The notes under the pieces: model-generated
What the model saw: the letters and a program-made list of their open reading frames with translations, nothing else
What the model was told of the DNA's origin: nothing
Databases searched by the model: none
Translations under genes and position numbers: made by a program
From: a virus
DNA: 45,006 bases
Strand: one strand, 5' to 3'
Virus genome (UHGV): UHGV-0250353
In this document: piece by piece, positions 1 through 45,006 of the stretch
How the letters are laid out: every line of letters starts with the position of its first letter
Position numbering within the stretch: position 1 is the first letter of the stretch

Positions 1-786
1 ATTTGGGGTAATAGCGAAAGATGAAGCCAAGCTCCCGTCGTAACTGGATGTTGTCCTCTGCTTGAACCACGCCGAGTTGCCGAAATTATTGCTAAAAGTA
101 AGTATGTTTTCCGCTGCGGTTTCAGGGGGGACGCGCCCGGCGGCAACACCACCGATAAACGTAAGAGGCCATTCATTGGTGGTGGACTGCACAAGATTGC
201 CGTTCCGGTTGATATAATAAACCCGCGGCCCGTCATACACAACGCGGCTATCAAGAGTCGACGCCAGAAGGTTAATCGGTGGGTATCCTGCAGGCCCTTC
301 ATTGCTCCAGATGCGCGGGAACGTCGTTTCGTAGTTAGCATATATTTTCATGAAACTGCCCAGACGATCCCCGTAACAGCCGTACAAATCCGGAAGATTC
401 TTCGTAAGGCATGTATCTTCCTGAATAGCTGTTCTCTCTGCCGTGGCGGTGAACGTAATTACCCAGTTCTTACCGTCGTCGGTGCTATCACTAATCGTCG
501 ATGTGATGAGTATCTGGTGGTCCTCGATGCCCATACCTGTATCATGCGGCATGATAAACGAGGACGCACCGCCGTCGATGTTGTTCAGGAAGCTATAAAA
601 CGCCTGGCGCCCGAGAGAAGACACTACTAGCGTTACGCTAATTGGTACCGGTTCAAAGTACGTGTCTCTCCCCTGGCGGGGTAAGCCGCCCTGAACCTCT
701 GTGCGCCAGATATTACTCCCCCTTGTCTGAGAGTACCCCTTCGACACTATAGGCTTTAAACTTGTTGGAAATCTTAAAGAAGACAT
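1..786 (-). CDS. tail protein, 5' part of a gene that runs off the left edge (262 codons present)
   Basis: ATG at 786 with AGGAG RBS 9 nt upstream; reverse frame open to position 1; directly follows tape measure in tail module; frame is continuous with open reverse frame 44407..45006 if the sequence is circular. Confidence 0.5.
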   Translation of the reverse strand, partial: MSSLRFPTSLKPIVSKGYSQTRGSNIWRTEVQGGLPRQGRDTYFEPVPISVTLVVSSLGRQAFYSFLNNIDGGASSFIMPHDTGMGIEDHQILITSTISDSTDDGKNWVITFTATAERTAIQEDTCLTKNLPDLYGCYGDRLGSFMKIYANYETTFPRIWSNEGPAGYPPINLLASTLDSRVVYDGPRVYYINRNGNLVQSTTNEWPLTFIGGVAAGRVPPETAAENILTFSNNFGNSAWFKQRTTSSYDGSLASSFAITPN

Positions 787-821
787 AGTAAGATACTCCT
801 ATTATTTTAGGAGATACTAAC

Positions 822-1472
822 ATGATACCCACAGAAAAAGTAGCTAAGAGTATGTGGCTGCGCGCGAATTATCCCGCGAACAAAAGCAGCAAAACTAGGC
901 GTGCAACTATATGCGATTTTGGCATAAATGATGCCGATTATGTGGTTAGTCCTAAGATAAACGGCAACCGTGAGCCGTGTCCTGCGTACGCTACGTGGCG
1001 AGGGATGATCCAACGTTGCATAGACGTCGAGTATAAAAACAAAAGACCTGCATACAAGGATGTAACTGTGTGGCATGGGTGGCAAAGGTTTATGTCCTTC
1101 CGTAGATGGTGGCTTTGTAATTACGTAGAAGGATGGGAACTAGATAAGGACTTATTCTCTGGTATTAATAAGATATACAGCCCCACCACTTGCATTTTTA
1201 TTCCGCAATGGTTGAATGTTTTTCTACTGGAAAGGAAAAATAGTGGGTCACCTACAGGTGTTTTTTATGAAGAATCAAGAGGTAAATTTAAAGCCTCAGT
1301 GAAATATGAGAAAAAAACTATTAATCTAGGACGTTTTGAAACTCAGGAAGAAGCGCTAGATGCCTACATCGCTGAAAAGATAAGGATAGCAGAATCAAGA
1401 AGATGCGAGATAGAGGCGATAAGAGAAGGTATGTTCGCCCGCGTTATCGCCTTGATAAAAGAGGGGCGTTAG
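822..1472 (+). CDS. AP2-domain putative homing endonuclease-like protein
   Basis: ORF track 216 aa; GGAG RBS before ATG 822; AP2-like segment GVFYEESRGKFKASV...LGRFETQEEALDAY; opposite strand to flanking tail genes. Confidence 0.5.
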   Translation: MIPTEKVAKSMWLRANYPANKSSKTRRATICDFGINDADYVVSPKINGNREPCPAYATWRGMIQRCIDVEYKNKRPAYKDVTVWHGWQRFMSFRRWWLCNYVEGWELDKDLFSGINKIYSPTTCIFIPQWLNVFLLERKNSGSPTGVFYEESRGKFKASVKYEKKTINLGRFETQEEALDAYIAEKIRIAESRRCEIEAIREGMFARVIALIKEGR

Positions 1473-1481
1473 CCCCTACCT

Positions 1482-3791
1482 TTAATACCCCGGCTGACCG
1501 CGAGTAGAGCGGCGAGCTTTAGAAATCGGTGAGTTGTTATCCTGTAACTGCGACGCTACTGTTTCACTGATTATAATACGTAAACGCCCTTCGTCATCAC
1601 GTTCTGTTACAGCAGAATCTACGCGCCCCGTAGTGTTATTAACTATAGTGACGTTATCACCGCCGGACTGGCCACCGTTTTGCCCCATAATCTCTTTCAT
1701 CTGCTGCGCAGTTCGTACGCGCGATGCGCCAGCAGGCATGATAACTTCCGGTTTGCCGCGTTCTGCGATGGTAGACATCTGCCCCGCTGATAACTGACCG
1801 CCCTGCTCACGTGCCGAGCGGATTTTGGCGATATTAGCCAGCCCCGCGGCAACGGCAGTACCTGCGGCAACCGGTGCCAGGAATGGGCCGACAACCGGTA
1901 TCGCTGCGGTAGACTTATATGCTTCGATAGCCGAGGTGTATGTTGCGATAGTGGCCTGGGCAATAGCAAACGCTTTATACGCGGTGGACGCCTCGCCAAA
2001 TGCCGTTTTAGCATTAGCTGCCATGTCACCGAAAGAACTACCTAAAGCCTCGGCGCGCTTCGTAGCATACTGCTCATTGATAGCGTTAAGCGCCGCCTGA
2101 TACTGTTCCTCGTTAATAAGCCCCTGTTCTCGATACTTATCAGCGACAGCCAGTTTCTGCTGTTCCTGGATGTCGAGGAGCTCAAGCTCAGCGGCGTTCT
2201 GCCCCATAATCTGGGCCATGAAGTCATCGCCTTTCTGCTGCTTTTCCTGCTGCTCTTTTCTTTTCTTATCCAGTTCTTCCTGTCTGGCCTGCTCGGCTGT
2301 GAGCATAATTTGAGTTTTGGCGTTTTCGTATTGCTGCTGGCTTATCGTTCCTGCGCGGTTGAACTCTTCAAGTTTTGCCAGTTTCTGCTCTTCGGCCGCC
2401 GTGATGCGAGAAATTTCATCTCCGGTTGTACGGTCAACCGTAGCAAGGAAATCTTCCGCGGCTTTCTTCTGGCGTTGTGCCGCCGTTTCTTCACGTTTGG
2501 CCTGCGCCGCCAGACGTTTCTCGTTCGATTTAGCCTCGCGGTCTGCCTTCTCTTTCTCGGTCTTGTCAATGCGGGCGATGTCTTGCTGTGCTTCCGTGTC
2601 ACGAGCAGCATTATACGCGGCGATCTGTTCTTTGGTTACAGCTTCACGTTTAGCAAACGCCTGCTTATCCAGTTCAGCTTGCGCCCGGATGCGCTCACGG
2701 TCGCTTAAGATGGCGATTTGCTGATTCTTGACGATAGCTTCGTTCTGCTCCTGGAACCTCTGCGTGGTTGAGTTAACGTTACGACCGAGATTCTTTTGGG
2801 CTTCCGCCGCTGCGTTTGCGGACTTCTCCGCGTTCTCCAGTGCTGTGGCGTTCTTGTTGGCGTTGTCTGTCAGGCGGATAAGTTCCGGATTCAACTGTTT
2901 TGTGTTACCGAGCCAGTCGGTAAACACATCGGCGATGCGGCGGGCATTCTCGGCGGTTGGCTCTTTGTTAAACGCGCTCTGCGCCGCTATCATCTCCAGC
3001 GCCTGGTCACGGTTAACCCCGAACTTACTGCTAAGCTCCGCTATATTCTGCGCCAGCATGTTGACGCCTACGATGTTACCCTCGTAAGTGCCGCCAAGTT
3101 TTTCTAACGTGTCGCCTACATCCGCACCCTTAGAGACCAATGCATCGTACTGGCTAATAGCGGATGCCGTGGAGGCTTTCCATGTCTCCCATGACTCGGC
3201 GTCCTCGCGGACAGCTTTAGCTGTTTGCTGCGCGATAAGGTCTGCGTTAGCCTTAGCCAGAGCAAGCTGAGTCTCCGCCGCTTCTCTGCTGATTTGGGTA
3301 AGCTGGATAAGGCCGTCTGTCAGTTCGAGGGAGCCAGATGCCGTTTGCTGGAAGGTGTCTTTTAACTGTTTCTGCGCGGCTTCCAGGTCTTTTGAACTGC
3401 CTTCTGCTTCGGTTAGCGATTTGTACAGGACACCGCCGATTGCCGAAGCAAGAGCAATCACAGCCCCGAGCACCGCGCCACCAGGTCCGAAAGCACCAGC
3501 AAGCTGCGAACCTTGTTGCCCGATTGCTACGAATGCAGACGTGCCGGATTGCAACTGGACTACCATGTCCTGCACCTGGAAGCCAACCTGCCCTGCAGCG
3601 TTACGGAACTTAGCGAAACCGTCGGAGGCCGCTTTAGACGTAGCGGAGTTTACTTTATTAACGTCCGGCGTTAGTTTGTTTACGGATGTGTCCGCCCGGT
3701 CTGCGGATGCCGCCATAGCGTCAAGCTGTTTAGCGGCCGCATCAGCGCCTTCTGTTTTTACTCTGGCAATTAGGGAAGCCGTATCAGCCAT
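1482..3791 (-). CDS. tail tape measure protein
   Basis: about 770 aa Ala/Gln/Glu-rich coiled-coil protein immediately downstream of chaperone pair; ATG 3791 with GAGG RBS preferred over TTG 3806 used by ORF track. Confidence 0.8.
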   Translation of the reverse strand: MADTASLIARVKTEGADAAAKQLDAMAASADRADTSVNKLTPDVNKVNSATSKAASDGFAKFRNAAGQVGFQVQDMVVQLQSGTSAFVAIGQQGSQLAGAFGPGGAVLGAVIALASAIGGVLYKSLTEAEGSSKDLEAAQKQLKDTFQQTASGSLELTDGLIQLTQISREAAETQLALAKANADLIAQQTAKAVREDAESWETWKASTASAISQYDALVSKGADVGDTLEKLGGTYEGNIVGVNMLAQNIAELSSKFGVNRDQALEMIAAQSAFNKEPTAENARRIADVFTDWLGNTKQLNPELIRLTDNANKNATALENAEKSANAAAEAQKNLGRNVNSTTQRFQEQNEAIVKNQQIAILSDRERIRAQAELDKQAFAKREAVTKEQIAAYNAARDTEAQQDIARIDKTEKEKADREAKSNEKRLAAQAKREETAAQRQKKAAEDFLATVDRTTGDEISRITAAEEQKLAKLEEFNRAGTISQQQYENAKTQIMLTAEQARQEELDKKRKEQQEKQQKGDDFMAQIMGQNAAELELLDIQEQQKLAVADKYREQGLINEEQYQAALNAINEQYATKRAEALGSSFGDMAANAKTAFGEASTAYKAFAIAQATIATYTSAIEAYKSTAAIPVVGPFLAPVAAGTAVAAGLANIAKIRSAREQGGQLSAGQMSTIAERGKPEVIMPAGASRVRTAQQMKEIMGQNGGQSGGDNVTIVNNTTGRVDSAVTERDDEGRLRIIISETVASQLQDNNSPISKARRSTRGQPGY

Positions 3792-4170
3792 CTTCTCTGC
3801 CCTCAAATATTCCGTCTAAGCCCATGATAACCTCGGCTTCGAACAAACTTATGCCGTAACCGGCGACATCACGAAACGCTACCAAATCTTGCCATTTGAG
3901 CGCATCGCGCGGGATTATAACGATAGTATCATCTGTTTCGCGCTGTAGGAATTTAATGGCACGGTATTTCTCGAACACGTCGATAAGAGAAACGGGGCAT
4001 TCTGGCCCCGTCGCTTCTTTCATCTGCGGTTCTTTAATCACACCCATTGCGATCAAAGCTGCTTGATGCCCCGCCGCGATGTCGTCGAATTGCTTACGTT
4101 TCTGGCGGTCGACAAAGCACCATTGCGCAAATTCATACAGCGCTTTTACTTTTCCGAGAGTTTCTCGCGG
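3784..4170 (-). CDS. tail assembly chaperone, -1 frame extension (GT-like fusion partner)
   Basis: reverse frame -1 relative to 4146..4562 is open from 4170 to stop 3784..3786; no ATG of its own (track start is TTG 4056); overlaps GGAAAAG at the last codons of upstream ORF. Confidence 0.4.
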   Translation of the reverse strand, partial: PRETLGKVKALYEFAQWCFVDRQKRKQFDDIAAGHQAALIAMGVIKEPQMKEATGPECPVSLIDVFEKYRAIKFLQRETDDTIVIIPRDALKWQDLVAFRDVAGYGISLFEAEVIMGLDGIFEGREDG

Positions 4171-4562
4171 CTATCGGTGTGGTGTTTAACTACGGCTTCT
4201 GCCAGTCCGCTGTACTGGTCTAACAGGTTAGCCAGCGCCTCTTTGCTGAACGGCTCGTCGAATGACCAACCGGTGACGATGTCGACAGCGAGCTGCTTGT
4301 TCAGGTCCATCACCCGCCAGCCCTTCTCATCGTTATAGCGCGCCCAGTTATTCAGCGCCTCGCACTCTTTATCTAATGGCGCAAGTTCTTCCGTAAGGCG
4401 TCGAATTGCCGTTGTGTAGGCGCGGCCTGCACGAACACCCGCATCACAATCGGGGCCAATGACCTGCAGCCATTCGCCGGAGTCTTTACCGCTCGGCAGG
4501 AGGATAGGCATTTTAGTACCAGTAGCGTGGCGGTCGGCAAAATAAAAATCAGAAAGTTTCAT
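4146..4562 (-). CDS. tail assembly chaperone (G-like)
   Basis: 138 aa ORF, ATG 4562 with AAGGA RBS; position between major tail protein region and tape measure; followed by -1 frame ORF. Confidence 0.55.
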   Translation of the reverse strand: MKLSDFYFADRHATGTKMPILLPSGKDSGEWLQVIGPDCDAGVRAGRAYTTAIRRLTEELAPLDKECEALNNWARYNDEKGWRVMDLNKQLAVDIVTGWSFDEPFSKEALANLLDQYSGLAEAVVKHHTDSREKLSEK

Positions 4563-4669
4563 TCTTTGATCCTTTGGTTAAGAGGTTACAGGTTAAGGTT
4601 GACGCGCCAGACGGGAACCACCCGCTTTTCGTGTGCGACACTAGGCGCAAACTTATTCTAGCACACTAC

Positions 4670-4698
4670 TTGCACACCCCAATATAATAGGGTACTAT
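4670..4698 (+). promoter_or_regulatory. sigma70-like promoter TTGCAC-N17-TACTAT with palindromic operator TAATAGggtaCTATTC (4685..4700)
   Basis: hexamers and spacing read directly; same architecture as minus-strand promoters at 24746..24774 and 26253..26281. Confidence 0.5.
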
Positions 4699-4728
4699 TC
4701 ACCTACACCAACAATGGAGGGATTTAAA

Positions 4729-4920
4729 ATGTCAAGTTTACCAGTTTCCTTAATTCTGTTTGCACTTCTCGCTTATTTCGCGCCTTTCCTGGTTGCGTAC
4801 TTCCGTAATCATAAAGCGAAGTTGGCAATATTCATGGCTAACCTGTTTCTTGGCTGGGTTCTGCTGCCGTGGGTATTTATTTTAATATGGGCTTGCAACT
4901 CGAACGTGAAAGAGAAGTAG
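4729..4920 (+). CDS. small two-TM membrane protein, superinfection-immunity (Imm)-like
   Basis: GGAGGG RBS then ATG 4729; two hydrophobic helices; FRNHKAKLAIFMANLFLGW...WVFILIWA resembles Imm-type small membrane proteins (from memory, not searched). Confidence 0.45.
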   Translation: MSSLPVSLILFALLAYFAPFLVAYFRNHKAKLAIFMANLFLGWVLLPWVFILIWACNSNVKEK

Positions 4921-4958
4921 GCTACTATAAGACAAATCCTAAACACGAGGAAGTAAGC

Positions 4959-6089
4959 ATGGCCCATAAGAAAATAACCGACGAACAGTTACAGGAAGAA
5001 TTGAACGCCGGAATGAAGAATGCAGACATCGCCCGTAAATACGGCATCTCAGACCGCGTAATTCGTATCCGTAAAGCGAAGCTGGCTAAGAAAGGCGTAG
5101 GCCACGGGCGTGACGTTAGTCACCTTGTCCCGGACGGCTACAAAATTAAAGGGACCTCGTCACTGGTGGACGAGTTCGGCAACACTAAACTTCAATGGGT
5201 TAAGACCGACACCGATGCCGAACGTCAGGTCGAGTTGATGAAAGCCGTAATCGAAGGCATGAAGTCGGAGATTACTCCAGTTGCACCAGTTAAAGCCGTT
5301 CGCGCCAAACGTGACGATAAACTACTCAATCTTTACACGGTATCTGATTTCCATCTCGGTATGCTGGCCTGGGCCGACGAGAGCGGCGACGACTGGGATA
5401 TGAAGATTGCGGAAGACCTGTTCTCTCGCTGGTTCGATGCTGCGTTCCAGAAAGCGCCAGATGCAGGAACAGGAGTTATTAACCTGCTTGGCGACCTTGC
5501 GCACTTCGATAGTCTGGATGCCGTTACACCTGCAAGCGGCCATGTTCTTGACGCGGACACGCGCTATCAGAAACTGGTCCGCTACATGATTCGTATGGTT
5601 CGCCGTGTTATTGATATGGCGCTGGTTAAGCATAAAAATGTTCGCTTGCTTATCGTGCAAGGGAACCACGACGAAAGTGGAATGATTTGGTTAGCTGAGA
5701 TGTTCAGTACGCTGTACGACAATGAGCCGCGTGTGTTTGTCGATACTTCACCAGATGTTTACAAGATGGTGCAACACGGCAAAACGACGCTGTTCTTTAC
5801 ACACGGGCATAAATGCCGGTTTGAGGTTGTCGAACCAATTATGATAGCTAAGTTCAGAAAAGCATTTGGAGAAAGCGAGTACAGTTACGCGCATGTAGGG
5901 CATCTCCACCATCAAAAGATTGTAGAAAGTAGGAATATGGTAGTGGAGCAACATCGCACTCTCGCGGCGAAAGATGCATATGCTTCCCGCGGCGGGTGGA
6001 TGTCTAAGAGGTCCGCTAATGTCATAACCTATAGTTCAGAGTTCGGGGAAGTAGGTAGGCTTTCAATCTCACCGGAGATGCTAAGATGA
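4959..6089 (+). CDS. HTH domain fused to calcineurin-like metallophosphoesterase
   Basis: GAGGAAG RBS then ATG 4959; motifs DFHLG, GDLAHFD, GNHDES, THGH, GHLHH in canonical order; N-terminal ADIARKYGISDRVIRIRKAK HTH-like. Confidence 0.7.
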   Translation: MAHKKITDEQLQEELNAGMKNADIARKYGISDRVIRIRKAKLAKKGVGHGRDVSHLVPDGYKIKGTSSLVDEFGNTKLQWVKTDTDAERQVELMKAVIEGMKSEITPVAPVKAVRAKRDDKLLNLYTVSDFHLGMLAWADESGDDWDMKIAEDLFSRWFDAAFQKAPDAGTGVINLLGDLAHFDSLDAVTPASGHVLDADTRYQKLVRYMIRMVRRVIDMALVKHKNVRLLIVQGNHDESGMIWLAEMFSTLYDNEPRVFVDTSPDVYKMVQHGKTTLFFTHGHKCRFEVVEPIMIAKFRKAFGESEYSYAHVGHLHHQKIVESRNMVVEQHRTLAAKDAYASRGGWMSKRSANVITYSSEFGEVGRLSISPEMLR

Positions 6090-6556
6090 AGTACCTTGAT
6101 GTTTCAAAACAATTTAAATACTGCCCTGATACGGGGCAGGTTACCAGGATATCTACTGGTGCTGAGGTTGGTACGGTTGGTGTAAGAGGATATCTGTGCT
6201 GCGGTATGGGTGGTAAAACAGTATATGTCCACCGCGTAGCATGGTGTCTTTATAATAAATGTGACTTAGACAGGAAAACACAAATAGACCACATAAACCA
6301 TAACAGGCTAGACAATAGAATAGAAAATCTACGCGCCACCGACAATACAGGGAACAGTAAAAATAAAACTATGAGAAAGATAAATAAATCCGGGGCTACA
6401 GGTGTAAGTTTCCACAAAGCCGCGGGTAAGTGGCGCGCGTTTATAAAAGTTAACTACAAACAAGTGCATTTAGGGCTTTACGACGATTTTGATGTAGCGG
6501 TTGCCGCGCGTAAAGCCGCTGAGAGTAAATACGGTTTTCATGAAAACCATGAGTAG
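6086..6556 (+). CDS. HNH homing endonuclease with AP2-like domain
   Basis: HRVAW...QIDHINHNRLDNRIENLR HNH motif; GVSFHKAAGKWRAFI AP2-like; ATGA overlap with upstream gene. Confidence 0.75.
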   Translation: MKYLDVSKQFKYCPDTGQVTRISTGAEVGTVGVRGYLCCGMGGKTVYVHRVAWCLYNKCDLDRKTQIDHINHNRLDNRIENLRATDNTGNSKNKTMRKINKSGATGVSFHKAAGKWRAFIKVNYKQVHLGLYDDFDVAVAARKAAESKYGFHENHE

Positions 6557-6567
6557 GAGAGCTATTT

Positions 6568-6798
6568 ATGACTTCAAAATATAACCGCACAATGACAAAT
6601 ACCCACGGCAGCACTATGACAGTAGACGTTTATGATGTGCTGCGGGCCTTCGACATCCGCGACCCAGCACTGCAACACGCTTTGAAGAAATTATTGTGCA
6701 TGGGCTTGCGTGGACACAAAGACACCGGGACGGACTTAGCGGAAGCAATTGAAAGTCTGGAGAAGTTACGAGAGTACCGGAGTAATATTGATGAGTGA
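6568..6798 (+). CDS. hypothetical protein
   Basis: ORF track 76 aa, RBS GGAG upstream, inside island operon. Confidence 0.5.
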   Translation: MTSKYNRTMTNTHGSTMTVDVYDVLRAFDIRDPALQHALKKLLCMGLRGHKDTGTDLAEAIESLEKLREYRSNIDE

Positions 6799-6967
6799 AA
6801 ATATTATGAAAACGATATATGTAATCCGTGTATACGACGAAGAATGGGACGAGTGGGTTGATATTTACGCTGTAGGTAGTAAGGAAGAGGCCTCTAAAGA
6901 GATGGCAGAACGGAGTGACCGAGGTCAGTTAACTAACTTCTACGAAATGCCATTCAAAAGTGAGTAA
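6791..6967 (+). CDS. hypothetical acidic small protein
   Basis: in-frame ATG 6791 overlapping stop of upstream gene; ORF track frame 6749..6967. Confidence 0.45.
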   Translation: MSENIMKTIYVIRVYDEEWDEWVDIYAVGSKEEASKEMAERSDRGQLTNFYEMPFKSE

Positions 6968-6970
6968 GAA

Positions 6971-6996
6971 AAGGCCCCGAAAGGGGCCTTAGTTTT
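6971..6996. terminator. bidirectional intrinsic terminator AAGGCCCC-GAAA-GGGGCCTT + TTTT
   Basis: 8-bp GC stem, tetraloop, T-run on plus and A-run upstream; sits between convergent genes. Confidence 0.6.
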
Positions 6997-8167
6997 ATGC
7001 GTAGGTGATACGCTGGATAACAATAGACGACTGGTACTGATTGCCGGTAGCCTGGCCTTCGATGGACTGAGTGATTGACTCTGGTCCGCCAATCTCTGGC
7101 GTAACCGCCGTAAGTTCTGCGCGTTTCAGGCTGAAAGACATAGCCCCGTTTACCCCCGCCAGAATAGAGTTAATCTCTACCTGCTGTTCGTTGATAAACT
7201 TCTGAATCATCGCCATGTCGTACAGCTTACCGGAGATAGAGAAGGTGTTAGCCGCGCGACCACGTTCCACGAACGCAACGCTACTGTTGCCGAGTTCGAA
7301 CTGCGCAGAAGCACCGTTGTCGTTTGTGATGGTCAGAGTATCGCAACGCAACGGCGTAGAACCGTCGAACACGGACACATCTACGGATGAGAACGGCTCA
7401 TCGGTAAACGTCACCTGAGAGAAATCAGAACCTGCTGGCGGTGCAGAAAGAATCTCCTGACTTAGACCGATGAACGGGAAGCTGCCTGTCACCATCGCGT
7501 TTACGGCCTGTTCAATGGTGAATCCGGAGATTTCCACGCCTTTGGTCAACATGTACGCGTCCGGGTTCCCGCACTGTCCTTTGAACCATGTCAGGATGGA
7601 GAACGTCTTACATGCGTTACTGGTTTCCAGTTTGTCGCCGGTTTTAGCGTCGGTGGTTACAGTCTCTGCTGTCAGCGTGTGCTGAATGCCCGCACCCGTA
7701 ACTACAAGAGCAGAAACCGCGGTCACGATAAACGGTTTTGCGTTGTCGCCGGTTAAGTCGGTGAACGCAATCAGGTCGCCAACTTCTACACCGTCAGTAA
7801 TGAAGCTACCGGCAGCGCGGGTGAATGTTTTACCTGCTGGGGCGACCGTAATTTCAGCACCCGTAATCTCCACCCCATCCTGCCACGTAGAAGTCATCGC
7901 GCCCGCGAGGAAATCATCCTGGCTACGCGAGCTAAGTTCGATGGCGTACTCCCCGCTAACCTGCTTATTACCAGTGCGGATGGATGTAGTTTCACGGCTG
8001 CCGTCGAGTTCGTTGGAAGTCAGCGCATCGCGGGTTACGGCTGGAACGCCGCCCGTGTTACGCAACGGCGACCAGACCGGGTTAGTCGGTGTTACGCCCG
8101 GGGTATTTTCCACCACATAGAATTGCGCGGTATTCGCGCCCTTAAAAGGAGTTGTAGCCATATTCAC
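6995..8167 (-). CDS. major tail protein (putative)
   Basis: 390 aa Thr/Ser/Gly-rich structural-type protein; last large gene before chaperones/tape measure in transcription order. Confidence 0.5.
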   Translation of the reverse strand: MNMATTPFKGANTAQFYVVENTPGVTPTNPVWSPLRNTGGVPAVTRDALTSNELDGSRETTSIRTGNKQVSGEYAIELSSRSQDDFLAGAMTSTWQDGVEITGAEITVAPAGKTFTRAAGSFITDGVEVGDLIAFTDLTGDNAKPFIVTAVSALVVTGAGIQHTLTAETVTTDAKTGDKLETSNACKTFSILTWFKGQCGNPDAYMLTKGVEISGFTIEQAVNAMVTGSFPFIGLSQEILSAPPAGSDFSQVTFTDEPFSSVDVSVFDGSTPLRCDTLTITNDNGASAQFELGNSSVAFVERGRAANTFSISGKLYDMAMIQKFINEQQVEINSILAGVNGAMSFSLKRAELTAVTPEIGGPESITQSIEGQATGNQYQSSIVIQRITYA

Positions 8168-8580
8168 AGCCTCTTGGTGAATGCAATAAAGTTAATTGAC
8201 AATGGTCGTTTGGCCCATCCGTTTTCTACAATCAGCGGCCCCAGGCTAACCGATTGAACCTCGGCGCAGATGTCGTTACGTGAAAATGACTTACCTGCCT
8301 TAAACGCCGTGTTAAGTAAGTCTGCCATTTTATTGATTGGCGCGCTACCTTTCACCGATGCGTAGTTAATGTCCACCTGATAAATACCAGAGCGTTGTTC
8401 TGTGAAGAACAAATCCGCCTGTTCTGTATCCGCAAGTAACATGTAACTCGCCAGATACGGCGTATCGGTTGATGTCGGCGCGTCGATGTTTTCAAGTGCT
8501 ACCTTGATGCCGTTGGCGGTTCCGAAGGCTACCAGCGGCACATCAAACGCTTTTGTTAAGTCCTCAAAGTAGCCCATCAT
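8164..8580 (-). CDS. tail/neck structural protein (putative tail terminator or completion protein)
   Basis: 138 aa ORF translationally coupled in structural operon. Confidence 0.5.
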   Translation of the reverse strand: MMGYFEDLTKAFDVPLVAFGTANGIKVALENIDAPTSTDTPYLASYMLLADTEQADLFFTEQRSGIYQVDINYASVKGSAPINKMADLLNTAFKAGKSFSRNDICAEVQSVSLGPLIVENGWAKRPLSINFIAFTKRL

Positions 8581-8975
8581 TTCACCTTGTTGGCTTCTTC
8601 GTTAATGAGTTGCTGGAATCGGGACACATTTATCCTGACCATGCCTTGTGGGGCCTGTTTCGACCAATGGCCGTACTCCAACCGTTGCGCATACGGCAGA
8701 TTATTTGTCAGCGTGAACTCGTGCCAGTCTGTAGCTTTCAGAACGAAACTCGTAGCGTTTCCGGTTGCCGTGTTTCCTGATTTATCCGTAGCGTCTGTAA
8801 TTCCGGAAGCGGGGGTACCGCCAGACGCCATCCAGTTCATACGAAAGCGGCCTGTATCTACCGGACTCGCCTTTATGATAGCGGAAAACAACTTGACAGA
8901 CACCTGACGCATCACCTTCTCAGGATTCTTCTTCGCCTTTTCCACGAACTTAGAGACATCAAGCGCGAAACTCAT
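8577..8975 (-). CDS. neck/tail completion protein (putative)
   Basis: 132 aa ORF, overlaps neighbours by 4 nt. Confidence 0.5.
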   Translation of the reverse strand: MSFALDVSKFVEKAKKNPEKVMRQVSVKLFSAIIKASPVDTGRFRMNWMASGGTPASGITDATDKSGNTATGNATSFVLKATDWHEFTLTNNLPYAQRLEYGHWSKQAPQGMVRINVSRFQQLINEEANKVK

Positions 8976-9331
8976 TTTCTCACCTGAATAAAATACGCCA
9001 CGACATCATCGTTAACCATCTTCTTCTCGATACCTACGACAGACCATTGCTCGCCGCCGGATTGCACCTTGTCTTCCATTTTCGGGACGACACTGCAATC
9101 CGCTTTAACAATCATGTCGCCCGCCTGAATCGTCGTACCGTTCACCAGTCCTGCGTTAACAGGAACCGGAACAGCTTTCAACGGCAGCACTTCATCCGCG
9201 GACCGGACATACTCACCGAGAACTTCATCCCACACTTTCGAGCCAGCGCGAACAAGAGATACCGTGCTACCGAATTTGGTTAGCAGGCGTGTACCGACGC
9301 CTTGCATACGTTTACTGAAAGCGGTGCTCAT
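8972..9331 (-). CDS. head-tail adaptor-like protein (putative)
   Basis: ATG 9331 with AGAGGTG RBS preferred over upstream ATG 9412 of ORF track. Confidence 0.5.
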   Translation of the reverse strand: MSTAFSKRMQGVGTRLLTKFGSTVSLVRAGSKVWDEVLGEYVRSADEVLPLKAVPVPVNAGLVNGTTIQAGDMIVKADCSVVPKMEDKVQSGGEQWSVVGIEKKMVNDDVVAYFIQVRK

Positions 9332-9425
9332 TTTAGCACCTCTTGCAGCGTCAAAAGAACACCGTAACTGTGCAAGACTGCTGCGGTAAGAAAACCAAAA
9401 ACTACACCACATGTGAACTTATTCA

Positions 9426-10040
9426 TCAGGCGGCCTCCAGTCTCGAGATAACCAGTAATGCGGATGGTGCTGTTCCCCATGCGGTTACGGTAGCCGCTTG
9501 TGGATATACGCCGCCGAAGTTGCTTCCGGCGCTATCCCGCATAATCTGAACGGCAAACGTCTGGCCTGCGGTTGTGTTAATAACGACGCGAGATTCAATC
9601 GGGATTGTAGTATCAGCACTTACCAGTTTAGTAGCTGCTGGCGAGCCGTACTGTGCGCCGTTAAGAAGAGTGCGCGATAACAGAATAGACGTCCCGCTAG
9701 CACCGGAGCGCCCTGCCTGTAACTTGATGCGAACGGCGTAGTTACCCGCAATGTTGAACGTAACCAGTCCCGCAGCATTAATCATTACCGGGTCTGAGGC
9801 GCTACCCTGCGCGGGACCGAAAGTTAACTGCAATGCCGTATCTACCGCGGTAGGCGCTTGTGTTACGGTAGACGCGGCACGGAGAACTTCAACCTCTTTA
9901 ACACCGGGAGTGGCGTAAATAGGTGAGTCCGCCATCTGTGTCATTACTTCGCGTAACTTCTCGGGTGTGATAAGCCCGGTGGTGTTATCGGGAAGGTTCG
10001 CTCCGATAAGGGCGAACATCTCTGTTTTAGTCTTCGCCAT
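9426..10040 (-). CDS. virion structural protein (function unknown)
   Basis: 204 aa ORF in head-tail joining region. Confidence 0.5.
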   Translation of the reverse strand: MAKTKTEMFALIGANLPDNTTGLITPEKLREVMTQMADSPIYATPGVKEVEVLRAASTVTQAPTAVDTALQLTFGPAQGSASDPVMINAAGLVTFNIAGNYAVRIKLQAGRSGASGTSILLSRTLLNGAQYGSPAATKLVSADTTIPIESRVVINTTAGQTFAVQIMRDSAGSNFGGVYPQAATVTAWGTAPSALLVISRLEAA

Positions 10041-10042
10041 TT

Positions 10043-10555
10043 TTAGCCCCGGTACACGTTAAAAGAGAAGCCATTGTTAAGACCACCACACAGTAACGGG
10101 CGCAAGGCGTCGTCGGCGGCAGTAATAGCGGTAGTAGCCCCACTGCTGCCGTTGTTGAAGTATGTCACGGTAACTGCACCTTCCACGCGCTCAGTCTGCA
10201 CGGAGCGACCGTCCGAGTTAGCACGCACTTCTGTGCCCGCCCCATACGTGGCGGACGCGATTACCTGCGCAAGAATTACCTGTTTCGGAATGGCATTGTT
10301 AGCTACCGGGAATCCGTTTAACGTTACCCCCGTGCGAGGGTACGCCAGAGGCTGTTCGGCGGATACGCGGCGACCGCACATCTGCGGTTCTGCAAGCCCT
10401 ACGTAAGTAGCGCCGTTGCGCAGAGCTACTTCGGCGGCGGTATCGTCTTCCGGTAGCTCAAGGCCATAATTAGCCGCTAACGCGCGGGCGTCAACCAGAC
10501 TAATGTAACTGTCGGCGTTAGGTACTATCGACCCATCTTCCACGATTAGCGGCAT
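10043..10555 (-). CDS. head-tail connector-like protein (DnaT-like N-terminus)
   Basis: N-terminus MPLIVEDGSIVPNADSYISLVDARALAANYG typical of a phage structural family (from memory). Confidence 0.45.
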   Translation of the reverse strand: MPLIVEDGSIVPNADSYISLVDARALAANYGLELPEDDTAAEVALRNGATYVGLAEPQMCGRRVSAEQPLAYPRTGVTLNGFPVANNAIPKQVILAQVIASATYGAGTEVRANSDGRSVQTERVEGAVTVTYFNNGSSGATTAITAADDALRPLLCGGLNNGFSFNVYRG

Positions 10556-10558
10556 AAA

Positions 10559-10738
10559 TTATTCCTCTGACTTACGGCGACGACGCTTAGTACCACCGCC
10601 GTTGTTGTGCGCTTCTTCGTTGTCCGGTTGGGTTGCAACCAGTTCATCAGCCTCTACCACACCGCGAACGGGCATCACCTGACCGTCAACAACGTCAACG
10701 TGGGTGTACTTTTCGCGGATTACATAATTATCTGCCAT
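10559..10738 (-). CDS. small hypothetical protein (59 aa, basic C-terminus)
   Basis: ATG 10738 with AAGGAAAGG RBS; not in ORF track (below size cut-off); hand translation. Confidence 0.4.
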   Translation of the reverse strand: MADNYVIREKYTHVDVVDGQVMPVRGVVEADELVATQPDNEEAHNNGGGTKRRRRKSEE

Positions 10739-10774
10739 GACCTTTCCTTATTACGGCCCCGAAGGGCCGTTGTA

Positions 10775-11125
10775 TTAAGACACAGTTGCTACAGTGCTGC
10801 TGGAGATAATATTACCATACACATCGTGAACAACCACTTTATACGTGCCTGAATCTGCGGTAGTAGTGGACGCCTTCGCATAGGTAGCAGCGTTTGCCCC
10901 GGCGATCGCGTTGTTGTTCTTGTACCACTGGTAGGAATATGGCTCCAGACCGCCGGTTACCGCGACGGTCAGGGTCATAGTCTGCCCCGCCGTAACTGCG
11001 GTGGTAGCCGCGAGCGCGGTAGAAAAAGATGCTGGTGAGATATTCGCCATGTCGATTTCAACCTGACCGTCGGCAGGAGAATCGTCAGAAACACCGGTAA
11101 TACGACGTTTAATTACATCAACCAT
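10775..11125 (-). CDS. Ig-like domain protein (possible capsid decoration)
   Basis: TLTVAVTGGLEPYSYQWYKNNNAI...SGTYKVVVHDVYGN Ig-like pattern; AAAGGAG RBS. Confidence 0.5.
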   Translation of the reverse strand: MVDVIKRRITGVSDDSPADGQVEIDMANISPASFSTALAATTAVTAGQTMTLTVAVTGGLEPYSYQWYKNNNAIAGANAATYAKASTTTADSGTYKVVVHDVYGNIISSSTVATVS

Positions 11126-11137
11126 TTTTAAGCTCCT

Positions 11138-11437
11138 TTAGCTTACAGTTCCTGCGTTTTTAAGCGCGGTTAACAGGTTCGCTACGGTAGTGCGCAGCGC
11201 GGTAACATCGGTTCGGAGTTTATTGTACTCCGCTACAAGCGCATCAAACTCTGCCTTAGTCGGGTCTGCGGCGGCCTGAACTCCGGCAGCGGCAGTAATG
11301 GCCGCGGGTGCAGCTACAGTAGCTGACTTTTTAACCCCACCAACTACGCTGGTAGTAGCAGGCGTCACTGGGATATCTAGGTCGCTAAAGTCAACGTTCT
11401 GAAGGCTGCGCGGTAAGCCTTTTCCGGTCTTAGCCAT
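11138..11437 (-). CDS. hypothetical structural protein
   Basis: 99 aa, AAGAGGT RBS, directly downstream of capsid gene. Confidence 0.5.
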   Translation of the reverse strand: MAKTGKGLPRSLQNVDFSDLDIPVTPATTSVVGGVKKSATVAAPAAITAAAGVQAAADPTKAEFDALVAEYNKLRTDVTALRTTVANLLTALKNAGTVS

Positions 11438-11444
11438 AATTTAC

Positions 11445-11480
11445 CTCTTAGTAAATGAAAAGAGGGACCGAAGTCCCTCT
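11445..11480 (-). terminator. hairpin AGAGGGAC-CGAA-GTCCCTCT, attenuator after capsid gene
   Basis: 8-bp stem read directly; U-rich tract on minus RNA after the stem. Confidence 0.45.
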
Positions 11481-11496
11481 CGATTATAGCTTAACC

Positions 11497-12546
11497 TTAA
11501 GCACCGACACCAGTTACCAGGAAGGCAATCGGTACATGCTTACGCTCAACAACGCGGTTCCAGTTGGAGGCGTTCGCCAGGTCCTGCCAGGAAGCAGAGC
11601 GTGCGACAGTCTCGGTGCCGTTGCCGGTGATTACCGCGCTGGTGAAGCTGTAGCCCAGTGGGTGCAGCAACCAGGTCTTACGGGTCCACAGGGTTTCAAC
11701 GCCGCCGCCGTTACCGCGAGACGCTTCACGCTCGTATTCCAGCGGGTTTGACGGATTACCTTCACCGTAACCGATAGCGCCGTTACCGAAGATGGTGGAG
11801 ATGAACTTACGGCTAGGACCAGTACCGACTACGGTCATGCTGTCGTCAACAATCACGCGGTAGCCCTGGTAGGTGGCGAACATGGTGTTGTTGTCAGCGT
11901 CTTTGATGAAGTCAATAAGCTGCTGCTTACGGGCCTGCGCATAAACGAAACTGTGCATCGCGATAGCACCCAGTACTTCACCACCGTTACCCATCAGAGC
12001 ATCGCCCATGGTCTGGGTAGCGTCGATGAATGCGCCCGCGTCGAAGCCCAGAGTCGCGGACACGTCTACTACCATGTCGTTCTGCTCGTGGTAAGCATCG
12101 GTCGCGGCAACGTTGTCGTTGTACAGGCCGAGCGCAGTGGCAATCAGACGGCGTTGTGCCTGACGCTGCCAGAAGTTATCCAGACGGGACGCTACAGATT
12201 GCAGCGGGTTCTGGCTGGTCAGTTCGACAGTCAGGTCAGCCTGGCCAAAACCTTCGTTCAGGTACGCAACGCGCGCCATCATCTCACCGGTCTGCACGTT
12301 ACGCGGGGTTGCGATGTCCTGGTATACGTCGTTCGAGTAGTTTGGCTCGATAGAGGTATCAATCGCTTTCCAGAAAGGAATATTAGCGACGTTGGACGGG
12401 CCACGAGCAATCTCGGCAGCGTACGGGGTCGGGGTAAGGATACCGGACTGGAAGAACGCGGTTTTTTCTACCGGGTCTTCTGTCATGTAAGACGCCAGGA
12501 CCGGGATGTTGCCAGTTACGATATCGCCGATAGTGGTAATTGCCAT
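11497..12546 (-). CDS. major capsid protein
   Basis: 349 aa, GAGGA RBS, preceded by scaffold-like gene and followed by attenuator hairpin. Confidence 0.75.
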   Translation of the reverse strand: MAITTIGDIVTGNIPVLASYMTEDPVEKTAFFQSGILTPTPYAAEIARGPSNVANIPFWKAIDTSIEPNYSNDVYQDIATPRNVQTGEMMARVAYLNEGFGQADLTVELTSQNPLQSVASRLDNFWQRQAQRRLIATALGLYNDNVAATDAYHEQNDMVVDVSATLGFDAGAFIDATQTMGDALMGNGGEVLGAIAMHSFVYAQARKQQLIDFIKDADNNTMFATYQGYRVIVDDSMTVVGTGPSRKFISTIFGNGAIGYGEGNPSNPLEYEREASRGNGGGVETLWTRKTWLLHPLGYSFTSAVITGNGTETVARSASWQDLANASNWNRVVERKHVPIAFLVTGVGA

Positions 12547-12548
12547 TA

Positions 12549-13250
12549 TTATTTCCTCAGGGCTTTAAGTTGCCGTTCAAATTCGGCAGGGTTCGATTTA
12601 TACAGAGCTAAACGCTCCGCTTCACTCATGTCTTTAAACGCTGGTGCGGCCCCGCCGCCTTTGCTACCGGAAGCCCCGCCGCCGGAAGCTGCATTTGCTT
12701 TAATCAAATGCGAAAACGCTTTGTGTTCACGCAGGTATTTGCGGAACTGTTCCGGGTCAGTCGTGATTACGTTGCCGTCTGCTCCGACAAACTTAGTAAC
12801 CACGTCATCGCCTTCAAACTCGGTCTTAACGAACGGAGCCAGGATGTCCACTGCTTCCGGGGTGATAAAGTCACCCGCGAAAGAGCCTAACACCGCTTTA
12901 CGTTCGCTGCCGAGGATACGCTCCGCCATTCTGGAGATGCGGCCGTCTTTCTCGGCTAACACCGGGTCATACTGGCTACGAATCGTCTTTTCAAACTCGT
13001 CCATCTTACCAGCGGCTTTTAACGCCTCCTGGTGTGCGCGCTGCCGTTCTTCTTCGGCCTCTTTTGCTTTGCGAGCGGCTTCTTTCTTCTCCGCCAGCAA
13101 TGCTTCCTGATTAGCCTTAAGCCCGGCTACTTCTTTCTCAATCAGCGCCTGAACTTCTTCAGCGGTGAACATTTTCGGCGCATCACCGCCGCCAGATTTA
13201 TCTTCTGTCCCAGCTTCTTCCTGGAACGGATAACGTAAAAAACGATTCAT
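12549..13250 (-). CDS. scaffolding protein
   Basis: ATG 13250 (MNRFLRY...) with AGGGGA RBS; charged alpha-helical composition; immediately upstream of capsid gene. Confidence 0.6.
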   Translation of the reverse strand: MNRFLRYPFQEEAGTEDKSGGGDAPKMFTAEEVQALIEKEVAGLKANQEALLAEKKEAARKAKEAEEERQRAHQEALKAAGKMDEFEKTIRSQYDPVLAEKDGRISRMAERILGSERKAVLGSFAGDFITPEAVDILAPFVKTEFEGDDVVTKFVGADGNVITTDPEQFRKYLREHKAFSHLIKANAASGGGASGSKGGGAAPAFKDMSEAERLALYKSNPAEFERQLKALRK

Positions 13251-13332
13251 AGTCAGTATGTCCCCTGGACGTTGGAATCCGGGCCACCCGGATTTACATG
13301 TCAAGAATAAATTATTCCAACATGCAAGGCAA

Positions 13333-13596
13333 CTATTCCAGAATATTCCTCACGTAATCCTGCAACATGAACACTTTCAGCCTCAGTTGCCGTACACATT
13401 CAGCGTTCTGAACGTCGATAGCCAAATCCTCGTCAGCATCACTACTTGGCGGTGCCAGCTTGCACGGCGGCTGCATCATTGTCGTATCCGGGGATGGAAT
13501 TGGCGTTTGCGACGGCGCGGGACTTGAGTTGCACGCGCTCAGGGTCAAAAGTGCACACGCTGCGGCTAGGCGTTTTAATGTACTTAACGACTTCAC
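13333..13596 (-). CDS. o-spanin (Rz1-like outer membrane lipoprotein)
   Basis: GTG start with GAGGTG RBS; signal peptide plus lipobox LTLSAC; Pro-rich mature part; overlaps 3' end of Rz-like gene in another frame. Confidence 0.6.
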   Translation of the reverse strand: MKSLSTLKRLAAACALLTLSACNSSPAPSQTPIPSPDTTMMQPPCKLAPPSSDADEDLAIDVQNAECVRQLRLKVFMLQDYVRNILE

Positions 13597-13828
13597 GGGT
13601 AATCACCTCTGATTTCGTCTTGCCTTCGTTGTCGGCGGCTGCGGCCTTTGACTCATCCTGCTGCTGCCGTTGTGTCTTCTTAGCTAACTCAGCCTTCGCT
13701 TTTTGGGTTTGTTCGGTAACGAGGTCAAGCCGTCCCGCATCCCAGCCGCGGTTGTATTGGTACCCCCCGTACAGCCATACCGTAAGCAAGCCTGCCGCCG
13801 TTAGTGTTGCTGTGTTGCTTAGATTCAT
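13442..13828 (-). CDS. i-spanin (Rz-like)
   Basis: N-terminal TM helix then charged coiled-coil region; contains overlapping lipoprotein gene. Confidence 0.65.
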   Translation of the reverse strand: MNLSNTATLTAAGLLTVWLYGGYQYNRGWDAGRLDLVTEQTQKAKAELAKKTQRQQQDESKAAAADNEGKTKSEVITREVVKYIKTPSRSVCTFDPERVQLKSRAVANANSIPGYDNDAAAVQAGTAK

Positions 13829-13852
13829 GTTTCCCCTTTCTCGATAAGTAAA

Positions 13853-13872
13853 GCCCCGCCTTAAAGCGGGGC
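13853..13872 (-). terminator. hairpin GCCCCGC-CUUAAA-GCGGGGC just upstream of Rz RBS
   Basis: 7-bp GC stem read directly; weak U tract; may be attenuator or RNA stabiliser. Confidence 0.35.
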
Positions 13873-13935
13873 GCTAGTCCTTATCATTTAAACATAGAAA
13901 CGGCGTAATCTCAGTAAACCAGTTACTCTTTACAC

Positions 13936-14071
13936 AAGCAAAAGAGTATGGCCCTTCCGAACGCGTCAGCGTAACTACACTCAGGACTTACGTCCCGCTC
14001 CGTTACCTGCCCGCGCCGCGGTCGCTCGTTCATACTTCACAAGCTCAGGTGGAGCTTATCATATTTTTAGT
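13936..14071 (-). repeat. conserved noncoding element, copy A (candidate structured RNA / leader)
   Basis: about 88 percent identical by hand alignment to 26454..26590; compensatory hairpin 13974..13985; no conserved ORF. Confidence 0.6.
14043..14071 (-). promoter_or_regulatory. candidate extended -10 promoter TTGACT-N17-TGaTAAGCT inside copy A
   Basis: hexamers read on minus strand; conserved in copy B. Confidence 0.4.
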
Positions 14072-14144
14072 GAAAAGTCAACTATTCGAATAGTTTATTC
14101 CAACATTTACAATTGATTGGAATAACTGGAATAATTACGAGCCA

Positions 14145-14165
14145 TAAAAAGCCCCTTTCGGGGCT
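14145..14165 (-). terminator. intrinsic terminator AGCCCC-UUUC-GGGGCU with U5 on minus RNA
   Basis: stem and A-run (plus) read directly, immediately after stop of 14171..14632. Confidence 0.55.
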
Positions 14166-14170
14166 TCAGT

Positions 14171-14632
14171 TTATTCTGGCTTAGTCACCTTCGCCGCTTT
14201 GCTTACACCCTCTACACCATCGGCATCGGTAACTTTAACGAAGTATTCACCGACCACATTAACCGTCAGAGACAGAGCTTCTTCTGGGGCGTTGACTACT
14301 TCCTTACCGTCTTTGTACCAGGTCAGCACATACGGCGCTTTGCCCGCCTTAACTTCGACAGTGATAGTTGCGCTGCCGTCTGCCAGTTCCGCATCCTGCG
14401 GTTGCACAGAGAAATACACGTCGCCAGCGTCCGCCAGATACGGAATCTCATAAAGCATACCCGCCGCGGGCAGCGCGATGCCTGTTTTATCCGCAAACGG
14501 CATATCGTCTACCGGTGTACCGAGTACACTTTCGTCTTCAATAAACACCACGTTCTCACCAGAGCCGGATACACGGGCGTACTGGACTACGCGGCGCGCG
14601 GGTACATCGGTTACTTTGAAAAAGCCCATCAT
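14171..14632 (-). CDS. Ig-like domain protein
   Basis: TITVEVKAGKAPYVLTWYKDGKEV...YFVKVTDADG Ig-like pattern. Confidence 0.5.
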   Translation of the reverse strand: MMGFFKVTDVPARRVVQYARVSGSGENVVFIEDESVLGTPVDDMPFADKTGIALPAAGMLYEIPYLADAGDVYFSVQPQDAELADGSATITVEVKAGKAPYVLTWYKDGKEVVNAPEEALSLTVNVVGEYFVKVTDADGVEGVSKAAKVTKPE

Positions 14633-15708
14633 TATTCCCCTTTCAGATAATCAGCAACACGTTTATCGAGTTCCGCCATCTGCTTAAGCGTGAGCGGATT
14701 CCCGAAACCATCTACAGATATTACGCGAAACTCTTCCGGCGATATACCGCTGTTACGGAAAATCTTACCGCGAACAGGGCCGAGTGCTTCATCCACGAAC
14801 CATGCCGGTTGTTGTTTAAGGAACTCGTAGTAAGTAGTGTCCGCGCTTACCTGAGTACCCCCGTCGGCACCCTTAGCTGCACGTTTTGCACCTTTATCCA
14901 AGAAGTCGAACTCAGAGCTGATTACTGGCGCAGTGGTACTCCGGCAATTCGGATGTGCTGGCGGCATCGGCCCCTTACCGATTTCCCACGTCATTCCGTC
15001 TCTGGCCCTACAAATCGTACTGGTACGGCTGTCCAGCGTCGACACCCACTCGTACTTCTCGATGATGTCGTCGTTCTGGCGGTACGTCTCGTTACGGGCT
15101 TCGTTGGATATGTGAGACAGCGCGGTGCGGATTACCGTAGCCGCGTTGCGCTCAGAGATGTCGGCCAGGCCACCAGCGCCAACAACATTCTTAACAATCT
15201 GCCGTGTTGTCTGGCCTTGTACAAAGCCCATCTTAACGCCGGTTACCAGGCGCGCGACTTCTGTTTCACCCCAGCCTGACATCAGCTTAGTGAAATCAAC
15301 AGGCTTGTCGCTTAACGATAGCGGCTGAAACTCGGCAGCGGCCCACACCTGTTCAGCAGTGGGTGTAACAAATTCCGCGTCTACGTTAGCCGTCAGCGTT
15401 TTTACATTCCACTCCGCTTCATACGCCGCCAGTTCTTTAAGGTCTTCTGTCAGCTTTGTTTGCCAGTCGCCTGTAAGTCCGCTCAGTGCTTCTTCCAGGT
15501 CGCGTAACAATTTATTCAGTCGCGCAGTGCTGCGACCGTCGTCGCCGAATAACAGCACCTGCCGTTTGATTTCGTCTCGCATTTCCTGAAGAAACGGCGC
15601 AAGGTCTTTCACTTCACCGGATGCGGTGCGTTGCAGCCATATCTGGTGGCTGATTAGGGATGTAAGTAAGCTCATAGTTAAATCCTGTGGCGCTAAAGTT
15701 AATAGCAT
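14632..15708 (-). CDS. head morphogenesis protein (Mu F / SPP1 gp7-like)
   Basis: signature TSTICRARDGMTWEIGKGPMPPAHPNCRSTT; located after portal. Confidence 0.75.
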   Translation of the reverse strand: MLLTLAPQDLTMSLLTSLISHQIWLQRTASGEVKDLAPFLQEMRDEIKRQVLLFGDDGRSTARLNKLLRDLEEALSGLTGDWQTKLTEDLKELAAYEAEWNVKTLTANVDAEFVTPTAEQVWAAAEFQPLSLSDKPVDFTKLMSGWGETEVARLVTGVKMGFVQGQTTRQIVKNVVGAGGLADISERNAATVIRTALSHISNEARNETYRQNDDIIEKYEWVSTLDSRTSTICRARDGMTWEIGKGPMPPAHPNCRSTTAPVISSEFDFLDKGAKRAAKGADGGTQVSADTTYYEFLKQQPAWFVDEALGPVRGKIFRNSGISPEEFRVISVDGFGNPLTLKQMAELDKRVADYLKGE

Positions 15709-15713
15709 ACTAT

Positions 15714-15734
15714 AAGAAAGCCCCTTTCGGGGCT
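15714..15734 (-). terminator. hairpin AGCCCC-UUUC-GGGGCU after portal gene (same 18-nt sequence as 14148..14165)
   Basis: read directly; U-rich tract follows on minus RNA. Confidence 0.4.
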
Positions 15735-15744
15735 ATATGCGAAC

Positions 15745-17226
15745 TTACTGCTGGGCGGTGTCTTGTTGCTGCGCCGACTGCGGAATCTCCCCCGCTACCG
15801 GAGTAGCAGCACCCAACGGCAGCGGCGCATCCTCAATAGCGTTCTGAATGTCCTCGTCGGTCCAGTCGGTTACCCCCGCCTTACGCAACGCAGCATAATA
15901 AGCGGTAGCTGGTAGTAGGCCTGCGTTAATATCCACCATCCACTGTGCACGGTCCTGAGCGGTCATCGGCTGCAGGAAGAACTCCATATTCAGCTTGAAC
16001 TCAATCTCTGTGCCTTCACGCAGCCCTAGCATCGCGGCTACCCAGCGCAACGCATCGGTATACGCCATGCTTACATTACGCGCGATTGTCGCCATAACAG
16101 ACGTATCAGCGCCACGTTGCAGGCGGGCCGATTCTGCAGTGATTTGCTGCGTCGGGGTAATAAGCTGCGCACCAATCTGAATGGCCTGATTCTCTTTATC
16201 CAGCATGTTCTGCTTGGCGAGATTGTTCTCTCCGGCCTGAACCAGAAACGCATTACCGCCGTAGCCAATGTTGTGGCCTGAACGCGACCCCATGCGCACG
16301 CCGTGAGGGTTGGCTTCGGTCCACTGTTCCATGCTCATATTCTCACCAGGGGCGATGAACAGAGTGGGCTGGCCCACGACGAAGCTGGATTCCTCATTAT
16401 CGGCGCTGTTGCGGAAATGCCCGATATTAAGCTCAGCTAACGGTAGCAAAGGTGCGTCGTCAATGGTGGCATCGTTGTTGCTCGCCCCGATGAACGTGAA
16501 CGGGATTTTGCCGCGTAACTGTCCGCCAAGTTCCGGGAAGATTTCTTTTACTTCACCCTGAGCGCCACCTTCGGCATCGAAGCGGTAAATACGCTGGCGG
16601 TAGCGCCCGTCAATCAAATCGAGAACGCGGTATTGCTCACCGAACTTTGTTTCGAACTCCGCGCCCGGTTCCGAGTATTCCCACACCTCGCGCAACACGA
16701 CCATCGTCACCCGGTTAACAGAACCGATGCGTGTCAGTCGCCAGTTGATGATGTTCTCTGCGGTGTAGAATGCGATGACCGGGTTTAATAATCCCGCGTT
16801 CTGTTCGGCTGCCGTTGCCGCAGCAGTCTCCGGCGCGTCCACCAGCAACCCACCACGGCCTACCGAGTCAATCTCCATTAGCGTATCCTGCGCGTGCTGC
16901 CACAGTCCGACACCGGAACCGTCGGCATTGCGTAACAGGTACTCAAGCTCAGGCGGGATAATCTGCTCAGGGTCTTTGCGCATCACTGACCCCACCATCC
17001 CAGCCAGGGTACGTTTAGTGAAGTTGTAGCAGATAGCGCCGTTCTCGTATTCTTCCTGTCGCTGTGCCGCGTAGGTCGGGTCAGGCTCGTTCTTCCCGAC
17101 GTTGCGCAGGTAGCGGATAAGGTCGCCCTCCAGCGCGTGGCGTACCTTCTGCCATTTATCGAAGTGGTGCAGCCATTCCCGGTGTTTTGTCTTAACACCC
17201 TGATTCTGACCGTTCATAGTTAACAT
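15745..17226 (-). CDS. portal protein
   Basis: 493 aa directly downstream of terminase large subunit; GAGGA RBS. Confidence 0.75.
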   Translation of the reverse strand: MLTMNGQNQGVKTKHREWLHHFDKWQKVRHALEGDLIRYLRNVGKNEPDPTYAAQRQEEYENGAICYNFTKRTLAGMVGSVMRKDPEQIIPPELEYLLRNADGSGVGLWQHAQDTLMEIDSVGRGGLLVDAPETAAATAAEQNAGLLNPVIAFYTAENIINWRLTRIGSVNRVTMVVLREVWEYSEPGAEFETKFGEQYRVLDLIDGRYRQRIYRFDAEGGAQGEVKEIFPELGGQLRGKIPFTFIGASNNDATIDDAPLLPLAELNIGHFRNSADNEESSFVVGQPTLFIAPGENMSMEQWTEANPHGVRMGSRSGHNIGYGGNAFLVQAGENNLAKQNMLDKENQAIQIGAQLITPTQQITAESARLQRGADTSVMATIARNVSMAYTDALRWVAAMLGLREGTEIEFKLNMEFFLQPMTAQDRAQWMVDINAGLLPATAYYAALRKAGVTDWTDEDIQNAIEDAPLPLGAATPVAGEIPQSAQQQDTAQQ

Positions 17227-17238
17227 TTAATAATCCTC

Positions 17239-18474
17239 TTAAAGTGCGAAACGAACTGGGGTATTGATAACAGGGCGGACAACAGGGAACAACCTATGCA
17301 TACAATAGCCTAAACTGTCATTCCAGTCGTCGATAGCTGGGTGAGTTTTAAACTTCTCCGGTTCACCATTATCGTTATACCCCTGCGTCTCTAGTGACTG
17401 CGTTAATTTAGGGCATTTTGAAGTGTTAATCCTCAAACGGCTATGTGACAAAAGCGCGTTAACCGCGTTTATTCTGTCTTTAACGAATGGGTTCTTACTT
17501 GGAGCGTTAACACGTAAGCCGGCCTTTTCGATGATACCTATGTCGGATAATGATGCATTAGTGTGGCCCGAGCGACCAGAGGCGTCAGGGTAAACCGTAA
17601 CCGTATGGCCCGGATACCGTATCCTGACATTATTGACGAAGTCGTCGGTATTATGGCTGACAAACTCATCAACAACCGTCGGGTTGCCGTCTTCAATAAC
17701 GCTCACGGTGGCGCAACAGCCGCCGATGTTAAAGTCCAACCCTATGTGCAGAGCGTCTCCATTCTGCAAGGTGCGGGTGGAGTCATGTGTGCTTCGTTTG
17801 AAATAGTGATACACCTTATTGGCCGTCAAACTGACAAATTCACCGTTGATATACATATCGGCCAAAGCCGCGTCGTAGTTCCTTCGTATCTGCTCGACGT
17901 AGCCTTCAGGTAAATATGGGTTCGACAATGTAGATGCCTTAATCAGTTCCGTAGAACTGTCGGCGTTAGTAACCCAATAGTCATACACAAATCCGGAGAA
18001 TCCCTGGTCAGGTGTAGTCACGGCGGCAATACTGTTCCCGCCCCTACACGGTTGTCGGGTACGCTCTGAAATCTTACGCCACACCAGAGACGCCTGTTCT
18101 TTAGTAAGCACGTCAAGTTCGTCTGCGACAGAATGCGCCACCTCAAAAGCGATTAGACGGTTCGGGTTGTCGTATGACCTGAAAAACATAGTACCGTAAC
18201 CTTTAACATGGATACTGTATTCTGATTTGTTGAGGTCATACTTAAGCCCCATCATATTCAGGTCATCAACCACACCGGGAATGGCACGCAGCTTCAACAG
18301 GTCATACGTGGGCATGGTGTACAGGGTGTTTATCCCTCGCTCTCGCAACATGAGATACAGGAGACGCATCGTGGCCGCGCGGGACTTGCCTGCCCCCAGT
18401 CCAGCGACAATAGCTGGATGTGTCTTTGTACTGAATACAAAGTCCTGTTGGGGTTCTGTTAATGGGATATCCAT
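17239..18474 (-). CDS. terminase large subunit
   Basis: Walker A GLGAGKS, Walker B VADELD, C-terminal nuclease-like half. Confidence 0.85.
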   Translation of the reverse strand: MDIPLTEPQQDFVFSTKTHPAIVAGLGAGKSRAATMRLLYLMLRERGINTLYTMPTYDLLKLRAIPGVVDDLNMMGLKYDLNKSEYSIHVKGYGTMFFRSYDNPNRLIAFEVAHSVADELDVLTKEQASLVWRKISERTRQPCRGGNSIAAVTTPDQGFSGFVYDYWVTNADSSTELIKASTLSNPYLPEGYVEQIRRNYDAALADMYINGEFVSLTANKVYHYFKRSTHDSTRTLQNGDALHIGLDFNIGGCCATVSVIEDGNPTVVDEFVSHNTDDFVNNVRIRYPGHTVTVYPDASGRSGHTNASLSDIGIIEKAGLRVNAPSKNPFVKDRINAVNALLSHSRLRINTSKCPKLTQSLETQGYNDNGEPEKFKTHPAIDDWNDSLGYCMHRLFPVVRPVINTPVRFAL

Positions 18475-19001
18475 TACTCGCCCCCCGGTTTAACAGCCTT
18501 AACGAAACGAATCTCGATAGGTTCAGAACCCTCGCCAGTCGATTCTTCTTTCTTATTCAGCCCCAGCTTCGCAGCGGCAAACGTAGCAGAGATGCCAGCA
18601 GCCCCTGTCTCAGTGAAATACGCCTCTTCCAGCGCCTGTGCTGTTTCATAGGCTTCTGCAAACGCGGGTATCTCACGCAGCCACAGCTTGATAATCGGGA
18701 TAGTGACGCCGATGTGTAGGGCAAAGCGGGCCAGTGACGGGGGTTTATCCTGAATAAGCGGGCGTTCGTCACCCTTAGACGTAGGTACGAGTTCCCACGA
18801 CGTGCGGTCGAAGAACTCGATTAACTCGTCGCAATAGTCCGGGTCCCACAACGCGGCGGAATTACGGGATGATTGATAAAGGCTCTGTTTACCGCGCGGT
18901 CGTTTACGGCGACGGTTTGCGCTAACAGCTTCTTCATGTGCAGCTTGCACCACCTCTGGCGATGGCTGCTTAAGTTTCAGCTTCATAGAATCCCCTTGCA
19001 T
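18474..19001 (-). CDS. terminase small subunit (putative)
   Basis: immediately upstream of and overlapping large subunit; ATG 19001 or 18986 preferred over GTG 19025 of ORF track. Confidence 0.55.
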   Translation of the reverse strand: MQGDSMKLKLKQPSPEVVQAAHEEAVSANRRRKRPRGKQSLYQSSRNSAALWDPDYCDELIEFFDRTSWELVPTSKGDERPLIQDKPPSLARFALHIGVTIPIIKLWLREIPAFAEAYETAQALEEAYFTETGAAGISATFAAAKLGLNKKEESTGEGSEPIEIRFVKAVKPGGE

Positions 19002-19205
19002 ATGCGTCTGACCATCAGAGCGCACCAGACGCGCCCTGCGCGTCTAAAGGGATTATATAAGGGGATTGGGCGGGATGTACAGAAAAGCCCTCCGTAGAGG
19101 ACTTGTATCAGTTATATAGGCCGTGTCGTGGTGCTCTTTTACCATCGCCGCCGTAATGGTCGTTAGCTACGGCGATAGCCCATGCGTTAGGCATGATTAA
19201 CAGTT

Positions 19206-19385
19206 TCATTTTAAGAATCTCAGCGCGGCGTCCGCGATACCGGACACCACTAGCCCGAAAAACATAGGCCACCAGATATATCTTGGCAGATTGGTAAATG
19301 TTTCGGGCTTAGTCCAGAAAGCCATTAAAAACGCGAGCCAAAACACCATATAACTAATGTTGCTAAGTAATTCTAAAATATTCAT
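19206..19385 (-). CDS. small membrane protein (59 aa, two hydrophobic segments)
   Basis: ATGA overlap with upstream gene; hand translation MNILELLSNISYMVFWLAFLMAFW...; below ORF-track cut-off. Confidence 0.4.
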   Translation of the reverse strand: MNILELLSNISYMVFWLAFLMAFWTKPETFTNLPRYIWWPMFFGLVVSGIADAALRFLK

Positions 19386-19618
19386 TCCCCGCTCTCCCCT
19401 TTAGCAATGCGTTGCTCAGTTTTAGTGATACCCCGGCGCGTGAATAACACCGGGCTGGTCTTAACGTGCGTCATCAGACGGTTGTTATAAATTACGTGGC
19501 GCTCGCAATCAACGTCTTTGCTGTACTTCGCAATCGTCATTTCGTTTATGCCAGTTTGCCGGCATGTCTCGGCCATCGTGCCGAATTCTTTAATCAGGTT
19601 CGGAATGCTGGTAATCAA
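19382..19618 (-). CDS. small HTH-like DNA-binding protein (putative)
   Basis: FGTMAETCRQTGINEMTIAKY HTH-like segment. Confidence 0.4.
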   Translation of the reverse strand: MITSIPNLIKEFGTMAETCRQTGINEMTIAKYSKDVDCERHVIYNNRLMTHVKTSPVLFTRRGITKTEQRIAKGESGE

Positions 19619-19896
19619 TTTGTCTCTCCTTTAGTGACAGTAATGTCTTTCTTATCCAGGTCTACAAAAATCGTATGTGCACCGCTTGTGTAAACGTGGC
19701 ACCGCGGGACTAGGCTTTCTGTGGTCCATAAAAACTCTTGCGGACGACCGGCACGCACTCTCCTAATTTCAAACTTGCCGTATTTAATGACAACCCCGTA
19801 GTTATGTGTTGCAGATGGGTTGCAGAATTTACTATAAACGGCTTCTTCTATCGCAGATTCAATATCAGTGAATCTCGAAGCAACAGTACGTGCCAT
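19615..19896 (-). CDS. hypothetical protein
   Basis: ORF track 93 aa, coupled to neighbours. Confidence 0.5.
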   Translation of the reverse strand: MARTVASRFTDIESAIEEAVYSKFCNPSATHNYGVVIKYGKFEIRRVRAGRPQEFLWTTESLVPRCHVYTSGAHTIFVDLDKKDITVTKGETN

Positions 19897-19899
19897 TAT

Positions 19900-20169
19900 T
19901 TACAACTCCACATACCCAACACCCCACATAACTAACATCCCGACCGCTACTCCAATCAGAATAGATACTGTCGTATTTGCCCATGTCCGCTGGCTACGCA
20001 AAGTCTCGGCGTTCTCCAGAATGTTGCGAACACGCGTTAAGTGTTCAATCTCCAGTTTCGCGGCTATCAGTTCCTGGGATGCTTTTGAATACTTGCCGTT
20101 AATCTTGTCCAACGCTTTTTTAAGGTCTTTGTTGTTCTTCTTGAGTTGCTCAATCTGTTCCATACTCAC
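19900..20169 (-). CDS. coiled-coil protein with C-terminal TM anchor
   Basis: ORF track 89 aa; hydrophobic C-terminus TTVSILIGVAVGMLVMWGVGY. Confidence 0.5.
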   Translation of the reverse strand: MSMEQIEQLKKNNKDLKKALDKINGKYSKASQELIAAKLEIEHLTRVRNILENAETLRSQRTWANTTVSILIGVAVGMLVMWGVGYVEL

Positions 20170-20372
20170 CCCACTATCTCATCGCCAAGCCACGCCGTTT
20201 CTCGTATATCGTCGACCACACACGCGGCGTGCTCACGGCTAATTGCAAAAATGTAGAAGCTGAACTTCTTCCCGTCGGCGTCGATGTGGTTAACCGCGTA
20301 AGGTTTCCACAGGACGCCATCAATCACTACTGGCTCAGGCGCTTTCATCTTCTTGCCCGACAAAATTGTCAT
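20166..20372 (-). CDS. hypothetical protein
   Basis: ORF track 68 aa. Confidence 0.45.
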   Translation of the reverse strand: MTILSGKKMKAPEPVVIDGVLWKPYAVNHIDADGKKFSFYIFAISREHAACVVDDIRETAWLGDEIVG

Positions 20373-20634
20373 ACAGCGGGATTATTACGTCAGCCCCGTC
20401 CTTTGAAGCTGCGGTTGCCGTGTTGTAATAAGCCAGAGAAGAACTGTCGTCACCGACGAACAACCCAGCATACACGTTCGGTTCTTGCGTCTTAATAGCC
20501 AGTAGCTCTTTAAACGCCTTCAGCTGAAACTCACCGTTAATTGACAGTTGCCCGCCTAACGTCTGTTTCTCCGACTCTAGCACCAGAATACGGCGCTCAA
20601 GTGATGCGATTGTAATTTTAGGCATTGGTGTCAC
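20335..20634 (-). CDS. hypothetical protein
   Basis: ORF track 99 aa. Confidence 0.45.
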   Translation of the reverse strand: MTPMPKITIASLERRILVLESEKQTLGGQLSINGEFQLKAFKELLAIKTQEPNVYAGLFVGDDSSSLAYYNTATAASKDGADVIIPLYDNFVGQEDESA

Positions 20635-20803
20635 CTTTGTTCAGATTGAAGCGGTTAATCAGTTCACGGCGTGTCTCGTAAAGCGACTCAACCATTTGCT
20701 CGGCTACAGCGATTTTGGTATTCAGGACGTGCATCACGTGGCCGATGTCTACGCCGCCGTTAACAGCCTCTACCATCATCTTTTCGTATTCACGGTCGGT
20801 CAT
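20618..20803 (-). CDS. hypothetical protein
   Basis: ORF track 61 aa. Confidence 0.45.
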   Translation of the reverse strand: MTDREYEKMMVEAVNGGVDIGHVMHVLNTKIAVAEQMVESLYETRRELINRFNLNKGDTNA

Positions 20804-20958
20804 TCTTTACGCTCTCCCCACATGCGATTGAGATACTTGTTCTTGTCCGGCCCAGGGAAACTGTTACGTTTCATCAGTTCCTCGCGTGTAGGGAACGGGG
20901 TGTTACTTACTTTACTGCCTACTCGTAATGGTTGGCTTACTTGACCTTGTTCGCTCAT
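20800..20958 (-). CDS. small hypothetical protein (52 aa)
   Basis: ATG 20958 with GGAGAGAAG RBS; ATGA overlaps at both ends; hand translation. Confidence 0.4.
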   Translation of the reverse strand: MSEQGQVSQPLRVGSKVSNTPFPTREELMKRNSFPGPDKNKYLNRMWGERKE

Positions 20959-21104
20959 TTCTTCTCTCCTGCGTAAGCTGCTTTCAGTGTTTGCATCGCA
21001 GCGAACCAGAACGCGTCAGCGGGGATACTGCTACTAAGGTTACTAACGGCGATACGTGCCATCAGTTGTGCGTCTTTGAATGCTTCGATATCTGTGATTT
21101 TCAT
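20955..21104 (-). CDS. small hypothetical protein (49 aa)
   Basis: ATG 21104 with GGAGTAGAGAAG RBS; first gene after promoter 21134..21162. Confidence 0.4.
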   Translation of the reverse strand: MKITDIEAFKDAQLMARIAVSNLSSSIPADAFWFAAMQTLKAAYAGEKK

Positions 21105-21133
21105 CTTCTCTACTCCGTTCTCGTTCTCGTTGT

Positions 21134-21162
21134 CGATGAAGTAAATATAATAGGGTCTACGG
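21134..21162 (-). promoter_or_regulatory. sigma70-like promoter TTGACT-N17-TATATT
   Basis: hexamers read on minus strand, just downstream of tandem terminators. Confidence 0.45.
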
Positions 21163-21184
21163 TAATAGTCAACTAGTCATTACA

Positions 21185-21215
21185 GAAAATAGATAAAAAA
21201 AATCCCGGCTGGGTC
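21185..21215 (-). terminator. intrinsic terminator TCCCGGC...GCCGGGA with U8 on minus RNA
   Basis: 7-bp stem plus A8 run on plus strand. Confidence 0.6.
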
Positions 21216-21289
21216 AGGGCCGGGATAAAACTGGAGAGTAGAGGGATGAAGCAGGAGGTGATTTAAGTATCGTCGGATTAGTCTTAGGT

Positions 21290-21319
21290 GTCAATTGGTA
21301 AAATAAAACCCGGATTCGC
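21290..21319 (-). terminator. intrinsic terminator AACCCGGA...TCCGGGTT
   Basis: 8-bp stem, A/T-rich flank; tandem with 21185..21215 after endolysin. Confidence 0.5.
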
Positions 21320-21457
21320 GGTCCGGGTTTCGGTCATAAGCCCCTGAACCCTACGCAGTCTCCACCGCTTGGGCTGCTGCTTCAGGTTTACCAGGGCTTA
21401 GTATGCAAGCACAAGCAGCGTGGAAGTAATTTTACTAAATGCCTTCGTATTCGTCCA

Positions 21458-21943
21458 TCATTTAACGGCTCTCCCAATAGCCTCAGCCTCTTGCCACGGT
21501 TTACCGTCGAACAGCGCCAGACGCCCGGCTGCACGGCGACGCAGGCCGAGTAATGGTTTGCCGTTCTGGTTGATGAACAGCGCCAGCTTGGCACGCAGTG
21601 TTGCAATATCACCTGAGCGCAGCGCCTTACCCGTGCCAGTAGTAGCCGCAATCACACCAGCACCCGCGTTGTAGACCAGGTCACACACAGCGTCGAACTG
21701 CGCCTGTGTCAGTGAATGGTGCGCCACCGAATCCACCGCAGCTACGGCCTTAGCCATATCGCGATTAAGTAACAGGAGGCCTTGTCCCGGTGTGATGGTC
21801 TTGCCTGGAGTCACGTCCGGCCCGTAGTGGCCGTAGCCAATAGTAAGGTACTTCTCATTCGGCGTAGCACGATACGCAGTTCCGCGGAATCCCTCGAACG
21901 CAGCACAGAAATGCAATCCATTATCTGAAATATTTCGAGACAC
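21458..21943 (-). CDS. endolysin, T4/P22-type lysozyme (GH24-like)
   Basis: ISDNGLHFCAAFEGFRG...YLTIGYGHYG matches phage lysozyme N-terminal catalytic region; GTG 21943 with GGAGGA RBS preferred over TTG 21994. Confidence 0.75.
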   Translation of the reverse strand: MSRNISDNGLHFCAAFEGFRGTAYRATPNEKYLTIGYGHYGPDVTPGKTITPGQGLLLLNRDMAKAVAAVDSVAHHSLTQAQFDAVCDLVYNAGAGVIAATTGTGKALRSGDIATLRAKLALFINQNGKPLLGLRRRAAGRLALFDGKPWQEAEAIGRAVK

Positions 21944-22193
21944 GCTTATGTCCTCCGTATGACAGCCACGCCTGACGAATCTGGCGCAGCGCAACTAATG
22001 TGATTAATGTCTCAGGCAGCGTAGGTGACATGCTGCCCTGTAACAGGTGGATGCATCCGGCGGCGCAGACGATAGCAGTCAGGATATAGAGCACCCGGCC
22101 AAATAATCCGTCGTCCACGCTGGGGTGATACACATTAAACAGCGATGCGCCCCCGATGGCCAGCATACCGCCGAACCAGAATAACTCATTCAT
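21921..22193 (-). CDS. holin/antiholin-like membrane protein
   Basis: 90 aa with two hydrophobic helices, between holin and endolysin. Confidence 0.5.
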   Translation of the reverse strand: MNELFWFGGMLAIGGASLFNVYHPSVDDGLFGRVLYILTAIVCAAGCIHLLQGSMSPTLPETLITLVALRQIRQAWLSYGGHKRVSKYFR

Positions 22194-22494
22194 CCGGGCC
22201 TCCTCGACGTGAGATGTATTCCCCGGCGACGATACCGGAGAGGCGGGAATAGATGGGCATCCAGAGAATGGCGATGATGAATCCGAGGCCAGCTATCTCT
22301 CGCTCCCCAGTAATGCCAAACCATTGCGCGGCAAGAGGTGCACCAAACACGGCACAGGTGAAGCCGGTTGCAATAAAGCAGAAGCCGTCAATGGGGCCAG
22401 AAATAACGGACTTATGTTGTCGTAGTCCGATTACCCCTCCGGCTAGCGCGGCAGCGAGAAGCCAGCCCGTCACTGTTTCAGTAAATTTATCCAA
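22186..22494 (-). CDS. holin (putative, three TM segments)
   Basis: 102 aa, three hydrophobic segments, TTG start with GGAGGA RBS, heads lysis cassette. Confidence 0.55.
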   Translation of the reverse strand: MDKFTETVTGWLLAAALAGGVIGLRQHKSVISGPIDGFCFIATGFTCAVFGAPLAAQWFGITGEREIAGLGFIIAILWMPIYSRLSGIVAGEYISRRGGPDE

Positions 22495-22553
22495 GATGAA
22501 TCCTCCAGGTGCGTATTAAGTATGCAGTAACTGGAGGATACCACGGGTAGGAA

Positions 22554-22994
22554 TTATCCTAATAGTTGTTTGGTAATAATCTTGCCGCCGGTGTTGGTGT
22601 CGAACTTCGATGCAACAGCTACGCCGCCATGTGCTGAATAACCACATTCCATAGCCGCCAGTGCATAAGGAGAGCCGGACCCAACGGCGGCAAAACCGTC
22701 TGCAATAGGGATAACAGAGCTTAGTGCACAATCCCATGATTTATAGAACGCGACTTTATACACCTTTTCTGTGTCTTTCACGAACACAAGGGCTTCGAAA
22801 TCGAAGTCGTATGATTTTGGATTAAGTACGCCATTATCACGGATTAGCATAACCCCAACTCCTGCGTCCCCGGCTACCCCAATTATGAAATGGTCATTCT
22901 CGTATATCTTTGTGTCTGTGTTGTAACAGTTACTCCCGCACACAACACAGGTGTCACAGGCCATTGTCTTTCCGTCAAACGCGATAGTCGTCAT
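22554..22994 (-). CDS. HslV/proteasome-like Ntn-hydrolase peptidase
   Basis: MTTIAFDGK N-terminus (Thr after Met), K...IIGVAGD, GSGSPYALAAM aligning by eye to HslV motifs; GGAG RBS. Confidence 0.6.
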   Translation of the reverse strand: MTTIAFDGKTMACDTCVVCGSNCYNTDTKIYENDHFIIGVAGDAGVGVMLIRDNGVLNPKSYDFDFEALVFVKDTEKVYKVAFYKSWDCALSSVIPIADGFAAVGSGSPYALAAMECGYSAHGGVAVASKFDTNTGGKIITKQLLG

Positions 22995-23284
22995 TTATGT
23001 CTCCAGATGTATTGTCGTCTCTGTGGTTTCGTCGGGATATCTTCATACCCCAGCGATTTCCAGTAATTAAATAACCGGTTAGCGATTGCTGCGCGTTCCT
23101 GTGTTTTAAACTCACCCAGGTTAACTGCCTTCCCGTTCTGGAACCCACAGGCGCGGATAGCTTTGCGCCTGGCCTGAATCTCCGGGTACAGCGCGTTACG
23201 GCGGCGCTTGTGTATTCGGGCGGTTGCTCTCGGTGACAGCGGCACGAGGCCGCTTCGTTTCAGGATGTCAGTTGCCCGGCTCAT
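22991..23284 (-). CDS. hypothetical basic protein with AP2-like segment
   Basis: ATG 23284 (ATGA overlap) preferred; GKAVNLGEFKTQERAAIA resembles AP2-type DNA-binding pattern. Confidence 0.4.
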   Translation of the reverse strand: MSRATDILKRSGLVPLSPRATARIHKRRRNALYPEIQARRKAIRACGFQNGKAVNLGEFKTQERAAIANRLFNYWKSLGYEDIPTKPQRRQYIWRHK

Positions 23285-23580
23285 GCCATCCTCCCACATT
23301 TCGAGCATGTCTGGAAGTCGTCCACATCGTGCATAACCCACTCATGCTTGCATACCTGCGCATCCTCTTTACGGCAACCGGACTGCCCCGTAACATCTTC
23401 AACCCCTTCCACGTGTGTAACGGCCCCACAGTTCACGCACTCGACATAATCCGGGAACTGGTCTTTGTATTTCTGTAACTCGGCTTCGAGCGCCATTAAA
23501 TCAGAGTACCGCACGCGCACATACTCGCCGCTATATTGGGCCTCCGGCGACAGTGTACGCCAGTCGAATAGTTTAATCAT
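23281..23580 (-). CDS. zinc-ribbon protein (paralogous C-terminal module)
   Basis: ATG 23580 with GGAGG RBS; C-terminus CRKEDAQVCKHEWV...CSKCG shared with 24020..24589. Confidence 0.5.
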   Translation of the reverse strand: MIKLFDWRTLSPEAQYSGEYVRVRYSDLMALEAELQKYKDQFPDYVECVNCGAVTHVEGVEDVTGQSGCRKEDAQVCKHEWVMHDVDDFQTCSKCGRMA

Positions 23581-23818
23581 CACCGCGCCTCCGTAAATCG
23601 CGAAGCGCAATAATCCCGTCTAACATTCCGATGGCGTGGTCGACTGTGAAATCCTCATCCTCACAAAGATTCCGCAGATGTAATACGGCCTTGACCAATT
23701 TATGGTAATCCTCTGTGTAACAAAGCTCGCCCTCTTCCGCGCGCTGTTCGTTTAACTGAAATAGCGTTGCGCCAGGTACAGTACCAAGCGGAACAGCATT
23801 AAAAGTACGAATAGTCAT
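23573..23818 (-). CDS. hypothetical protein
   Basis: ATG 23818 with AGGAG RBS preferred over upstream start of ORF track. Confidence 0.45.
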   Translation of the reverse strand: MTIRTFNAVPLGTVPGATLFQLNEQRAEEGELCYTEDYHKLVKAVLHLRNLCEDEDFTVDHAIGMLDGIIALRDLRRRGDD

Positions 23819-23819
23819 G

Positions 23820-24023
23820 TTATTTCTCCTGTTTACCAAGTCGCTTAGGTGAGCAAATAGCGCGTACCTCTGAATCGTTGGGCTTGTCACCCTGGAACAG
23901 GAAGTGCGCGTTCTCTGCGGCGCGTGCCGCTGACTGGCACGCCTCCATCGAGTAAAACGTTTCCGATGTCGCCAGGTGCATCTGGCCTGCGGACAGTACC
24001 CATATAAATAAGATGCTGGTCAT
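23820..24023 (-). CDS. small protein with N-terminal hydrophobic/signal-like segment
   Basis: ORF track 67 aa; MTSILFIWVLSAGQMHLA. Confidence 0.45.
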   Translation of the reverse strand: MTSILFIWVLSAGQMHLATSETFYSMEACQSAARAAENAHFLFQGDKPNDSEVRAICSPKRLGKQEK

Positions 24024-24589
24024 TTCAGTTTAGCCCCGCAATCAAGACACTTTTTAGTAAAACCCGGCGCAAAGCCTTTGCGCAAACCGACGGTATTAGC
24101 GTGTTGGCAATCGCTCGATTCCGATTCTTGCTTACCGCATTTAGCGCAAATGAAGTAGTCCCCTTTTTCATCTAGCACCCAATCATGCTCGCATTCCTGA
24201 GTATCTTCCTTACGGCAATCAGATTGCTCAGGTTCATGCGGAAACTTATTAGCTAGAACGGATACCTGCCTACCGAGTAAATTAAGCGCTTTCTGCAGCT
24301 CTGTCTCCCGCGCCGACGCATCGCGTAACTGATTCTTAAGTGACTGCAACTCATGCGCCAGGTCTTCGCACTGGTTGTTATTTACCTGCTGACGTAAACT
24401 GTCTTTCAGCGCTCGTATTTCGTCGTCCTTACCGGCGATATGCTGCTGTAGGTTGTGAATTACCTGCTTGACCTCATCAAGGTCGGATATCCGCACAGAC
24501 ACATCGAAAGATGTGACATCTTTCTTATTTACCTGCTGCCGTAGCTGGTCAATCAGGTACTCGAATACTACATCATTTGCGTTCTGCAT
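24020..24589 (-). CDS. coiled-coil protein with C-terminal zinc-ribbon module
   Basis: 189 aa; CRKEDTQECEHDWV...CAKCG and CLDCG motifs. Confidence 0.55.
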   Translation of the reverse strand: MQNANDVVFEYLIDQLRQQVNKKDVTSFDVSVRISDLDEVKQVIHNLQQHIAGKDDEIRALKDSLRQQVNNNQCEDLAHELQSLKNQLRDASARETELQKALNLLGRQVSVLANKFPHEPEQSDCRKEDTQECEHDWVLDEKGDYFICAKCGKQESESSDCQHANTVGLRKGFAPGFTKKCLDCGAKLK

Positions 24590-24745
24590 TTTTAGCCTCT
24601 CTGTTCATAAGTTCCAGTAATAACCTAGCTGTTTGGCGCTCACGGGTGTTTCTCGGTGACGAGGCGTAGAACTCTAGCACCTCGCGTGATGGTTCTTGTG
24701 CGGTTTTACTGTTCACTCTGTCTCTCCACTCGTTGGTGTAAATGA

Positions 24746-24774
24746 ATAGTAGCCTATTCTATCTCAGTGTGCAA
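24746..24774 (-). promoter_or_regulatory. sigma70-like promoter TTGCAC-N17-TACTAT with operator GAATAGtagcCTATTC (24744..24759)
   Basis: read on minus strand; identical architecture to 26253..26281 and 4670..4698. Confidence 0.45.
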
Positions 24775-24781
24775 GTAAATT

Positions 24782-24955
24782 TTATTGGCGTGTTATAGAA
24801 TCTATGAACGACAGTAACGCGCGCTCCGCTTCTGCTTCTCTTTCTTCAAGCGACCAGGTAGCGGATTCCTCTGTTGCCGTTGCTATATCTGTTTTCACAT
24901 CAATCATCGTGTTGATTAACGCGATTAGTCGTTCGGCCTGTTCTTTAGTAATCAT
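24782..24955 (-). CDS. small hypothetical protein (57 aa)
   Basis: ATG 24955 with GGAG RBS; hand translation MITKEQAERLIALINTMIDV...; antisense to ORF-track ORF 24804..25016. Confidence 0.4.
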   Translation of the reverse strand: MITKEQAERLIALINTMIDVKTDIATATEESATWSLEEREAEAERALLSFIDSITRQ

Positions 24956-25080
24956 TGTTGCATCTCCTGCAATAGTCGCTTCTATTGTTGCGTTTGGTGA
25001 AATAGAACAAAAATGAGAAAAATGATACGCTGCTGTGTAGCAGCGTAAGTCACAAAGCCAAATAGTAACCTATTGACCTG

Positions 25081-25290
25081 TTACACCAGCGATGGTGGCT
25101 CGGGTAACGGCATCCGGTGAGTTACATTAGCTTCATCGTAATAGGATGAGTCATACGAATGAATCTCCCAACTAACATAATCTCCATATCGGAGATAGTA
25201 CCCCTCGTGGACTTGTCTTAAGTCGTCGTAAACAAGTACGTCCTCGCCTTCTTCCGGCATCCGCTCACTACACTTAATCCACTCACCCAT
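25081..25290 (-). CDS. hypothetical acidic protein
   Basis: ORF track 69 aa. Confidence 0.45.
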   Translation of the reverse strand: MGEWIKCSERMPEEGEDVLVYDDLRQVHEGYYLRYGDYVSWEIHSYDSSYYDEANVTHRMPLPEPPSLV

Positions 25291-25293
25291 ATC

Positions 25294-25437
25294 TCACCTC
25301 GGATTTGCAACAGACAACACACCAGCTTTCCACGCCCGCCACGCGAGACGAGTCTTAACGTTCAGGTACTCTTTCTTCGAACCCTTATTAACCGGCAGAC
25401 CCTCGACGACGGCCCACCGTTCGAATGCTTCTCTCAT
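25294..25437 (-). CDS. small hypothetical protein (47 aa)
   Basis: ATG 25437 two codons after upstream stop; hand translation MREAFERWAVVEGLPVNKGSKKEY... Confidence 0.35.
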   Translation of the reverse strand: MREAFERWAVVEGLPVNKGSKKEYLNVKTRLAWRAWKAGVLSVANPR

Positions 25438-25440
25438 AAC

Positions 25441-25686
25441 TTAGTCCTCATCATCTTCTAAGTCGGGGTACACTATGAAATCGCCAAGCCTTTGCAACTC
25501 TGCACCTGCCATAAAATAACCAAGTGCTTCGGCTCTTTCGGAATCTGTTTTAAACTCAGACAGAGGATATCTTTCGTAGAACTTGTTAATTAATAGCGCA
25601 TGGTCAAACTTAGTTGCATCATAATTTTTCATAACTAATAACTCCGATAACTTTAGATTTCTCGCGCCGGGTGCAACCATGCTCAA
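25441..25686 (-). CDS. hypothetical protein
   Basis: ORF track 81 aa. Confidence 0.5.
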   Translation of the reverse strand: MSMVAPGARNLKLSELLVMKNYDATKFDHALLINKFYERYPLSEFKTDSERAEALGYFMAGAELQRLGDFIVYPDLEDDED

Positions 25687-25870
25687 TGTAGTAGCGCGCC
25701 TGCTTGACGCTTTCGCAACGCGTCAACGTAACCCACCAGAACAACCCGACCCTCACCTGCACGGCGGGTGTAATTCGTTTCTCACCGAAGGCGGTAACCC
25801 ACTCTTCGCTAACTATGCGGTATTTACTTAACACGGCAACCTCCCTCAGAGTCGTCGGCACGAGCATCAT
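25619..25870 (-). CDS. hypothetical protein (true start uncertain)
   Basis: ORF track 83 aa; overlaps both neighbours substantially. Confidence 0.35.
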   Translation of the reverse strand: MMLVPTTLREVAVLSKYRIVSEEWVTAFGEKRITPAVQVRVGLFWWVTLTRCESVKQARYYIEHGCTRREKSKVIGVISYEKL

Positions 25871-26033
25871 GATTCGATGCCGTTCGGATAGAACGCAAAC
25901 TATGTAGCATTCTCCCGGCGGAAGCTGTGATAATCGTTACCCCATCTAAAATAACAACCTCGTACCTGTTTACCCGGAAATGCACTTTCTCCAGTTTATG
26001 ATGTTTCAGCTCTTCAAATAATTCTTCCATCAC
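25824..26033 (-). CDS. hypothetical protein (true start uncertain)
   Basis: ORF track 69 aa. Confidence 0.35.
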   Translation of the reverse strand: MMEELFEELKHHKLEKVHFRVNRYEVVILDGVTIITASAGRMLHSLRSIRTASNHDARADDSEGGCRVK

Positions 26034-26227
26034 TTCACCCCTTTGAATTTAAAATTGTTGCCGATGAGTTCTAAATACTCCGCGCTTACAGTTGCATGGC
26101 CGCCAGTAAATACATTGCGAAGTTTACAAATGGCAGCACTGCCTCTGTTGTTGGTGGAAAATACGGAGTACAAACATCCCGACTTTTTACTACGGACCAA
26201 CTGACCCTTCTTAAACATAACCCTCAC
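26030..26227 (-). CDS. hypothetical protein, first gene of leftward early operon
   Basis: ATG 26227 with GAGGGG RBS about 19 nt downstream of promoter 26253..26281. Confidence 0.5.
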   Translation of the reverse strand: MRVMFKKGQLVRSKKSGCLYSVFSTNNRGSAAICKLRNVFTGGHATVSAEYLELIGNNFKFKGVK

Positions 26228-26252
26228 CCCTCTGTCTCGTTTCGATAAGTGA

Positions 26253-26281
26253 ATAGTATCCTATTATGTTTGGGTGTGCAA
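26253..26281 (-). promoter_or_regulatory. sigma70-like promoter TTGCAC-N17-TACTAT with operator GAATAGtatcCTATTA (26251..26266)
   Basis: hexamers, spacing and palindrome read directly. Confidence 0.5.
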
Positions 26282-26323
26282 GAGAATAGTTACGTTGCCG
26301 TTGTGATTCTTTCGTTTCTTAAA

Positions 26324-26379
26324 AGAGTACGCAACGCAGGGGGTGGGCATTAGCCCACCCCAGCGGAGTGAAGTACTCT
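26324..26379. other. nested inverted repeat AGAGTAC...GGGTGGGC-atta-GCCCACCC...GTACTCT (structured element in control region)
   Basis: outer 7-bp and inner 8-bp complementary arms read directly; no adjacent U-run. Confidence 0.4.
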
Positions 26380-26453
26380 CTACCTTGCTCACGGCAACTA
26401 TAGAAACTTTTAATTATCAGTGACTTGGGTATTTAGGCGGGATTAACAATAGA

Positions 26454-26590
26454 CTATGGCCCTTCCGAATGCGGGCAGCGACACTACACTCAGTGCTAAC
26501 GCACCGCTCCGTTCTCCTGCCGCACCGCGGTCGCTTGTTCATACTTCACAAGCTCAGGTGGAGCTTAGCATATTTTTAGTGAAAAGTCAA
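26454..26590 (-). repeat. conserved noncoding element, copy B
   Basis: paralogue of 13936..14071; compensatory hairpin 26493..26504. Confidence 0.6.
26562..26590 (-). promoter_or_regulatory. candidate extended -10 promoter TTGACT-N17-TGcTAAGCT inside copy B
   Basis: same motif and position as in copy A. Confidence 0.4.
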
Positions 26591-26685
26591 TATCAGTAGC
26601 ATCTTTTGTATCTTAGTAACTTTGTTGTTGCTTTTTGCTTGAAGTACCATTATCTTAGGTACTTCAACAACTGAGGGGTATTTAG

Positions 26686-26829
26686 ATGAAGATTTGCCAG
26701 ATGTGTAGGAAAGAAAAAGAAGAAGGTGCATTCCTTAAACGTTATGACAGAAAAGGAACGCGTAGTTATTGCCGTGAATGTTTCAATGCATACCGCAAAC
26801 AATTAAGAGAGGCTAAGAAGAATGCATAA
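26686..26829 (+). CDS. small zinc-ribbon protein (47 aa, CxxC...CxxC)
   Basis: GAGGGG RBS then ATG 26686; hand translation MKICQMCRKEKEE...YCRECFNAY; first gene of rightward arm. Confidence 0.45.
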   Translation: MKICQMCRKEKEEGAFLKRYDRKGTRSYCRECFNAYRKQLREAKKNA

Positions 26830-27271
26830 ATACTTAGATGAGTTTCTGAAATCGTTAAACCTGATATTAGCCGAGAACCCGGGAGCGTCACTGCATGACA
26901 TTAAATCGGCAATAGAACTCGACGGGCCAATTAGTGCCGTGATTTCATTGCTTGGGTATTTCGGGGAGATAGACCGTGTTTATGATGGTAGTAAATATCT
27001 GTATTGGGTTAAAGGCGGTAAGCCATCCAATGTTATATCAGTTCCTTTTCCCGAGAAGGGCCAACTTACGGAGTTACAAAAACTAGTCTATGGAAAATGT
27101 CTTGAACAGCAAGGCCGACGCATCACCCCTAGTGCGGTATACGCCCTGGTAAAAGATGACGTCACCAATCTTGGTGCTGTCTGTACCGCTATGCGCGGAC
27201 TTTCTAAAAAAGGTTTGTTGATTAAGGTGTGTGATGGCGTGTATGCTCTTGCAGTACCAAACGCCAAATAA
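26822..27271 (+). CDS. hypothetical protein
   Basis: ORF track 149 aa. Confidence 0.55.
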   Translation: MHKYLDEFLKSLNLILAENPGASLHDIKSAIELDGPISAVISLLGYFGEIDRVYDGSKYLYWVKGGKPSNVISVPFPEKGQLTELQKLVYGKCLEQQGRRITPSAVYALVKDDVTNLGAVCTAMRGLSKKGLLIKVCDGVYALAVPNAK

Positions 27272-27329
27272 AAGAAAGCCCCGACGCGGTGAACGCCGAG
27301 GCCAAATTACTTGCTGAAGGAAATACAAC

Positions 27330-29597
27330 ATGTCCGATGTAATTTTATCCTACTCGTGGTCCCGTCGCAACGCGCGGGCAGAGAAAAAGGATATAAACGT
27401 CAGAACTACACACACGGCAACACTGGACGACCTGAAAGAGTTAATCCAGCCGCTCGATGCTGTTCGTGACGGAATTAACCCTAAGACAGCACCTGGCTAT
27501 ATTACTGCCGCGTGCGACTCAACGCACAGCACCGTAAAAGACCCGGAAACCGGTGACTTTAAGCAAGCGCGTAAGGGTTTTTTCTATCGTTGCGACGCAT
27601 CTGTAAGCAAATCGTCACTGGCGTATCTGGACTTCGACAGCGCAACACCGGAAGAGTATCAGGAAGCGGTGCGCCTGGTTAAGCGCAGCCGCCAGGCTAT
27701 GTGCCTCTACACCACGGCATCGCATACCGATGAGTCTCCTCGCTTTCGCGTCGTCATGCCGCTGGGACGCCCGGTCGAAGGTGGCGACATCATCCGCGTT
27801 CGTCATGGATTGCTCGGGCACTTCTTCAAAGGCATGGGTGCTGACCGCAGCGGGTTCACTCTGTCACAGCCGATGTACCTGCCGCCGGTTGGCGCTACCG
27901 TTATCTGGTCACGCCGCAATGACCTGATTGACCCGGACGAGTTACTGGAGGGTATCCCCGCCGTTGACGTCAGCAGCGCATCGGATTACCAGATTCCGGA
28001 AGAACTGCGCACCGCGTTTACTGATGCGTTCGAGGTACTGGCGTTTGAGTACGGCGGCATCATGACGCCACGCGGCCTTAAGATGCCAGCTACACCGGAA
28101 CACGCAGAAAACTACAGCGATCCAACACCGCGCCTGGACGACTTCCTATTGTGCTTTCCGCGCGAAGGGTACGAAGCGCCTAACGTAACCATGATTCACG
28201 ACACCGACATTACCGCAACCGAAGGCATGTCGCCGAAGGAGGTGTGGAAGTATGCGTGTGATGCGACCGGGTTGCCGTTCAGTGAAGTCGCTGAGGCAAT
28301 CGGCTGGGGTGCGCGTGAATCAGTTTCATGCAGCCTGGACGACCTGGAAGACGATGAGGACTCAGAGGAGGACGAGTTACCAGAACCGGTAAAGGCTGAT
28401 TTCGTCGTTGAAGGGTACATGCCGTCAGATTGTATCTGGGATATTGTCGGGGAATCTGGCACGTACAAATCATTCTATACGCTGGGTATGATGTATCTCA
28501 GCGCCGCTGGTTACCGGTTTGCGGGGGCGGATACCCAGCGTTGTCACCATTTCTATATCGATGGTGAGGGTGGTGCAGCCACACGTACACGTATCGATGC
28601 CCTCGCGGCTAAATATGGCGAGGAAGGTAAAGATTACGTACATGTCATCGATATGGGCGAAGTCGGCAAACTGAAAAGCCTGATTAAGTTAATGCGCGAA
28701 ACCGCTGGCGATGAGCCAATAGGCATGGTTGCATTCGACACCCTTAACCAGACGCTGGCCCTGACAATCGATAAGTTCGACGAGAACAGTTCATCGACGG
28801 CAATCGGCATGGGTAAAGTTATCGCCATCCTGAAAGAAGTACGCGACGCAACTAAAGCCGCAGTAGGCGTTGTTCACCATACGCCGAAAGGCGGGAAGAA
28901 AGCACGTGGTAGCGGGGCACTGTATGCGGGTGTTGACGTGGAACTGACAATTGAGCGTGCAACCGACCGTCAGATAAACGTATATCACTCGAAATTTAAG
29001 CACGGGCCTCAACAGAAGACTGTTGGCATGGTTCTGGAGTCCGTACAGTTCCGTGAAGCCCCGCCGCCGAAACAGTACCGCGCGGTTGAGTTCCTGGGTA
29101 GCACAGAGGAATACGGCACAATCGTTAACCTCGACCTGCCGGAGCCGCACAAGGCGCTTGTGTTGATGCCGTGGGGCTTTGAACCGTTCAAGACCGACGA
29201 GGAGAAAGAGCGGGAAGAAGGGCTGACAAAGGAAGGTAAAGAAAACGTACGTAAAACCGTAGAGAACGCCGTCAACAGCTCAGAAGCCACAATACTGGCA
29301 GCGTTTGAACTGGCGGAAGGAACCTACAACGGAAACGAAGGTATCACAGTAGCCGCAGCGAATAAGCTGGCACAGTCCGACCCCAACGCAAAGGCGTTTA
29401 ACTCCAAAGAAGCCATAGAACGCGGGAAGATTAAGAAAATGGTTGAGGCCGGGTATCTTGTACCGGGGACTGACGAAAACAATCAGATAATACCGGGCCG
29501 TTACAGACTTAACACCAGGATAACAGATAACAAGATTCCGAAGACAATATACGAACCGAATGAAATGCTGACAGTGACCGAGGAGGATTTGGAATAG
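27330..29597 (+). CDS. primase/helicase-like replication protein (N-terminal primase-like region + RecA-like ATPase)
   Basis: Walker A GESGTYKS, Walker B-like region and VVHHTPKGG motif typical of RepA/DnaB-type ATPases; GAAGGA RBS. Confidence 0.65.
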   Translation: MSDVILSYSWSRRNARAEKKDINVRTTHTATLDDLKELIQPLDAVRDGINPKTAPGYITAACDSTHSTVKDPETGDFKQARKGFFYRCDASVSKSSLAYLDFDSATPEEYQEAVRLVKRSRQAMCLYTTASHTDESPRFRVVMPLGRPVEGGDIIRVRHGLLGHFFKGMGADRSGFTLSQPMYLPPVGATVIWSRRNDLIDPDELLEGIPAVDVSSASDYQIPEELRTAFTDAFEVLAFEYGGIMTPRGLKMPATPEHAENYSDPTPRLDDFLLCFPREGYEAPNVTMIHDTDITATEGMSPKEVWKYACDATGLPFSEVAEAIGWGARESVSCSLDDLEDDEDSEEDELPEPVKADFVVEGYMPSDCIWDIVGESGTYKSFYTLGMMYLSAAGYRFAGADTQRCHHFYIDGEGGAATRTRIDALAAKYGEEGKDYVHVIDMGEVGKLKSLIKLMRETAGDEPIGMVAFDTLNQTLALTIDKFDENSSSTAIGMGKVIAILKEVRDATKAAVGVVHHTPKGGKKARGSGALYAGVDVELTIERATDRQINVYHSKFKHGPQQKTVGMVLESVQFREAPPPKQYRAVEFLGSTEEYGTIVNLDLPEPHKALVLMPWGFEPFKTDEEKEREEGLTKEGKENVRKTVENAVNSSEATILAAFELAEGTYNGNEGITVAAANKLAQSDPNAKAFNSKEAIERGKIKKMVEAGYLVPGTDENNQIIPGRYRLNTRITDNKIPKTIYEPNEMLTVTEEDLE

Positions 29598-29606
29598 GTA
29601 AAAAGA

Positions 29607-29625
29607 AAGGGGCGTTAAGCCCCTT
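29607..29625 (-). terminator. hairpin AAGGGGC-guuaa-GCCCCUU at 3' end of HTH gene
   Basis: 7-bp stem read directly; U-rich tract on minus RNA; between convergent genes. Confidence 0.45.
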
Positions 29626-29830
29626 CACCCAACGCCAGCCACTTGGCGTCTACTTGCAGCACTTCCGCCAGTTTAAACAGCGTTGCCGGGCGGACGTCCT
29701 GAGTTACCCCGAGTGCAAGCTGGTTAATCGCGCCCTGGGAAACGCCCGCAAGGACCGCCAGACGGCGCTGGGAGATACCGAGTTCTTTACGGCGTTGCTC
29801 TACACGGATGCCTAGTTCAGATGGTTGCAT
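29615..29830 (-). CDS. XRE-family HTH transcriptional regulator (Cro/CI-like, 71 aa)
   Basis: LGISQRRLAVLAGVSQGAINQLALG HTH; AAGGAG RBS; divergent from operator-bearing promoters. Confidence 0.7.
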   Translation of the reverse strand: MQPSELGIRVEQRRKELGISQRRLAVLAGVSQGAINQLALGVTQDVRPATLFKLAEVLQVDAKWLALGEGA

Positions 29831-29894
29831 GTCAATTACTCCTTAGTCAGTTGATATGTGAATAGTACCATATTAATTATTTTAGAAAAGCCCA

Positions 29895-29923
29895 TTGACA
29901 CGTGAATAGTTCGCTATTATAGT
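29895..29923 (+). promoter_or_regulatory. sigma70-like promoter TTGACA-N17-TATAGT with operator GAATAGttcgCTATTA (29904..29919); degenerate tandem copy at 29851..29879
   Basis: consensus -35, 17-nt spacer, good -10 read directly. Confidence 0.55.
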
Positions 29924-29955
29924 TAGCCTATACCAAACGAGAGGAGAGAAACAAA

Positions 29956-30105
29956 ATGATTAACAACCGCAAAGCAAAGGTTCTGTTGGGCCTTGATATC
30001 GCATTTGGAACTAAAGAAACCGCACGCTATCGCGTAAGCAACAATCGTGTTGGCTTCTTCGACAAAGCTACAGGCCAGTTAGTTAAAACCGTTAAATATA
30101 AATAA
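29956..30105 (+). CDS. small hypothetical protein (49 aa)
   Basis: GGAGAGAAACAAA-ATG initiation region nearly identical to that of next gene; hand translation. Confidence 0.4.
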   Translation: MINNRKAKVLLGLDIAFGTKETARYRVSNNRVGFFDKATGQLVKTVKYK

Positions 30106-30120
30106 ACAGGAGAGAAACAA

Positions 30121-30621
30121 ATGTTAGACCAATTCTTAAAATTACTGGAACGTTTCGTAGTTGCACATGAACTGATTGCTGCGAACAGCGCGAAAGAACC
30201 TGTGATTGGCTCCCCGGAACATTTTGCTGAGTTTTGTAAGTTGCAGGGTGTAAGTGTAAAAGAGGCTTTAACTAAACCTTCAAAAGAAATCCCGGTCGAA
30301 GGTGAAGACATCGTCGACACTAAACCGGCAGAAGAAGAGAAGCCAAAACGTAAGACGCGTAAAGCTAAAGTAGAGGAACCAACGCCAGAACCGGAAGAAG
30401 AGAAAGAAGAAGTCGATTACCAGTCTCTTCGTGACCAGATTCAGGCTATCGATGATGCAATTAACGAAGGTCCGAGTGATGCTGCGTGTGACGATTCTGA
30501 TGAACTGCTGGAAGAGTTCACCGGTAAGAAGATGAAGATTGCCGCGATTAAAGACGAAGACCTGGCCGAGTACCTGGAACGCCTCACGGCAATCAAGAAC
30601 AAGTATTTCGAAGAAGAATAA
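30121..30621 (+). CDS. hypothetical acidic protein
   Basis: ORF track 166 aa; Glu/Asp-rich C-terminal half. Confidence 0.55.
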   Translation: MLDQFLKLLERFVVAHELIAANSAKEPVIGSPEHFAEFCKLQGVSVKEALTKPSKEIPVEGEDIVDTKPAEEEKPKRKTRKAKVEEPTPEPEEEKEEVDYQSLRDQIQAIDDAINEGPSDAACDDSDELLEEFTGKKMKIAAIKDEDLAEYLERLTAIKNKYFEEE

Positions 30622-30676
30622 CTACTTAACTTATGGTGCCATCATACGTGAGGGCACCAAACTGAGGGTCGGAATT

Positions 30677-31165
30677 ATGGATTGGCATGAGATATTCGAC
30701 TATGACCGCGCCACAGGAAAATTGTATTGGAAAATACAGCCATCTCATGCGGTTAAGCCGGGTGAAGAGGCTGGAAGTGTGGGAACTGAGGGTTATGTAG
30801 ATGTTGGTTTTGCAGGCCGTTTATATAAGGCGCATCGCATTATATGGGATATGATGAACACTGACGATAAACTAACGCCGAACCACCAAATAGACCACAT
30901 AAACCATATCAGAACGGATAATAGGATAGAAAATTTAAGGAAGGTACACCACTGTGACAACGCCAAAAATCAAAGCATGCGCGTAGACAATACCTCAGGT
31001 GTCGCGGGAGTATACTTCGACCGAACTAATAGAAAATGGAGGGCCCGCATTAGGGCGAGTGGCACGACCATTTGTTTGGGGAGATACGATAGTTTAGAAG
31101 AAGCCGCATGCGCACGCCAGAAAGCAGAAGAGATTTACGGGTTTCACAAAAATCATGGGGGGTAA
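30677..31165 (+). CDS. HNH homing endonuclease with AP2-like domain
   Basis: QIDHINHIRTDNRIENLR HNH motif, paralogue of 6086..6556; ATG 30677 with GAGGG RBS preferred over ORF-track start. Confidence 0.75.
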   Translation: MDWHEIFDYDRATGKLYWKIQPSHAVKPGEEAGSVGTEGYVDVGFAGRLYKAHRIIWDMMNTDDKLTPNHQIDHINHIRTDNRIENLRKVHHCDNAKNQSMRVDNTSGVAGVYFDRTNRKWRARIRASGTTICLGRYDSLEEAACARQKAEEIYGFHKNHGG

Positions 31166-31168
31166 AAG

Positions 31169-32410
31169 ATGATTTTAAAAGAACGCGGCGGCAATAACGA
31201 CGTACATGCCTTACTGTCGCCGTCAGGGGCTAAAAAGTGGCTAAGTTGCGCTGCATCACTGGCATGTGAAAAAGATATTCCCAACACGTCTGGTAAAGCT
31301 GCCGTTACAGGGACCGCGTGTCACACCATAGCGGAGATGCACCTTAACCAGTACATCAAAGGCCCTGCGTTGCCGTTAGAGCGTGAAGTTGGTGCTTATG
31401 TTCTGGACGAGGGTAAGGGCCAGATTAAGGCGCTAATCAGCCCGATGAAAGGCGCGGTACTGATTACGGCGGACATGATTGAGCAGGTGCGCAAGTACAC
31501 CGACTACTGCAAAGCGATTATCGACGTTGCCACTTACGCCAAGCTGGAGATGCGCGTCAATCTTACTGAGGTATTGCATCCGGGATATGAAGGCGTTGAG
31601 ACGTTCGGAACCGCCGACCTTGTTGCCGTGCAGGAACTGGCAAACACTGACGAGCACATGTTAATTATCGGCGACCTGAAAACAGGACGGCATCGTGTCG
31701 AAGCGAAAGAAAACAAGCAGCTTATGCTTTACGCTCTAGGCGTTTATCGCCGACTCAAGAGACGCTATAACATCACAGTTGTGCGCCTGGTCATCTTCCA
31801 GCCGTACGCTGGCGGGGCGTCGGAGTGGGACATCTTGGTTGAAGGTCTGGAACTGTTCGCTAAGTTTGCACAGAAACGTGCGCTGTTAGCCCTTGATGCG
31901 TATTTCCGTGGCAAGAAGAATCTGAAAGCGTCGGACTTCAGGCCGTCGGTCGATGGTTGTCAGTGGTGCCGGTTCTCTGAACAATGCGCCGCTCGTACAA
32001 AGACGGTTAATTCTGTACTGGCGGAAGAACTGGAAGACGACTTTGCGCTGGAACTTACGCCGGAGCAACTCGTCGCCGAGTATGAGAAGTTGCCGCTGTT
32101 GCGCCAGCACATCGACAAGGTTGAGAAAGCGATGGTCGCCGCATTGCATTCTGGTAAGAAAGTTCCTGGGTACAAGCTGGTTGAAGGTAAGATGGGCAAT
32201 CGTGCGTGGAAAGACGCGGAGAAAGTAACAGAACTCTACGGCGACAAGCTGACTAAAGAAGTGCTCATGACGCCAACCGAAGCTGTTAAAGTGCTACCGG
32301 AAGAAGAACTGAAAGACTTCATCACACGTAAGCCCGGTGCCCCATGCGTCACAACGGCAGACGACAAACGTCCTGAGTGGAATCAGGTAACAGAGGAGGA
32401 TTTAGAATGA
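31169..32410 (+). CDS. PD-(D/E)XK nuclease, Cas4/RecB-like with Cys cluster
   Basis: SPSGAKKWLSC N-terminus, GTADLVAV...IIGDLKTG nuclease motifs, C-terminal CQWCRFSEQC. Confidence 0.65.
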   Translation: MILKERGGNNDVHALLSPSGAKKWLSCAASLACEKDIPNTSGKAAVTGTACHTIAEMHLNQYIKGPALPLEREVGAYVLDEGKGQIKALISPMKGAVLITADMIEQVRKYTDYCKAIIDVATYAKLEMRVNLTEVLHPGYEGVETFGTADLVAVQELANTDEHMLIIGDLKTGRHRVEAKENKQLMLYALGVYRRLKRRYNITVVRLVIFQPYAGGASEWDILVEGLELFAKFAQKRALLALDAYFRGKKNLKASDFRPSVDGCQWCRFSEQCAARTKTVNSVLAEELEDDFALELTPEQLVAEYEKLPLLRQHIDKVEKAMVAALHSGKKVPGYKLVEGKMGNRAWKDAEKVTELYGDKLTKEVLMTPTEAVKVLPEEELKDFITRKPGAPCVTTADDKRPEWNQVTEEDLE

Positions 32411-32643
32411 TTCGTAAAATGTTCGGAGTAATTGGCGGTTTTGTAGCGTTTTTAACCTATCACGCTCTAATACTGCCGCTGGTTATAATGCTTCTTCCGT
32501 TTTTCGTGTATACCGCCTTTAAGTGCAGGAAAATAGAACTAGAGGATTTGGTGTACGCCAAAGAAGTTGAGTGGGTGCGTAATTTGAAGTGGCCCAACGT
32601 ATACCTAACTATAGTTGAGAAAATAACTGGCTGGAAGGGTTGA
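32407..32643 (+). CDS. small membrane protein
   Basis: ATG 32407 overlapping upstream stop; hydrophobic helices. Confidence 0.45.
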   Translation: MIRKMFGVIGGFVAFLTYHALILPLVIMLLPFFVYTAFKCRKIELEDLVYAKEVEWVRNLKWPNVYLTIVEKITGWKG

Positions 32644-32668
32644 CACCTGAATAGCAAGCTATTATAGT
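32640..32668 (+). promoter_or_regulatory. sigma70-like promoter TTGACA-N17-TATAGT with operator GAATAGcaagCTATTA (32649..32664)
   Basis: read directly; -35 overlaps stop codon of upstream gene. Confidence 0.55.
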
Positions 32669-32722
32669 TCTAATCACTGGCCGGGCAGCTTCCCGGAGTA
32701 AACTGAAAAGCGAGAAATCAAG

Positions 32723-33349
32723 ATGGGCATTAAACTGAATCTGCGTAAAGTAAACACTGCATGGGTTAACGTATTCGAACGCGAAAAAGACCGTGAAAAC
32801 GATGATGGCTCAATCACTAAAGGCCAGTACAGCGCGACTATTATCCTGCCGTCTGACCATGCTCAAATCGACGCACTCTACGACACTGTTTACGCGGTAG
32901 TTGAGGAAGCGTTAGGTGCAGCGGCTGCCGAGAAGTGGATGAAGTCCAACTACGGCGAGGGTAAGCACATGGATAAATGCGCGATTAAAGACATTGCTGA
33001 GCGTGACAATCCGTTTGAAGACTTCCCGGAAGGCTTCTACTTCAAAGCGAAGGCACAGAAACAGCCGCTGATTGTGACCTCTAAAAAAGGTGAGACTCAG
33101 GTAGAGCAGGACTTCAACGTAGACGGCGAACAGATTGAAGGCGAACAGGTTTACAGCGGCTGCGTTGCTAACGTAAGCGTTGAAATCTGGTTCAGCCAGA
33201 AATATAAAGTCCTCGGCGTTAACCTGCTGGCAATTAAATACGTCGGTGAAGGTAAAGCGTTCGGTGGTTCTAAAGTCGCCGCGAGCGTCGATGACCTGGA
33301 AGACGACGATGAAGATGAAGCACCACGCCGCGAACGTCGTCGTCGCTAA
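32723..33349 (+). CDS. ssDNA-binding protein-like (DUF2815-type), acidic C-terminal tail
   Basis: N-terminus MGIKLNLRKVNTAWVNVFE pattern and DDLEDDDEDE tail; position before DNA polymerase. Confidence 0.55.
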   Translation: MGIKLNLRKVNTAWVNVFEREKDRENDDGSITKGQYSATIILPSDHAQIDALYDTVYAVVEEALGAAAAEKWMKSNYGEGKHMDKCAIKDIAERDNPFEDFPEGFYFKAKAQKQPLIVTSKKGETQVEQDFNVDGEQIEGEQVYSGCVANVSVEIWFSQKYKVLGVNLLAIKYVGEGKAFGGSKVAASVDDLEDDDEDEAPRRERRRR

Positions 33350-33368
33350 TATCTGAATCAATTTAACT

Positions 33369-33394
33369 AAGGCCCTTCATTGGGCCTTTTTATT
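33369..33394 (+). terminator. intrinsic terminator AAGGCCC-uucauu-GGGCCUU + UUUAUU
   Basis: stem and T-run read directly after 32723..33349. Confidence 0.55.
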
Positions 33395-33408
33395 AAGGGT
33401 ACAAAATA

Positions 33409-33564
33409 ATGTTTTTCTGTAAGCACGTTTATCGCTATATGAAACCACTTCCGTGGTATGCAGATGAGTACCGGGCCGGGTACAGACATGTGTGGATTTG
33501 CCGTGATTGTATGAAAATAAGATTAAGCGAAACGAAGGCACTGGATTTAAGGAAAAAGAAATGA
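33409..33564 (+). CDS. small Cys/His-rich protein (51 aa)
   Basis: AAGGG RBS, ATG 33409, stop overlaps polymerase ATG (ATGA); hand translation. Confidence 0.3.
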   Translation: MFFCKHVYRYMKPLPWYADEYRAGYRHVWICRDCMKIRLSETKALDLRKKK

Positions 33565-35810
33565 GTTACCTGTTCTTAGACTTTGAAACATTCTCCGAAG
33601 CCGATTTGAAGAAAGTCGGTTCCTACGCTTACGCCGAACATCCGTCAACCGAAGTGCTTATCTGTACATACGCTTTTGACGACGCGCCGGTGCAGGTATG
33701 GGATTGCACAGACGGCAGCGACATGCCTGGGGATTTGCATCGCGCGTTACGCCGTCTGGTGAAGCCAAACAGTCGCATCAAGATGGTGTGGCATAACGGT
33801 GGACTTTTCGATAGGCTCATCATGAAGCACTGCTGGGGCTTTGATATTCCGGTAAGCAACACCATTGATACGATGATTTGGGCGTTTCGTCACGCGTTGC
33901 CGGGTTCTCTTGATGCACTGTGCGAAGTGTTGGGCGTATCTGCGGACAACGCAAAAGACAAACGCGGCAAGGCGCTGATTCAGCGTTTCTCTAAACCGAC
34001 GCCGAAGAACTACAAAATCCGCCGTTACACCGCAGAAACACACCCGGACGAGTGGGCACTGTTCATCAAGTACGCCGTTAGCGACATCACTGCGATGCGT
34101 GAAGTATTCCATAAGCTGCCGCGGTGGGGTAACTCCGAGTTCGAGGACCGCGTACTGGAACTGGACCAGTTAATCAATGACCGGGGGTTTAAGGTTGACG
34201 TAGCGCTGGCGGAAGCCGCGATTGCAGCCGTGGAGAAACACAAAGCGCAGTTACAAGAAGAAGCCCAACGCAAATACGGCGGCTCGCTTACGGGTAAAGA
34301 CTTTCTGCCTATTCTGCGCGAACTAGCTCCTGCGCACCGCATCCACAACGCACAGAAGTCTACGCTTAACGACCTGCTGGCGGACGATGATTTACCGGAC
34401 GACGCACGCACGATTATCGAAATGCGCCTCGGGGCCGCGTCCACAGCGTCAACGAAATATAACCCGCTACTGTTGGGCCGCTCTTCTGACGACCGACGTC
34501 GCGGTTGTATCCAGTACGGCGGGGCCAAGCGTACGTTACGGTTTGCGGGTAAAGGCTTCCAGCCGCAGAACCTGGCGCGCGGGTACTATCACGACGACCC
34601 GAAGAATAAAAAGAAGAAAGTACGTTATGACTGGATGTCAGAGAAGGACTGGTGGAGAGTAACACACCCATTGTCCTACGGAATCGACCTGTTGTTTAAA
34701 GGCCGTGCACACCGCCGTTTTGATGTAGCCAAACTAACGGCATCGACGGTGCGTAGCTGCATCATACCGGAAGCAGGACATAAGTTTGTCGTCGCCGATT
34801 ACTCTAACGTTGAAGGCCGTGGTTTGGCGTGGCTGGCTGGAGAAGAAACCGCGCTCGATACGTTCCGCGCCGGGCTGGATATTTACTGCGTAACCGCGGG
34901 TAAGATGTTCGGAATGGACCCTGATTACATTCTCGAAAGCCGTAGTGACCTACGCCAGATTGGTAAAGCCTGCGAACTGGGTCTCGGCTACGCAGGCGGC
35001 GTAGGTGCTTTCGTTCAGTTTGCTAAGAACCTCGGCTTAAACCTTGTTGATATGGCAAAAACAATGGACGGGACATTCCCCGACCATATATGGGCCGCTA
35101 CTGCACGCGGCTATGAATGGGCACGTATTCAGGAAGCCAAGCGACCTCCGCGGCCAGGTGAAAAGGATGACCGACCATCGTATATTCTTGATAAGAAAGT
35201 GTGGCGTACCTGCGACGCTATCAAGCGCATGTGGCGTGAGTCACACCCGGAAACAGTAGCTTTCTGGCGTGATATTGAAGACGCGGCTATGGCGGCTATC
35301 CGCAACCCTGGCAAAGAGTTCACCGCAGGCCCGCGCGGCGTTAAGTTTTCGCGTAACGTGGAGACAGACAACAACGGCAACAAAGTCGCTGGTTGGTGGT
35401 TGCGCATGACGTTGCCGTCAGGTCGCGTTATGTCCTACCCGGGCGTCGGGTTAAGCGTGTCGAAAGAAACAGACGAAGATGGAAAAGTGTCTACTAACGT
35501 GCGCATCAAGTACCAGGGCGAGAACCAGCTAACCCGTCAGTGGGGTTTCCAATACACCTACTCTGGTAAACTGGTGGAAAACTGCACTCAGGCGCTATGC
35601 CGTGATTTGCTGGCTAATGCGCTGCTGAACGTCGAAGCAAACGGCTATCCAATTGTACTTCATGTCCACGATGAGATTATCTGCGAGACACCAGACACTC
35701 CCGAGTACACGGTGGCTGAACTTGAGCGGTTGATGTGCGAATTACCGGAATGGGCCGAGGGGTTCCCTCTTGTAGCGGAAGGTCAGGAGTTAAAACGTTA
35801 TGCTAAGTAA
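33561..35810 (+). CDS. family A DNA polymerase with 3'-5' exonuclease domain
   Basis: LFLDFETFS exo motif at N-terminus, HVHDEII motif C near C-terminus; ATG 33561 with AAGGAAAAAG RBS. Confidence 0.85.
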   Translation: MSYLFLDFETFSEADLKKVGSYAYAEHPSTEVLICTYAFDDAPVQVWDCTDGSDMPGDLHRALRRLVKPNSRIKMVWHNGGLFDRLIMKHCWGFDIPVSNTIDTMIWAFRHALPGSLDALCEVLGVSADNAKDKRGKALIQRFSKPTPKNYKIRRYTAETHPDEWALFIKYAVSDITAMREVFHKLPRWGNSEFEDRVLELDQLINDRGFKVDVALAEAAIAAVEKHKAQLQEEAQRKYGGSLTGKDFLPILRELAPAHRIHNAQKSTLNDLLADDDLPDDARTIIEMRLGAASTASTKYNPLLLGRSSDDRRRGCIQYGGAKRTLRFAGKGFQPQNLARGYYHDDPKNKKKKVRYDWMSEKDWWRVTHPLSYGIDLLFKGRAHRRFDVAKLTASTVRSCIIPEAGHKFVVADYSNVEGRGLAWLAGEETALDTFRAGLDIYCVTAGKMFGMDPDYILESRSDLRQIGKACELGLGYAGGVGAFVQFAKNLGLNLVDMAKTMDGTFPDHIWAATARGYEWARIQEAKRPPRPGEKDDRPSYILDKKVWRTCDAIKRMWRESHPETVAFWRDIEDAAMAAIRNPGKEFTAGPRGVKFSRNVETDNNGNKVAGWWLRMTLPSGRVMSYPGVGLSVSKETDEDGKVSTNVRIKYQGENQLTRQWGFQYTYSGKLVENCTQALCRDLLANALLNVEANGYPIVLHVHDEIICETPDTPEYTVAELERLMCELPEWAEGFPLVAEGQELKRYAK

Positions 35811-35931
35811 ACTGATTATCGCGGTACTGGCGGGATTTGCCGCCGGTGTCTACTGTCACGAGGGCCAATACGGCATGATTGTCGCCGTAGTGGGCATGTT
35901 CATCGCAATTTATCTGTGGGTGCTGGAATGA
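35800..35931 (+). CDS. small membrane peptide (43 aa)
   Basis: hydrophobic; part of ATGA-coupled chain 35800-36166 (includes a 29-aa Cys-rich micro-ORF 35928..36017); hand translation. Confidence 0.3.
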   Translation: MLSKLIIAVLAGFAAGVYCHEGQYGMIVAVVGMFIAIYLWVLE

Positions 35932-36013
35932 AAATTTACTGGTTCTATGAAGAAGACCGTCGAATCTGCCCGCGCTGCGGTATTGAGCATACAAAACGCG
36001 AGGGGTGCGTATT

Positions 36014-36166
36014 ATGACAATGTTTGTATTTTGGACGATGGTAACCCTGCTCGCACTGCTACTCGGCGCAGGAATAGCCGCGATGTTCTGTTATAGCCTG
36101 TTCTTTAAGTTTGTTGGCGTTGCCGTCCTCGGTGGAGCTTTCCTTACATGGGTTCTGCGCGCATGA
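36014..36166 (+). CDS. small membrane peptide (50 aa)
   Basis: hydrophobic; ATGA overlaps both sides; hand translation. Confidence 0.3.
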   Translation: MTMFVFWTMVTLLALLLGAGIAAMFCYSLFFKFVGVAVLGGAFLTWVLRA

Positions 36167-36447
36167 CCCCGGAAGGCAAGATTCAGAAATACGCAAAAGA
36201 GAGGTTCGAGGCCCTGGGCGGCCTCGTTAGAAAATTGTCGTACGAAAATAGAGTAGGCGCTCCTGACCTGCTGGTGATTCTCCCCTGGAGCATCGTCTGG
36301 TTCGTCGAGGTGAAGAAAGACGAAAACACGAAGCCAGACCCGCACCAGCTACGTGAGCACGAGCGGATGCGCAAACGCGGTGCAAATGTTTTTGTCGTTG
36401 GTTCGTTTAAACAGGTTGACGACCTAATAGCGAACTATTATAGTTAG
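36163..36447 (+). CDS. VRR-NUC domain nuclease
   Basis: GAPDLLVI...WFVEVKK PD-(D/E)XK signature; ATG 36163. Confidence 0.65.
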   Translation: MTPEGKIQKYAKERFEALGGLVRKLSYENRVGAPDLLVILPWSIVWFVEVKKDENTKPDPHQLREHERMRKRGANVFVVGSFKQVDDLIANYYS

Positions 36448-36477
36448 GCACACACCAACAATATAAGGAATTGAGAA

Positions 36478-36669
36478 ATGAAACACGAATATGACCGCAA
36501 ACCCGCACGTGACATCGTACCTGGTGACATGATTTTCAACGTTAAGACCCGTCGTCCTGTTGCCGTTGATACGGTGTACGTCGAGTCGAATGGTAAACTG
36601 GTTATCGAAGATGTAACTGGTAACGTTACGGCGTTCGGGCGTAAAGAGTTAGTTCTGGTGGCGAAATGA
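36478..36669 (+). CDS. hypothetical protein
   Basis: ORF track 63 aa. Confidence 0.5.
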   Translation: MKHEYDRKPARDIVPGDMIFNVKTRRPVAVDTVYVESNGKLVIEDVTGNVTAFGRKELVLVAK

Positions 36670-37349
36670 TTGTCTGGTCATTGTTTGACGGTTCGGGCCT
36701 TATGGCCCAACCGTGGGCAGAAGCAGGCCATACTTGCTATTGTTTCAACTACGACGGTGCCGACCACGGCGACTACGCACGATTGGGCGCAAAAGTTGAA
36801 CACGAGAACATCCACTATATAAACGCGTGGATTGATAATAAGTTCGACTTCGAGGTTGCGCCAGATATTATTTTTTCGTTCCCTCCGTGCACAGATTTAG
36901 CCGTTAGTGGCGCTGCGCATTTCGAAACCAAGCGGAAGAAGAACCCAACGTTTCAGGTAGGGGCCGTTATCACATGTAAAGTGGCTGCGCGTCTGGCTAA
37001 AAAGTACAACGTACCCTATATGATTGAGAACCCGGTTAGCGTTCTTTCGTCTTTATGGCGTAAACCCGATTACGTGTTCAATCCTTACGACTACGGAGGT
37101 TATCTACCGGAAAACGACACACATCCAATGTTCCCAGAGTACATAAAACCGAGGGACGCGTACCCTAAAAAGACATGTCTTTGGGTGGGTAATGGTTTCG
37201 TAATGCCGGTTAAGTCGGGTGTTGCCGTGGGTGATGGGTATTCTGACCAGCACAACAAACTTGGCGGTAAATCAGTGCGGACAAAAACAATCCGCAGCCT
37301 CACCCCGCGGGGTTTTGCAAAAGCAGTTTACGAGGCTAATCATGTCTAA
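36666..37349 (+). CDS. C5-cytosine methyltransferase-like protein (short, no obvious target-recognition domain)
   Basis: motif I-like SLFDGSGL, motif IV-like FPPCTDLAVSG, motif VI-like MIENPV in canonical order. Confidence 0.45.
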   Translation: MIVWSLFDGSGLMAQPWAEAGHTCYCFNYDGADHGDYARLGAKVEHENIHYINAWIDNKFDFEVAPDIIFSFPPCTDLAVSGAAHFETKRKKNPTFQVGAVITCKVAARLAKKYNVPYMIENPVSVLSSLWRKPDYVFNPYDYGGYLPENDTHPMFPEYIKPRDAYPKKTCLWVGNGFVMPVKSGVAVGDGYSDQHNKLGGKSVRTKTIRSLTPRGFAKAVYEANHV

Positions 37350-38766
37350 GTTTCAAAGGCGCGAGTACCAGAAACTCATGACTTCGTTCATGTTGCGGCA
37401 CCATCGCTGTAACATATGGGCGAGCATGGGCGCCGGGAAGACTGGCAGCGTACTGTGGGCATTAAACCGACTGTTCCGCAACGGTCAAATTAACGATGAC
37501 GACCGCGTGTTAATCCTTGCCCCGTTGCGCGTTGCGTCCGGCACATGGCCAGCAGAACAAGAAAAATGGCAATTCCCGTGTCTACGTGTCGTCGATGCAA
37601 CTGGTTCGGAGAAGCGCCGCATCGCGGCGCTGGAGTCTGACGCTAACGTGGTGTGCACGAACTACGAAGTTATCGAGTGGCTGATTGACTACTACGGCAA
37701 AGACGACTGGCCTTTTACGGTTATCGTTGCCGATGAGAGCACGAAACTGAAGTCATTCCGCAGCCGTTCTGGAGGTAGCAAGCGGGCAAAGGCGCTCAGC
37801 AAAGTGGCGTTCGGTAAAGTTAAGCGTTTTATCAACCTGACTGGTACGCCGTCGCCGAACGGCCTCAAAGACTTGTGGGGTCAGAACTGGTTTATCGACG
37901 CTGGCGAGCGCCTGGGGTCGTCGTACACGGCATTCACCGACCGATGGTTTAACTCTGTACAGAAAGGCAAATCCGCGATGGCGCGTGAGTATCATGCGCG
38001 CCCTGGCGCGGATAATGAAATTCACCAGAAGATGAAGGACATCAGTCTTACGATTGATGCCGCTGAGTGGTTCGGTTGTGAAGCGCCGATTATTGTTCCA
38101 GTTGAAATCGACCTGCCGAAGAAAGCACGTCAGGCGTACATCGATATGGAGGAAAAGTTATTCGCGGAACTGGAGAGCGGGGAAGTTGAAGCGGCTAACG
38201 CGGCGGCGAAGACGTCGAAGTGTTTGCAGATTGCATCCGGTGCCGTATATGTATCCGGGCCAGACGGCGACGCAACCAAAGACTGGGAGAAAGTGCACGA
38301 CACGAAACTTGATGCTCTTGAGTCAATTGTTGAGGAGTTACAGGGTTCGCCGCTATTGGTGGCCTATCAGTTCAAGCACGAACTGGAGCGTATCCTTAAG
38401 CGATTCCCGCAGGCGCAGGCGTTTTCTAAAGGTGCGAAGGGTAATAAGCAGATGGAAGCGTGGAACCGAGGAGAGATACCTATGCTATTGATACACCCAG
38501 CCTCCGCAGGCCACGGGCTGTCGCTACAACACGGCGGGCATCACATGGCTTTTATGAGTCAGGGATGGAACCTGGAACACTATTTGCAGGTTATCGAGCG
38601 AATAGGTCCGGTAAGGCAGATGCAGTCTGGGTACAAACGGTCGGTATTCATTTATCAAATAATAGCCCGAGATACTCTTGATGAAGTTGTCTCCGCTCGT
38701 ACAGACGAGAAAAGGTCTGTACAGGACGAACTACTTAACTATATGAAGAGAAGGAGTAAGAAATGA
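37342..38766 (+). CDS. SNF2-like superfamily 2 helicase
   Basis: Walker A GAGKTG, motif II VIVADESTK, motif V-like LLIHPASAGHGLSL; ATG 37342 (ATGA overlap). Confidence 0.7.
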   Translation: MSKFQRREYQKLMTSFMLRHHRCNIWASMGAGKTGSVLWALNRLFRNGQINDDDRVLILAPLRVASGTWPAEQEKWQFPCLRVVDATGSEKRRIAALESDANVVCTNYEVIEWLIDYYGKDDWPFTVIVADESTKLKSFRSRSGGSKRAKALSKVAFGKVKRFINLTGTPSPNGLKDLWGQNWFIDAGERLGSSYTAFTDRWFNSVQKGKSAMAREYHARPGADNEIHQKMKDISLTIDAAEWFGCEAPIIVPVEIDLPKKARQAYIDMEEKLFAELESGEVEAANAAAKTSKCLQIASGAVYVSGPDGDATKDWEKVHDTKLDALESIVEELQGSPLLVAYQFKHELERILKRFPQAQAFSKGAKGNKQMEAWNRGEIPMLLIHPASAGHGLSLQHGGHHMAFMSQGWNLEHYLQVIERIGPVRQMQSGYKRSVFIYQIIARDTLDEVVSARTDEKRSVQDELLNYMKRRSKK

Positions 38767-38951
38767 AATTGTTTTGTGTTAGCTCAAACGTACCTGAGTT
38801 CAAAGAGGGTGAAGAATATCTGGCCTACTATAACGGCATTGAGTACCGCGTAATTTATGATGACTCGGGCTACATAATCGCCGATTACGATGATGACTCG
38901 GGCTACATAATCGCCGAGTTCTTTAACGACGGTTTGGTGGAGTTCGAATGA
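38763..38951 (+). CDS. hypothetical protein with internal duplication
   Basis: ORF track 62 aa; contains perfect 27-nt direct repeat 38858..38884 / 38891..38917. Confidence 0.5.
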   Translation: MKLFCVSSNVPEFKEGEEYLAYYNGIEYRVIYDDSGYIIADYDDDSGYIIAEFFNDGLVEFE

Positions 38952-39088
38952 TGAACATCATAGCCCCGATTCCGGCATTGCAAAAACGTATCAAGGAACT
39001 TGAGGAGGAGGTTCTACGACTACGGCAGCAAAGAGATGCCGCTAATGCGCAACTGGCGTTTGTACTGGAGAAGTTATCAGAAGAGTAG
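38948..39088 (+). CDS. small coiled-coil protein (46 aa)
   Basis: ATGA overlap with upstream gene; hand translation MMNIIAPIPALQKRIKELEEEVLRLRQQ... Confidence 0.35.
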   Translation: MMNIIAPIPALQKRIKELEEEVLRLRQQRDAANAQLAFVLEKLSEE

Positions 39089-39092
39089 AGAA

Positions 39093-39119
39093 AAGGCCCC
39101 AAACGGGGCCTTAGTTTTA
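39093..39119. terminator. bidirectional intrinsic terminator AAGGCCCC-AAAC-GGGGCCTT + TTTT
   Basis: near-identical to terminator 6971..6996; between convergent replication arm and tailspike. Confidence 0.6.
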
Positions 39120-40955
39120 GATAGATACATTACCAGCAACCTTCCACACACCAGAGCCAACATGAACCCATTTATAAGGTTGCCCTGCAATCGGCGTAAT
39201 AAGCTCCCATCGTGCCCCGTTTCCGAATTGTGTAACCGACACGTCAGGCGGAACGCTCCCGTATACGTGTGCAATGCCATTAATGAGGTACCCGGTAGCA
39301 GTCCAGGATGAAGTACCCCAAACGGTGTAATTACCATTATAGTGTGAGTAGTTTAGCCATGATGTTGAAGCCCCCCACAGGACTCTGGAAGCCTCCGGTG
39401 CAACAGTGTTATCAATGTTAAGAGTAGTGTCATTAACTTGCCAGTATTTGCTAGTATGTGAGCCAGAGAACTCTGGTAAGTAACTTGCTGTAATCGTCAC
39501 ACCGCATTGTGTAAATATGCATGCAACCACACCTGTATCCACAAGGTTAACACCACGGAACCCATTAATAACCATTCTTGACTGATTACACTCAAAGAAA
39601 CTTCCGTGTATTTCTTCGGCCCCACAGCCATCCATCACTACACTAGTACACCCTAAGAATACATAAGCGGAACCAGTTACATAATCCGCGGCACAACCTT
39701 TAAGATTGGAATAAGTAATGTTAGTAAACTTATATGCCCAACGGGATACATTCCTGACATAAACATTATTTAAGTTAAAGGTCGTACCACCAGTATCTAC
39801 AGAAATACCATCTTGAACATCTTTAATGAGAAGTGAATCAAACACCTGAAGCCAGCTATTACTTGTTCGGTACCCTGTCATCACGTTTTCTATATACAGG
39901 TCTTCTAATCGAACCATGTAACTAATCGCGCTATAGATGCCATAGGCATTTTTGGCGGGAGCAGCTCCAATTAAGCTCATCCCAGTTATTCCTCCGGAAC
40001 GACTAAAGTTACCGGTTAAATCACCAGCCTCACTGGAATCCATATCTATAGCGGCGATAAAATCAAGCGAAAAGCTATGCGGCGCACCCTGCCATATACG
40101 ATCAGGAACTGTTTTAATATCGTTGCCTGTTTTGCGTAGGCCGCAGGAGTCTCTGCCAATCCCCTCCCACATGACGCGGGGAGGGCGTATAGCTCCATAC
40201 TTAATATCATAAAAATCTGAGAATCTTAACTTACCTCCAGTCTGTGGAAGGCAAGAATGAATACGCTCAAGAGCTTCACTGTTTTGCTCAGCTGTACGAG
40301 ATGCCATCATGCCGCCGTTCTCTACCGGAATATCGATGTGGCTTCCTGCTCTCTTCCAGCGCTTACCTCCGGGGGTAACAAAAATATTCACACCATCATC
40401 AGCTTCAGAACTGGAAAAGGCTATAAATGTTCCTCCCCCAAGCCCGGGTGTGTCAGAGTAGTAGCCGCGTACCGTGATAACTTGGTTAGATACGGTTGGT
40501 TCTATCGTCCGCAGAGTAGCCACATCGGGGCAAGTTCCTACTAATTTTTCTCCGTCGATTTCGGATAATTCTTCGCGTAAATTCGGGTCGGTCTGCGGCT
40601 TCCAGTTAAAGTTACCAACCGGGTTAAATGATGCGGGGACAACAACCGGCAACGTACCCGCATACGAGTACCACGTCTTGCTTACAGGGTCATACACCAC
40701 TTTGTCGCGGTCATTAACTGTTAACGTACCGCCGGTGGAAAAGTCCCACGATACAGGAGAAAAACCTGCATCGCGCAACACGGCCGGAAGCGTCTTCTGT
40801 GTCTGCCCGGTAACCTGATTTGTCGCGTAATCGATATCAGCGCCACCAGCAACACCACCGGATTTACCGGTGATAACTTCGGCTTCGAAAATCTGGTGCT
40901 TCTTGGCGGTTTGCAAATCCGCCAGGCTTAGAACGTCACCGCATCCGCTTGACAT
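39117..40955 (-). CDS. tailspike / tail fibre with beta-helix-like repeats (putative depolymerase)
   Basis: 612 aa, last gene of tail module; repetitive Gly/Asn/Val-rich middle typical of parallel beta-helix; GAGGA RBS. Confidence 0.6.
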   Translation of the reverse strand: MSSGCGDVLSLADLQTAKKHQIFEAEVITGKSGGVAGGADIDYATNQVTGQTQKTLPAVLRDAGFSPVSWDFSTGGTLTVNDRDKVVYDPVSKTWYSYAGTLPVVVPASFNPVGNFNWKPQTDPNLREELSEIDGEKLVGTCPDVATLRTIEPTVSNQVITVRGYYSDTPGLGGGTFIAFSSSEADDGVNIFVTPGGKRWKRAGSHIDIPVENGGMMASRTAEQNSEALERIHSCLPQTGGKLRFSDFYDIKYGAIRPPRVMWEGIGRDSCGLRKTGNDIKTVPDRIWQGAPHSFSLDFIAAIDMDSSEAGDLTGNFSRSGGITGMSLIGAAPAKNAYGIYSAISYMVRLEDLYIENVMTGYRTSNSWLQVFDSLLIKDVQDGISVDTGGTTFNLNNVYVRNVSRWAYKFTNITYSNLKGCAADYVTGSAYVFLGCTSVVMDGCGAEEIHGSFFECNQSRMVINGFRGVNLVDTGVVACIFTQCGVTITASYLPEFSGSHTSKYWQVNDTTLNIDNTVAPEASRVLWGASTSWLNYSHYNGNYTVWGTSSWTATGYLINGIAHVYGSVPPDVSVTQFGNGARWELITPIAGQPYKWVHVGSGVWKVAGNVSI

Positions 40956-40967
40956 ATAGAGTCCTCT

Positions 40968-43535
40968 TTAACTAAAACCGTTGCTGAATCCGTCGGAGAA
41001 ACCGCGACCGAAAGGCGCGACGCCGTCGTATTTGTAGAAGTCCGCTTCGTAGTTAATCCCGGTAATCTTAACTGTTCTGTCGTCTCCCGGGTCAACTGTA
41101 GAAACAAGAATCATCTGAGCATTATGCCTTGCTTCGTTGCCGAATGAAAACTCAGTTTTTAGCGCACTATTACCCGCGTAAATTGCTTCTTGAGGTGCGG
41201 ATAACATAATCACCTCGCGATCGTGACTTCCAGGAACCACCGCGACGCTCTGAACTCCGCCATCTCGCCTCTTAAGAATCAATGAGTGGTCGTCTCCGGG
41301 GGTAAACGTAACAGGTTGTGATAGCGTCAGCGCAAGCCCATTAATGGCAACAACATAGCCATCTTGCGGGGCCATACGCGAACCTTTTACCACACTTACC
41401 GCACGCCCAGGCATTGCAAAAACCCCTTCTTCTGTCGCCGTGAATGATACTGTTACCTTCTTCAACAGGTTTTTCTGGTATCGACGATATGCGGACCAGT
41501 ACGCCTGTCGATAATTACGGATACCTTTAGAGTCATACGTTTCTGTGTTGACTCCACCTTCCGCTGGAATACTAATAGTCTCTTTGACGTTAGTATCTGG
41601 GTCGATGTAGGAGAATTTGAGACTATCGTATACCTGAGCGTCGTTAAACGTGCGTGTCCACTTCTCCGTAGCGGTAGTTTTGCTGCGGTGGGTGAACACC
41701 ATTTCAGGCCCCATTCGAGGGCGTTCGAAATCCAGAAGAATATCGGCACCTCTACGGTATGGGGTGCAGAAAATTGCTTCCGCTATCGTAGTTACTATGT
41801 CCTGCATAGTAGTTTTGTAATCATCGAATGTGTAGCAGAATTGCCCTGCCTCGGCGTTCCCGAAATAACTTTCAATCTCAGCCTGCGTGGCCAGCAACTT
41901 ATCCATGTTAGCCGTGGTGAGATTGAGGTTTCCTACAACTGGGTCGCGAGCAAGCCGTATCAGGGACTGCACTGCCTGTGTGTTAGGTGTCATAACTGTA
42001 TCAAAAACACCGTTGCCCAGGTACTTGTACACCATCTCGGTAGCTACCATGCGCAATTGAGGCTGTTTAACCTCTGCGGCGCGGGGTGTCTGCTTACGCG
42101 CAGAATGTACCGTTGTACGGTTGCCATAGTGAGGGGTGCGGTCTATTGACTGCCCGTAGAGGTTTACATAAGTAACTTCGTCGACAACTGTACCTTCGAA
42201 ATCAAGGTCCAGATTGGTAACACGGCGCATACGAACCCGAACTTTAGACGGCGAGGGGAGGTCGGCGTATATTGTAACGCCAGTGTAATCCTGGCTACGG
42301 CCTGTAACTGTTCCTTGTTTTGTGTACACCGGGCCATACGGTTGCCCGTCAACATCCAGTAACTGGTACTGCATTTCAACGACAACAGATGCCCGTGTTT
42401 TATTCTCACCGTTGTCCTTGTACATGCCGTTTGCCGCAGCAACGTTAGTTACCACTCGTTCTACGTTTATGCGGTTGATATAAGCCCAGTCTGTAAGGCT
42501 GGCGGTATAGGTATCCTGCGGCCCGATCAGATGTTTACCCTGAACGTTATCTATGGGGTACGCCGTTGTCCCTATTAAATTCCATTGTGACTGGTTGTTA
42601 GAAATATCAACTACCAGGGTAGTGTCACTAACAGAAATAACTGGGTAATAACCGGAAAGATTTACCTCACCGCCAAGGCCGCCAGGAGTAGTATCTGCAA
42701 ACACTCCATCAAAGAATGCTATTTGACCAACAGAAAGAACATCATAGAATCCTGCGTCCGGTCCGGTAACTGTGCCAGTTGAGCCAGAGCGCTGTACGGT
42801 GAACAACCCAACATTAACCTGTACGTCATTCTGGGCTTTAAGTACTACGCCATCTACTTCGTTTGACGCTACGGTGATGTAAAGCCCCTGATCGATAGGG
42901 TCTCCGATGCGTAATTGTGGTGTGCTAGTGTTATTTGGCGACGTGAACGGTGTGTATATTTCTACCGAAGTGCCCGTGATTTCTTGTACTCGCGTATCAC
43001 CGTCTGTTACATCTTCCGGTTTAATATCCAGATACCCACGCCCGGCGTCATAGTAGCCGTATTCAACGACCGTACCAGATGCATTGAACACCTTGTAAGT
43101 GGTCATAAGGTCGTTAGGGATGGTCTGAACCCTGCCGCAGATGTCATAAGTTCGCTCGTATGGGCGAGCTTTGTTGTTGCGGTCGGTCAGACTATTGTTA
43201 GGGGAGTCGGCTTGCTGGTTAGCAAGATTGTTAGACACGCCCTTCGTTGACGGTGTGAGTAATTTAGCTAGCGGTTTAAGGATGATGCTGAATACTTTCA
43301 TCACGCCTTTGACTACCCCGCCGCCAGCACCTTCCAGGACGTGAAAAACGGCATCCTGTTTTAATGCGTCAAAATCTTCTGTTACGTCGTTATCCTCTCC
43401 TATTTCTTCGAGGAAAACGCGAAACGGCACACCATCAGGGATATGGTTTACGACGAAATTCAGCGGCGAGTCGTTATGCCGTTTTTGCGTAAACGTCCCG
43501 TCTTCGTTACGGGTGTAGTGGATGACTATCGCCAA
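40968..43535 (-). CDS. tail tip / central fibre protein (J-like host specificity protein, putative)
   Basis: 855 aa directly after NlpC/P60 K-like gene; TTG start with AGGAG RBS. Confidence 0.55.
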   Translation of the reverse strand: MAIVIHYTRNEDGTFTQKRHNDSPLNFVVNHIPDGVPFRVFLEEIGEDNDVTEDFDALKQDAVFHVLEGAGGGVVKGVMKVFSIILKPLAKLLTPSTKGVSNNLANQQADSPNNSLTDRNNKARPYERTYDICGRVQTIPNDLMTTYKVFNASGTVVEYGYYDAGRGYLDIKPEDVTDGDTRVQEITGTSVEIYTPFTSPNNTSTPQLRIGDPIDQGLYITVASNEVDGVVLKAQNDVQVNVGLFTVQRSGSTGTVTGPDAGFYDVLSVGQIAFFDGVFADTTPGGLGGEVNLSGYYPVISVSDTTLVVDISNNQSQWNLIGTTAYPIDNVQGKHLIGPQDTYTASLTDWAYINRINVERVVTNVAAANGMYKDNGENKTRASVVVEMQYQLLDVDGQPYGPVYTKQGTVTGRSQDYTGVTIYADLPSPSKVRVRMRRVTNLDLDFEGTVVDEVTYVNLYGQSIDRTPHYGNRTTVHSARKQTPRAAEVKQPQLRMVATEMVYKYLGNGVFDTVMTPNTQAVQSLIRLARDPVVGNLNLTTANMDKLLATQAEIESYFGNAEAGQFCYTFDDYKTTMQDIVTTIAEAIFCTPYRRGADILLDFERPRMGPEMVFTHRSKTTATEKWTRTFNDAQVYDSLKFSYIDPDTNVKETISIPAEGGVNTETYDSKGIRNYRQAYWSAYRRYQKNLLKKVTVSFTATEEGVFAMPGRAVSVVKGSRMAPQDGYVVAINGLALTLSQPVTFTPGDDHSLILKRRDGGVQSVAVVPGSHDREVIMLSAPQEAIYAGNSALKTEFSFGNEARHNAQMILVSTVDPGDDRTVKITGINYEADFYKYDGVAPFGRGFSDGFSNGFS

Positions 43536-43891
43536 AATTCAATCTCCTGATATGTGTCGCGTAAATCGTCCAGACGGTCGAGACGCACTTGTCTGGACGC
43601 TAACTCGCAGTGGCTTACCATTCCATCATAATACACGCCCGCATGCCACACTACACGCCCTCGGTGATAAGTACCAAGCAACACGGCGTCATAATTCTGC
43701 GGACTGGCAGCGCGTTCCAGACCTTTCGGGTCGGAGTGCCCTGCATCAAACGCCGAGTCTATCGCAGTTGGTGATGTTACGTCGAAAGCTGGCGTAGATA
43801 GCCCAGCATCACCGCGCACCCTGCGTACGTGATGCCAACAATTGTAGCGACGAAAGTCATAAGGGAGGCCCGTATAGGCAGTGATACTCAT
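43526..43891 (-). CDS. tail assembly protein with NlpC/P60-like motifs (K-like)
   Basis: YNCWHHV and WHAGVYYDG Cys/His motifs; ATG 43891 (ATGA overlap) preferred over upstream start. Confidence 0.55.
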   Translation of the reverse strand: MSITAYTGLPYDFRRYNCWHHVRRVRGDAGLSTPAFDVTSPTAIDSAFDAGHSDPKGLERAASPQNYDAVLLGTYHRGRVVWHAGVYYDGMVSHCELASRQVRLDRLDDLRDTYQEIEFWR

Positions 43892-44403
43892 GACAAAAGT
43901 ACCCCACGCAACAGCGGTATTTCTTCCGGTGTCATCAGGATTCCTGTCTGCCGTTGGTTGAGCATAGGCGTTCCGGTCTCTGCGGTGAACACGCCTTTTT
44001 CTTGCGTCAACGTCTGCAACTCGTACACTACAGGGCCGTCGCACGGGTACGACAGGTCTGTGCTTACGTATCTTCGAAATATGAATTTAGGTAACTCTGT
44101 ATTGCTATACGGGATGCGGTCCATCTCTTCATCGAGAATGTTAAGAACATCTGGCAGTGAGAACGAGGCCGTCTGGTCCATATCATTATTGTTCGCGGCG
44201 TTCTTGGCGTCCATCGGCGTGGCCTCGAACGTAACAGTTTCGCCAGTTTCAAGAGTGGCGGTAAGGTCAGACGTCCCGCGCACAAGCAACCACCGCTTCG
44301 AGAGAAGCGGGTGCGTTATTTCAAGAGTAATGTAATCCAGTTCGCCGTCTGGGTTTGATGCCAGCTTACGGCGATAGGCTGCTTCTACTGATTCCTGACT
44401 CAT
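43888..44403 (-). CDS. minor tail protein (L-like, putative)
   Basis: 171 aa between boundary-spanning tail gene and K-like gene. Confidence 0.5.
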   Translation of the reverse strand: MSQESVEAAYRRKLASNPDGELDYITLEITHPLLSKRWLLVRGTSDLTATLETGETVTFEATPMDAKNAANNNDMDQTASFSLPDVLNILDEEMDRIPYSNTELPKFIFRRYVSTDLSYPCDGPVVYELQTLTQEKGVFTAETGTPMLNQRQTGILMTPEEIPLLRGVLLS

Positions 44404-44406
44404 AAG

Positions 44407-45006
44407 TTAACCGTCCACATTAAAATCAATACGGGTTATATATTTACTACCCCACGCAGAATCCGCTTGGGGGATGGTGGCGTAGTTATCTACTGCGGGC
44501 ACGTTTACGGTAGAACCATCAGAGTATGTAATGTCGATGCTTGTCGCACCATTCATGGCTACTTTTGCCGATGCCATAGGTCTTGCTACCGGTGATGCAT
44601 CGGTTACTATTGGCGATGTGGAGAACTCGCCTTTTTCTATTTGAGGCGAGGACACGATGATGCCACTGACACCATCGCCAGCAAACGATGATACGGTCGC
44701 TGTTTGGTAAACCCATACCGCCAGATTTAAGCCGCTGAACCCACCCGACGGACCAGTTACTGTTTCAGTAGCCCGATACCATCCGCCTCCTATAGATGTT
44801 ATTGTGGAGTATGCTTCGCCATCTACAATGGCCCCGGATGTAAGGTTTACTATCGCGGAAGAGATGTGCGTAGTGTCCTGATTTGCCGCGCGGAGTCTGG
44901 CGAAATCATACCCATTCGCCTTAAAAAATACACTGAATGTGTATTTTTCACCTTCTAAAATCTGTGCGGAAACGGTCTGGTTAACTGTGTGAACACCTGT
45001 GTCCCC
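44407..45006 (-). CDS. tail protein, 3' part of a gene entering from beyond the right edge (200 codons present)
   Basis: reverse frame open from 45006 to stop at 44407..44409 with no in-frame start except GTG 44655; same frame modulo 3 as ORF 1..786. Confidence 0.5.
   Translation of the reverse strand, partial: GDTGVHTVNQTVSAQILEGEKYTFSVFFKANGYDFARLRAANQDTTHISSAIVNLTSGAIVDGEAYSTITSIGGGWYRATETVTGPSGGFSGLNLAVWVYQTATVSSFAGDGVSGIIVSSPQIEKGEFSTSPIVTDASPVARPMASAKVAMNGATSIDITYSDGSTVNVPAVDNYATIPQADSAWGSKYITRIDFNVDG

Follow-up and report, generated by a model that had tools for sequence, protein, structure and literature searches.

Circular map of the genome

The window, that is the whole stretch of 45,006 bp that was analysed, is a complete genome that was assembled as a circle; we put the probability of this reading at about 90%. 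The base at which the circle is opened is arbitrary and lies at codon 262/263 of the gene for a distal tail protein (Dit or DTP). The cut between 45006 and 1 is a bookkeeping artefact from storage, and there is no biological feature at this position. Features of the genome are listed in Table 1.

Table 1 Features of the window and the matches on which their assignment is based
Feature	Position	Strand	Basis or remark
Genome map, uncultured Kagunavirus-like E. coli siphophage (likely)	1..45006	.	Circular; ends are an arbitrary opening
Dit/DTP gene, 5′ part	1..786	-	Codons 1-262; ATG is the reverse complement of 784-786
Free-standing HNH/AP2 homing endonuclease ORF, 216 aa	822..1472	+	phrog_953 HNH endonuclease, E 6.5e-65; Pfam AP2 weak
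Tail tape measure protein (TMP)	1482..3806	-	phrog_1538, E 8.7e-196; ENA product 769 aa
Terminase large subunit (TerL)	17239..18474	-	Pfam Terminase_6N/6C (weak)
Terminase small subunit (TerS), 170 aa	18474..18986	-	phrog_3064, E 2.8e-72
141-bp end duplication of k141_37393	38331..38471	.	Opening point of that assembly, inside the SNF2 helicase gene
Tailspike, 612 aa	39117..40955	-	Several tail-spike PHROGs at the N terminus; PF27114 Phage_tail_beta on the ENA gene call
J-like central tail hub protein, 855 aa	40968..43535	-	phrog_469, E 1e-247; phrog_31 central tail fiber J, E 4.5e-19
Minor tail protein, 121 aa	43526..43891	-	phrog_329 minor tail protein, E 4e-13
Minor tail protein (DUF1833), lambda L / Sf11 BHUB1 position	43888..44403	-	PF08875, E 6.9e-15; phrog_396, E 2.3e-53
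Dit/DTP gene, 3′ part	44407..45006	-	Codons 263-461 and TAA at 44407-44409

The strongest evidence comes from a MEGAHIT contig in ENA, ERZ27264761:k141_37393. This contig has 45,147 bp and an exact direct terminal overlap of 141 bp, which is the k of the assembler. It was rebuilt whole from three pieces (L009, L010 and L006). Without the overlap it has 45,006 bp, and a comparison with the rotated and reverse-complemented window gave 0 mismatches. The junction from 45006 to 1 is crossed by piece L006 with 100% identity over 17,462 bp. A terminal k-mer overlap is the criterion for circular viral contigs in tools such as CheckV and VIBRANT. A second ENA contig, ERZ27264767:k141_59889, comes from a separate sample assembly and is also 45,147 bp long; one of its ends was compared, which lies inside TerL at window position 18303 and is 100% identical to the window over 12,559 bp. 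In addition, Scaffold_170 (ERZ28643909) and one Logan contig span the junction at 99.95-99.97% identity.

The junction is also present in known phages. A 921-nt probe across it is contiguous in five GenBank phages (AV104, Ivi, CR01, M01 and AMO_3701M), and Ivi is contiguous base for base at the join, with window 45001 corresponding to Ivi 24055 and window 1 to Ivi 24049. A whole-genome blastn comparison with Ivi was collinear all round the circle and covered 73% of the window; the ends of the Ivi record map to ~24-25 kb of the window. The segments without Ivi alignment that were examined are the HNH ORFs, part of the TMP gene, TerL, the methylase and the C terminus of the tailspike, and, judged by sequence, these are divergent alleles or HNH insertions. 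The window itself has no terminal direct repeat and no 12-mer that is common to both ends, and IMG/VR contained no exact match to the 36-nt junction or to the first 40 nt of the window. The longest exact internal repeats (~31-35 bp) are far from the window ends, and so is an internal repeat of ~150 bp with 87% identity at ~13.94-14.09 kb and 26.45-26.59 kb.

The initial annotation had proposed a complete circular genome that is opened in a tail gene, based on a window length that is a multiple of 3 and on an ORF of 462 codons that runs from the ATG at 786 to position 1 and resumes in frame at 45006 up to the stop at 44407. All of this holds: the length is indeed 45,006 bp, the coordinates are exact, and the overlap of k141_37393, the junction-spanning genomes and the collinearity with Ivi agree with the circle. 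Foreign or stop-bearing flanks, which would speak against it, are not seen in k141_37393, which continues from 45006 to 1 in the same frame and leaves the gene intact. The joined ORF has 786 + 600 = 1386 nt and encodes 461 amino acids plus a stop; the junction is located between amino acids 262 and 263 (SFAITPN before and GDTGVHT after it), and an AGGAG Shine-Dalgarno motif is found 9 nt upstream of the ATG. The fused protein aligns without a gap over the junction to WPK33101 of AV104 (454 aa) and XXK85813 of Ivi (461 aa, equal in length). The identical 461-aa protein (P0001) was called as one intact gene on four independent public contigs.

These data are best explained by a looped path made by the assembler, which shows up as the contig whose ends overlap by k = 141 bp. 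This overlap was then trimmed and the circle re-opened at an arbitrary base in the distal tail protein gene; the two gene parts at the window ends are thus one intact gene. In this respect, the window resembles other metagenomic circular contigs with a terminal overlap, in which the overlap equals k (here 141), trimming gives the unit genome and the start is arbitrary. The difference is that the window has already been trimmed and re-rotated, and the overlap is invisible in it. The window is thus best handled as a circle in which the end fragments are one gene and not truncated genes, pseudogenes or genome termini, and feature scans near the ends should take the rotated sequence.

Packaging and the ends of the virion DNA

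By analogy to related phages, the virion probably contains linear DNA with terminal redundancy and circular permutation, which would be packaged from concatemers by a headful (pac) mechanism. Headful packaging would then account for the circular assembly of such genomes and for the lack of fixed termini in relatives. PhageTerm predicts pac packaging for Shashou (PMC6776780) and headful packaging for Schulenberg (PMC6763661), and the TerL of K1G/K1H-like siphophages, which is of the usual Guernseyvirinae type, groups with those of headful phages (PMC5582158). No termini were found in fBC-Eco01 (PMC9825357) and vB_EcoS-179_3 (PMC13507304).

The TerL of the window is a minority allele: at least 99% identity was found in only eight phage records. 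AV104, hz69 and phage 26 carry this allele (at least 99%; phage 26 99.3%), whereas Ivi carries the other one. The identity is ~40% to the usual Guernseyvirinae TerL and 73% to that of Plesiomonas phage phiP4-7. A PDB sequence search with TerL gave no match, and the score against NCBIfam TIGR01547 (PBSX) was 51 bits, under the cutoff of 105. Shashou and Schulenberg are outside the set of records with at least 60% identity to the TerL of the window, and the PhageTerm-based literature therefore most likely deals with a different terminase allele. For the allele of the window no published termini analysis was found; the papers on AV104 and Henuyfy11N are without one, and in the BASEL paper PhageTerm appears solely in the reference list.

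Of the alternatives, the one that survives best leaves the circular map as it is but places fixed ends of the virion DNA elsewhere (cos ends or a short, exact repeat at the termini); they could lie close to the terminase genes, for instance, or at the boundary of the early region at ~24.5-26 kb. The virion DNA would then not be physically permuted, and a collapsed repeat, or metagenomic reads of concatemers or replicating DNA, would have produced the circle. Circular contigs do not tell packaging types apart, and the divergence of TerL, with no termini analysis published for it, leaves room for such ends. Moreover, the records of Ivi, fEg-Eco06, fEg-Eco19 and Ro145c2YLVW start near window 24.4-25.5 kb, which is either convention or a real end. 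However, the starts of the records in the genus are scattered over TerS, TerL, the DNA polymerase gene, the TMP region and the early region. The two contigs of this genome have their breaks at different positions, one within the helicase gene and the other within TerL, with overlaps that fit the k of the assembler. Phage 26 (MZ832314) shares the TerL allele of the window, and its record begins inside the DNA polymerase gene and bears the annotation 'circularly permutated genome'. Together with the pac, headful or missing termini of the relatives, this makes fixed ends unlikely, and headful packaging stays the preferred explanation.

Circular metagenomic contigs are also known from DTR or cos phages, where they come from repeat collapse and concatemer reads.

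Relatives and nature of the circle

From its sequence, the window is likely the genome of an uncultured, virulent, Kagunavirus-like (Guernseyvirinae) E. coli siphophage from metagenomes. The nucleotide identity to known phages is ~88-91% over ~61-78% of the window (megablast, any single record); on this sequence comparison, the phage is under the usual 95% species line. Similarity to members of the genus, estimated as identity x coverage, is roughly 60-70% overall and synteny is complete. The ICTV guideline for a genus is ~70% genome-wide nucleotide similarity, against which this value is borderline. AV104 (OR352935), hz69 (ON556632), Ivi (PV841871) and phage 26 (MZ832314) have the same gene order all round, ~42-46 kb and ~50% GC, and two of them, AV104 and Ivi, also share the long Dit gene of the window. 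The window differs from them by the additional HNH/AP2 ORF, the C terminus of the tailspike (39120-40562), early genes and the hypervariable cassette of Dit. A tRNA scan found 0 tRNAs, and there were 0 Rfam matches at gathering thresholds in the window. With the window, a further Kagunavirus from metagenomes, new at the level of species, would be represented by a complete genome; it joins the minority allele of the terminase to the long distal tail protein.

Instead of the genome of a virulent phage, a circle of this kind could also be an excised prophage or a replicon that is plasmid-like or in a carrier state. Indeed, a close relative was deposited as a circular, non-mobilizable 'plasmid' of 44,086 bp, pC16EC0033-2 (CP088689.1), from a clinical E. 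coli isolate. This is very improbable for the window, since none of 5,426 complete E. coli genomes and only one of 72,556 plasmid records matched, and the gene content is a complete set for virion, lysis and replication. The window is also collinear with the complete genome of Ivi, whose annotated gene list shows no integrase, and a virulent lifestyle is described for the genus (PMC11990801, PMC13507304).

Even less probable is a false circle, closed via an internal repeat or by a chimeric join, with a segment of the genome lost or wrongly joined. In De Bruijn assembly, repeats can lead to closed loops, and the window contains the ~150-bp repeat. However, the 141-bp overlap of k141_37393 is single-copy in the genome and lies within the helicase gene, away from the repeats. 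In addition, every module of the complete relatives is present in the same order, the size of 45.0 kb fits their 42-46 kb, and the two separate sample assemblies agree in length; on these grounds, false circularisation through a repeat was rejected. A last reading takes the genome as incomplete or linear and the ends of the window as true ends, physical or of the assembly, with a fusion that is in frame by a chance of 1 in 3. This is an a priori possibility to which only the lack of a terminal repeat in the window could be added, and it is refuted with next to no probability left by the 17.5-kb stretch of an independent contig that passes through the junction with 100% identity, by the other junction-spanning contigs and the 0 mismatches to k141_37393, by the exact protein intact on four contigs with gap-free homologues of the same length, and by the continuity of Ivi over the join.

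Tail module

With the circle closed, the split gene follows the tape measure gene and precedes those for the hub proteins, all on the minus strand. The order given in the initial annotation, in our terms TMP, Dit, the DUF1833 protein, the 121-aa protein, the J-like protein and the tailspike, is correct, but the HNH/AP2 ORF was not mentioned. It is inserted between the TMP and Dit genes and is missing there in AV104 and Ivi. The label 'K-like NlpC/P60' for the 121-aa protein is not supported: profile searches detected no NlpC/P60 or MPN domain and indeed no family in Pfam (E ≤ 10) or NCBIfam, and only phrog_329 was found. The J-like hub protein matches gp14 (BHUB2) of Sf11 in the PDB (9occ_E, E 5.7e-16).

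Distal tail protein and comparison with known systems

Sequence and structure predictions identify the product of the split gene as a distal tail protein similar to gp17 of Sf11, with a Dit fold, an adaptor helix and a C-terminal appendage. The ring domain and adaptor helix would comprise ~aa 1-160 (window 307-786), and the appendage starts near aa 165. The full-length AlphaFold2 (AF2) model was poor at aa 1-224 (pLDDT <50), but aa 1-164 modelled alone with short-form homologues reached a pLDDT of 71.8, which is of moderate confidence, with aa 14-42 poorly predicted. With this model, the top Foldseek matches were the DTP chains of Sf11 (9occ_C/D, E 2e-5 to 4e-5, TM 0.48-0.62), followed by the tail-tip chains of T1 (9l9p_H) and lambda gpM (8iyk_E). 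A PDB sequence search with aa 1-167 gave no significant match, and the link to Dit is through fold comparison only. The appendage, on the other hand, is readily found by sequence: aa 165-459 match Sf11 gp17 (9occ_C, 160-457) with an E value of 2.7e-104.

Sf11 gp17 (PDB 9OCC) is a distal tail protein of the virion and its adaptor helix binds the tailspike (PMC12724387). The genes for both proteins follow directly after the TMP gene, the lengths are 457 and 461 aa, the appendages are homologous, and the predicted N-terminal fold is the same, with a long helix at aa 126-155 at the place of the tailspike-binding adaptor helix of Sf11. In contrast, the N-terminal 167 aa of the window protein have no detectable sequence similarity to gp17 and only 16-18% identity in the structural alignment. 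For this reason the appendage is a module that is common to two otherwise unrelated Dit domains. Location in the virion and binding of the tailspike are known for Sf11 gp17 only.

The Sf11 structure paper ascribes no function to the appendage of gp17 (PMC12724387). In the window, the appendage includes a beta-sandwich similar to the GTA spike fibre and to carbohydrate-binding modules (CBM) at aa 222-405 (window 44578-45006 and 1-123). This region scored 102 bits against NCBIfam NF048003 (GTA_spike_fiber; cutoff 36) and matched the head spike fibre Rcc01080 of RcGTA (PDB 6TB9) with an E value of 1.4e-9, and Foldseek found CBM4/16/27/61. The appendage is present in only ~11% of the matching phage records. 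One may tentatively suggest, from sequence and models, that it is a hypervariable, horizontally exchanged candidate for glycan binding and more than a part of the structural ring, although the odds are rather against it. If true, this would give the phage a second, six-fold receptor-binding device beside the tailspike, for example for the reversible capture of O-antigen or capsule.

The 'evolved Dits' of siphophages of Gram-positive bacteria have inserted carbohydrate-binding modules. The Dit of the window would resemble them in carrying an additional CBM-like beta-sandwich. However, the module of the window is a C-terminal extension and not an insertion into the galectin domain.

Opening of the circle within a tail gene

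The window is 45,006 bp long, a length divisible by three, and has a GC content of 50.4%. A minus-strand reading frame starts at an ATG (complement of 784-786), preceded at a distance of 9 nt by AGGAG, and stays open as far as position 1; it continues in frame at 45006 and ends with a TAA at 44407-44409. When 45006 is joined to 1, the two parts make up a single ORF of 1386 nt for 461 aa, in which the junction separates residue 262 from residue 263. Recomputation of the start codon, the in-frame join and the length of 461 aa plus stop agreed with the initial annotation. No terminal repeat is present, and not even a 12-mer is common to both ends of the window.

The join is real. The fused 461-aa protein is found exactly (100% identity, 100% coverage) in a public protein collection and is the product of a single, unsplit gene call on four contigs, including the metagenome contig ERZ27264761:k141_37393 (ENA; MEGAHIT, 45,147 bp), which was rebuilt whole from three overlapping pieces. 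Since the 141 bases at its start are identical to the 141 at its end and base 142 differs, the overlap has the length of the assembler's final k. Minus this overlap, the contig is 45,006 bp long and, once rotated and reverse-complemented, agrees with the window at every base (0 mismatches); its opening point is at window 38331-38471, within the SNF2 helicase gene, and it crosses from 45006 to 1 without a break. The contig from a second sample, ERZ27264767:k141_59889, is also 45,147 bp long, ends within TerL (window 18303) and shows 100% identity to the window in the 12,559 bp compared. One circle thus has three different opening points, and the one of the window is therefore arbitrary.

A 921-nt junction probe is spanned contiguously in the GenBank phages AV104 (OR352935, 90.8%), Ivi (PV841871, 88.9%), CR01, M01 and AMO_3701M. 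In alignments of the fused ORF with the proteins of AV104 and Ivi, there is no gap at the join (..SFAITPN followed by GDTGVHT..), and the ORF and the Ivi gene are equally long. When the window was compared by blastn with the complete Ivi genome, position 45001 aligned to Ivi 24055 and position 1 to Ivi 24049; the join is therefore contiguous base for base in Ivi. Both genomes are collinear around the whole circle, and the record ends of Ivi map to an uninterrupted part of the window, at ~24-25 kb. That the circle was closed falsely through an internal repeat is very unlikely, because both the longest exact repeat (~31-35 bp) and a ~150-bp repeat of 87% identity (at ~13.94-14.09 kb and 26.45-26.59 kb) lie away from the ends of the contigs. 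The k-overlap contig with 0 mismatches, the relatives spanning the junction and the collinearity with Ivi confirm the earlier proposal of a complete, circular genome opened inside a tail gene. Such a split is an ordinary result of how circular assemblies get stored; knowing of it helps to annotate the genome correctly, but it is no surprise.

Both copies of the ~150-bp direct repeat are intergenic. One is located in the divergent-promoter gap (26218-26686) that separates the early gene block from the late one; the other is flanked by the spanin gene and a head-region gene of 153 aa. The exact core of 31-35 bp is GTTCATACTTCACAAGCTCAGGTGGAGCTTA; no Rfam match was found for the repeat.

Features of the tail module, the packaging genes and the repeats
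Feature	Position	Strand	Remark
Dit C-terminal appendage, aa 165-461	1-294 + 44410-45006	-	
HNH/AP2 homing endonuclease ORF, 216 aa	822-1472	+	phrog_953, E 6.5e-65; AP2 domain weak
Tape measure protein (TMP)	1482-3806	-	
HNH-type ORF	6086-6556	+	free-standing
~150-bp direct repeat, copy 1	~13939-14085	+	~87% identity
TerL	17239-18474	-	minority allele within Kagunavirus
TerS	18474-18986	-	
~150-bp direct repeat, copy 2	~26447-26593	+	~87% identity
HNH-type ORF	~30.6-31.1 kb	+	free-standing
Tailspike	39117-40955	-	
J-like hub protein	40968-43535	-	
121-aa minor tail protein	43526-43891	-	
DUF1833 minor tail protein	43888-44403	-	

Identity of the phage

The genome is that of a Kagunavirus-like (Guernseyvirinae) E. 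coli siphophage, with TerS, TerL, portal, capsid, tail, lysis and replication modules; tRNA genes and Rfam families were not found in the window. Many records match each 25-kb half of the window with 88-91% nucleotide identity over 61-78% of it, which is under species level and, by nucleotide criteria, borderline for genus, with full synteny. A prophage was considered and rejected because there was no match to the window among 5,426 complete E. coli genomes. The record of a circular, non-mobilizable 'plasmid' of 44,086 bp from a clinical E. coli isolate (blood; CP088689.1, pC16EC0033-2) is a Kagunavirus-like genome; its positions 1-12867 are 89.8% identical over 65% of window 26000-38000, and it is probably a carried-over phage, or one in a carrier state, rather than a genuine plasmid. 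Ivi (10270-10791) and phage 26 (MZ832314; 18939-19460) carry in the head-gene block an opposite-strand 'beta clamp / DNA polymerase III' ORF of ~173 aa, which is absent from the corresponding site of the window (14133-14173).

DNA packaging

A circular assembly is expected from headful-packaged, circularly permuted genomes; direct terminal repeats or cos ends yield one too. We consider it probable (roughly 0.7) that the virion DNA is circularly permuted by headful packaging, and the evidence from relatives points to this mode. PhageTerm gave pac for Shashou (PMC6776780) and headful for Schulenberg (PMC6763661), TerL of K1G/K1H-like siphophages groups with headful phages (PMC5582158), and no termini were found for fBC-Eco01 (PMC9825357) or, in a 2026 study, for the 43-kb relative vB_EcoS-179_3 (PMC13507304). 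The phage 26 record is opened inside the DNA polymerase gene and labeled 'circularly permutated genome', an annotation and not an experiment. The window TerL is only ~40% identical to the usual Guernseyvirinae TerL; therefore, most published packaging predictions probably concern another terminase. Only 8 phage records, including AV104, phage 26, hz69 (ON556632), LM02P1, BCH953P1 and Ec1-ASingh, have this allele at at least 99% identity, and TerL of Plesiomonas phage phiP4-7 is 73% identical. Window 17275-18558 (TerL region) has no nucleotide match in Ivi. Judged from these comparisons, the packaging cassette looks like one that was horizontally exchanged.

The tail module

The split gene directly follows the TMP gene and precedes those for the DUF1833 protein, the 121-aa protein, the J-like hub and the tailspike, all on the minus strand. 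Profile and structure matches uphold this order, already given in the initial annotation, but its label 'K-like NlpC/P60' for the 121-aa protein found no profile support. Missing from that account was the HNH/AP2 ORF, which separates the TMP gene from the Dit gene and runs in the opposite direction; near-identical metagenomic contigs also have it, and AV104 and Ivi lack it at this site. Altogether, the window has three free-standing HNH-type homing endonuclease ORFs. The tailspike has 612 aa, vs 490 in AV104 and 745 in Ivi; its N terminus is conserved with relatives and the C-terminal ~480 residues (39120-40562, minus strand) have no nucleotide match in Ivi. This would fit a swap of the receptor-specific enzymatic domain.

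The distal tail protein

Sf11 gp17 is the hexameric distal tail protein of a Shigella siphophage, in which residues 3-165 form the ring and a helix that docks the tailspike, followed by a large C-terminal appendage without known function (PMC12724387). The protein of the split gene is a Dit of the same architecture, since the best structural matches of an AF2 model of residues 1-164 (pLDDT 71.8, long helix at 126-155) are chains of Sf11 gp17 (TM up to 0.62, E 2e-5 to 4e-5); T1 and lambda tail-tip chains come next.

Residues 165-459 match gp17 by sequence (PDB 9occ chain C, E 2.7e-104). Within them, the region 222-405 scores 102 bits against the NCBIfam GTA_spike_fiber domain model (cutoff 36) and also matches 6tb9, the head spike fibre of RcGTA (E 1.4e-9). 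Where the full-length model is confident (225-390), it is similar to carbohydrate-binding modules and to E217/Pa193 phage baseplate chains. The appendage may have a glycan-binding role. Among 27 homologues compared, conservation extends over residues 1-222 and 404-461, and the cassette between them, 223-400, is hypervariable and contains the window break. The long form is present in only 62 of 586 matching phage records; the others (Jerseyvirus, K1G, SZH-1, Serratia Eta) match over the first ~160 residues only. In myophages of ~145-150 kb, weaker homologues of the appendage (26-33% identity) lie within 'tail carbohydrate esterase' or tail fibre proteins.

Residues 1-167 have no sequence match to gp17 or any solved structure. 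The window Dit and Sf11 gp17 have the appendage in common, whereas their N-terminal domains are without sequence similarity.

What the first reader, a model, noticed from the sequence alone, without database searches (positions are those of the whole stretch)
822..1472. Three free-standing homing-endonuclease-like genes, one interrupting the tail operon on the opposite strand
HNH/AP2 genes at 6086..6556 and 30677..31165 are clear paralogues (QIDHINH[NI]R[LT]DNRIENLR). A third AP2-containing gene (822..1472) sits on the plus strand between the tape measure and the next tail gene, a typical homing insertion. Their targets and their contribution to mosaicism are unknown.
Basis: partly seen in the sequence, partly recalled or inferred. 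Interest (0 to 1): 0.4.

Follow-up and report, generated by a model that had tools for sequence, protein, structure and literature searches.

The report
Mobile endonuclease-like genes in a coliphage
The three genes are real, patchily distributed selfish-type inserts of a well-known kind in an E. coli Kagunavirus phage; the one between the tail genes belongs to a described but biochemically untested "IPA-HNH" class that lacks the usual catalytic histidine.

Summary
The window is a complete, circularly permuted Kagunavirus (Guernseyvirinae) genome. ORFs 822..1472, 6086..6556 and 30677..31165 exist.

The last two are HNH_3+AP2 paralogues (42% identity). Relatives annotate them as HNH homing endonucleases.

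Gene 822..1472 sits on the opposite strand, exactly between the tape-measure stop codon and the start codon of the next tail gene. Only 7 of 109 related phage records carry it, and at least 22 have a clean empty site. Here it lies in a different backbone (SZH-1-like) than in the other carriers (XY1-like). It arrived with only 34 nt of flank, so it has moved laterally.

It is not a canonical HNH protein. It has a C-terminal AP2 domain plus an N-terminal domain with no Pfam or PDB match. That domain is homologous to ICP1 Gp209, a founder of the "IPA-HNH" class of Barth et al. 2023. It carries an invariant D-K-D motif and no conserved histidine. Nuclease activity is inferred, not shown.

All three genes are sporadic and have lower GC than the genome. 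Gene 2 is 98% identical to a copy in Salmonella jerseyviruses, against about 80% for its flanks.

Verdict: ordinary homing-type elements, a new member of a known kind, of low to moderate interest.

The parts
822..1472 (+). HEG1: 216-aa IPA-HNH-class protein, made of an N-terminal D-K-D domain and a C-terminal AP2 domain
   Evidence: ORF. phrog_953 at E 6.5e-65. tblastn hit to ICP1 GP209 at E 6e-13. AF2 model with pLDDT 93. dN/dS of 0.13-0.18 against XY1-group copies. GC 0.424 against 0.504 for the genome.
822..1235 (+). N-terminal domain of HEG1 (aa 1-138). The predicted beta-beta-alpha element spans aa 105-136. Invariant residues are D108-K109-D110 (nt 1143-1151), Y119, C124 and N132 (nt 1215-1217).
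   Evidence: Alignments A2, A4 and A5. DKD is present in 120/120 and 145/145 homologues. There is no Pfam family, no PDB sequence match and no significant PDB fold match. The family has 22,665 cluster representatives at E<=1e-3.
1248..1388 (+). AP2 DNA-binding domain of HEG1 (aa 143-189)
   Evidence: Pfam AP2 at 22.6 bits, sub-threshold. Profile against WRI1 AP2 at E 1.8e-7. Foldseek matches to 1gcc, 7et4 and 7wq5. hhalign against the AP2 domain of the HNH_3-AP2 paralogues at E 1e-12.
787..1481 (.). The 695-nt insert relative to HEG-less relatives, lying exactly between the TMP stop codon (TTA 1482-1484 on +) and the minor-tail start codon (CAT 784-786 on +)
   Evidence: Empty sites: AV104 TAA-CCA-ATG, SZH-1 TAA-TTA-ATG, Bas75 TAA directly followed by ATG. 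Relatives H1-H22 lack about 690 nt at this position.
753..786 (-). First 34 nt of the minor tail gene, in the HEG-associated allele (MSSLRFPTSLKP). It was co-transferred with the cassette. It is a candidate for an immunised target site, for a promoter carrier, or for both.
   Evidence: 90% identical to HEG+ phages and 46-53% to HEG-less alleles. From nt 36 onward the pattern reverses: 83-96% to SZH-1/AV104 against 53-73% to XY1. 33 of 35 columns are invariant even in HEG+ contigs whose HEG protein is only 56-60% identical.
765..794 (+). Sigma-70-like promoter candidate for HEG1: TTGGAA, 18 nt, TAAGAT (8/12 matches)
   Evidence: Sequence. The homologous position in L013 and L014 reads TTGGAA/TGGAAA-TATAAT (10/12) and is flagged by the scan. 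It falls below the scan threshold in the window itself. Function is inferred.
787..821 (.). 35-nt divergent intergenic region with two Shine-Dalgarno sequences: AGGAG at 810-814 for HEG1, and AGGAG (CTCCT at 796-800 on +) for the minor tail gene
   Evidence: Read from the sequence.
1462..1477 (-). GC-rich hairpin overlapping the HEG1 stop codon. On the tail-operon (minus) strand it is terminator-like (AGGGGCTAACGCCCCT followed by CTTTTATCAA), directly after the TMP stop.
   Evidence: Scan. A homologous hairpin occurs in L014 at 4661..4642. XY1-group carriers have a different hairpin further downstream.
1482..3806 (-). Tail tape-measure gene. Its 3' end is SZH-1-type (99% in the first 100 nt) and not XY1-type (51%).
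1..786 (-). 5' part of the 461-aa minor tail gene. The remainder lies at 44407..45006 because the genome is circularly permuted.
   Evidence: Annotated as minor tail protein or hypothetical protein in relatives.
6086..6556 (+). HEG2: canonical HNH_3 (HNN-type) plus AP2 free-standing endonuclease gene, downstream of the phosphoesterase/exonuclease gene
   Evidence: Pfam HNH_3 at 39.8 bits and phrog_99. Annotated as HNH homing endonuclease in relatives. 98.1% identical to Salmonella phage S100, against 81% and 78% for the flanks. 39 full-length copies among about 398 flank-matching records.
5760..6085 (+). Apparent co-conversion tract upstream of HEG2, in the 3' end of the upstream gene
   Evidence: 94-99% identity to Jerseyvirus S100 in this tract, against 56-87% further upstream and 72-85% downstream of the HEG.
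30677..31165 (+). HEG3: HNH_3 plus AP2 paralogue of HEG2, upstream of the PD-(D/E)XK-type exonuclease gene
   Evidence: Pfam HNH_3 at 38.5 bits and phrog_99 at E 1.2e-64. 42% identical to HEG2. The site is empty in FSL SP-101 (gap 30631-31155). Only 7 records carry a copy covering at least 80%.

Best explanation
The window carries three free-standing homing-endonuclease-type genes. HEG1 (822..1472) is a mobile cassette of the IPA-HNH class, with an N-terminal D-K-D domain and a C-terminal AP2 domain.

Shown here:
- The cassette occupies one specific site, between the tape-measure stop codon and the start codon of the next tail gene, on the opposite strand.
- It brings its own ribosome-binding sites for both divergent genes.
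- It brings a replacement version of the first 34 nt of the tail gene.
- It has been laterally placed into an SZH-1-like backbone different from that of the other known carriers.

Inferred:
- In mixed infections the protein binds, through its AP2 domain, a sequence at or near the TMP/minor-tail junction of cassette-less Kagunavirus genomes and cuts it.
- The break is repaired from the cassette-bearing genome, which copies in the cassette plus a short flank.
- The recoded 34 nt protect the carrier from self-cleavage (Ser and Leu codon-family switches that keep almost the same peptide). They also carry the -35 element of the cassette's own weak promoter.

HEG2 and HEG3 are canonical HNN-AP2 endonuclease genes that spread in the same way.
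For: Site and sporadic distribution:
- 7 of 109 related records carry HEG1, always at this site.
- Metagenomic phage contigs whose HEG protein is only 56-60% identical have it at the same site and in the same orientation.
- Empty sites are precise.

Lateral transfer:
- The right flank is 99% SZH-1-like and 51% XY1-like.
- In the left flank, the first 34 nt are HEG-type (90%) and the rest is SZH-1/AV104-type.

Family membership and function:
- The protein is homologous to ICP1 GP209, a founding IPA-HNH HEG (PMC10448857).
- The family is multi-copy in Flaumdra- and Barba-phages, as reported for IPA-HNH.
- Other phages carry paralogues at other tail-operon sites.
- dN/dS is 0.13-0.18.
- D-K-D...N is invariant in 265 of 265 homologues checked.

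Other support:
- GC is low.
- A promoter-like site is conserved at the same position.
- HEG2 is 98% identical across genera, with a 330-nt co-conversion tract.
- HEG3 has an empty site in a relative.
Against: - No nuclease activity is shown for HEG1 or for any IPA-HNH protein in the literature searched.
- The N-domain has no Pfam HNH hit.
- It shows no profile-profile similarity to the HNH_3 domain of the paralogues (E 0.58 and 0.19).
- It has no significant PDB fold match.
- It has no conserved histidine: K109 sits where the HNH general base would be, and that register is only an insignificant alignment.
- Sporadic distribution and recombinant flanks can also arise by ordinary recombination of a non-nuclease accessory gene.
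- The promoter in the window is weak (8/12) and was not called by the scan.
Confidence: 0.6

Rival explanations
1. HEG1 is a nuclease-dead, domesticated descendant of a homing endonuclease. It would act only as a sequence-specific DNA-binding protein through AP2 plus the D-K-D domain. Possible roles are repressing a gene of the host, of a competing phage or of a defence system, or tuning tail-gene expression. This would resemble CapR of PLE satellites or the CapR+AP2 CasPR anti-CRISPR repressors.
For: - No catalytic His, no HNH call and no structural nuclease match.
- Strong purifying selection and absolute motif conservation are unusual for selfish HEGs, which tend to decay.
- There are precedents for AP2 or HEG-derived DNA-binding repressors in phages (bioRxiv 10.64898/2026.02.23.707548; PMC10448857 discussion).
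Against: - The N-domain is not a CapR zinc finger: only C124 is invariant and there is no Cys cluster.
- The gene behaves like a site-specific mobile cassette with a co-converted flank.
- It is multi-copy in several phage lineages and is scattered next to essential genes, which is the HEG pattern.
- An invariant acidic and basic triad plus Asn on a predicted beta-beta-alpha element suggests a catalytic or metal site rather than a mere binding surface.
Confidence: 0.2
2. HEG1 is an ordinary accessory gene (a moron) that is shuffled by general or illegitimate recombination between co-infecting Kagunaviruses. It would have no self-promoting activity. Its position at an operon junction would only reflect where insertions are tolerated.
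For: - Kagunavirus genomes are mosaic: 66-78% coverage at about 89% identity to the nearest relatives.
- The minor tail gene itself exists in long and short forms among relatives.
Against: - The same exact site and orientation recur in contigs whose protein is only 56-60% identical.
- The recombination breakpoints hug the cassette: 34 nt on the left and 0-10 nt on the right.
- The architecture is a DNA-binding AP2 fusion homologous to recognised HEG families.
- The two other HEGs in the same genome show the same pattern.
Confidence: 0.12
3. The ORF is a decaying, non-functional remnant of an old insertion.
For: It lacks the downstream hairpin terminator present in XY1-group carriers.
Against: - The 216-codon frame is intact in all carriers.
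- dN/dS is 0.13-0.18.
- All family-invariant residues are present.
- The AF2 model is confident, with pLDDT 93.
Confidence: 0.03

Closest known systems
IPA-HNH homing endonuclease genes (ICP1 gp59, gp115-116, gp209; Barth, Dunham & Seed 2023, PMC10448857)
   Same: - HEG1 is directly homologous to ICP1 GP209 (tblastn E 6e-13).
- Both have an N-domain invisible to Pfam HNH_3 plus a C-terminal AP2 domain.
- Both are free-standing and sit next to essential or structural genes.
- The family is abundant in Barba- and Flaumdra-viruses.
   Different: - HEG1 is in an E. coli Kagunavirus, at the TMP/minor-tail junction and on the opposite strand.
- My hhalign test against an HNH_3 profile did not reproduce any HNH similarity.
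- The invariant D-K-D motif and the absence of a conserved His are not mentioned in the passages of that paper that I searched.
- The class is defined bioinformatically only.
HNH(HNN)-AP2 free-standing endonucleases (Magnani et al. 2004, as cited in PMC10448857; Xanthomonas phages Xp10/OP1/Xop411, PMC2248197)
   Same: - HEG2 and HEG3 have this exact architecture: D-H...N...N followed by AP2.
- They show the same gain and loss pattern among related siphophages.
- HEG1 shares only the AP2 domain.
   Different: The N-domain of HEG1 is unrelated at the level of detectable sequence or profile similarity.
Canonical HNH_3 / His-Me finger homing endonucleases such as I-HmuI (from memory)
   Same: - HEG1 has a predicted beta-beta-alpha element with an acidic residue at the end of strand 1 and an Asn on the helix.
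- The K109-to-N132 spacing is 23 residues, similar to the 21 residues from H74 to N95 in HEG3.
   Different: - The general-base His is replaced by an invariant Lys.
- There is no significant sequence, profile or fold match.
T4 free-standing HEGs (Seg and Mob families), which spread by intronless homing with flank co-conversion (established knowledge; discussed in PMC10448857)
   Same: - The genes are inserted between genes rather than in introns.
- They are sporadic among relatives.
- Flanking markers are co-converted: 34 nt for HEG1 and about 330 nt for HEG2.
   Different: - The nuclease families differ (GIY-YIG, or HNH with a zinc finger).
- Cleavage and marker exclusion have been demonstrated experimentally for T4 but not here.
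CapR (PLE satellite) and CasPR anti-CRISPR repressors (bioRxiv 10.64898/2026.02.23.707548)
   Same: They are phage or satellite proteins built from HEG-type DNA-binding modules, including AP2, and they act without cutting DNA.
   Different: - They carry a Cys-rich CapR zinc-finger domain that HEG1 lacks.
- They are found in Bacillota prophages and Vibrio satellites.
- They are not site-specific mobile cassettes.

Membership tests
IPA-HNH HEG class (Barth et al. 2023) | N-terminal domain homologous to that of ICP1 gp59, gp115 or gp209 | tested here: met
   tblastn of HEG1 hits ICP1 GP209 over aa 56-191 at E 6e-13. The alignment shares the invariant residues W59, R65, Y78, W96, D108-K109-D110, Y119, P121, C124 and N132.
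IPA-HNH HEG class (Barth et al. 2023) | C-terminal AP2 DNA-binding domain | tested here: met
IPA-HNH HEG class (Barth et al. 2023) | Too divergent for the Pfam HNH_3 profile | tested here: met
   No HNH family hit at E<=1 for HEG1, nor at E<=10 for 24 diverse N-domains.
IPA-HNH HEG class (Barth et al. 2023) | HMM-HMM similarity of the N-domain to HNH domains (HHsearch in the paper) | tested here: inconclusive
   hhalign against a 28-sequence HNH_3-AP2 profile aligns only AP2. With the N-domains alone, E is 0.58. The best local register pairs ELD with QID of IDH, at E 0.19. A full Pfam or PDB HMM library was not available.
Canonical HNH / His-Me finger nuclease | Catalytic histidine (general base) at the end of beta-strand 1 | tested here: not met
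   For HEG1, no invariant His exists in the family, and the position is Lys in 265 of 265 homologues. For HEG2 and HEG3 the feature is met, with an invariant D73-H74.
Canonical HNH / His-Me finger nuclease | Beta-beta-alpha metal-finger fold | tested here: inconclusive
   AF2 predicts strands 105-108 and 125-128 followed by helix 129-136. Foldseek of the N-domain against the PDB gives nothing significant: best E is 5, colicin E9 scores E 7.9 and I-F HNH Cascade scores E 9.6.
Canonical HNH / His-Me finger nuclease | Metal-dependent DNA cleavage | not testable with these tools
   This needs biochemistry.
Pfam HNH_3 + AP2 (for HEG2 and HEG3) | HNH_3 score above the gathering threshold, followed by AP2 | tested here: met
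   HNH_3 scores 39.8 and 38.5 bits against a cut-off of 24.8. AP2 hits have E 1e-3 and 5e-5.
Homing endonuclease gene (functional definition) | Presence/absence polymorphism at a fixed site among close relatives, with precise empty sites | tested here: met
   HEG1. HEG2. HEG3.
Homing endonuclease gene (functional definition) | Evidence of lateral transfer with co-conversion of adjacent flank | tested here: met
   HEG1: a 34-nt left tract and a different right-flank backbone. HEG2: 98% identity against about 80% for the flanks, with a 330-nt tract.
Homing endonuclease gene (functional definition) | The encoded enzyme cleaves the HEG-less allele near the insertion site, and inheritance in crosses is biased | not testable with these tools
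   This requires in-vitro cleavage assays and co-infection crosses.
CapR/CasPR DNA-binding repressors | CapR zinc-finger domain with four or five conserved cysteines | tested here: not met
   Only C124 is invariant and C53 is nearly so in the HEG1 family.
Intron- or intein-encoded HEG | Embedded in a self-splicing intron or an intein | tested here: not met
   The gene lies between two complete genes. There is no Rfam family, including group I and II introns, in 500..1800 at E<=1.

The most novel reading that the evidence does not exclude
The N-terminal domain of HEG1 represents a very large phage-borne domain family with no Pfam entry and no PDB relative (22,665 50%-identity clusters). It is routinely labelled 'HNH endonuclease' yet has an invariant Asp-Lys-Asp motif and no histidine at all. 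Two readings remain open. It could be a previously unrecognised catalytic variant of the beta-beta-alpha-metal nucleases that uses Lys, or the invariant Tyr119, instead of His. Alternatively it could be no nuclease at all, in which case thousands of annotated 'homing endonucleases' would be sequence-specific DNA-binding proteins with another function, such as repression or exclusion.
Probability: 0.25. Interest if true: 0.55.

Novelty: new member of a known kind. Interest (0 to 1): 0.25.

Why it matters
Free-standing homing-type genes drive mosaicism and marker exclusion in phages, including those developed for therapy. Here they mark at least three recombination boundaries in a Kagunavirus genome, one of them inside the tail operon. 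That much is expected biology.

The modest extra value has two parts. First, it is a clean natural example of an IPA-HNH cassette caught in two backbones, with a 34-nt recoded flank. This defines a short candidate target site for the first biochemical test of that class. Second, the class has an invariant D-K-D motif instead of the HNH histidine, so its assumed nuclease chemistry is unproven.

Tried and rejected
- PDB sequence searches with the protein and with the family profile returned only AP2 domains.
- NCBIfam returned no hit for any of the three proteins.
- Foldseek of the full model against the PDB returned only AP2.
- Foldseek of the N-domain alone against the PDB returned nothing significant.
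- hhalign of the N-domain against the HNH_3 domain of the paralogues, in local, low-mact, global and sub-region modes, found no similarity.
- A Pfam scan of 24 diverse N-domains at E<=10 returned only scattered noise.
- The intron hypothesis was rejected: no Rfam match, and the gene lies between intact genes.
- The CapR/CasPR zinc-finger identity was rejected: there is no Cys cluster.
- The default sigma-70 scan found no plus-strand promoter upstream of HEG1 in the window. The candidate emerged only from comparison with L013 and L014.
- The antisense ORF 807..1085 (92 aa, TTG start) was not pursued. It lies within the HEG1 antisense strand and has no support.
- A literature search for follow-up work on IPA-HNH found only the defining paper.

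Full report
**Context.** The 45,006-nt window is a complete, circularly permuted genome of a Kagunavirus-type siphophage (Guernseyvirinae) of E. coli. Its nearest database relatives are hz69, AV104, SZH-1 and XY2, which cover 66-78% of it at about 89% identity. A 461-aa minor tail gene starts at 786 on the minus strand and continues at the right end of the window.

**Observation.** All three ORFs exist as described: 822..1472 (216 aa), 6086..6556 (156 aa) and 30677..31165 (162 aa), all on the + strand.
- Proteins 2 and 3 hit Pfam HNH_3 above threshold plus AP2 and phrog_99 'HNH endonuclease'.
- They are 42% identical (E 1e-39) and carry an invariant D-H...N...N motif.
- Protein 1 hits phrog_953 (E 6.5e-65). 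In Pfam it hits only AP2, below threshold.
- The AP2 assignment for protein 1 is secured three ways: a family profile against the WRI1/ERF1 AP2 domains (E 1.8e-7), Foldseek, and hhalign to the AP2 domain of proteins 2 and 3 (E 1e-12).
- No further paralogues exist in the window.

**Anatomy of the insertion at 822..1472.**
- The tape-measure gene ends at 1482 and the minor tail gene starts at 786, both on the minus strand.
- In HEG-less relatives the two are separated by 0-3 nt: AV104 TAA-CCA-ATG, SZH-1 TAA-TTA-ATG, and Bas75 with TAA directly followed by ATG. The annotated starts in AV104, SZH-1 and hz69 lie 21 nt or more too far downstream.
- In the window, 695 nt (787..1481) are intercalated.
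- The 35 nt between the two divergent start codons contain an AGGAG for each gene.
- The HEG stop codon lies in a GC-rich hairpin (1462-1477), 9 nt from the TMP stop. On the tail-operon strand this hairpin looks like an intrinsic terminator.
- GC content falls to 0.37-0.44 inside the insert, against 0.50-0.58 in the flanks.
- No Rfam family, and so no intron, is detected.

**Distribution and mobility of HEG1.**
- Of 109 phage records sharing this tail region, only 7 (5 phages: XY1, SHAK7693, fEg-Eco19, VIPECOTH07 and a partial Esher4) carry the gene. They carry it at about 91.5% identity and at the same site.
- At least 22 listed relatives have both flanks contiguous, with about 690 nt missing.
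- Metagenomic phage contigs of 40-43 kb carry 56-60%-identical homologues at the same junction and in the same orientation. The lineage is therefore site-specific and old.
- The window's copy lies in a different backbone from the XY1 group. The TMP 3' end is 99% SZH-1-like and 51% XY1-like.
- In the minor tail gene, only the first 34 nt are of the HEG-associated type (90% to XY1, 46-53% to HEG-less alleles). From nt 36 onward the gene is SZH-1/AV104-like (83-96%) and not XY1-like (53-73%).
- These 34 nt encode nearly the same peptide as the HEG-less allele (MSSLRFPTSLKP against MSDLRFPMSLRP). They do so through Ser and Leu codon-family switches.
- The 34 nt are almost invariant (33 of 35 columns) in all carriers, including those whose HEG protein is only 56-60% identical.
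- I read this tract as part of the cassette, with two roles. It is a candidate immunised target. It also carries the -35 element of a sigma-70-like promoter, which reads TTGGAA-18-TAAGAT at 765-794 in the window and TTGGAA-18-TATAAT (10/12 matches) at the homologous place in L013 and L014.
- The promoter function and the immunity function are both inferences.
- The protein is under purifying selection, with dN/dS of 0.13-0.18 against the XY1 group.

**What protein 1 is.**
- Its N-terminal 138 residues form a confidently predicted domain (pLDDT 91-93).
- That domain has no Pfam family, no NCBIfam hit and no PDB sequence or fold relative.
- It shows no profile-profile similarity to the HNH_3 domain of proteins 2 and 3.
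- The domain family is enormous: 22,665 50%-identity cluster representatives at E<=1e-3.
- It is abundant in phages of Vibrio, Rheinheimera (Barba phages) and Pseudomonas (KIL4, 6 copies), among others.
- tblastn links it directly to ICP1 GP209 (E 6e-13). GP209 is one of the three founders of the 'IPA-HNH' HEG class defined by Barth, Dunham & Seed 2023 (PMC10448857). In that class the N-domain is invisible to Pfam HNH_3 and was called HNH by HHsearch, with a C-terminal AP2 domain.
- The class is defined bioinformatically only. I found no follow-up work.
- The family-invariant residues are W59, R65, W87, F90, F93, W96, D108-K109-D110, Y119, S120, C124 and N132.
- D-K-D occurs in all 120 and all 145 homologues inspected. 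No histidine is conserved.
- The motif lies on a predicted strand-strand-helix element (105-108, 125-128, 129-136), with N132 on the helix. This is topologically what an HNH finger would look like with Lys in place of the general-base His.
- That equivalence rests on an insignificant alignment and on my reading of the motif.

**The other two genes.**
- HEG2 is present full-length in 39 records, against about 398 that share its flanks.
- It is 98.1% identical to the copy in Salmonella Jerseyvirus S100, while the upstream gene is 81% identical and the downstream DNA 78%.
- A tract of about 330 nt at 94-99% identity extends upstream only. This is a textbook recent-transfer and co-conversion signature.
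- HEG3 is present in few relatives (7 records with at least 80% coverage). It is cleanly absent from FSL SP-101, with a gap at 30631-31155.
- Both genes are annotated 'HNH homing endonuclease' in relatives.
- Both match the HNN-AP2 free-standing endonucleases described in Xanthomonas siphophages (PMC2248197).

**Mechanism and rivals.**
- The best-supported explanation (about 0.6) is that all three are homing-type selfish genes. HEG1 would be an IPA-HNH cassette that spreads among co-infecting Kagunaviruses by cutting the cassette-less TMP/minor-tail junction, followed by recombinational repair. Mobility is shown; cleavage is inferred.
- The main rival (about 0.2) is that the His-less protein only binds DNA, as a domesticated repressor in the manner of CapR or the AP2-containing CasPRs.
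- A passive accessory gene moved by general recombination (about 0.12) and a decaying remnant (about 0.03) are less likely. The arguments against them are the site fidelity, the breakpoints that hug the cassette, and the purifying selection.

**Verdict.** The finding is correct but ordinary: a new member of known kinds. The only point of wider interest is that the very large 'IPA-HNH' domain family has an invariant D-K-D motif rather than a catalytic His and has never been tested biochemically. This locus offers a well-defined candidate substrate for that test.

Noticed in passing
window 1462-1477 (minus strand); L014 4642-4661: A GC-rich hairpin followed by a T-rich tract lies directly after the tape-measure stop codon on the tail-operon strand and overlaps the HEG1 stop codon. 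It is conserved in a distant carrier. It could attenuate transcription into the distal tail genes in HEG-bearing phages. XY1-group carriers instead have a separate hairpin (AAGGCCC-TTTC-GGGCCTT) that the window lacks.
   Followed up: partly
window 1570-1597 (minus strand): A promoter-like site (ATGACG-16-TATAAT, 10/12) lies inside the 3' end of the tape-measure gene and points toward the HEG antisense strand and the minor tail gene. The number of such sites in the region does not exceed chance (2 found against 2.5 expected).
   Followed up: no
L014 2133-2759 (+); L012 2471-3103 (+): Other Guernseyvirinae-like genomes carry further IPA-HNH paralogues at other places in the tail region. One (35% identical, on the opposite strand) lies between two other minor tail genes. 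In phage ORH_001 another (37% identical) lies after the 'minor tail protein' CDS at L012 1197-2363. The tail module therefore seems to be a recurrent landing zone.
   Followed up: partly
window 1-786 and 44407-45006; L003, L004, L007: The gene after the tape measure comes in a long form (455-466 aa: window, AV104, XY1, Bas75) and a short form (157-166 aa: SZH-1, VIPECOTH07, fEg-Eco19). The difference is independent of HEG presence, so the C-terminal extension is itself a mosaic module.
   Followed up: no
L001, L004, L005 (AV104, SZH-1, hz69 annotations): The deposited start codons of the minor tail gene in these HEG-less phages appear to be at least 21 nt too far downstream. An upstream ATG, 3 nt after the TMP stop, gives the conserved MSDLRFP N-terminus.
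   Followed up: partly
L002 (OR594180.1, phage SHAK7693): The record is classified as Autographiviridae/Kayfunavirus and named 'EcoM'. However, its tail region, including TMP and HEG1, is collinear with Kagunavirus siphophages. This is probably a taxonomy error in the record.
   Followed up: no
window 5760-6085: The 3' 330 nt of the phosphoesterase/exonuclease gene upstream of HEG2 are 94-99% identical to Salmonella Jerseyvirus S100, while the rest of that gene is 56-87% identical. This looks like an asymmetric co-conversion tract crossing a genus boundary.
   Followed up: yes
P0241, P0256, P0261, P0324, P0349: Some representatives of the D-K-D domain family are 300-570 aa long and match the domain profile in two stretches. 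This suggests tandem or fused architectures that were not examined.
   Followed up: no

What the first reader, a model, noticed from the sequence alone, without database searches (positions are those of the whole stretch)
4146..4170. Candidate programmed -1 frameshift joining the tail chaperone ORFs at a near-cognate GGAAAAG site adjacent to the stop
The ORF immediately upstream of the tape measure (3784..4170) is in the -1 frame relative to the G-like ORF, has no ATG, and is open only from 4170. The overlap contains GGAAAAG (minus-strand reading, plus 4149..4155) spanning the last two sense codons GAA-AAG before TAA. A -1 slip (AAG to AAA in the A site) gives a G-T-like fusion as in lambda, but the heptamer is not the canonical X-XXY-YYZ and sits directly against the stop codon.
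Basis: partly seen in the sequence, partly recalled or inferred. Interest (0 to 1): 0.45.

Follow-up and report, generated by a model that had tools for sequence, protein, structure and literature searches.

The report
Tail-chaperone frameshift site with conserved RNA helix
This is the usual phage tail-chaperone -1 frameshift, already annotated at the identical site in close relatives, but its signal is unusual: a four-base A_AAG slip site directly against the stop codon, followed 5 bases later by a conserved long-range RNA helix that seems not to have been described.

Summary
On the minus strand, the 138-aa chaperone ORF (4562..4146) ends GAA_AAG_TAA. The -1 frame is open from 4170 to 3784 and runs into the tape-measure gene.

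The window is a Kagunavirus-like E. coli siphophage. GenBank records for K1H (2010), fFiEco02, fTaEco01 and Pantoea AH01 already join these two ORFs. So the frameshift itself is known, though only as an untested annotation.

Three things emerged from 18 lineages sharing less than 85% nucleotide identity:
- The invariant core is A_AAG plus an adjacent TAR stop, not a heptamer. The preceding codon varies (GAA, GGA, GUA, GCA, UCA).
- This spot has the strongest synonymous-site conservation in the whole gene pair.
- Five nucleotides after the slip site, a conserved arm (GCGCUGUAUGAAUUU, 4143..4129) pairs with a distal arm (3954..3940). Sister lineages use a different distal arm about 75 nt closer. 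The pairing is supported by compensatory changes, unprompted RNAalifold predictions and a protein-preserving codon-shuffle null.

Best reading: a G/GT-type -1 frameshift on a weak tetramer, boosted by the abutting stop and the long-range helix. No step has been tested experimentally.

The parts
4146..4562 (-). G-like tail assembly chaperone ORF, 138 aa, the zero-frame product
   Evidence: Pfam Phage_TAC_4 at E=1.1e-8; phrog_15027 positions 1-138.
4149..4152 (-). Conserved slip tetramer A_AAG.
   Evidence: Invariant in 18 lineages while the preceding codon varies among GAA, GGA, GUA, GCA and UCA.
4146..4148 (-). Zero-frame stop TAA directly next to the slip codon. In the -1 frame its TA forms part of the conserved Val codon GTA.
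   Evidence: The stop is TAA or TAG and adjacent in every lineage.
3784..4152 (-). T segment read in the -1 frame, from the re-read AAA (4152..4150) to TGA 3786..3784. It adds 121 aa after K138, giving a 259-aa G-T fusion.
   Evidence: Pfam Phage_TAC_18 at E=9.6e-18. Substitution rates by codon position are 0.27/0.26/0.55 in the first 35 codons. The identical junction is deposited for K1H and fFiEco02.
4129..4143 (-). 5' arm of the long-range helix, GCGCUGUAUGAAUUU. It starts 5 nt (UAAAA) after the last base of A_AAG.
   Evidence: Codons GCG and CTG are each used in 13 of 13 lineages.
3940..3954 (-). 3' arm of the long-range helix, AAAUUCCUACAGCGC (T-frame codons K-F-L-Q-R). It forms 14 base pairs with the 5' arm plus one U.C mismatch.
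   Evidence: Across group A, 91.7% of cells are paired against 23-48% when the partner is slid. Compensatory A-U to U-A, G-C to A-U and U-A to C-G or G-C changes are seen.
3955..4128 (-). Interior of the RNA domain closed by the helix. Conserved inner helices lie at 4123..4120 with 3964..3961 and 4113..4109 with 4088..4084, and there is a G+C-rich hairpin at 4012..3991.
   Evidence: The 223-nt fold has an MFE of -81.3 kcal/mol, z=-4.41, with 0 of 200 shuffles as stable. Inner pairs come from RNAalifold; the hairpin.
1482..3791 (-). Tape measure protein gene. Its ATG at 3791 overlaps the end of the T frame (ATGGCTGA).
   Evidence: annotation of relatives.

Best explanation
Ribosomes translating the chaperone gene G reach ...GAA_AAG_UAA. 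Most terminate and release the 138-aa G protein.

A minority slip back one base: the single E. coli tRNA-Lys (anticodon UUU) re-pairs from AAG to AAA. The next codon read is then GUA (Val). Translation continues through 120 more codons and yields a 259-aa G-T fusion ending at the start of the tape-measure gene. This matches the lambda gpG/gpGT arrangement.

The slip motif is the tetramer A_AAG, not a heptamer, and such a tetramer is nearly inert on its own. Two conserved features are inferred to raise its efficiency:
- The stop codon lies immediately 3' of it. After translocation the A site is therefore slow to fill (a 'shifty stop').
- An RNA domain is closed by a 14-15 bp helix whose 5' arm begins 5 nt after the slip site. 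That places it at the entrance of the mRNA channel when GAA and AAG occupy the P and A sites.

Because most ribosomes terminate just before the helix, the roughly 200-nt domain is rarely unwound and can stay folded. This last point is inference.

Shown here: the ORF geometry, the homology, the conservation, the covariation and the existing annotations. Inferred: that slippage occurs, its efficiency, and that the stop and the helix act as stimulators.
For: Geometry and homology:
-.
- The window is about 93% identical to Kagunavirus-like phages.

Existing annotation:
- The same two ORFs are annotated as a -1 join in K1H, fFiEco02, fTaEco01 and Pantoea AH01.
- K1H has the identical site sequence.
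- The deposited K1H and fFiEco02 fusion proteins match the K|V junction exactly.

Conservation of the site:
- NNA_AAG_TAR is invariant in 18 lineages.
- Synonymous-codon identity is 0.99 at the site against 0.46 overall, the top peak in G plus T.
- The T frame is coding from the slip site onward, and the internal ATG is not conserved.
- The putative CTG/TTG start has weak, variable complementarity to the ribosome's anti-Shine-Dalgarno (anti-SD) sequence: -0.4 to -4.3 kcal/mol, against about -5.4 for G and about -6 for the tape-measure gene.

The helix:
- A perfect complement to the 5' arm exists in every lineage.
- Group A: 91.7% of cells paired against 23-48% when slid; 7 cells with changes on both sides; covariation score 0.157 against 0.093, reached by 0 of 500 shuffles.
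- Group B: 86.3% against 15-51%; 9 such cells; 0.236 against 0.138, reached by 0 of 500.
- RNAalifold finds both closing helices without being told.
- The window's MFE fold contains the helix, z=-4.41.
- The observed arm duplex beats 377-400 of 400 protein-preserving codon randomisations in each of 18 lineages.

Literature:
- A_AA.G is the most shift-prone tetramer in E. coli: about 0.15% alone and up to 5.6% with a 3' pseudoknot (PMC4066793).
- NNA_AAG sites work in IS1222 and B. subtilis cdd. Typical spacers are 5-9 nt. E. coli has a single tRNA-Lys (PMC5009743).
- The window carries no tRNA genes.
Against: - There is no experimental evidence for either product in this phage group. The joins in GenBank are predictions.
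- A_AAG alone is barely above background (PMC4066793). P-site re-pairing from GAA to GGA would need a central G.U pair.
[quoted passage not shown] Many records annotate T as a separate gene.
- Six core helix pairs never vary, so they say nothing either way. The number of independent compensatory events is small, about 3-4 per group. The lineages are related, so the shuffle statistics overstate significance.
- The 3' arm is coding, and CAGCGC may be a common hexamer (not measured here).
- A helix closing a loop of 110-175 nt may fold slowly, and it could serve another purpose.
- No local hairpin or conserved upstream Shine-Dalgarno (SD)-like element was found.
Confidence: 0.8

Rival explanations
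1. T is a separate gene, started by termination-reinitiation or independent initiation at the conserved CTG (4140..4138; TTG in some relatives). The GGA or AGGA inside (A)GGAAAAG would serve as its ribosome-binding site. This is how several GenBank records annotate it.
For: Bas71, Eta, Schulenburg, SCS44 and VSt10 annotate a CDS starting at this codon. Schulenburg also annotates an RBS at AGGA. CTG or TTG is present at this position in all 18 lineages.
Against: - CTG is a very poor initiator in E. coli (general knowledge).
- Complementarity to the ribosome's anti-Shine-Dalgarno (anti-SD) sequence is weak and not conserved: -0.4 to -1.8 kcal/mol in L026, L047 and Eta.
- A_AAG_TAR is invariant although it has no role in such a model.
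- The candidate start codon lies inside the conserved helix.
- In lambda, the T domain works only when tethered to G (Xu et al. 2013/2014, as summarised in PMC5009743).
Confidence: 0.07
2. Only the C-terminal part of T is made, as an independent 87-90-aa protein starting at TTG 4056 or ATG 4047. The upstream 35 codons would be untranslated.
For: Gene callers often produce this 87-aa ORF: P0033 occurs on 241 contigs, and phage 26 has CDS 816..1082. The Pfam Phage_TAC_18 match covers residues 39-123 of the T translation, so it starts near this Met.
Against: The ATG is Ile in L017, L019, L029 and L030. The 35 codons before it show the substitution pattern of coding sequence (0.27/0.26/0.55), have no stops in 43 sequences, and carry conserved residues KV.ALY.FA.W..V....KQKFD.I..GH.A.
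Confidence: 0.05
3. The frameshift is real, but the long-range helix is not its stimulator. It might control mRNA stability or processing, mask spurious initiation inside T, or tune tape-measure translation. Alternatively it might partly reflect codon bias acting on two conserved peptide motifs.
For: - Lambda G-T frameshifting does not require a downstream structure (recalled from Levin et al. 1993; not checked here).
- The six core pairs are invariant and therefore uninformative.
- Both arms encode conserved residues, ALY(E/D)F and KFxQR.
- Long loops are unusual for bacterial frameshift stimulators.
Against: - The 5' arm starts 5 nt after the slip site in every lineage, inside the canonical 5-9 nt window (PMC5009743).
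- Two lineage groups use different 3' arms but the same 5' arm.
- Compensatory changes include GCGUUGCU/AGCAACGC and GCGUUGUUUC/GAAACAACGC.
- The helix exceeds protein-preserving codon randomisations in all 18 lineages.
- A tetramer needs a stimulator to be useful (PMC4066793).
Confidence: 0.3
4. The fusion arises from transcriptional slippage: RNA polymerase adds or drops an A in the A-run.
For: A short A-run (AAAA) is present at the site.
Against: The run is only 4 A in the window and 3 A in lineages with GUAAAG, GCAAAG or UCAAAG. That is well below the roughly 7 or more needed for productive slippage (general knowledge).
Confidence: 0.02

Closest known systems
Lambda gpG/gpGT tail assembly chaperone -1 frameshift (Levin et al. 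1993; Xu, Hendrix and Duda 2004)
   Same: Two overlapping ORFs lie just upstream of the tape-measure gene. The second is in the -1 frame, and the fusion shares the N-terminal G domain. The slip ends in A_AAG, read by tRNA-Lys. Both halves are homologous to tail-assembly-chaperone families.
   Different: Lambda uses the canonical heptamer G_GGA_AAG, located several codons before the G stop, and as recalled needs no 3' structure. Here only A_AAG is conserved, the stop abuts the slip codon, and a conserved long-range helix follows. Only one variant among the 43 distinct IMG/VR sequences compared (L042) has G_GGA_AAG.
Annotated G-T joins in Kagunavirus K1H (GU196278/NC_027994, ORF19A/19B), fFiEco02, fTaEco01 and Pantoea phage AH01
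   Same: Same genes. The site sequence is identical in K1H. The deposited K1H and fFiEco02 fusion proteins have the same K|V junction.
   Different: Those are feature-table predictions with no analysis of the signal. The window's own fusion sequence is not in the 15-billion-protein collection.
NNA_AAG / Z_ZZN single-tRNA -1 sites: IS1222 (G_CGA_AAG), B. subtilis cdd (A_CGA_AAG), and the synthetic A_AA.G tetramer in E. coli
   Same: Only the Lys codon can re-pair cognately. The 5' codon is any NNA. Efficiency is low without a stimulator (PMC5009743; PMC4066793).
   Different: The 5' codon here is GAA, GUA, GCA, GGA or UCA rather than CGA. The stop codon is immediately 3'. The context is a phage chaperone gene.
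Burkholderia phage KL1 gp18/gp19 predicted frameshift
   Same: The slip site lies immediately upstream of the zero-frame stop (GGGAAAC then TGA). KL1's capsid and tail proteins are related to those of K1H (PMC3483164).
   Different: KL1 has a canonical heptamer. A tail gene intervenes before its tape-measure gene. Only a local stem-loop was proposed.
Long-range frameshift stimulators: barley yellow dwarf virus, and IS3411-type IS elements (distal element 44-104 nt 3')
   Same: [quoted passage not shown]
   Different: Those are loop-loop or bulge-loop interactions added to a local stem. Here the slip-proximal sequence is itself one strand of a simple closing helix.

Membership tests
Lambda-type G/GT tail assembly chaperone frameshift | Two ORFs between the major tail protein gene and the tape-measure gene, directly upstream of the latter | tested here: met
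   G is 4562..4146, T is 4152..3784, and the tape-measure gene starts at 3791. The tail tube gene is 8167..6995. Caveat: an opposite-strand gene block (4869..6798) sits between the tube gene and G.
Lambda-type G/GT tail assembly chaperone frameshift | Second ORF overlaps the first in the -1 frame and has no conserved start codon or RBS of its own | tested here: met
   The -1 frame is open from 4170. The first in-frame TTG/ATG are 32-35 codons in, and that ATG is not conserved. The CTG/TTG near the junction has weak, variable SD complementarity.
Lambda-type G/GT tail assembly chaperone frameshift | Canonical X_XXY_YYZ slippery heptamer within the overlap | tested here: not met
   The window has G_GAA_AAG. 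The first three positions vary across lineages; only L042 has G_GGA_AAG. The tetramer A_AAG is present and invariant.
Lambda-type G/GT tail assembly chaperone frameshift | Sequence homology of both halves to tail assembly chaperone families | tested here: met
   PF08748 Phage_TAC_4 (35.8 bits, cutoff 21.1) and PF23812 Phage_TAC_18 (64.5 bits, cutoff 27). phrog_15027 covers positions 1-138 and 137-259.
Lambda-type G/GT tail assembly chaperone frameshift | Both G and G-T proteins made in a fixed ratio, and both needed for tail assembly | not testable with these tools
   Needs protein detection and genetics.
Z_ZZN / NNA_AAG single-tRNA -1 frameshift sites | A_AAG in the correct phase (AAG as a zero-frame codon preceded by A) | tested here: met
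   Conserved in 18 of 18 lineages, with AAG in 13 of 13 against 40% of Lys codons elsewhere.
Z_ZZN / NNA_AAG single-tRNA -1 frameshift sites | Host decodes AAA and AAG with one tRNA-Lys (anticodon UUU) | tested here: inconclusive
   The host is inferred to be E. coli from relatives. E. coli has a single tRNA-Lys according to PMC5009743. The window carries no tRNA genes. The host of this particular phage is not given.
Z_ZZN / NNA_AAG single-tRNA -1 frameshift sites | Accompanied by a stimulator, since the tetramer alone is near background | tested here: met
   Computational only. A conserved helix starts 5 nt 3' of the site. Its function is untested.
Shifty-stop frameshift sites | Zero-frame stop codon immediately 3' of the shift codon | tested here: met
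   AAG_TAA in the window. An adjacent TAA or TAG is present in all 18 lineages.
Shifty-stop frameshift sites | Frameshift level depends on termination efficiency or release-factor level | not testable with these tools
   Needs reporter assays with the stop replaced by a sense codon, or release-factor titration.
IS3411-type or luteovirus-type long-range frameshift stimulators | Distal element pairs with a loop or bulge of a local stem-loop next to the shift site | tested here: not met
   No conserved local hairpin exists. The slip-proximal sequence pairs directly with the distal arm as a closing helix.
Rfam curated frameshift elements | Match to a curated covariance model | tested here: not met
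   No Rfam match at E<=1 in 3700..4400.

The most novel reading that the evidence does not exclude
Guernseyvirinae phages drive their chaperone frameshift with a previously undescribed composite signal. It consists of a bare A_AAG tetramer, an obligatorily adjacent stop codon, and a 120-200-nt RNA domain closed by a helix whose 5' strand begins 5 nt after the slip site.

The 5' strand has stayed fixed through evolution. Its 3' partner has been re-sited between two positions about 75 nt apart in different lineages.

Termination of most ribosomes just before the helix would keep the domain folded. That would make the stop codon part of the stimulator's design.
Probability: 0.5. Interest if true: 0.55.

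Novelty: new variant of a known kind. Interest (0 to 1): 0.4.

Why it matters
The frameshift itself is routine biology and is already annotated in relatives.

The practical value concerns annotation. Of 514 matching GenBank phage records, most of the 60 listed and the majority of those inspected annotate the T ORF as a separate 'hypothetical protein', with ad hoc CTG, TTG or internal ATG starts. One paper states that no slippery sequence exists. The invariant A_AAG-stop signature gives a clear rule for annotating the fusion across Kagunavirus, Jerseyvirus and their allies.

The scientific value is modest but real. If the helix is confirmed, this would be a natural bacterial-virus case in which a minimal tetramer site is made productive by an abutting stop plus a long-range closing helix. 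It would also show that the distal arm of such a stimulator can relocate during evolution. The system is compact, genetically tractable in E. coli, and suited to studying single-tRNA slippage and how termination competes with frameshifting.

Tried and rejected
- Local downstream hairpin or pseudoknot. The 109 nt after the site fold no better than shuffles (z=+0.52). RNAalifold on the first 70-110 nt finds nothing conserved. Rejected in favour of the long-range helix, which appeared only when I searched for complements of the conserved block.
- Upstream SD-like stimulator. GGGAG or AAGGAG occur in single lineages only and are not conserved (sequences).
- Heptamer significance. The count of GGAAAAG in the window is not above chance.
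- The search for homologous proteins with the fusion returned only G-length relatives at 51-65% identity. It was uninformative about the junction. The exact-sequence look-up settled the junction instead.
- Rfam found no family. ARAGORN found no phage tRNA that could alter Lys decoding.
- The Jerseyvirinae paper (PMID 25663216), cited in the Schulenburg record as predicting the frameshift, is not held in the library. I therefore could not check whether it discusses the signal. The searchable library contains no description of a stimulator for this group.
- A structure prediction of G and T was considered unnecessary, because family membership was clear from Pfam and PHROGs.

Full report
**What is at the site.** All coordinates are on the minus strand.
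- An ORF starts at ATG 4562 and ends ...CGC GAG AAA CTC TCG GAA AAG TAA, with AAG at 4151..4149 and TAA at 4148..4146. It encodes 138 aa.
- The -1 frame has a TAG at 4173..4171. It is then open from 4170 to TGA 3786..3784.
- The tape-measure ATG at 3791 overlaps the end of that ORF (ATGGCTGA).
- GGAAAAG occupies 4155..4149 and abuts the stop.

One correction: the -1 ORF does contain in-frame TTG (4056) and ATG (4047), but only 32-35 codons in. The heptamer itself is not rare, with 9 copies in the window against 5.95 expected. Any significance has to come from context.

**Identity of the genes.** The window is about 93% identical over 6.5 kb to Escherichia phages AV104 and 590B. It also matches hundreds of Kagunavirus and Jerseyvirus (Guernseyvirinae) genomes.
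- The 138-aa protein matches Pfam Phage_TAC_4. The -1 translation matches Phage_TAC_18.
- One 259-position PHROG, phrog_15027 'tail assembly chaperone', matches G at positions 1-138 and T at 137-259. The fused protein is therefore itself an established family.

**Prior annotation.**
- GenBank and RefSeq records for K1H (ORF19A/19B, deposited 2010), fFiEco02 ('frameshift product'), fTaEco01 and Pantoea phage AH01 annotate a two-piece join across these ORFs.
- K1H has the identical site sequence.
- I built the K1H and fFiEco02 fusions assuming tRNA-Lys re-reads AAG as AAA, giving the junction ...SEK|VKALYE.... Both exact 259-aa sequences are in the public collection as ADA82316.1/YP_009168853.1 and QNO11587.1/YP_010749005.1.

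Annotation is inconsistent elsewhere, however.
- Bas71, Eta, Schulenburg, SCS44 and VSt10 call T a separate gene starting at CTG or TTG.
- Other records use internal starts.
- I found no experimental test.

**Comparative test of the site.** I collected 47 usable IMG/VR loci, giving 43 distinct sequences in 13 clusters below 85% nucleotide identity. I added five more lineages from GenBank.
- In every lineage the G ORF ends NNA_AAG followed at once by TAA or TAG.
- In every lineage the -1 frame then runs 119-123 codons to the tape-measure gene.
- The codon before AAG varies: GAA, GGA, GUA, GCA or UCA. P-site re-pairing is therefore not conserved. The motif is the tetramer A_AAG, that is an NNA_AAG site.
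- Codon choice is fixed. AAG is used in 13 of 13 lineages, although AAG is only 92 of 229 Lys codons elsewhere. The preceding codon ends in A in 13 of 13, against 30% elsewhere.
- More distant homologues (30-36% identity) carry classical T_TTT_TTC or A_AAT_TTT heptamers 25-58 nt before their stop. The A_AAG-stop arrangement is therefore derived within this clade.

**T is translated from the slip site.**
- Among the 13 lineages, substitution rates by codon position in the 35 codons between the slip site and the internal ATG are 0.27/0.26/0.55. G shows 0.33/0.31/0.60 and the rest of T 0.35/0.26/0.60, so the patterns match.
- Residues such as KV.ALY.FA.W and KQKFD.I..GH are conserved in that stretch.
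- The internal Met is Ile in four lineages.
- The candidate CTG/TTG start has weak, variable anti-SD complementarity. It ranges from -0.4 to -4.3 kcal/mol, against about -5.4 for G and about -6 for the tape-measure gene.
- The window has no tRNA genes.
- The A-run is only 3-4 nt long, which argues against transcriptional slippage.

**A conserved RNA element.** Synonymous-codon identity between lineages averages 0.46 across G plus T. It reaches 0.99 in the windows covering [NNA]_AAG_TAR_NN_GCG_CTG_TA, the single highest peak. GCG and CTG are each used in 13 of 13 lineages, whereas other conserved Ala and Leu columns use four or five codons.

No local hairpin explains this. Searching for complements of the block showed that every lineage has one downstream.
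- **Group A (3' arm at about +201):** the window, Jersey/SETP3-like phages, phiEap-2-like phages, Eta, Pantoea AH01 and others. The complement is UACAGCGC.
- **Group B (3' arm at about +129):** fTaEco01/phage 26-like, Schulenburg-like, VSt10-like phages and others. The complement is (A)CAGCGC.

In the window, GCGCUGUAuGAAUUU (4143..4129) pairs with AAAUUCcUACAGCGC (3954..3940). That gives 14 pairs around one U.C mismatch. The helix starts 5 nt (UAAAA) after the slip site.

**Evidence that the pairing is selected.**
- *Compensatory changes.*
  - L014 has GCGCUGUUGAAAU/AUUUCAACAGCGC.
  - Pantoea AH01 has UAC/GUA where others have UAU/AUA.
  - L013 keeps a G.U pair.
  - Schulenburg has GCGUUGCU/AGCAACGC.
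  - VSt10 has GCGUUGUUUC/GAAACAACGC.
- *Pair counts, group A.* 91.7% of cells are paired against 23-48% with the partner slid. Three pairs (7 cells) changed on both sides. The covariation score is 0.157 against 0.093, reached by 0 of 500 shuffles.
- *Pair counts, group B.* 86.3% against 15-51%. Four pairs (9 cells) changed on both sides. The score is 0.236 against 0.138, reached by 0 of 500 shuffles.
- *Unprompted prediction.* RNAalifold predicts both closing helices without guidance, plus inner helices that also covary.
- *Thermodynamics.* The window's 223 nt from the slip site fold to -81.3 kcal/mol (z=-4.41, 0 of 200 shuffles as stable). The long-range helix closes that structure.
- *Rank within the gene.* The arm's best duplex ranks in the top 0.4-5% of all 16-nt windows in G plus T, in every one of the 13 lineages.
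- *Protein-preserving null.* I resampled synonymous codons while keeping the protein sequence. The observed duplex beats 377-400 of 400 randomisations in each of 18 lineages.

Caveats apply. Six core pairs never vary. The independent compensatory events are few. The lineages are related, so these statistics are not true probabilities.

**Mechanism.** Shown: the geometry, homology, conservation and covariation. Established in the literature:
- Z_ZZN tetramers can direct -1 frameshifting.
- A_AA.G is by far the best tetramer in E. coli. It gives only about 0.15% alone and up to 5.6% with a 3' pseudoknot (PMC4066793).
- NNA_AAG sites are used by IS1222 and occur in B. subtilis cdd, and the 5' codon modulates their efficiency.
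- E. coli has one tRNA-Lys for both AAA and AAG.
- 3' stimulators usually start 5-9 nt after the shift site (PMC5009743).

Inferred:
- With GAA and AAG in the P and A sites, the helix sits at the entrance of the mRNA channel and impedes translocation. This favours AAG-to-AAA re-pairing.
- Once AAG reaches the P site, the stop in the A site gives a second, termination-limited window for slippage.
- Because most ribosomes terminate 1-5 nt before the helix, the large domain is seldom unwound.
- The next codon read is GUA (Val). That codon is also why the zero-frame stop is conserved as UAR.

**Comparison with known systems.** Functionally this is a lambda G/GT-type chaperone frameshift. It fails one defining feature of the classical signal, the X_XXY_YYZ heptamer. 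It fits the NNA_AAG tetramer class instead.
- Adjacency of slip site and stop has a predicted precedent in Burkholderia phage KL1 (GGGAAAC then TGA; PMC3483164).
- Long-range stimulators are known in luteoviruses and IS3411-type elements, but those are loop interactions on a local stem (PMC5009743). Here the helix is a plain closing helix.
- No Rfam family matches.
- The searchable literature holds no description of a stimulator for this phage group. The Jerseyvirinae paper cited in one record was not available.

**Verdict.** The frameshift as such is already annotated in close relatives and is ordinary biology. What appears new is the architecture of the signal: a tetramer, an abutting stop, and a conserved long-range helix with two alternative 3' arms. 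This also explains why annotators disagree about the T ORF.
- Confidence that a G-T fusion is made by -1 frameshifting at 4152..4149: about 0.8.
- Confidence that the helix is a stimulator: about 0.5-0.6.
- Interest: moderate (0.4).

Noticed in passing
window 8972..8975 (minus strand), ORFs about 9331..8972 and 8975..8577: The upstream head-tail connector ORF ends AGA_AAA_TGA, and the next ORF starts at the overlapping ATG (AAAATGAG). K1H and fFiEco02 annotate this pair as a second -1 frameshift join (ORF12/13); Bas71 annotates two separate genes. It is again an A-rich tetramer directly against a stop, but here a good ATG makes ordinary translational coupling plausible.
   Followed up: partly
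window 3991..4012 (minus strand): There is a terminator-like hairpin inside the T ORF: GACGGGGCC-AGAAUG-CCCCGUU followed by a U-rich tail. The same hairpin, over codons G-P-E-C-P, is conserved with compensatory changes in group B relatives (A2 columns 150-169). I do not know whether it attenuates transcription before the tape-measure gene or is just part of the RNA domain.
   Followed up: partly
window 4869..6798 (plus strand): An opposite-strand block sits between the tail tube gene (8167..6995, minus) and the chaperone gene. It includes a metallophosphoesterase/'DNA repair exonuclease' and small ORFs. Its content differs between relatives, which carry an HNH homing endonuclease, polynucleotide kinase or an ATP-binding protein.
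   Followed up: no
GenBank records L001, L056, L059, L060, L063-L066: The T ORF is annotated in at least four incompatible ways across the group: as a join, with a CTG/TTG start (in Schulenburg with an annotated RBS), from an internal ATG (87-88 aa), or from other starts. An 87-aa version occurs on 241 contigs in the protein collection.
   Followed up: yes
L055 (Salmonella phage SS3e NC_006940.2) and L058 (Klebsiella phage vB_kpnM_D1 PP107912.1): Both have frame-breaking differences. In SS3e the G reading frame is interrupted early; in D1 the T frame ends after 77 codons. These are probably sequencing or assembly errors; D1 is flagged UNVERIFIED.
   Followed up: no
window 4120..4123 with 3961..3964, and 4109..4113 with 4084..4088 (minus strand): RNAalifold predicts inner helices of the RNA domain in group A. 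Some have changes on both sides: A1 columns 35/197 show 6 such sequences and 45/74 show 2.
   Followed up: no
L050, L052, L053, L054 (IMG/VR contigs, 30-36% identity in G): Distant homologues of the chaperone use canonical heptamers (T_TTT_TTC, A_AAT_TTT) 25-58 nt upstream of the stop. The A_AAG-stop arrangement is therefore a derived state of the Guernseyvirinae-like clade.
   Followed up: partly

Follow-up and report, generated by a model that had tools for sequence, protein, structure and literature searches.

UHGV-0250353, analysed here as a single window of 45,006 nucleotides, is all, or nearly all, of the genome of a virulent Kagunavirus, a K1G-like siphophage of the subfamily Guernseyvirinae; where it aligns to K1G, fFiEco03 and ST20, nucleotide identity is about 90%, which places it in this genus. 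The host of this K1G-group phage is E. coli, and roughly 11% of the window is non-coding. The window ORFs that were scanned include nothing like a phage RNA polymerase, and none is annotated in the three relatives; therefore host sigma70 RNA polymerase is expected to read the phage genes. The annotations of the relatives include no integrase or CI, and no restriction enzyme is present in the window.

In an unbiased census of 5-N(0-10)-5 palindromes in the window, AATAG-N4-CTATT ranked first, with seven copies of this 14-bp core versus 0.035-0.04 expected, followed by palindromes that are terminator stems. Six of the seven cores are wholly non-coding, and the remaining one overlaps the final codons of an ORF. 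The original prediction had named five sites and a degenerate copy, and a sequence check found all of these at their coordinates. The pattern it gave as the common site, GAATAG-N4-CTATTC, is too narrow, with a single exact match at 24744, as the copy at 4685 carries a 5' T and those at 26251, 29904 and 32649 carry a 3' A. We use the working consensus [G/T]AATAG-N4-CTATT[A/C] (KAATAG-N4-CTATTM), whose exact 16-mers occur six times in the window and in none of 100 dinucleotide-preserving shuffles, bearing out the motif as more frequent than in shuffled controls. The core also has one-mismatch copies at 21164..21177 (over a -35, TTGACT), 14073..14086 and 15701, the last of which is probably a chance occurrence.

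Six copies of the palindrome lie within sigma70-like promoters, all with 17-nt spacers, in two registers that differ by 6 bp in their distance from the -10 (Table 1). In type 1 the core spans about -19 to -6 and covers the -10, with TACTAT contained in the right half, and in type 2 it spans about -25 to -12, from the spacer through the first base of the -10. The TTGCAC-N17-TACTAT and TTGACA-N17-TATAGT promoters that had been predicted were recovered, three of the first kind and two of the second; the list of sites, although all its copies are real, lacked a further type-2 promoter at 36416 and an orphan core. Between 20 and 40 kb, the top three sigma70 matches are the promoters at 29895, 32640 and 36416. 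Every core ends upstream of +1 and is therefore absent from the RNA. Since the palindrome takes two registers relative to the -35 and -10, or three with the one-mismatch copy at 21164 (type 3), it is not simply part of the sequence that RNA polymerase recognises. Flanks and leaders (e.g. AACGAGAGGAG) are also alike between promoter copies.

Table 1 Promoters, palindromic sites and regulator gene in the UHGV-0250353 window.
Feature	Position	Strand	Site or signal	Genes and context
Type-1 promoter, TTGCAC (4670..4675)-N17-TACTAT (4693..4698)	4670..4700	+	predicted operator TAATAGGGTACTATTC, 4685..4700	accessory island: superinfection-immunity gene 4714..4920, phosphoesterase 4869..6089, HNH endonuclease
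Type-1 promoter, TTGCAC (24774..24769)-N17-TACTAT (24751..24746)	24744..24774	-	sole perfect 16-mer GAATAGTAGCCTATTC, 24744..24759	reads leftward: 24716.., 24589.., then towards lysis genes
Type-1 promoter, TTGCAC (26281..26276)-N17-TACTAT (26258..26253)	26251..26281	-	predicted operator 26251..26266	reads leftward into small-gene operon 26227..25081
Type-2 promoter, TTGACA-N17-TATAGT	29895..29923	+	predicted operator O1 GAATAGTTCGCTATTA, 29904..29919; 11/12 sigma70 match	rightward replication arm, from 29956
Type-2 promoter, TTGACA-N17-TATAGT	32640..32668	+	predicted operator GAATAGCAAGCTATTA, 32649..32664	upstream of ssDNA-binding protein and DNA polymerase genes
Type-2 promoter, TTGACG-N17-TATAGT	36416..36444	+	predicted operator TAATAGCGAACTATTA, 36425..36440	upstream of 36478..: methyltransferase-like ORF and SNF2 helicase
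Degenerate predicted operator O2	29860..29875	-	TAATATGGTACTATTC; 44 bp centre-to-centre from O1	overlies TACTAT -10 (29867..29862) of the regulator's own promoter
Alternative regulator promoter, TTCACG-N16-TAAAAT	29906..29879	-	O2 then at about +4	
Orphan core copy	25060..25075	-	AATAGGTTACTATT, core 25061..25074; TACTAT, no -35	between DUF551 gene and terminator 25047..25026; present in some relatives
Type-3 promoter, TTGACT-N17-TATATT (21172..21144)	21144..21178	-	one-mismatch predicted operator ACTAG-TTGA-CTATT over -35	downstream of endolysin gene, upstream of small genes, terminase and structural block
One-mismatch copy	14072..14087	-	GAATAGTTGACTTTTC, over TTGACT	start of a 150-nt repeated non-coding element
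Cro-like HTH regulator gene, 71 aa	29615..29830	-	RBS AAGGAG 29844..29839	monocistronic
Intrinsic terminator of regulator gene	29606..29636	-	terminator scan and sequence	convergent with helicase-primase gene 27330..29597 (+)

The gene at 29615..29830 is divergent from the O1 promoter, and a further site, weaker than O1, overlies the gene's own promoter. Its product matches Pfam HTH_3 at 48.1 bits (E 1.2e-12; curated cutoff of 23 bits), and its best PDB match by sequence is 434 Cro, likewise of 71 aa (E 1.8e-6), with P22 C2 at E 2e-3. The AF2 model has five helices (pLDDT 85), and Foldseek placed 2cro at the top (TM 0.70/0.76), so by both sequence and fold this single-domain five-helix protein is closest to 434 Cro. 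The recognition helix begins with a Gln (Q32 in this protein, Q28 in 434 Cro) that all aligned sequences share. Among 40 scanned ORFs no other specific HTH or DNA-binding protein was found, and neither an S24 peptidase nor a second HTH that could represent a CI partner was present among the scanned ORFs.

The palindrome resembles the operators of 434 (OR1-OR3, ACAA-N6-TTGT) in its 14-bp length, its 5-4-5 layout and the A at the outermost conserved position, and in both systems the sites overlap core promoter elements and the gene adjoins its sites. AATAG-N4-CTATT thus fits a 434-type operator: it is a 14-bp dyad overlapping promoters, with conserved half-sites and a variable N4 where such operators have 4-5 bp half-sites and a centre that is not contacted. 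The half-site differs, however, being AATAG here and ACAAG/T in 434, and the sites are single ones spread through 32 kb, at six or more promoters, instead of being clustered in an immunity region.

The same palindrome also ranks first in K1G, with 6 copies, and in a Jerseyvirus, with 5, and among IMG/VR loci it occurs in 38/38 of the Kagunavirus type, including one with a 77%-identical HTH, and in 11/11 of the Jerseyvirus type; 37 IMG/VR homologues of the HTH protein share 93-100% identity with it. Palindromes of the two genera occupy orthologous promoters with a variable N4, as at the Jerseyvirus orthologue of the 32640 promoter, which has the same half-sites and a different N4, and the 36416 promoter-operator has orthologues in K1G, Sciku and Jerseyvirus. 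Across 84 distinct type-2 and 60 distinct type-1 sequences, the -35, half-sites and -10 are conserved while the N4 and the remaining spacer vary. The type-3 arrangement is conserved in Kagunavirus, and also in Jerseyvirus, where the opposite half is the imperfect one. The G-to-T mismatch of O2 is retained in 30/30 distinct Kagunavirus versions; O2 may nevertheless be a by-product of the promoter and not a real site, as its right half overlaps the TACTAT -10.

More distant relatives provide cases in which site and protein change together, although such cases are few in number, confounded by phylogeny and in part defined post hoc. In one locus (L056) with an HTH that is 43% identical and has the helix TQGGIGH, sites of the form AATAC-N4-GTATT (4 versus 0.3 expected) are located at the divergent promoter, the regulator's own promoter and another TTGACA promoter. 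TO17-type phages, which infect Salmonella and have the helix TQSAISH, contain no AATAG palindromes and carry TAWTAY-N4-CTAATA at the same positions (7 versus 0.5 expected, the pattern being defined post hoc). Control loci with a 434-like Cro (KQQSIQ) returned ACAAA-N4-TTTGT.

We propose, with a probability of roughly 0.7 and on the basis of sequence, that the palindromes are predicted operators of the 434-Cro-like protein, which would jointly repress the promoters that carry them. The original reading of the palindrome as the operator of a dimeric HTH repressor is favoured by the 5-4-5 layout, the adjoining 434 Cro homologue, the registers, the conservation and the altered half-sites in relatives; repression as the function is read from the position of the sites. 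The protein would bind as a dimer that places a recognition helix on each AATAG half-site, in the manner of 434 Cro at its 14-bp operators, and a dimer at the type-1 or type-2 position would exclude RNA polymerase. Accumulating protein would then throttle or shut down all operator-bearing units together, namely three rightward replication units, two leftward small-gene units and the immunity/phosphoesterase accessory island. The idea of one regulon, with genes labelled 'early' by assumption, is likewise supported and is wider than had been stated, as it gains the methyltransferase/helicase unit at 36416 and probably the promoter of the regulator itself; a late promoter may belong to it as well. 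Over the regulator's own promoter, the weaker half-consensus O2 site would allow negative autoregulation at higher concentration. The 21172(-) promoter follows the endolysin gene and precedes the small genes, terminase and structural block, which makes it probably late, and the one-mismatch site over its -35 would give less, or later, repression. Accessory genes behind the type-1 cassette differ among relatives (a sliding clamp in phage Sciku), and the promoter-operator cassette would therefore also wire newly acquired genes into the circuit.

One consequence counts against joint repression: the shut-off of nearly every strong promoter, including 24774(-) towards the lysis genes, would leave late expression in need of another driver. 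The sole Kagunavirus RNA-seq study places the immunity gene, methyltransferases and DNA polymerase in one class, which fits co-regulation; the class is 'late' and not early, from sampling that ran far past the 30-min latent period, which makes the classes too coarse and unreliable.

More speculatively, and rather doubtfully as a whole, the strictly virulent Guernseyvirinae might use a single Cro-only circuit, a relic of a temperate-type switch, to govern almost all promoters read by the host polymerase. The three registers (-10, spacer and -35) and graded sites would make the shut-off hierarchical, O1 might activate the regulator promoter from about -40, and type 1 would be a portable cassette, serving superinfection immunity here and the sliding clamp in Sciku. 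Repressor that has accumulated could also silence superinfecting genomes of like type, which, if true, would be transcriptional immunity without lysogeny.

A real operator bound by some other protein, be it a phage early protein that escaped recognition or a transcription factor of the host, is an unlikely alternative to binding by the Cro-like protein. For many small early ORFs no family could be detected, one ORF (19382..19618) has a weak NinH-like match, and the recognition helices of Kagunavirus (QGAINQLAL) and Jerseyvirus (QSLITHLAT) differ while the half-sites are identical, so the correspondence of helix to site is not simple. Yet the HTH gene stands directly beside two sites in a classic divergent autoregulatory layout, and the sites have the same geometry as the operators of 434 Cro, to which the HTH protein is structurally closest. 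An HTH_17 protein found in relatives is missing from the window, though the sites are present. A host factor is further disfavoured by the Salmonella phages, in which TO17-type phages are without the site and Jerseyviruses have it, and we know of no E. coli regulator with an AATAG-N4-CTATT site.

It is improbable that the repeat is a phage-specific promoter element, read by RNA polymerase itself, by a phage RNA polymerase or by a factor-redirected host polymerase, instead of a repressor site. This is how the repeat has entered the literature: the PHIRE 'phage promoters' of the Kagunaviruses Golestan (PMC7203180) and fBC-Eco01 (PMC9825357) are literally these sites, given as conserved or phage RNAP promoters in seven 20-mers (e.g. 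TAATAGGGTACTATTCATTA and TGAATAGTATCCTATTATGT) that include the degenerate copy at the regulator gene, and one of the two papers assigns them to a 'phage-encoded RNA polymerase'. The words palindrome, operator and repressor are absent from both papers, and neither therefore ties the sites to the HTH protein. The repeat does always accompany promoters, and the type-1 right half includes the -10 TACTAT. However, it has dyad symmetry and shifts register against a canonical -35 and -10 with optimal 17-nt spacers, an orphan copy has no -35, and in relatives infecting the same host genus a different HTH variant comes with different half-sites. With no polymerase-like ORF seen among the scanned ORFs of the window and no such gene annotated in relatives, and with the sites inside canonical -35/N17/-10 promoters, we rejected the PHIRE label. 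The circuit proposed here is itself of a standard kind for phages, and its repeat is already published under that other label.

It is about as improbable that the HTH protein binds the sites but mainly activates, or acts dually, instead of repressing generally, for example by activating its own promoter from O1, like lambda CI at PRM. With the TTCACG-N16-TAAAAT promoter, O1 would be centred near -40, as for a class-II activator, and O2 near +4, and the 'late' RNA-seq class of the operator-linked genes would suit delayed activation, but those data are too coarse to rely on. The six main sites instead overlap the -10 or spacer of near-consensus promoters, which is the geometry of steric repression, and MerR-type activation needs over-long spacers, unlike these of 17 nt. 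A chance or non-functional repeat left by duplicated promoter cassettes has a negligible probability: similar flanks and leaders mean that duplication contributed, but about 0.04 copies are expected by chance, and the selective retention of both half-sites around a variable N4 in two genera and more than 140 distinct sequences effectively refutes it already.

Among known systems, a lambdoid CI-Cro switch was rejected, as the scanned ORFs include no CI partner with a cleavable C-terminal domain, relatives have no annotated integrase or CI, tripartite OR and lysogeny are lacking and the operators are single and dispersed. Controller proteins of restriction-modification systems (C.AhdI, C.Esp1396I, C.BclI), small XRE-family HTH dimers that appear among the fold matches, share promoter-overlapping palindromes (C-boxes), expression timing after DNA entry and autoregulation by sites of differing affinity. 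They target only their own operon and the restriction enzyme gene, in contrast to the many operons here, and this system was also rejected, with no restriction enzyme present and a methyltransferase-like ORF downstream of one operator promoter only. In GenBank, the regulator orthologue is labelled as a DicA/P22 C2-type repressor; these proteins belong to the same HTH_3 superfamily but are less closely related to the regulator than 434 Cro is. The operators of P22 measure 18 bp, and the role of the DicA and C2 proteins is in prophage immunity or cell-division control, unlike here.

The original prediction held that one palindrome, GAATAG-N4-CTATTC, recurs across the genome. The recurrence stands with the outer positions relaxed: KAATAG-N4-CTATTM has six exact sites (at 4685, 24744, 26251, 29904, 32649 and 36425, the last being new), while the literal 16-mer occurs only once, at 24744. 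In the pattern count against shuffled controls that had been proposed as a check, 100 dinucleotide-preserving shuffles yielded no match. The 14-bp core AATAG-N4-CTATT is present in seven copies (adding 25061) against an analytically expected number of 0.035–0.04, and it ranks first in an unbiased census of all perfect 5-N(0-10)-5 palindromes, with terminator stems next. Six of the seven cores lie wholly inside the ~11% of the window outside a crude gene model, and the seventh overlaps the last codons of ORF 36148..36447. A separate variant with a spacing of 6 rather than 4 lies just 3' of the terminator 25047..25026 and 5' of the DUF7438 gene 24955..24782; the Jerseyvirus counterpart of this region has a one-mismatch N4 site instead.

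As had been described, the palindromes sit in promoters of two types with 17-nt spacers, both of which we found with exact N17 spacing. The core spans ~-19 to -6 in type 1, where the -10 falls within the right half of the palindrome, and ~-25 to -12 in type 2, so that the palindrome occupies two registers 6 bp apart. The three type-2 promoters are the top sigma70 matches in 20-40 kb (11, 11 and 10 of 12). In both registers the palindrome ends upstream of the transcription start, which makes it a DNA element rather than an RNA element, and an RNA role was dropped. The type-3 promoter lies 3' of the endolysin gene and 5' of the NinH/terminase/structural block, and the copy at 25061 has TACTAT and no -35 and directly precedes the 25047..25026 terminator. 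Taken together, the palindrome is very probably a protein-binding operator placed within sigma70 promoters. Immediately 5' of the type-3 promoter, a further good predicted promoter (21294..21266) would give a transcript of ~75 nt starting near CACCUCCUG (anti-Shine-Dalgarno-like); this transcript of 21185-21294(-) may be a small RNA or attenuator.

Promoters, operator copies, predicted regulon and other features of the window
Feature	Coordinates	Strand	Remarks
Type-1 promoters, TTGCAC-N17-TACTAT	4670..4698; 24774..24746; 26281..26253	+; -; -	palindrome over -10
Type-2 promoters, TTGAC(A/G)-N17-TATAGT	29895..29923; 32640..32668; 36416..36444		palindrome in spacer
Type-3 promoter	21172..21144	-	one-mismatch ACTAG-TTGA-CTATT over -35 TTGACT
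One-mismatch copies	29861; 21164; 14073; 15701		29861, degenerate copy of the original prediction
Predicted regulon, rightward units	from 29956; 32723; 36478		32723: ssDNA-binding protein, DNA polymerase; 36478: methyltransferase-like ORF, SNF2 helicase
Predicted regulon, leftward units	from 26227; 24716
Predicted regulon, island	4714..		superinfection-immunity protein, metallophosphoesterase, HNH endonuclease
Structural and lysis genes		-
Replication arm	29956 to about 39100		rightward
Helicase-primase operon	26686..29597	+
Small genes	26227..24020		leftward
Accessory island	4714..6967	+	within tail-gene block
Promoter TTGACA-N17-GATACT	21294..21266	-	directly 5' of type-3 promoter; intrinsic terminator ~40 nt on, about 21225..21190
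AATAG-N6-CTATT	24966-24988	-
Non-coding direct repeat, ~150 nt	13939-14081; 26447-26590		two intergenic regions; 87-89% identical
Homing-endonuclease-like ORFs (n=3)	822-1472; 6086-6556; 30539-31165		HNH and/or AP2-domain
GC-rich terminator hairpin, AAAAGGCCCC-N4-GGGGCCTT	6967-6997; 14144-14174; 33365-33390; 39089-39119		four near-identical copies

Relatives carry the same element. AATAG-N4-CTATT likewise ranks first among the palindromes of K1G (6 copies) and of Jerseyvirus Kenya-K60 (5 copies, TAATAG-N4-CTATTA), whose HTH orthologue is only ~50% identical. Among IMG/VR loci it was found in 38/38 of Kagunavirus type and 11/11 of Jerseyvirus type, with 2-6 copies per 5-20 kb locus, and was absent from 33 other loci retrieved with the same HTH family. 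Sites occur at orthologous promoters with differing N4, as in those preceding the genes for the ssDNA-binding protein and the 36478 homologue. When 84 type-2 and 60 type-1 sequences, all distinct and from Kagunavirus, were pooled, information content was high in the two half-sites and in both hexamers (-35 and -10) and low in the N4 and the remaining spacer. Conserved half-sites around a variable N4 are the pattern that selection on a symmetric pair of contact surfaces leaves.

The candidate binder is encoded divergently from the promoter holding O1 (the copy at 29904..29919), by ORF 29615..29830(-), which comes with a good RBS and a terminator of its own. The product is an HTH_3 protein (E 1.2e-12) whose closest solved relative is phage 434 Cro, likewise 71 aa (E 1.8e-6 across residues 6-68). 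Its single-sequence AF2 model (pLDDT 85) has five helices, and a Foldseek search of this model against the PDB returned 2cro first. The operators of 434 are 14-bp dyads in which the recognition helix contacts the outer 4-5 bp, with the Gln at helix position 1 of Cro and repressor reading the outermost A. This Gln (Q32 in the regulator) is invariant in the alignment, and the operator in the window is likewise a dyad of 14 bp with A outermost. O2 (29860..29875) is a weaker site 44 bp from O1 that covers the TACTAT -10 of the regulator's own promoter (with a poor -35, CTTTTC) or the +4 of TTCACG-N16-TAAAAT (29906..29879). We estimate a probability of about two in three that a Cro-like repressor encoded by the phage itself uses the sites as its operators. 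The original proposal of a dimeric HTH repressor is supported computationally, with binding by this protein as what we infer. GenBank labels for the gene are 'repressor', 'Cro' or 'DicA', and published annotations vary between 'repressor', 'Cro' and 'hypothetical'.

Other readings fare less well. Seven PHIRE-predicted 'promoters' each in Golestan (PMC7203180) and fBC-Eco01 (PMC9825357) are the same 20-mers, O2-type and 15701-type copies included, and the fBC-Eco01 paper ascribes them to a 'phage-encoded RNA polymerase' (PMC9825357). Contrary to that assignment, the annotations of the three relatives examined include no RNA polymerase, integrase or CI, and none of these was found among 40 window ORFs scanned. 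Apart from the AP2 domains of the homing endonucleases and a NinH match below threshold, the same 40 ORFs yielded no other specific DNA-binding domain. The HTH_17 (MerR/excisionase-like) protein encoded 5' of the helicase-primase gene in relatives is missing from the window and therefore cannot be the binder. The E. coli ArgR box, TGAAT-N4-ATTCA, was rejected as the identity of the site, as the spacing here would be N8.

Comparison of half-sites with HTH variants also bears on the Cro-like repressor. In a more distant relative (L056; HTH 43% identical, helix TQGGIGH), the HTH gene lies directly 5' of a 768-aa ORF in a TO17-like layout, and the position equivalent to O1 holds TAATAC-GTCG-GTATTA. 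The HTH gene's own promoter is overlain by a one-mismatch copy, a further TTGACA promoter has AATAC-GGTT-GTATT in its spacer, and a fourth promoter has the hybrid AATAC-N4-CTATT, giving 4 sites versus 0.3 expected. AATAG palindromes are wholly absent from TO17-type Salmonella phages (HTH 39% identical, helix TQSAISH); the corresponding promoters carry TAWTAY-N4-CTAATA, with 7 sites versus 0.5 expected for a pattern derived from the same data. This pattern came from reading the promoters by eye; exact k-mer recurrence did not reveal it. As a positive control, near-434 Cro loci gave ACAAA-N4-TTTGT beside the gene. Salmonella is the host of Jerseyviruses and of TO17 alike, so the site tracks the phage protein and not the host. 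The weak point of the covariation is that Kagunavirus and Jerseyvirus helices differ at 4/9 positions while the half-site is identical.

These observations suggest a circuit in which, after injection, host sigma70 polymerase would fire all operator-bearing promoters until the Cro-like protein builds up and, bound to them as a dimer, blocks them by steric hindrance. The regulator's own promoter would respond later through its poorer site, as might the probable late promoter (type 3). We infer the repressive effect and its timing from the arrangement of the sites. In the one Kagunavirus RNA-seq study, of K1B4, the immunity gene, methyltransferases and DNA polymerase fall in a shared class, although sampling at 5-120 min against a 30-min latent period is too coarse for the circuit model and no per-gene table is given. 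In phage Sciku (L003:3357-3936), a gene for a DNA polymerase III sliding clamp has been inserted, in the opposite orientation, between those for the portal and head morphogenesis, and it is driven by the same type-1 cassette (TTGCAG-N17-TACTAT with AATAGGGTACTATT); the cassette thus appears to travel with accessory genes. The PHIRE tables of fBC-Eco01 and Golestan list similar extra copies in the structural region (PMC9825357, PMC7203180).

The sites are not new as sequences, and the system is a conceptually ordinary repressor-operator one; the words palindrome, operator and repressor appear in neither PMC7203180 nor PMC9825357. Reading them as Cro operators would correct an annotation error that is spreading through genome papers. 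That a single Cro-like protein probably gates at least six promoters maps the regulatory circuit in a form open to testing, and the AATAG, AATAC and TAWTAG variants could serve as compact, orthogonal promoter-operator/repressor parts for engineering. Kagunaviruses and Jerseyviruses are isolated widely for use in phage therapy and in the biocontrol of foods, and phage engineering uses them as small chassis; to our knowledge, their transcription programme is essentially uncharacterised.

Across 24000..33000, the window is ~90% identical to E. coli Kagunavirus phages (K1G, fFiEco03, ST20 and others) over the aligned 60-70% of the query, and its ORF order matches K1G and Sciku. At 26686-27271 this phage has two ORFs, one of 47 aa that is zinc-ribbon-like and one of 149 aa without a Pfam match, which by eye resembles tandem winged-helix domains; 5' of the helicase-primase gene, fFiEco03, K1G and Sciku instead have a small ORF and one for an HTH_17 protein of 60 aa. 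Two of the homing-endonuclease-like ORFs match each other at 84% identity along 51 nt (6281/30887). The helicase-primase (29574-29597) and exonuclease (32387-32410) both end in an acidic tail, ...VTEEDLE, and the ssDNA-binding protein (33284-33349) has DDLEDDDEDE close to its C-terminus, recalling T7-type systems, in which acidic C-terminal tails mediate replisome contacts. The small ORF 38763..38951 carries, internally or at its end, a 33-nt tandem duplication (38857-38922; 91% identity).

Scans for Rfam families (gathering threshold) and for tRNAs matched nothing in the window, the ~150-nt repeat included. Both copies of this repeat open, on the minus strand, with TTGACT-N17-TAAGCT, and the internal hairpin has two compensatory pair changes between copies (CGGGAC/GUCCUG versus CGGUGC/GCACUG); it could be a repeated leader, small RNA or DNA structure. 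Among the terminator hairpins, those at 6971-6990 and 39093-39112 lie at junctions of oppositely oriented gene blocks, and the one at 6971 has a terminator score on both strands.

Follow-up and report, generated by a model that had tools for sequence, protein, structure and literature searches.

What does a phage protein that carries a predicted DNA-binding domain in front of a metallophosphoesterase (MPE) act on? The question is raised by a gene in UHGV virus genome UHGV-0250353, a 45,006-nt stretch of DNA that we refer to as the window. A first-pass annotation had described this gene as a helix-turn-helix (HTH) domain fused to a calcineurin-like MPE, had favored a nucleic-acid substrate, and had named cyclic-nucleotide activity as a speculative alternative. 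The description itself is confirmed and, as far as computation reaches, this cautious interpretation is supported.

Gene structure and predicted fold

The gene (4959..6089, + strand), defined by its ORF and by a match to the profile of phage family PHROG 704, encodes 376 aa followed by a stop codon. In a mechanical ORF list the reading frame opens at GTG 4869; ATG 4959 is the better start, because inspection of the sequence places a Shine-Dalgarno GAGG (4947..4950, +) 8 nt 5′ of it and the homologs use the same start.

We used an AlphaFold2 model of the protein (pLDDT 92.8, pTM 0.80) to delimit its parts. Helices at residues 8-16, 21-28 and 32-44 form a predicted three-helix HTH DNA-binding domain of the resolvase / LuxR-GerE / sigma-70 region 4 type (aa 8-44; 4980..5090, +), which superposes as an HTH fold on known DNA-binding domains. 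The HTH-like segment that had been noticed ahead of the MPE, ADIARKYGISDRVIRIRKAK, occupies aa 22-41. A flexible linker with low model confidence (aa 45-60; 5091..5138, +; pLDDT 62-75) leads to a hairpin of beta-strands (aa 61-85) followed by a long helix (aa 87-104; together 5139..5270, +), both of them part of the conserved core as judged by alignment and model. After a second linker, the binuclear MPE domain (aa 119-376; 5313..6086, +) adopts the alpha/beta sandwich of the MPE fold and extends to the C-terminus at residue 376, with nothing beyond.

Conservation of the catalytic center

The five MPE motifs (DxH, GD, GNH(D/E), H, GxH) are present in the order previously proposed, all on the + strand: motif I, D130-F-H132, in the context SDFHLG (5346..5354); motif II, G178-D179-L-A-H182-F-D184 (5490..5510); motif III, G235-N236-H237-D238-E239 (5661..5675); motif IV, T281-H282-G283-H284 (5799..5810); and motif V, G314-H315-L316-H317-H318 (5898..5912). 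In an alignment of 76 homologs that are 32-50% identical to the query, D130, H132, G178, D179, N236, H237, H282, G314 and H317 are invariant, and H182, H284, H315, G74 and W80 are at least 90% conserved. The metal ligands are therefore invariant or nearly so, indicating that catalysis is under selection. Conservation extends to the hairpin, where G74, W80 and K82 are nearly invariant, and to a loop specific to this MPE family, VTPASGHVLDAD (aa 189-200; 5523..5558, +), in which T190, L197 and D198 are each at least 90% conserved.

Profile scores from general databases are low. The protein falls below the Pfam gathering thresholds for both PF12850 (25.3 bits versus 27) and PF00149 (19.5 versus 21.5), and only 15/76 and 11/76 homologs, respectively, match these models at E <= 0.01. 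NCBIfam gave sub-threshold matches only (FixJ/UhpA to the HTH, and one to PdeM), and sequence searches of the PDB returned no significant match (E of at least 0.07). As the lineage is divergent and scores below the Pfam thresholds, superfamily membership rests on the motifs together with the fold. Judged by these, the protein is a member of the calcineurin-like binuclear MPE superfamily, with predicted hydrolase activity.

Distribution and annotation of the family

Over 2.1 kb around the gene, the DNA shares 92-94% identity with the Escherichia phages vB_EcoS-Ro145clw, HSE2, EC3-1 and NTEC3, and about 88% with Jersey-type phages of Salmonella, which identifies the window as the genome of a Kagunavirus (Guernseyvirinae) siphophage. 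Tail genes continue across the ends of the window, showing that it is circularly permuted. The encoded protein is 91-98% identical to those of phages EC3-1, K1ind1 and Ro145clw, and matches PHROG 704 (“DNA repair exonuclease”) over nearly its full length (E 9.6e-166, aa 4-375 against profile positions 2-389 of 390). It shows no substantive difference from this family, whose name is an annotation by similarity.

A word-indexed search gave 2,212 matches, the best 120 of which are all at least 94% identical. When representatives clustered at 50% identity were searched exhaustively, 4,693 clusters matched at E <= 1e-3, a number that falls to 1,154 at E <= 1e-30; among the 150 matches listed, the representatives are mostly 360-420 aa long and align over most of the query. 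Homologs that lack the HTH occur in Campylobacter phages and among representatives of 270-320 aa, and these retain the hairpin and helix (aa 61-104). By tblastn against GenBank phages, relatives were detected in 2,042 of 50,697 records (about 4%), with identities of 82-98% in Kagunavirus/Jerseyvirus, about 73% in Dhillonvirus and 42-48% in Drexlerviridae; further hosts of the family include Vibrio siphophages, N4-like roseophages, Campylobacter Eucampyvirinae and Flavobacterium phages. Only 5 of 72,556 plasmid records carry a homolog, several of them phage-genome-sized.

Depositors have named these proteins “calcineurin-like phosphoesterase,” “putative phosphoesterase” or “DNA repair exonuclease,” and single records carry the labels “putative serine/threonine protein phosphatase,” “transcriptional regulator” and “oxidoreductase.” Only half of the MPE is covered by PHROG 20703 (N-terminal) and by PHROG 20762 (C-terminal), and BFVD contains MPE pieces of 100-260 aa that come from T1-like phages (Jk06, Salmonella phage 36), which indicates that some phages have the gene annotated in fragments. 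The literature search on the PHROG 704 family returned annotation-level mentions and no functional study. The BASEL text on Kagunavirus makes no mention of the phosphoesterase, and neither the phosphoesterase family nor the phage-group names were found in the phage gene-essentiality papers examined (Tn-seq, HIDEN-SEQ, CRISPRi-ART).

The gene is thus an ordinary member of an abundant, catalogued phage family without experimental characterization. With 94-98% identity to deposited phage proteins it is a near-copy of catalogued sequences, and the earlier domain call agrees with existing annotations, so the discovery value of this gene itself is small. The family merits experiment, given 2,042/50,697 phage records, about 4,700 metagenome clusters at 50% identity and an intact catalytic center. 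It spans T1-like, Dhillonvirus, Kagunavirus/Jerseyvirus, Vibrio, N4-like and Campylobacter phages used in therapy and biocontrol.

Comparison with known metallophosphoesterases

The first-pass annotation had proposed structure prediction as a means of placing the protein; besides the MPE fold itself, the AlphaFold2 model gave nuclease MPEs as the better structural matches. The only MPEs recovered in a PDB profile search with the MPE part were Mre11/SbcD and a nuclease MPE, with non-significant E-values. Motifs of the Mre11 type (DxHLG, GDxxH/D, GNHD) are found in the MPE domain, and the family's tDyHlG and GDflH align with SDWHLG and GDLLH of Thermotoga maritima Mre11, the nearly invariant H182 pairing with the His of GDLLH. 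The enzyme most closely resembles the nuclease branch, by a modest margin.

Nevertheless, the enzyme lies outside the Mre11/SbcD family proper (compared here through T. maritima Mre11 3qg5, S. aureus SbcD 7dog and E. coli SbcD 6s6v, with T4 gp47 listed alongside by analogy), as it has no capping domain, Rad50-binding tail or ATPase partner. Sequence similarity to Mre11/SbcD is not significant (E about 1). The last MPE strands close the phage protein at residue 376, leaving no Mre11-type capping domain, and the C-terminal helices with which Mre11/SbcD bind Rad50 are likewise absent; it carries instead the N-terminal HTH and hairpin-helix. No Rad50/SbcC/gp46-like ATPase is present in the annotation of the near-identical EC3-1 genome, and no Rad50/SbcC-like gene occurs among the conserved neighbors in 160 related loci.

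Two other nuclease MPEs offer partial parallels. The archaeal PolD small subunit DP1 (5ihe), a 3′-5′ proofreading exonuclease, is only 11% identical to the phage MPE, which lacks both the OB-fold domain and the DP2 partner of DP1; the phage polymerase, annotated just as “DNA polymerase,” is presumably a family-A enzyme. PdeM (P. putida 6nvo), a ligase-associated DNA endonuclease, likewise stands alone without a Rad50 partner, and shows a weak sequence match around motif III; its association with a ligase is paralleled by one phage homolog, which adjoins a ligase gene. The PdeM model TIGR04123, however, scores 10-11.5 bits against a cut-off of 150, and no ligase gene is present in the Kagunavirus genome (EC3-1 annotation), a ligase neighbor being seen only for the Campylobacter phage homolog. 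Compared with the characterized MPE nucleases, the phage enzyme is a distinct architectural variant in which an HTH tether replaces the capping domain and Rad50.

Gene contexts in other phages

To place the gene among its neighbors, we retrieved 160 IMG/VR loci with two distant homologs, called their ORFs and clustered the products, naming clusters by Pfam or by eye (DnaB, TerS/TerL). Upstream neighbors include NinB (45 loci), DUF1376 (37), NinG (29) and DnaB (24), as well as RusA in some loci; a dGTP_diPhyd_N-type gene is immediately upstream in some. Immediately downstream, antiterminator Q is found in 18/160 loci and a 181-aa protein without a Pfam match in about 15, and terminase lies four to twelve genes downstream in 53/160. 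These recurrent neighbors place the gene in the nin region of lambdoid-type contigs, between NinG/RusA and Q.

Elsewhere the setting varies. T1-like phages carry the gene behind their replication genes, and in one of them it follows helicase, VRR-NUC and Dam and precedes the holin; a link to the T1 “pip” packaging-initiation function was considered and dropped for want of sequence-level evidence. The gene lies downstream of the lysis genes in a Dhillonvirus, of thymidylate synthase in an N4-like roseophage, and of the gene for an OB-fold protein in a Vibrio phage. In Campylobacter phage NCTC12673 (Eucampyvirinae), a 317-aa homolog (3998-4951 of the examined locus) sits directly downstream of DNA ligase; it has no HTH and begins at the conserved hairpin, at query residue 65.

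Proposed function and alternatives

We hypothesize that the protein is a stand-alone, HTH-tethered, metal-dependent phosphodiesterase of the Mre11/SbcD/DP1-like nuclease branch that acts in phage replication and recombination, and we put the probability of this reading at roughly 0.55. DNA is favored as the substrate by the HTH, by the nuclease-like fold and motifs, and by the replication and recombination neighborhoods, which lend computational support to the nucleic-acid substrate suggested earlier; taken together with selection for catalysis, this evidence leads us to read the protein as a DNA nuclease or end-processing phosphodiesterase. In such a mechanism the HTH would anchor the enzyme to duplex DNA, and the two-metal center, with D130/H132, D179, N236, H282 and H315/H317 as metal ligands and H182 and H237 as likely catalytic helpers, would cleave phosphodiester bonds in DNA, acting exo- or endonucleolytically or in end trimming. 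The enzyme would work in early or middle infection, alongside the replication and recombination functions of the phage, on ends or intermediates of phage DNA, with host DNA possibly attacked too, and would operate without a Rad50/SbcC ATPase. An Mre11-like nuclease with an HTH tether in place of the Rad50 clamp would be a compact alternative for bringing an MPE nuclease to DNA.

A more specific version of this proposal, in which the HTH confers sequence or structure specificity and the family forms a new class of site-directed MPE endonucleases making a defined cut in phage or host DNA, strikes us as improbable. If true, the cut might, for example, start recombination-dependent replication, process concatemers or disable a host locus, and, as the family occurs in about 4% of phage genomes, would be a widespread unstudied step in phage DNA metabolism.

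We ranked five alternatives to the HTH-tethered replication and recombination nuclease. The best placed, which we nonetheless regard as unlikely, is a nuclease for host takeover or counter-defense that would attack the host chromosome early by degradation or nicking, supplying nucleotides and silencing defense genes, and would not process phage DNA. Gp48 of mycobacteriophage A10ZJ24, a cluster A MPE with phosphodiesterase and DNase activity, is reported to damage host DNA and to be required to overcome host defenses (PMC12287305), and provides a precedent. It shares the five motifs with the Kagunavirus protein but has no N-terminal HTH, its motif I Asp being residue 10, and the two are compared here at the level of the superfamily. 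Consistent with host takeover, the gene shares with a superinfection-immunity gene a cassette that has its own orientation, as is typical of accessory or early genes, and the family is common in virulent siphophages (T1-like, Dhillonvirus, Guernseyvirinae). Lambdoid-type contigs, however, often carry it too, in the nin region and next to genes for recombination. Moreover, PADLOC returned no match for the protein, and in the BASEL phenotyping Kagunavirus phages stood out as sensitive to restriction-modification systems and to Old, a result that does not point to strong counter-defense of a general kind.

End healing comes next and seems to us improbable as well. Here the enzyme would strip 3′-phosphate, 2′,3′-cyclic phosphate or other blocks from the ends of broken DNA or RNA, making these ends fit for extension or ligation, by analogy with the MPE module of bacterial Pnkp or with ligase-associated PdeM. 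The position of the NCTC12673 homolog directly after DNA ligase, the presence of ligase-associated nuclease MPE/PdeM among the weak sequence matches, and the dATP/dGTP diphosphohydrolase-type upstream neighbor in some IMG/VR loci all point in this direction.

We consider it more doubtful still that the protein is a phosphodiesterase for second messengers, hydrolyzing cyclic mono-, di- or oligonucleotides against CBASS, Pycsar, Thoeris or type III CRISPR signals, and thus retain the earlier suggestion of cyclic-nucleotide activity as a low-ranking rival. An enzyme that acts on a small molecule would have no evident need of a conserved DNA-binding HTH, structural comparison favors the nuclease MPEs, the gene contexts are replication and recombination modules, and the PADLOC result speaks against this function too.

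A protein Ser/Thr/Tyr phosphatase that resets host or phage protein phosphorylation as a functional analogue of lambda NinI is very improbable. The slot before Q in the nin region, between NinG and Q in many lambdoid-type contigs, is one that we take to correspond to the position of ninI on the lambda map, and one GenBank homolog bears the serine/threonine phosphatase label. Although an MPE as well, lambda NinI (lambda protein phosphatase) belongs to the protein-phosphatase family, and the PPP-type signatures GDxHG, GDxVDRG and GNHE that mark this type are lacking from the protein. Least supported, and highly unlikely, is a protein that mainly regulates transcription, its HTH binding promoters such as those of late genes and its MPE domain acting in a sensory or accessory capacity. 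In its favor are the likeness of the HTH to LuxR/sigma-70 region 4 domains, a weak match (E 1.8e-4) to PHROG 836 “late transcriptional activator,” the position of the gene directly ahead of Q or the late genes in many contigs, and one GenBank record that names a transcriptional regulator. Against it, the strict invariance of the metal ligands shows that catalysis is selected for, and the existence of HTH-less homologs in Campylobacter phages and among 270-320 aa representatives identifies the enzyme, not the HTH, as the conserved core.

Organization of the cassette

In the window, the MPE gene sits in a short + strand cassette opposed to the - strand tail genes, in the order superinfection-immunity gene, MPE, HNH_3/AP2 endonuclease, one or two small ORFs and a hairpin. 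The immunity-MPE-HNH arrangement is also present in EC3-1, K1ind1, Ro145clw and Jerseyvirus. The immunity gene (4714-4920, +) encodes a small membrane protein (PF14373, E 9e-13; PHROG 1039), and ATG 4729 is favored as its start because GGAGGG lies at 4716-4721; this gives 63 aa, as annotated in EC3-1. The HNH_3 + AP2 homing-type endonuclease gene (6086-6556, +) overlaps the MPE stop codon through ATGA. A 76-aa ORF (6568-6798, +) matches only the C-terminal ~70 positions of PHROGs of ~240 residues (2452; 17613 “ATPase”) and is either a remnant or a stand-alone C-terminal domain.

An operator search upstream of the cassette found a single repeat, an imperfect 13-nt inverted repeat (4631-4643 / 4654-4666). 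It is followed by a perfect TATAAT (4683-4688) with a poor -35, and a scan for consensus promoters called none in this region; together the repeat and the hexamer (4631-4688) may form a candidate operator and promoter. At the other end, a perfect 8-bp GC-rich hairpin, AAGGCCCC GAAA GGGGCCTT (6971-6990), separates the cassette from the convergent tail tube gene (6995-8167, -). It is followed on either strand by a T-rich tail and is probably a bidirectional terminator.

Among the - strand tail genes are two tail assembly chaperone ORFs (4146-4562, - and 3784-4056, -). The 259-position profile of PHROG 15027 is divided between them, with positions 1-138 on the former and 170-259 on the latter, a pattern that suggests the usual programmed frameshift giving a G/GT-type fusion.

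Follow-up and report, generated by a model that had tools for sequence, protein, structure and literature searches.

The minus-strand locus 13333..13828 of the viral genome UHGV-0250353 (45,006 nucleotides, analysed at full length and referred to below as the window) is, judging from its sequence, an ordinary overlapped two-component spanin pair of a Kagunavirus-like Escherichia coli phage. Two overlapping ORFs were found on this strand at the coordinates given by an earlier sequence-only reading of the DNA, whose proposal of an Rz/Rz1-type pair was borne out by the ORFs, by the lipobox of the shorter product and by matches to PHROG 'Rz-like spanin' profiles. The findings as one whole are very probably best explained by a spanin pair of the Jersey family, with a lambda-type mode of action and promoter/leader-driven expression, in a Kagunavirus-like siphophage (Guernseyvirinae). 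The spanin function predicted for this Jersey-family pair rests on its signals, its architecture and its family assignment.

The longer ORF (13442..13828, minus strand; ORF list and PHROG profile) starts with an ATG, 5 nt downstream of a Shine-Dalgarno sequence read from the DNA (AAGGGG, 13833..13838, minus strand), and encodes a 128-aa Rz-like i-spanin that matched phrog_2536, 'Rz-like spanin', over its full length (9.6e-50). Its hydropathy profile contained one hydrophobic stretch, at N-terminal residues 3-21, and none elsewhere, predicting a single N-terminal membrane segment. This predicted segment is weakly hydrophobic (KD19 0.98) and has no N-terminal Lys or Arg; its hydrophobicity is near that of the 'sidste' allele of the Jersey family and much below that of lambda Rz. 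The periplasmic part, with 31% charged residues, contains the single cysteine of the protein, Cys92. Of the Rz-like features described earlier, the charge of the periplasmic part was seen in its composition and the N-terminal transmembrane segment, weakly, in hydropathy. A single-sequence AF2 model of the i-spanin placed helices at residues 5-63 and 69-79 with low confidence (mean pLDDT 55.7); for the Jersey family, the i-spanin periplasmic domain has been predicted to consist of a helix, a beta-containing linker and a second helix (Kongari 2018, PMC6139136).

The shorter ORF (13333..13596, minus strand; ORF list, lipobox rule and PHROG) encodes an 87-aa Rz1-like lipoprotein, the o-spanin, from a GTG codon in the +1 frame relative to Rz, and its Shine-Dalgarno sequence (GAGGTG, 13604..13609, minus strand) lies inside the Rz coding sequence, 7 nt upstream of the start. 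Both frames are used over a 155-bp segment (13442..13596, minus strand, from the ORF coordinates), and the o-spanin gene continues for 109 nt beyond the Rz stop, which is the 'overlapped' architecture of the spanin class. The signal peptide has K2, K8 and R9 in its n-region, a hydrophobic core and the lipobox L-S-A-C, and the segment AACALLTLSAC, with Cys22, satisfied a PROSITE PS51257-like lipoprotein rule. The mature N-terminus reads C-N-S, with Asn and not Asp at position +2, as would be expected of a lipoprotein destined for the outer membrane. The mature protein (66 aa) has nine prolines among its first 30 residues, and its Cys45 and Cys67, together with Rz Cys92, supply periplasmic cysteines for intermolecular disulfides at the conserved positions of the family. 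The protein matched phrog_5672 (4.6e-30) and phrog_1267 (2.3e-20), and all other ORFs with a lipoprotein signal in the window are buried antisense in larger genes. All the traits that the sequence-only reading had listed for this gene (an out-of-frame lipoprotein gene with a GTG start, an LTLSAC lipobox and a Pro-rich product, extending past the Rz stop) were thus seen.

That this 87-codon out-of-frame ORF is open by chance, only the Rz-like protein being produced, is an explanation to which we give almost no credence. It could draw on the GTG start, on the many records that annotate a 47-48-aa version or none, and on the exact 87-aa sequence, for which no match was found in a collection of 15 billion proteins. 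Against these points, in seven diverged relatives the locus measured exactly 496 nt, free of indels, with both frames open, that of the o-spanin at equal length, and with the lipobox Cys retained. This Cys was kept in eight relatives despite differing signal peptides, while the lipobox itself varied (LSAC, LASC, LSGC and LNGC, and ITGC in Shemara). In the non-overlapped tail, which codes for Rz1 only, 67% of the nucleotide differences were synonymous versus 15-27% elsewhere. The GAGGTG Shine-Dalgarno sequence is, moreover, a strong one, and in the Cornellvirus Shemara the homologous o-spanin gene is separate from the i-spanin gene, the two overlapping by 8 bp only. As to annotation, the o-spanin of many records and of PHROG 5672 is only 47-48 aa long and lacks the signal peptide, and other records have no o-spanin. 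The gene is correctly annotated as the ORF of 87 aa that begins with GTG and includes the lipobox, a point of some practical use to annotators.

The whole window is ~91% identical to Escherichia phage K1ind1, and equivalent genes in the equivalent place are annotated as spanins in K1ind1 (both genes), Jersey, Shemara, sidste and many other records. In full-length tblastn comparisons, the i-spanin was 75.8% identical to K1ind1 ORF5 and 61.6% to its Jersey counterpart, and the o-spanin 95.4% identical to K1ind1 ORF6 and 64.4% to that of Jersey. A 'Jersey' family of overlapped spanins with 27 members, K1ind1-3 among them, has been described, and the spanins of phage Jersey itself have a 155-bp overlap and conserved o-spanin residues Cys45 and Cys67 (Kongari 2018, PMC6139136). 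The present pair belongs to this family both by the homology of its two proteins and by its 155-bp overlap and Cys45/Cys67. Compared with K1ind1 ORF5/ORF6 and Jersey gp09/gp10 (62-76% identity for the i-spanin, 64-95% for the o-spanin), it has proteins of equal length (128 and 87 aa), an identical +1 overlap, the same cysteines and the same location between Hoc-like and scaffold genes, and differs in allele only. The position is conserved across Kagunavirus, Jerseyvirus and Cornellvirus, and both the spanin pair and its place among the head genes are already known, having been published or annotated for the whole subfamily Guernseyvirinae. The arrangement, which had been implied to be unusual, is instead the conserved, previously annotated state of Guernseyvirinae, represented in the published Jersey family (PMC6139136). 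As a spanin finding it carries little weight, since it confirms, in one more Kagunavirus-like genome, a gene pair that was already known. At the level of the allele, no megablast match among 50,697 phage records covered the first 66-123 nt of the i-spanin gene, and the exact i-spanin protein was seen solely in metagenome assemblies. The uncovered nucleotides encode the cytoplasmic tip, the membrane segment and the juxtamembrane part.

The pair lies inside the head-gene cluster, flanked by the gene of a Hoc-like Ig-domain decoration protein (14171..14632) and the scaffold gene (12549..13250/13304), in agreement with the Ig-like and scaffold neighbours named earlier. PHROG matches also confirmed holin, antiholin and endolysin genes at 21458..22494: a holin (22186..22494) and a second holin or antiholin (21921..22193), with holin profile matches of 3.5e-29 and 1.1e-33 for the two genes, and a lysozyme-type endolysin (21458..21994; 1.7e-48), all on the minus strand. 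The gap between the spanin pair and these genes measured 7.6 kb, close to the ~8 kb first estimated, so that the adjacency to a lysis cassette which is usual for spanins, though not defining, was not found here, an exception that also applies to T4 and to Guernseyvirinae as a whole. No spanin candidate was present beside the endolysin, and the pair is the sole credible one in the window.

A non-lytic role would account for this siting among head genes, away from the endolysin, and the pair could then be an envelope accessory for superinfection exclusion or receptor masking, of the T5 Llp or Cor type, or else a head-assembly helper. We consider this highly improbable. The distance of 7.6 kb within the head module speaks for it, as do the lack of homology to experimentally tested spanins and the literature, in which an experimental test of any Jersey-family spanin was not found. 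However, overlapping frames that encode an anchored periplasmic protein and a short, Pro-rich lipoprotein of the outer membrane are the defining signature of two-component spanins, and unlinked spanins are known: the T4 genes PseT.3/PseT.2 lie far from both the holin (t) and the endolysin (e) genes (PMC6139136). Linkage of spanins to holin and endolysin is therefore not required, even if the T4 genes are of the 'separated' type and their sequence family is unrelated to the present one. In addition, the periplasmic cysteines are conserved as in other spanins, and the accessory role would leave a phage with a Gram-negative host and a canonical holin and endolysin with no alternative spanin in the window.

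Sequence homology to the spanins of lambda or P2 was considered and rejected. Neither protein gave a relevant Pfam match at E <= 0.1, the lambda Rz/Rz1 families included, and the NCBIfam model NF038368 P2_Rz1 (LysC) scored 14.8 bits (E = 0.024), below its cut-off of 27 bits. By these searches the pair is an analogue of lambda Rz/Rz1 and not a sequence homologue. It resembles P2 LysB/LysC, the prototype of the overlapped class, in that the o-spanin gene, in the +1 frame, starts within the i-spanin gene and passes its stop, and in its topology signals, but significant sequence similarity to that pair is absent. The P2 genes belong to a lysis cassette. With lambda Rz/Rz1 it shares the predicted combination of an inner-membrane-anchored, probably coiled protein with a Pro-rich outer-membrane lipoprotein, the periplasmic cysteines for homodimer disulfides, and a mechanism that would be alike, with action after degradation of the wall. 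It differs from lambda in that its o-spanin gene is overlapped and not fully embedded, its mature o-spanin has 66 aa versus 40, and the pair does not adjoin the holin and endolysin genes.

In the mechanism that we propose, both spanins would be translated from one mRNA, the i-spanin from the ATG at 13828 and the o-spanin from the GTG at 13596 with its own Shine-Dalgarno sequence. The i-spanin would be anchored in the inner membrane by its N-terminus and expose a charged helical domain to the periplasm, while the o-spanin would be exported, lipid-modified at Cys22 and, because Asn rather than Asp occupies position +2, directed to the outer membrane. By analogy with lambda, the spanins would probably form disulfide-linked homodimers (through Rz Cys92 and through Rz1 Cys45 and Cys67), and the i- and o-spanin would join via their C-terminal parts to span the periplasm. 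The resulting complexes would be restrained by the peptidoglycan mesh and, once holin and endolysin had destroyed the wall, would disrupt or fuse the outer membrane as the last step of lysis. Spanins of this kind would be harmless until the wall is gone, and tight linkage to holin and endolysin would therefore be unnecessary.

The spanins are the first genes past a terminator-like hairpin, a promoter-like site and a conserved leader hairpin, so that the earlier suggestion of a possible control by a conserved leader at 13936..14071 agreed with the position of the genes directly downstream of it. The terminator-like hairpin (AAGCCCC-GAAA-GGGGCUU followed by UUUUAU; 14149..14166, minus strand) was found by the terminator scan and in the sequence; it is a member of repeat family D3, which consists of terminator-like hairpins, and lies just past the Hoc-like gene, where it parts the spanin unit from the head genes that precede it. 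It is followed by a cluster of TTATTCC / GGAATAA boxes (14095..14134, minus strand) upstream of the promoter-like site, with a further box, TTGGAATAA, upstream of the scaffold gene (13312..13320). These boxes may be regulator binding sites; ATTATTCCAGTTATTCC was conserved in all six upstream-of-Rz sequences (6/6). The promoter-like site deduced from the sequence, TTGACT-N14-TGn-TAAGCT (14053..14081, minus strand), combines a near-consensus -35, a 17-bp spacer and an extended -10 with a weak -10 hexamer, TAAGCT, which matches at 3/6 positions; the site was sub-threshold in the consensus promoter scan. In Jersey-type phages, the -35 and the TGn-TAmGCT of this site are conserved. Spanin expression most likely begins at this sigma-70-type promoter-like site (14081..14053), past the Hoc-like terminator, and the transcript would then cross a leader of ~220 nt with two hairpins, the conserved one and a terminal GC-rich one.

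The conserved leader hairpin (ACCGCGG...CGCGUUCGGAAGGG; 13952..14022, minus strand) is a three-tier structure of ~70 nt, 95-99% identical across 148 phage records. MAFFT alignments of the leader were structurally inconsistent in the interior and RNAalifold recovered the fold only partly, and the fold was therefore judged by folding each sequence type independently. Four sequence types folded in this way to one architecture, with differing apical and middle stems. The outer stem showed C-G to U-A covariation. A pattern scan of IMG/VR gave 45 loci, and Rfam, at both gathering and permissive thresholds, gave no credible match for the leader or for its second copy (see below). The terminal hairpin (GCCCCGC-UUUAAG-GCGGGGC, then UUUACUUAUC; 13853..13872, minus strand), 24 nt upstream of the Rz start, was the top terminator-like match of the scan. 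Its sequence looks like a terminator/attenuator or a 5'-end stabiliser, and its stem is kept by compensatory changes in Jersey-type phages (GCCCGGC/GCCGGGC and GCCCGAC/GUCGGGC).

The promoter-like site and leader hairpin recur, 87-89% identical to the first copy, as a second module (26447..26590, minus strand; repeat families D1 and D12; nhmmer 1.4e-43), whose hairpin core lies at 26460..26531. Homology of the two copies sets in precisely with the -35 hexamer TTGACT, and the TTATTCC / GGAATAA boxes are missing from the second one. Both module positions recur in three IMG/VR contigs, and the leader was matched twice in 43 of 181 phage records; with an nhmmer profile built from 41 leader variants, phage Jersey showed no second copy and Shemara none at all. 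By these matches the duplication of the module is limited to some Kagunaviruses.

An alternative account of expression, which we regard as unlikely, would leave the spanins without a promoter of their own and have them read through from the terminase-portal-head transcript, the conserved sequence being a site of RNA processing or stability, or one acting at the DNA level. A T7 R-site-like RNase III site would be one such processing site, and the ~25-bp irregular leader hairpin is in size and shape like an RNase III substrate, a resemblance that may favour this account. It also gains from the weak -10 hexamer, from the failure of the consensus scan to list the site, and from the location of all genes from ~26.2 kb down to the tail on one strand. 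Yet a canonical terminator-like hairpin with a U-run stands between the Hoc-like gene and the element, the homology of the copies starts exactly at TTGACT and includes a conserved and properly spaced TGn of the extended -10, Jersey-type phages keep both the -35 and the TGn, and the second copy lies between divergent genes, an arrangement that requires a promoter. Initiation at the promoter-like site thus remained our preferred reading.

The second copy heads an array of minus-strand genes that includes holin and endolysin, so both lysis gene groups of this phage stand behind copies of one promoter/leader module. The holin and endolysin genes, placed by the sequence-only reading in an 'early arm' as opposed to late spanins, share their strand with the terminase, portal, head and tail genes and lie upstream of these. 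Moreover, in the only Kagunavirus time-course RNA-seq dataset found, that of vB_Eco_K1B4, the lysozyme and the head and tail genes fall into one 'middle' class (PMC12645636). The text of that paper states no temporal class for the spanin homologues, genes 030/031, and its supplements give coordinates only. The picture of an 'early' cassette and 'late' spanins thus found no support and was corrected: all lysis genes are transcribed in one direction.

Since the same module heads the holin/endolysin array, the unlinked lysis genes may share one control through its two copies. We put forward, as a tentative and rather doubtful idea, that the module is a cis-acting RNA control element undescribed in Rfam, either a put-like antiterminator or an RNase III/attenuation switch, synchronising unlinked lysis genes in some Kagunaviruses. 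In the put-like version, RNA polymerase would be carried through the hairpin before Rz and through the other terminators of the long same-strand array. The likeness to HK022 putL/putR and to the lambda pR'-6S-tR' leader lies in a structured, conserved RNA, here in two copies, just past promoter-like sites, with the copies heading same-strand arrays that contain terminator-like hairpins. The differences are that put consists of two stem-loops and the present leader of one three-tier hairpin, and that the leader has neither a sequence or Rfam match nor an identified Q-like regulator. A further parallel is that lambda, too, has its lysis genes in first place behind the late leader. When the small minus-strand ORFs at 22991..26227 were searched with PHROG and Pfam for a late regulator, Q-like or other, only families of unknown function were returned. 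The promoter/leader module is the one element of this locus with the potential to repay experiments.

Two further interpretations of the leader were set aside. The idea of a sigma-dependent pause element, as in lambda pR', was dropped because Jersey-type leaders have a deletion of the TATGAA segment that lies in the initially transcribed region. A small-protein gene (a 36-aa ORF at 13923..14033 and a 41-aa ORF at 26417..26542) was rejected because Jersey-type phages keep the element without the segment that carries the start codon. These leader ORFs are labelled 'hypothetical protein' in some records.

All spanin, head and lysis genes discussed here lie on the minus strand. The i-spanin (Rz-like) gene, at 13442..13828, is an ORF of 128 aa with an ATG start, and the o-spanin (Rz1-like) gene, at 13333..13596, is an 87-aa ORF that starts at a GTG, lies in the +1 frame relative to the former, has 155 bp in common with it and extends 109 nt past its stop. 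Both starts are preceded by a ribosome-binding sequence of their own: AAGGGG 5 nt 5' of the ATG and GAGGTG 7 nt 5' of the GTG. The 128-aa product contains a single Cys (Cys92) and one hydrophobic stretch, at residues 3-21, after which comes a domain with 31% charged residues; its single-sequence AlphaFold2 model, of low confidence, showed a long helix (5-63) and a short one (69-79). The membrane segment of this allele is of weak hydrophobicity, with no basic residue at the N-terminus, which is the weakest structural point of the i-spanin reading. The 87-aa product begins with MKSLSTLKRLAAACALLTLSAC and conforms to a PROSITE PS51257-like lipoprotein rule, with Cys22 directly followed by Asn; Pro occupies 9 of the first 30 residues of its mature part, and additional cysteines are found at positions 45 and 67. 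Since the ORFs, their overlap, the hydrophobic stretch, the lipobox and the Pro-rich part are all present, the overlapping Rz-like/lipoprotein pair described by the sequence-only reading was fully matched, every element being found in place.

A six-frame scan of the whole window for lipoprotein signals returned the 87-aa ORF as the sole one not antisense within a larger gene. The PHROG 'Rz-like spanin' profile matched the 128-aa protein over its full length (9.6e-50), and profiles of the same name matched the 87-aa protein (4.6e-30 and 2.3e-20). The locus was then compared among seven diverged phages (window, K1ind1, SE124_2FR, sidste, Kenya-K56, Jersey and FSL SP-101). In all seven it measured 496 nt, with zero indels, and both frames were open; the lipobox Cys was kept despite a varying signal peptide (LSAC, LASC, LSGC, LNGC). 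In this comparison, the synonymous share of nucleotide differences was 67% in the small ORF past the Rz stop and 15-27% in the overlap and Rz. Taken together, the indel-free locus, the open frames, the kept Cys and the 67% synonymous tail provide direct evidence for translation of the out-of-frame ORF and for purifying selection on it.

The pair very probably represents a two-component spanin of the 'Jersey' family, an overlapped spanin family with 27 members, including K1ind1-3, K1G, K1H and SETP3 (Kongari et al. 2018, PMC6139136). The window pair shares the 155-bp overlap that this study reports for Jersey, as well as Cys45 and Cys67, conserved in the o-spanins of the family. Neither lambda Rz/Rz1 nor P2 LysB/LysC showed sequence homology to the pair: Pfam gave no match, and NCBIfam P2_Rz1 scored 14.8 bits, the cut-off being 27. 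A 3.3-kb region is matched by 484 phage records, with ~91% identity to many Kagunavirus genomes, among them Escherichia phages K1ind1, K1ind2 and vB_EcoS_XY1; in the K1ind1 record ORF5 and ORF6, at the homologous positions, are annotated as spanins with the note 'overlapping gene'. Given these annotated genes and the published family, the spanin finding correctly recovers a feature that was already known and annotated. No experimental test of any Jersey-family spanin was found in the literature.

The new details are allelic only and concern the divergent 5' end of the i-spanin gene. This divergent allele (13706..13828, minus) encodes the cytoplasmic tip, the membrane segment and the region next to the membrane; the first 66-123 nt of the gene were covered by no megablast match among 50,697 phage records, the remainder of the locus is ~94% identical to Kagunavirus genomes, and the exact i-spanin protein was found only in metagenome assemblies (Logan, ENA). 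In many records the o-spanin is either unannotated or given as 47-48 aa from an internal Met start, without signal peptide and lipobox (for example 1606..1749 and 1606..1752 in the relatives' contigs L005 and L006, vB_Eco_K1B4 gene 031 and PHROG 5672), and the exact 87-aa sequence is absent from a 15-billion-protein collection.

Upstream of Rz lie the gene for a Hoc-like, Ig-like decoration protein (14171..14632, minus) and, further upstream, that for a Mu-F-like head morphogenesis protein; downstream of the pair lie the scaffold gene (12549..13250, or to 13304 with a TTG start; minus) and that of the major head protein. At a distance of 7.6 kb are a lysozyme-type endolysin gene (21458..21994, minus) and two genes of the holin family (22186..22494 and 21921..22193, minus), and neither their neighbouring genes nor the six-frame lipoprotein-signal scan of the window yielded a spanin candidate adjoining the endolysin. 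This location among head genes is the conserved, already annotated state of Guernseyvirinae. The same Hoc-like and scaffold flanks occur in Jerseyvirus (Jersey, sidste, FSL SP-101, Kenya-K56) and in Cornellvirus Shemara, where the overlap is just 8 bp; in Jersey and Shemara, holin and endolysin are also thousands of bases from the spanins, on the same strand, upstream of the terminase genes. In one published Kagunavirus genome, ORF7 and ORF8 are listed as spanins and ORF66-68 as holins and endolysin (PMC7203180). Kongari et al. (2018, PMC6139136) also point out that the spanin genes of T4 are not linked to those for holin and endolysin.

Topology signals, gene architecture, family homology and selection on both frames were observed for the pair itself; its mode of action we infer from the lambda paradigm. 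The i-spanin would be anchored in the inner membrane and the o-spanin, by lipid, in the outer membrane, their C-terminal parts binding each other across the periplasm. Such complexes would be caged by peptidoglycan and become active only once holin and endolysin have removed it; such a dependence on wall removal would explain why spanin genes tolerate separation from the other lysis genes.

The scaffold start is probably the ATG at 13250 (233 aa, as in the Jersey annotation), not the TTG at 13304 (251 aa, K1ind1 annotation); in the long form, the PHROG match does not begin until residue 28. The 82-nt spacer between Rz1 and scaffold holds a hairpin, AAUCCGGG-UGGC-CCGGAUU (13275..13293, minus), next to a TTGACA hexamer.

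Rz is separated from the Hoc-like gene by a spacer of 342 nt which, read on the minus strand, opens with a canonical terminator-like hairpin and U-run (14166..14149). Further along come a promoter-like site (TTGACT-N14-TGn-TAAGCT, 14081..14053), a ~220-nt leader and, ending 24 nt 5' of the Rz start codon, a GC-rich hairpin (13872..13853). The putative promoter has a weak -10 hexamer and is absent from the consensus scan listing. Directly upstream of it, TTATTCC/GGAATAA boxes cluster with a perfect palindrome, CTATTCGAATAG (14082..14134), and a pair, TTGGAATAA/TGGAATA (13312..13340), precedes the scaffold gene; the boxes, conserved in Jersey-type phages and missing from the second promoter copy, may be binding sites of a late regulator. 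The stem of the GC-rich hairpin is kept via compensatory changes in Jersey-type phages (GCCCCGC, GCCCGGC, GCCCGAC). This hairpin has a poor U-tract and may serve as an attenuator or 5' stabiliser, not as a full terminator. Upstream of the leader, this spacer is an insertion hot spot in relatives, with a 180-aa opposite-strand ORF in SE124_2FR, a metallophosphatase gene in Shemara and a length of 926 bp in vB_Eco_K1B4 (18783..19709); the coordinates are 2475..3014 and 5670..6803 in the relatives' records L006 and L010.

The promoter-like site and about the first 130 nt of the leader are duplicated at 26447..26590 (minus), 87-89% identical to the copy upstream of Rz, and the homology begins exactly at the -35 hexamer. 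The second copy, in a divergent intergenic region, heads a minus-strand array that comprises small ORFs and the holin, endolysin, terminase, portal and head genes; lysis cassette and structural genes are therefore not placed in opposing arms. The contrast drawn by the sequence-only reading between early-arm lysis genes and late spanins was thus not upheld: the array and the spanins share a strand, each lies behind a copy of the same module, and the sole Kagunavirus time-course RNA-seq found (PMC12645636) assigns lysozyme, Mu-F-like, capsid and tail genes to one 'middle' class; the spanin homologues, genes 030 and 031 of that phage, are not named in the study.

This duplicated module is better handled as a separate finding. 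The hairpin core of the leader (~70 nt) occupies 13952..14022 and, in the second copy, 26460..26531 (both minus). A pattern scan of IMG/VR found 45 loci; together with the window and loci from phage records, they make up 54 instances, whose 15 distinct cores fall into four sequence types. Each type, folded independently, formed the same three-tier hairpin, with varying middle stems, varying apical stems (GGGAC/GUCC, GGGCG/CGCCC, GGUGC/GCAC, CACGUC/GACGUG) and a C-G to U-A covariation in the outer stem. Upstream of Rz, Kagunavirus-like and Jersey-like phages carry types A and B, and type D occupies the site that corresponds to the second copy in the window; type C, that second copy itself, is located upstream of Rz in one relative's contig (L008), which suggests exchange of the leader between the two sites. 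Phage Jersey has a single copy, upstream of Rz, and Shemara a different structured leader. At 95-99% identity in 148 phage records, the element upstream of Rz is better conserved than the spanin genes themselves. It had no Rfam match. As the small ORF has no start in Jersey-type versions, a peptide gene was ruled out. The element may serve as a put-like cis-antiterminator, as a site of RNase III processing or as an attenuator; no regulator gene was identified for it.

Elsewhere in the window, five promoter-like repeats of 30 nt, TTGACAnnTGAATAGnnnnCTATTATAGTT, lie on the plus strand at 26242, 29851, 29895, 32640 and 36416, with near-consensus -35 and -10 and an AATAG-N4-CTATT palindrome within the spacer; four precede plus-strand replication-region genes, and the five look like operator-bearing early promoters. 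Two paralogous proteins (23281..23610 and 24020..24589, both minus), both phrog_6094 matches, share a Cys-rich C-terminal motif, CRKED.Q.C.H.WV....F.C.KCG, that looks like a zinc ribbon. A terminator-like hairpin, AAAAGGCCCC-GAAA-GGGGCCTT, is present in three copies (6967..6997, 14144..14174 and 39089..39119); as two of them are 94% identical and at module borders, these may be bidirectional terminators. Also present are a 51-nt repeat (6281 and 30887) and a tandem duplication of 33 nt (38857..38922).
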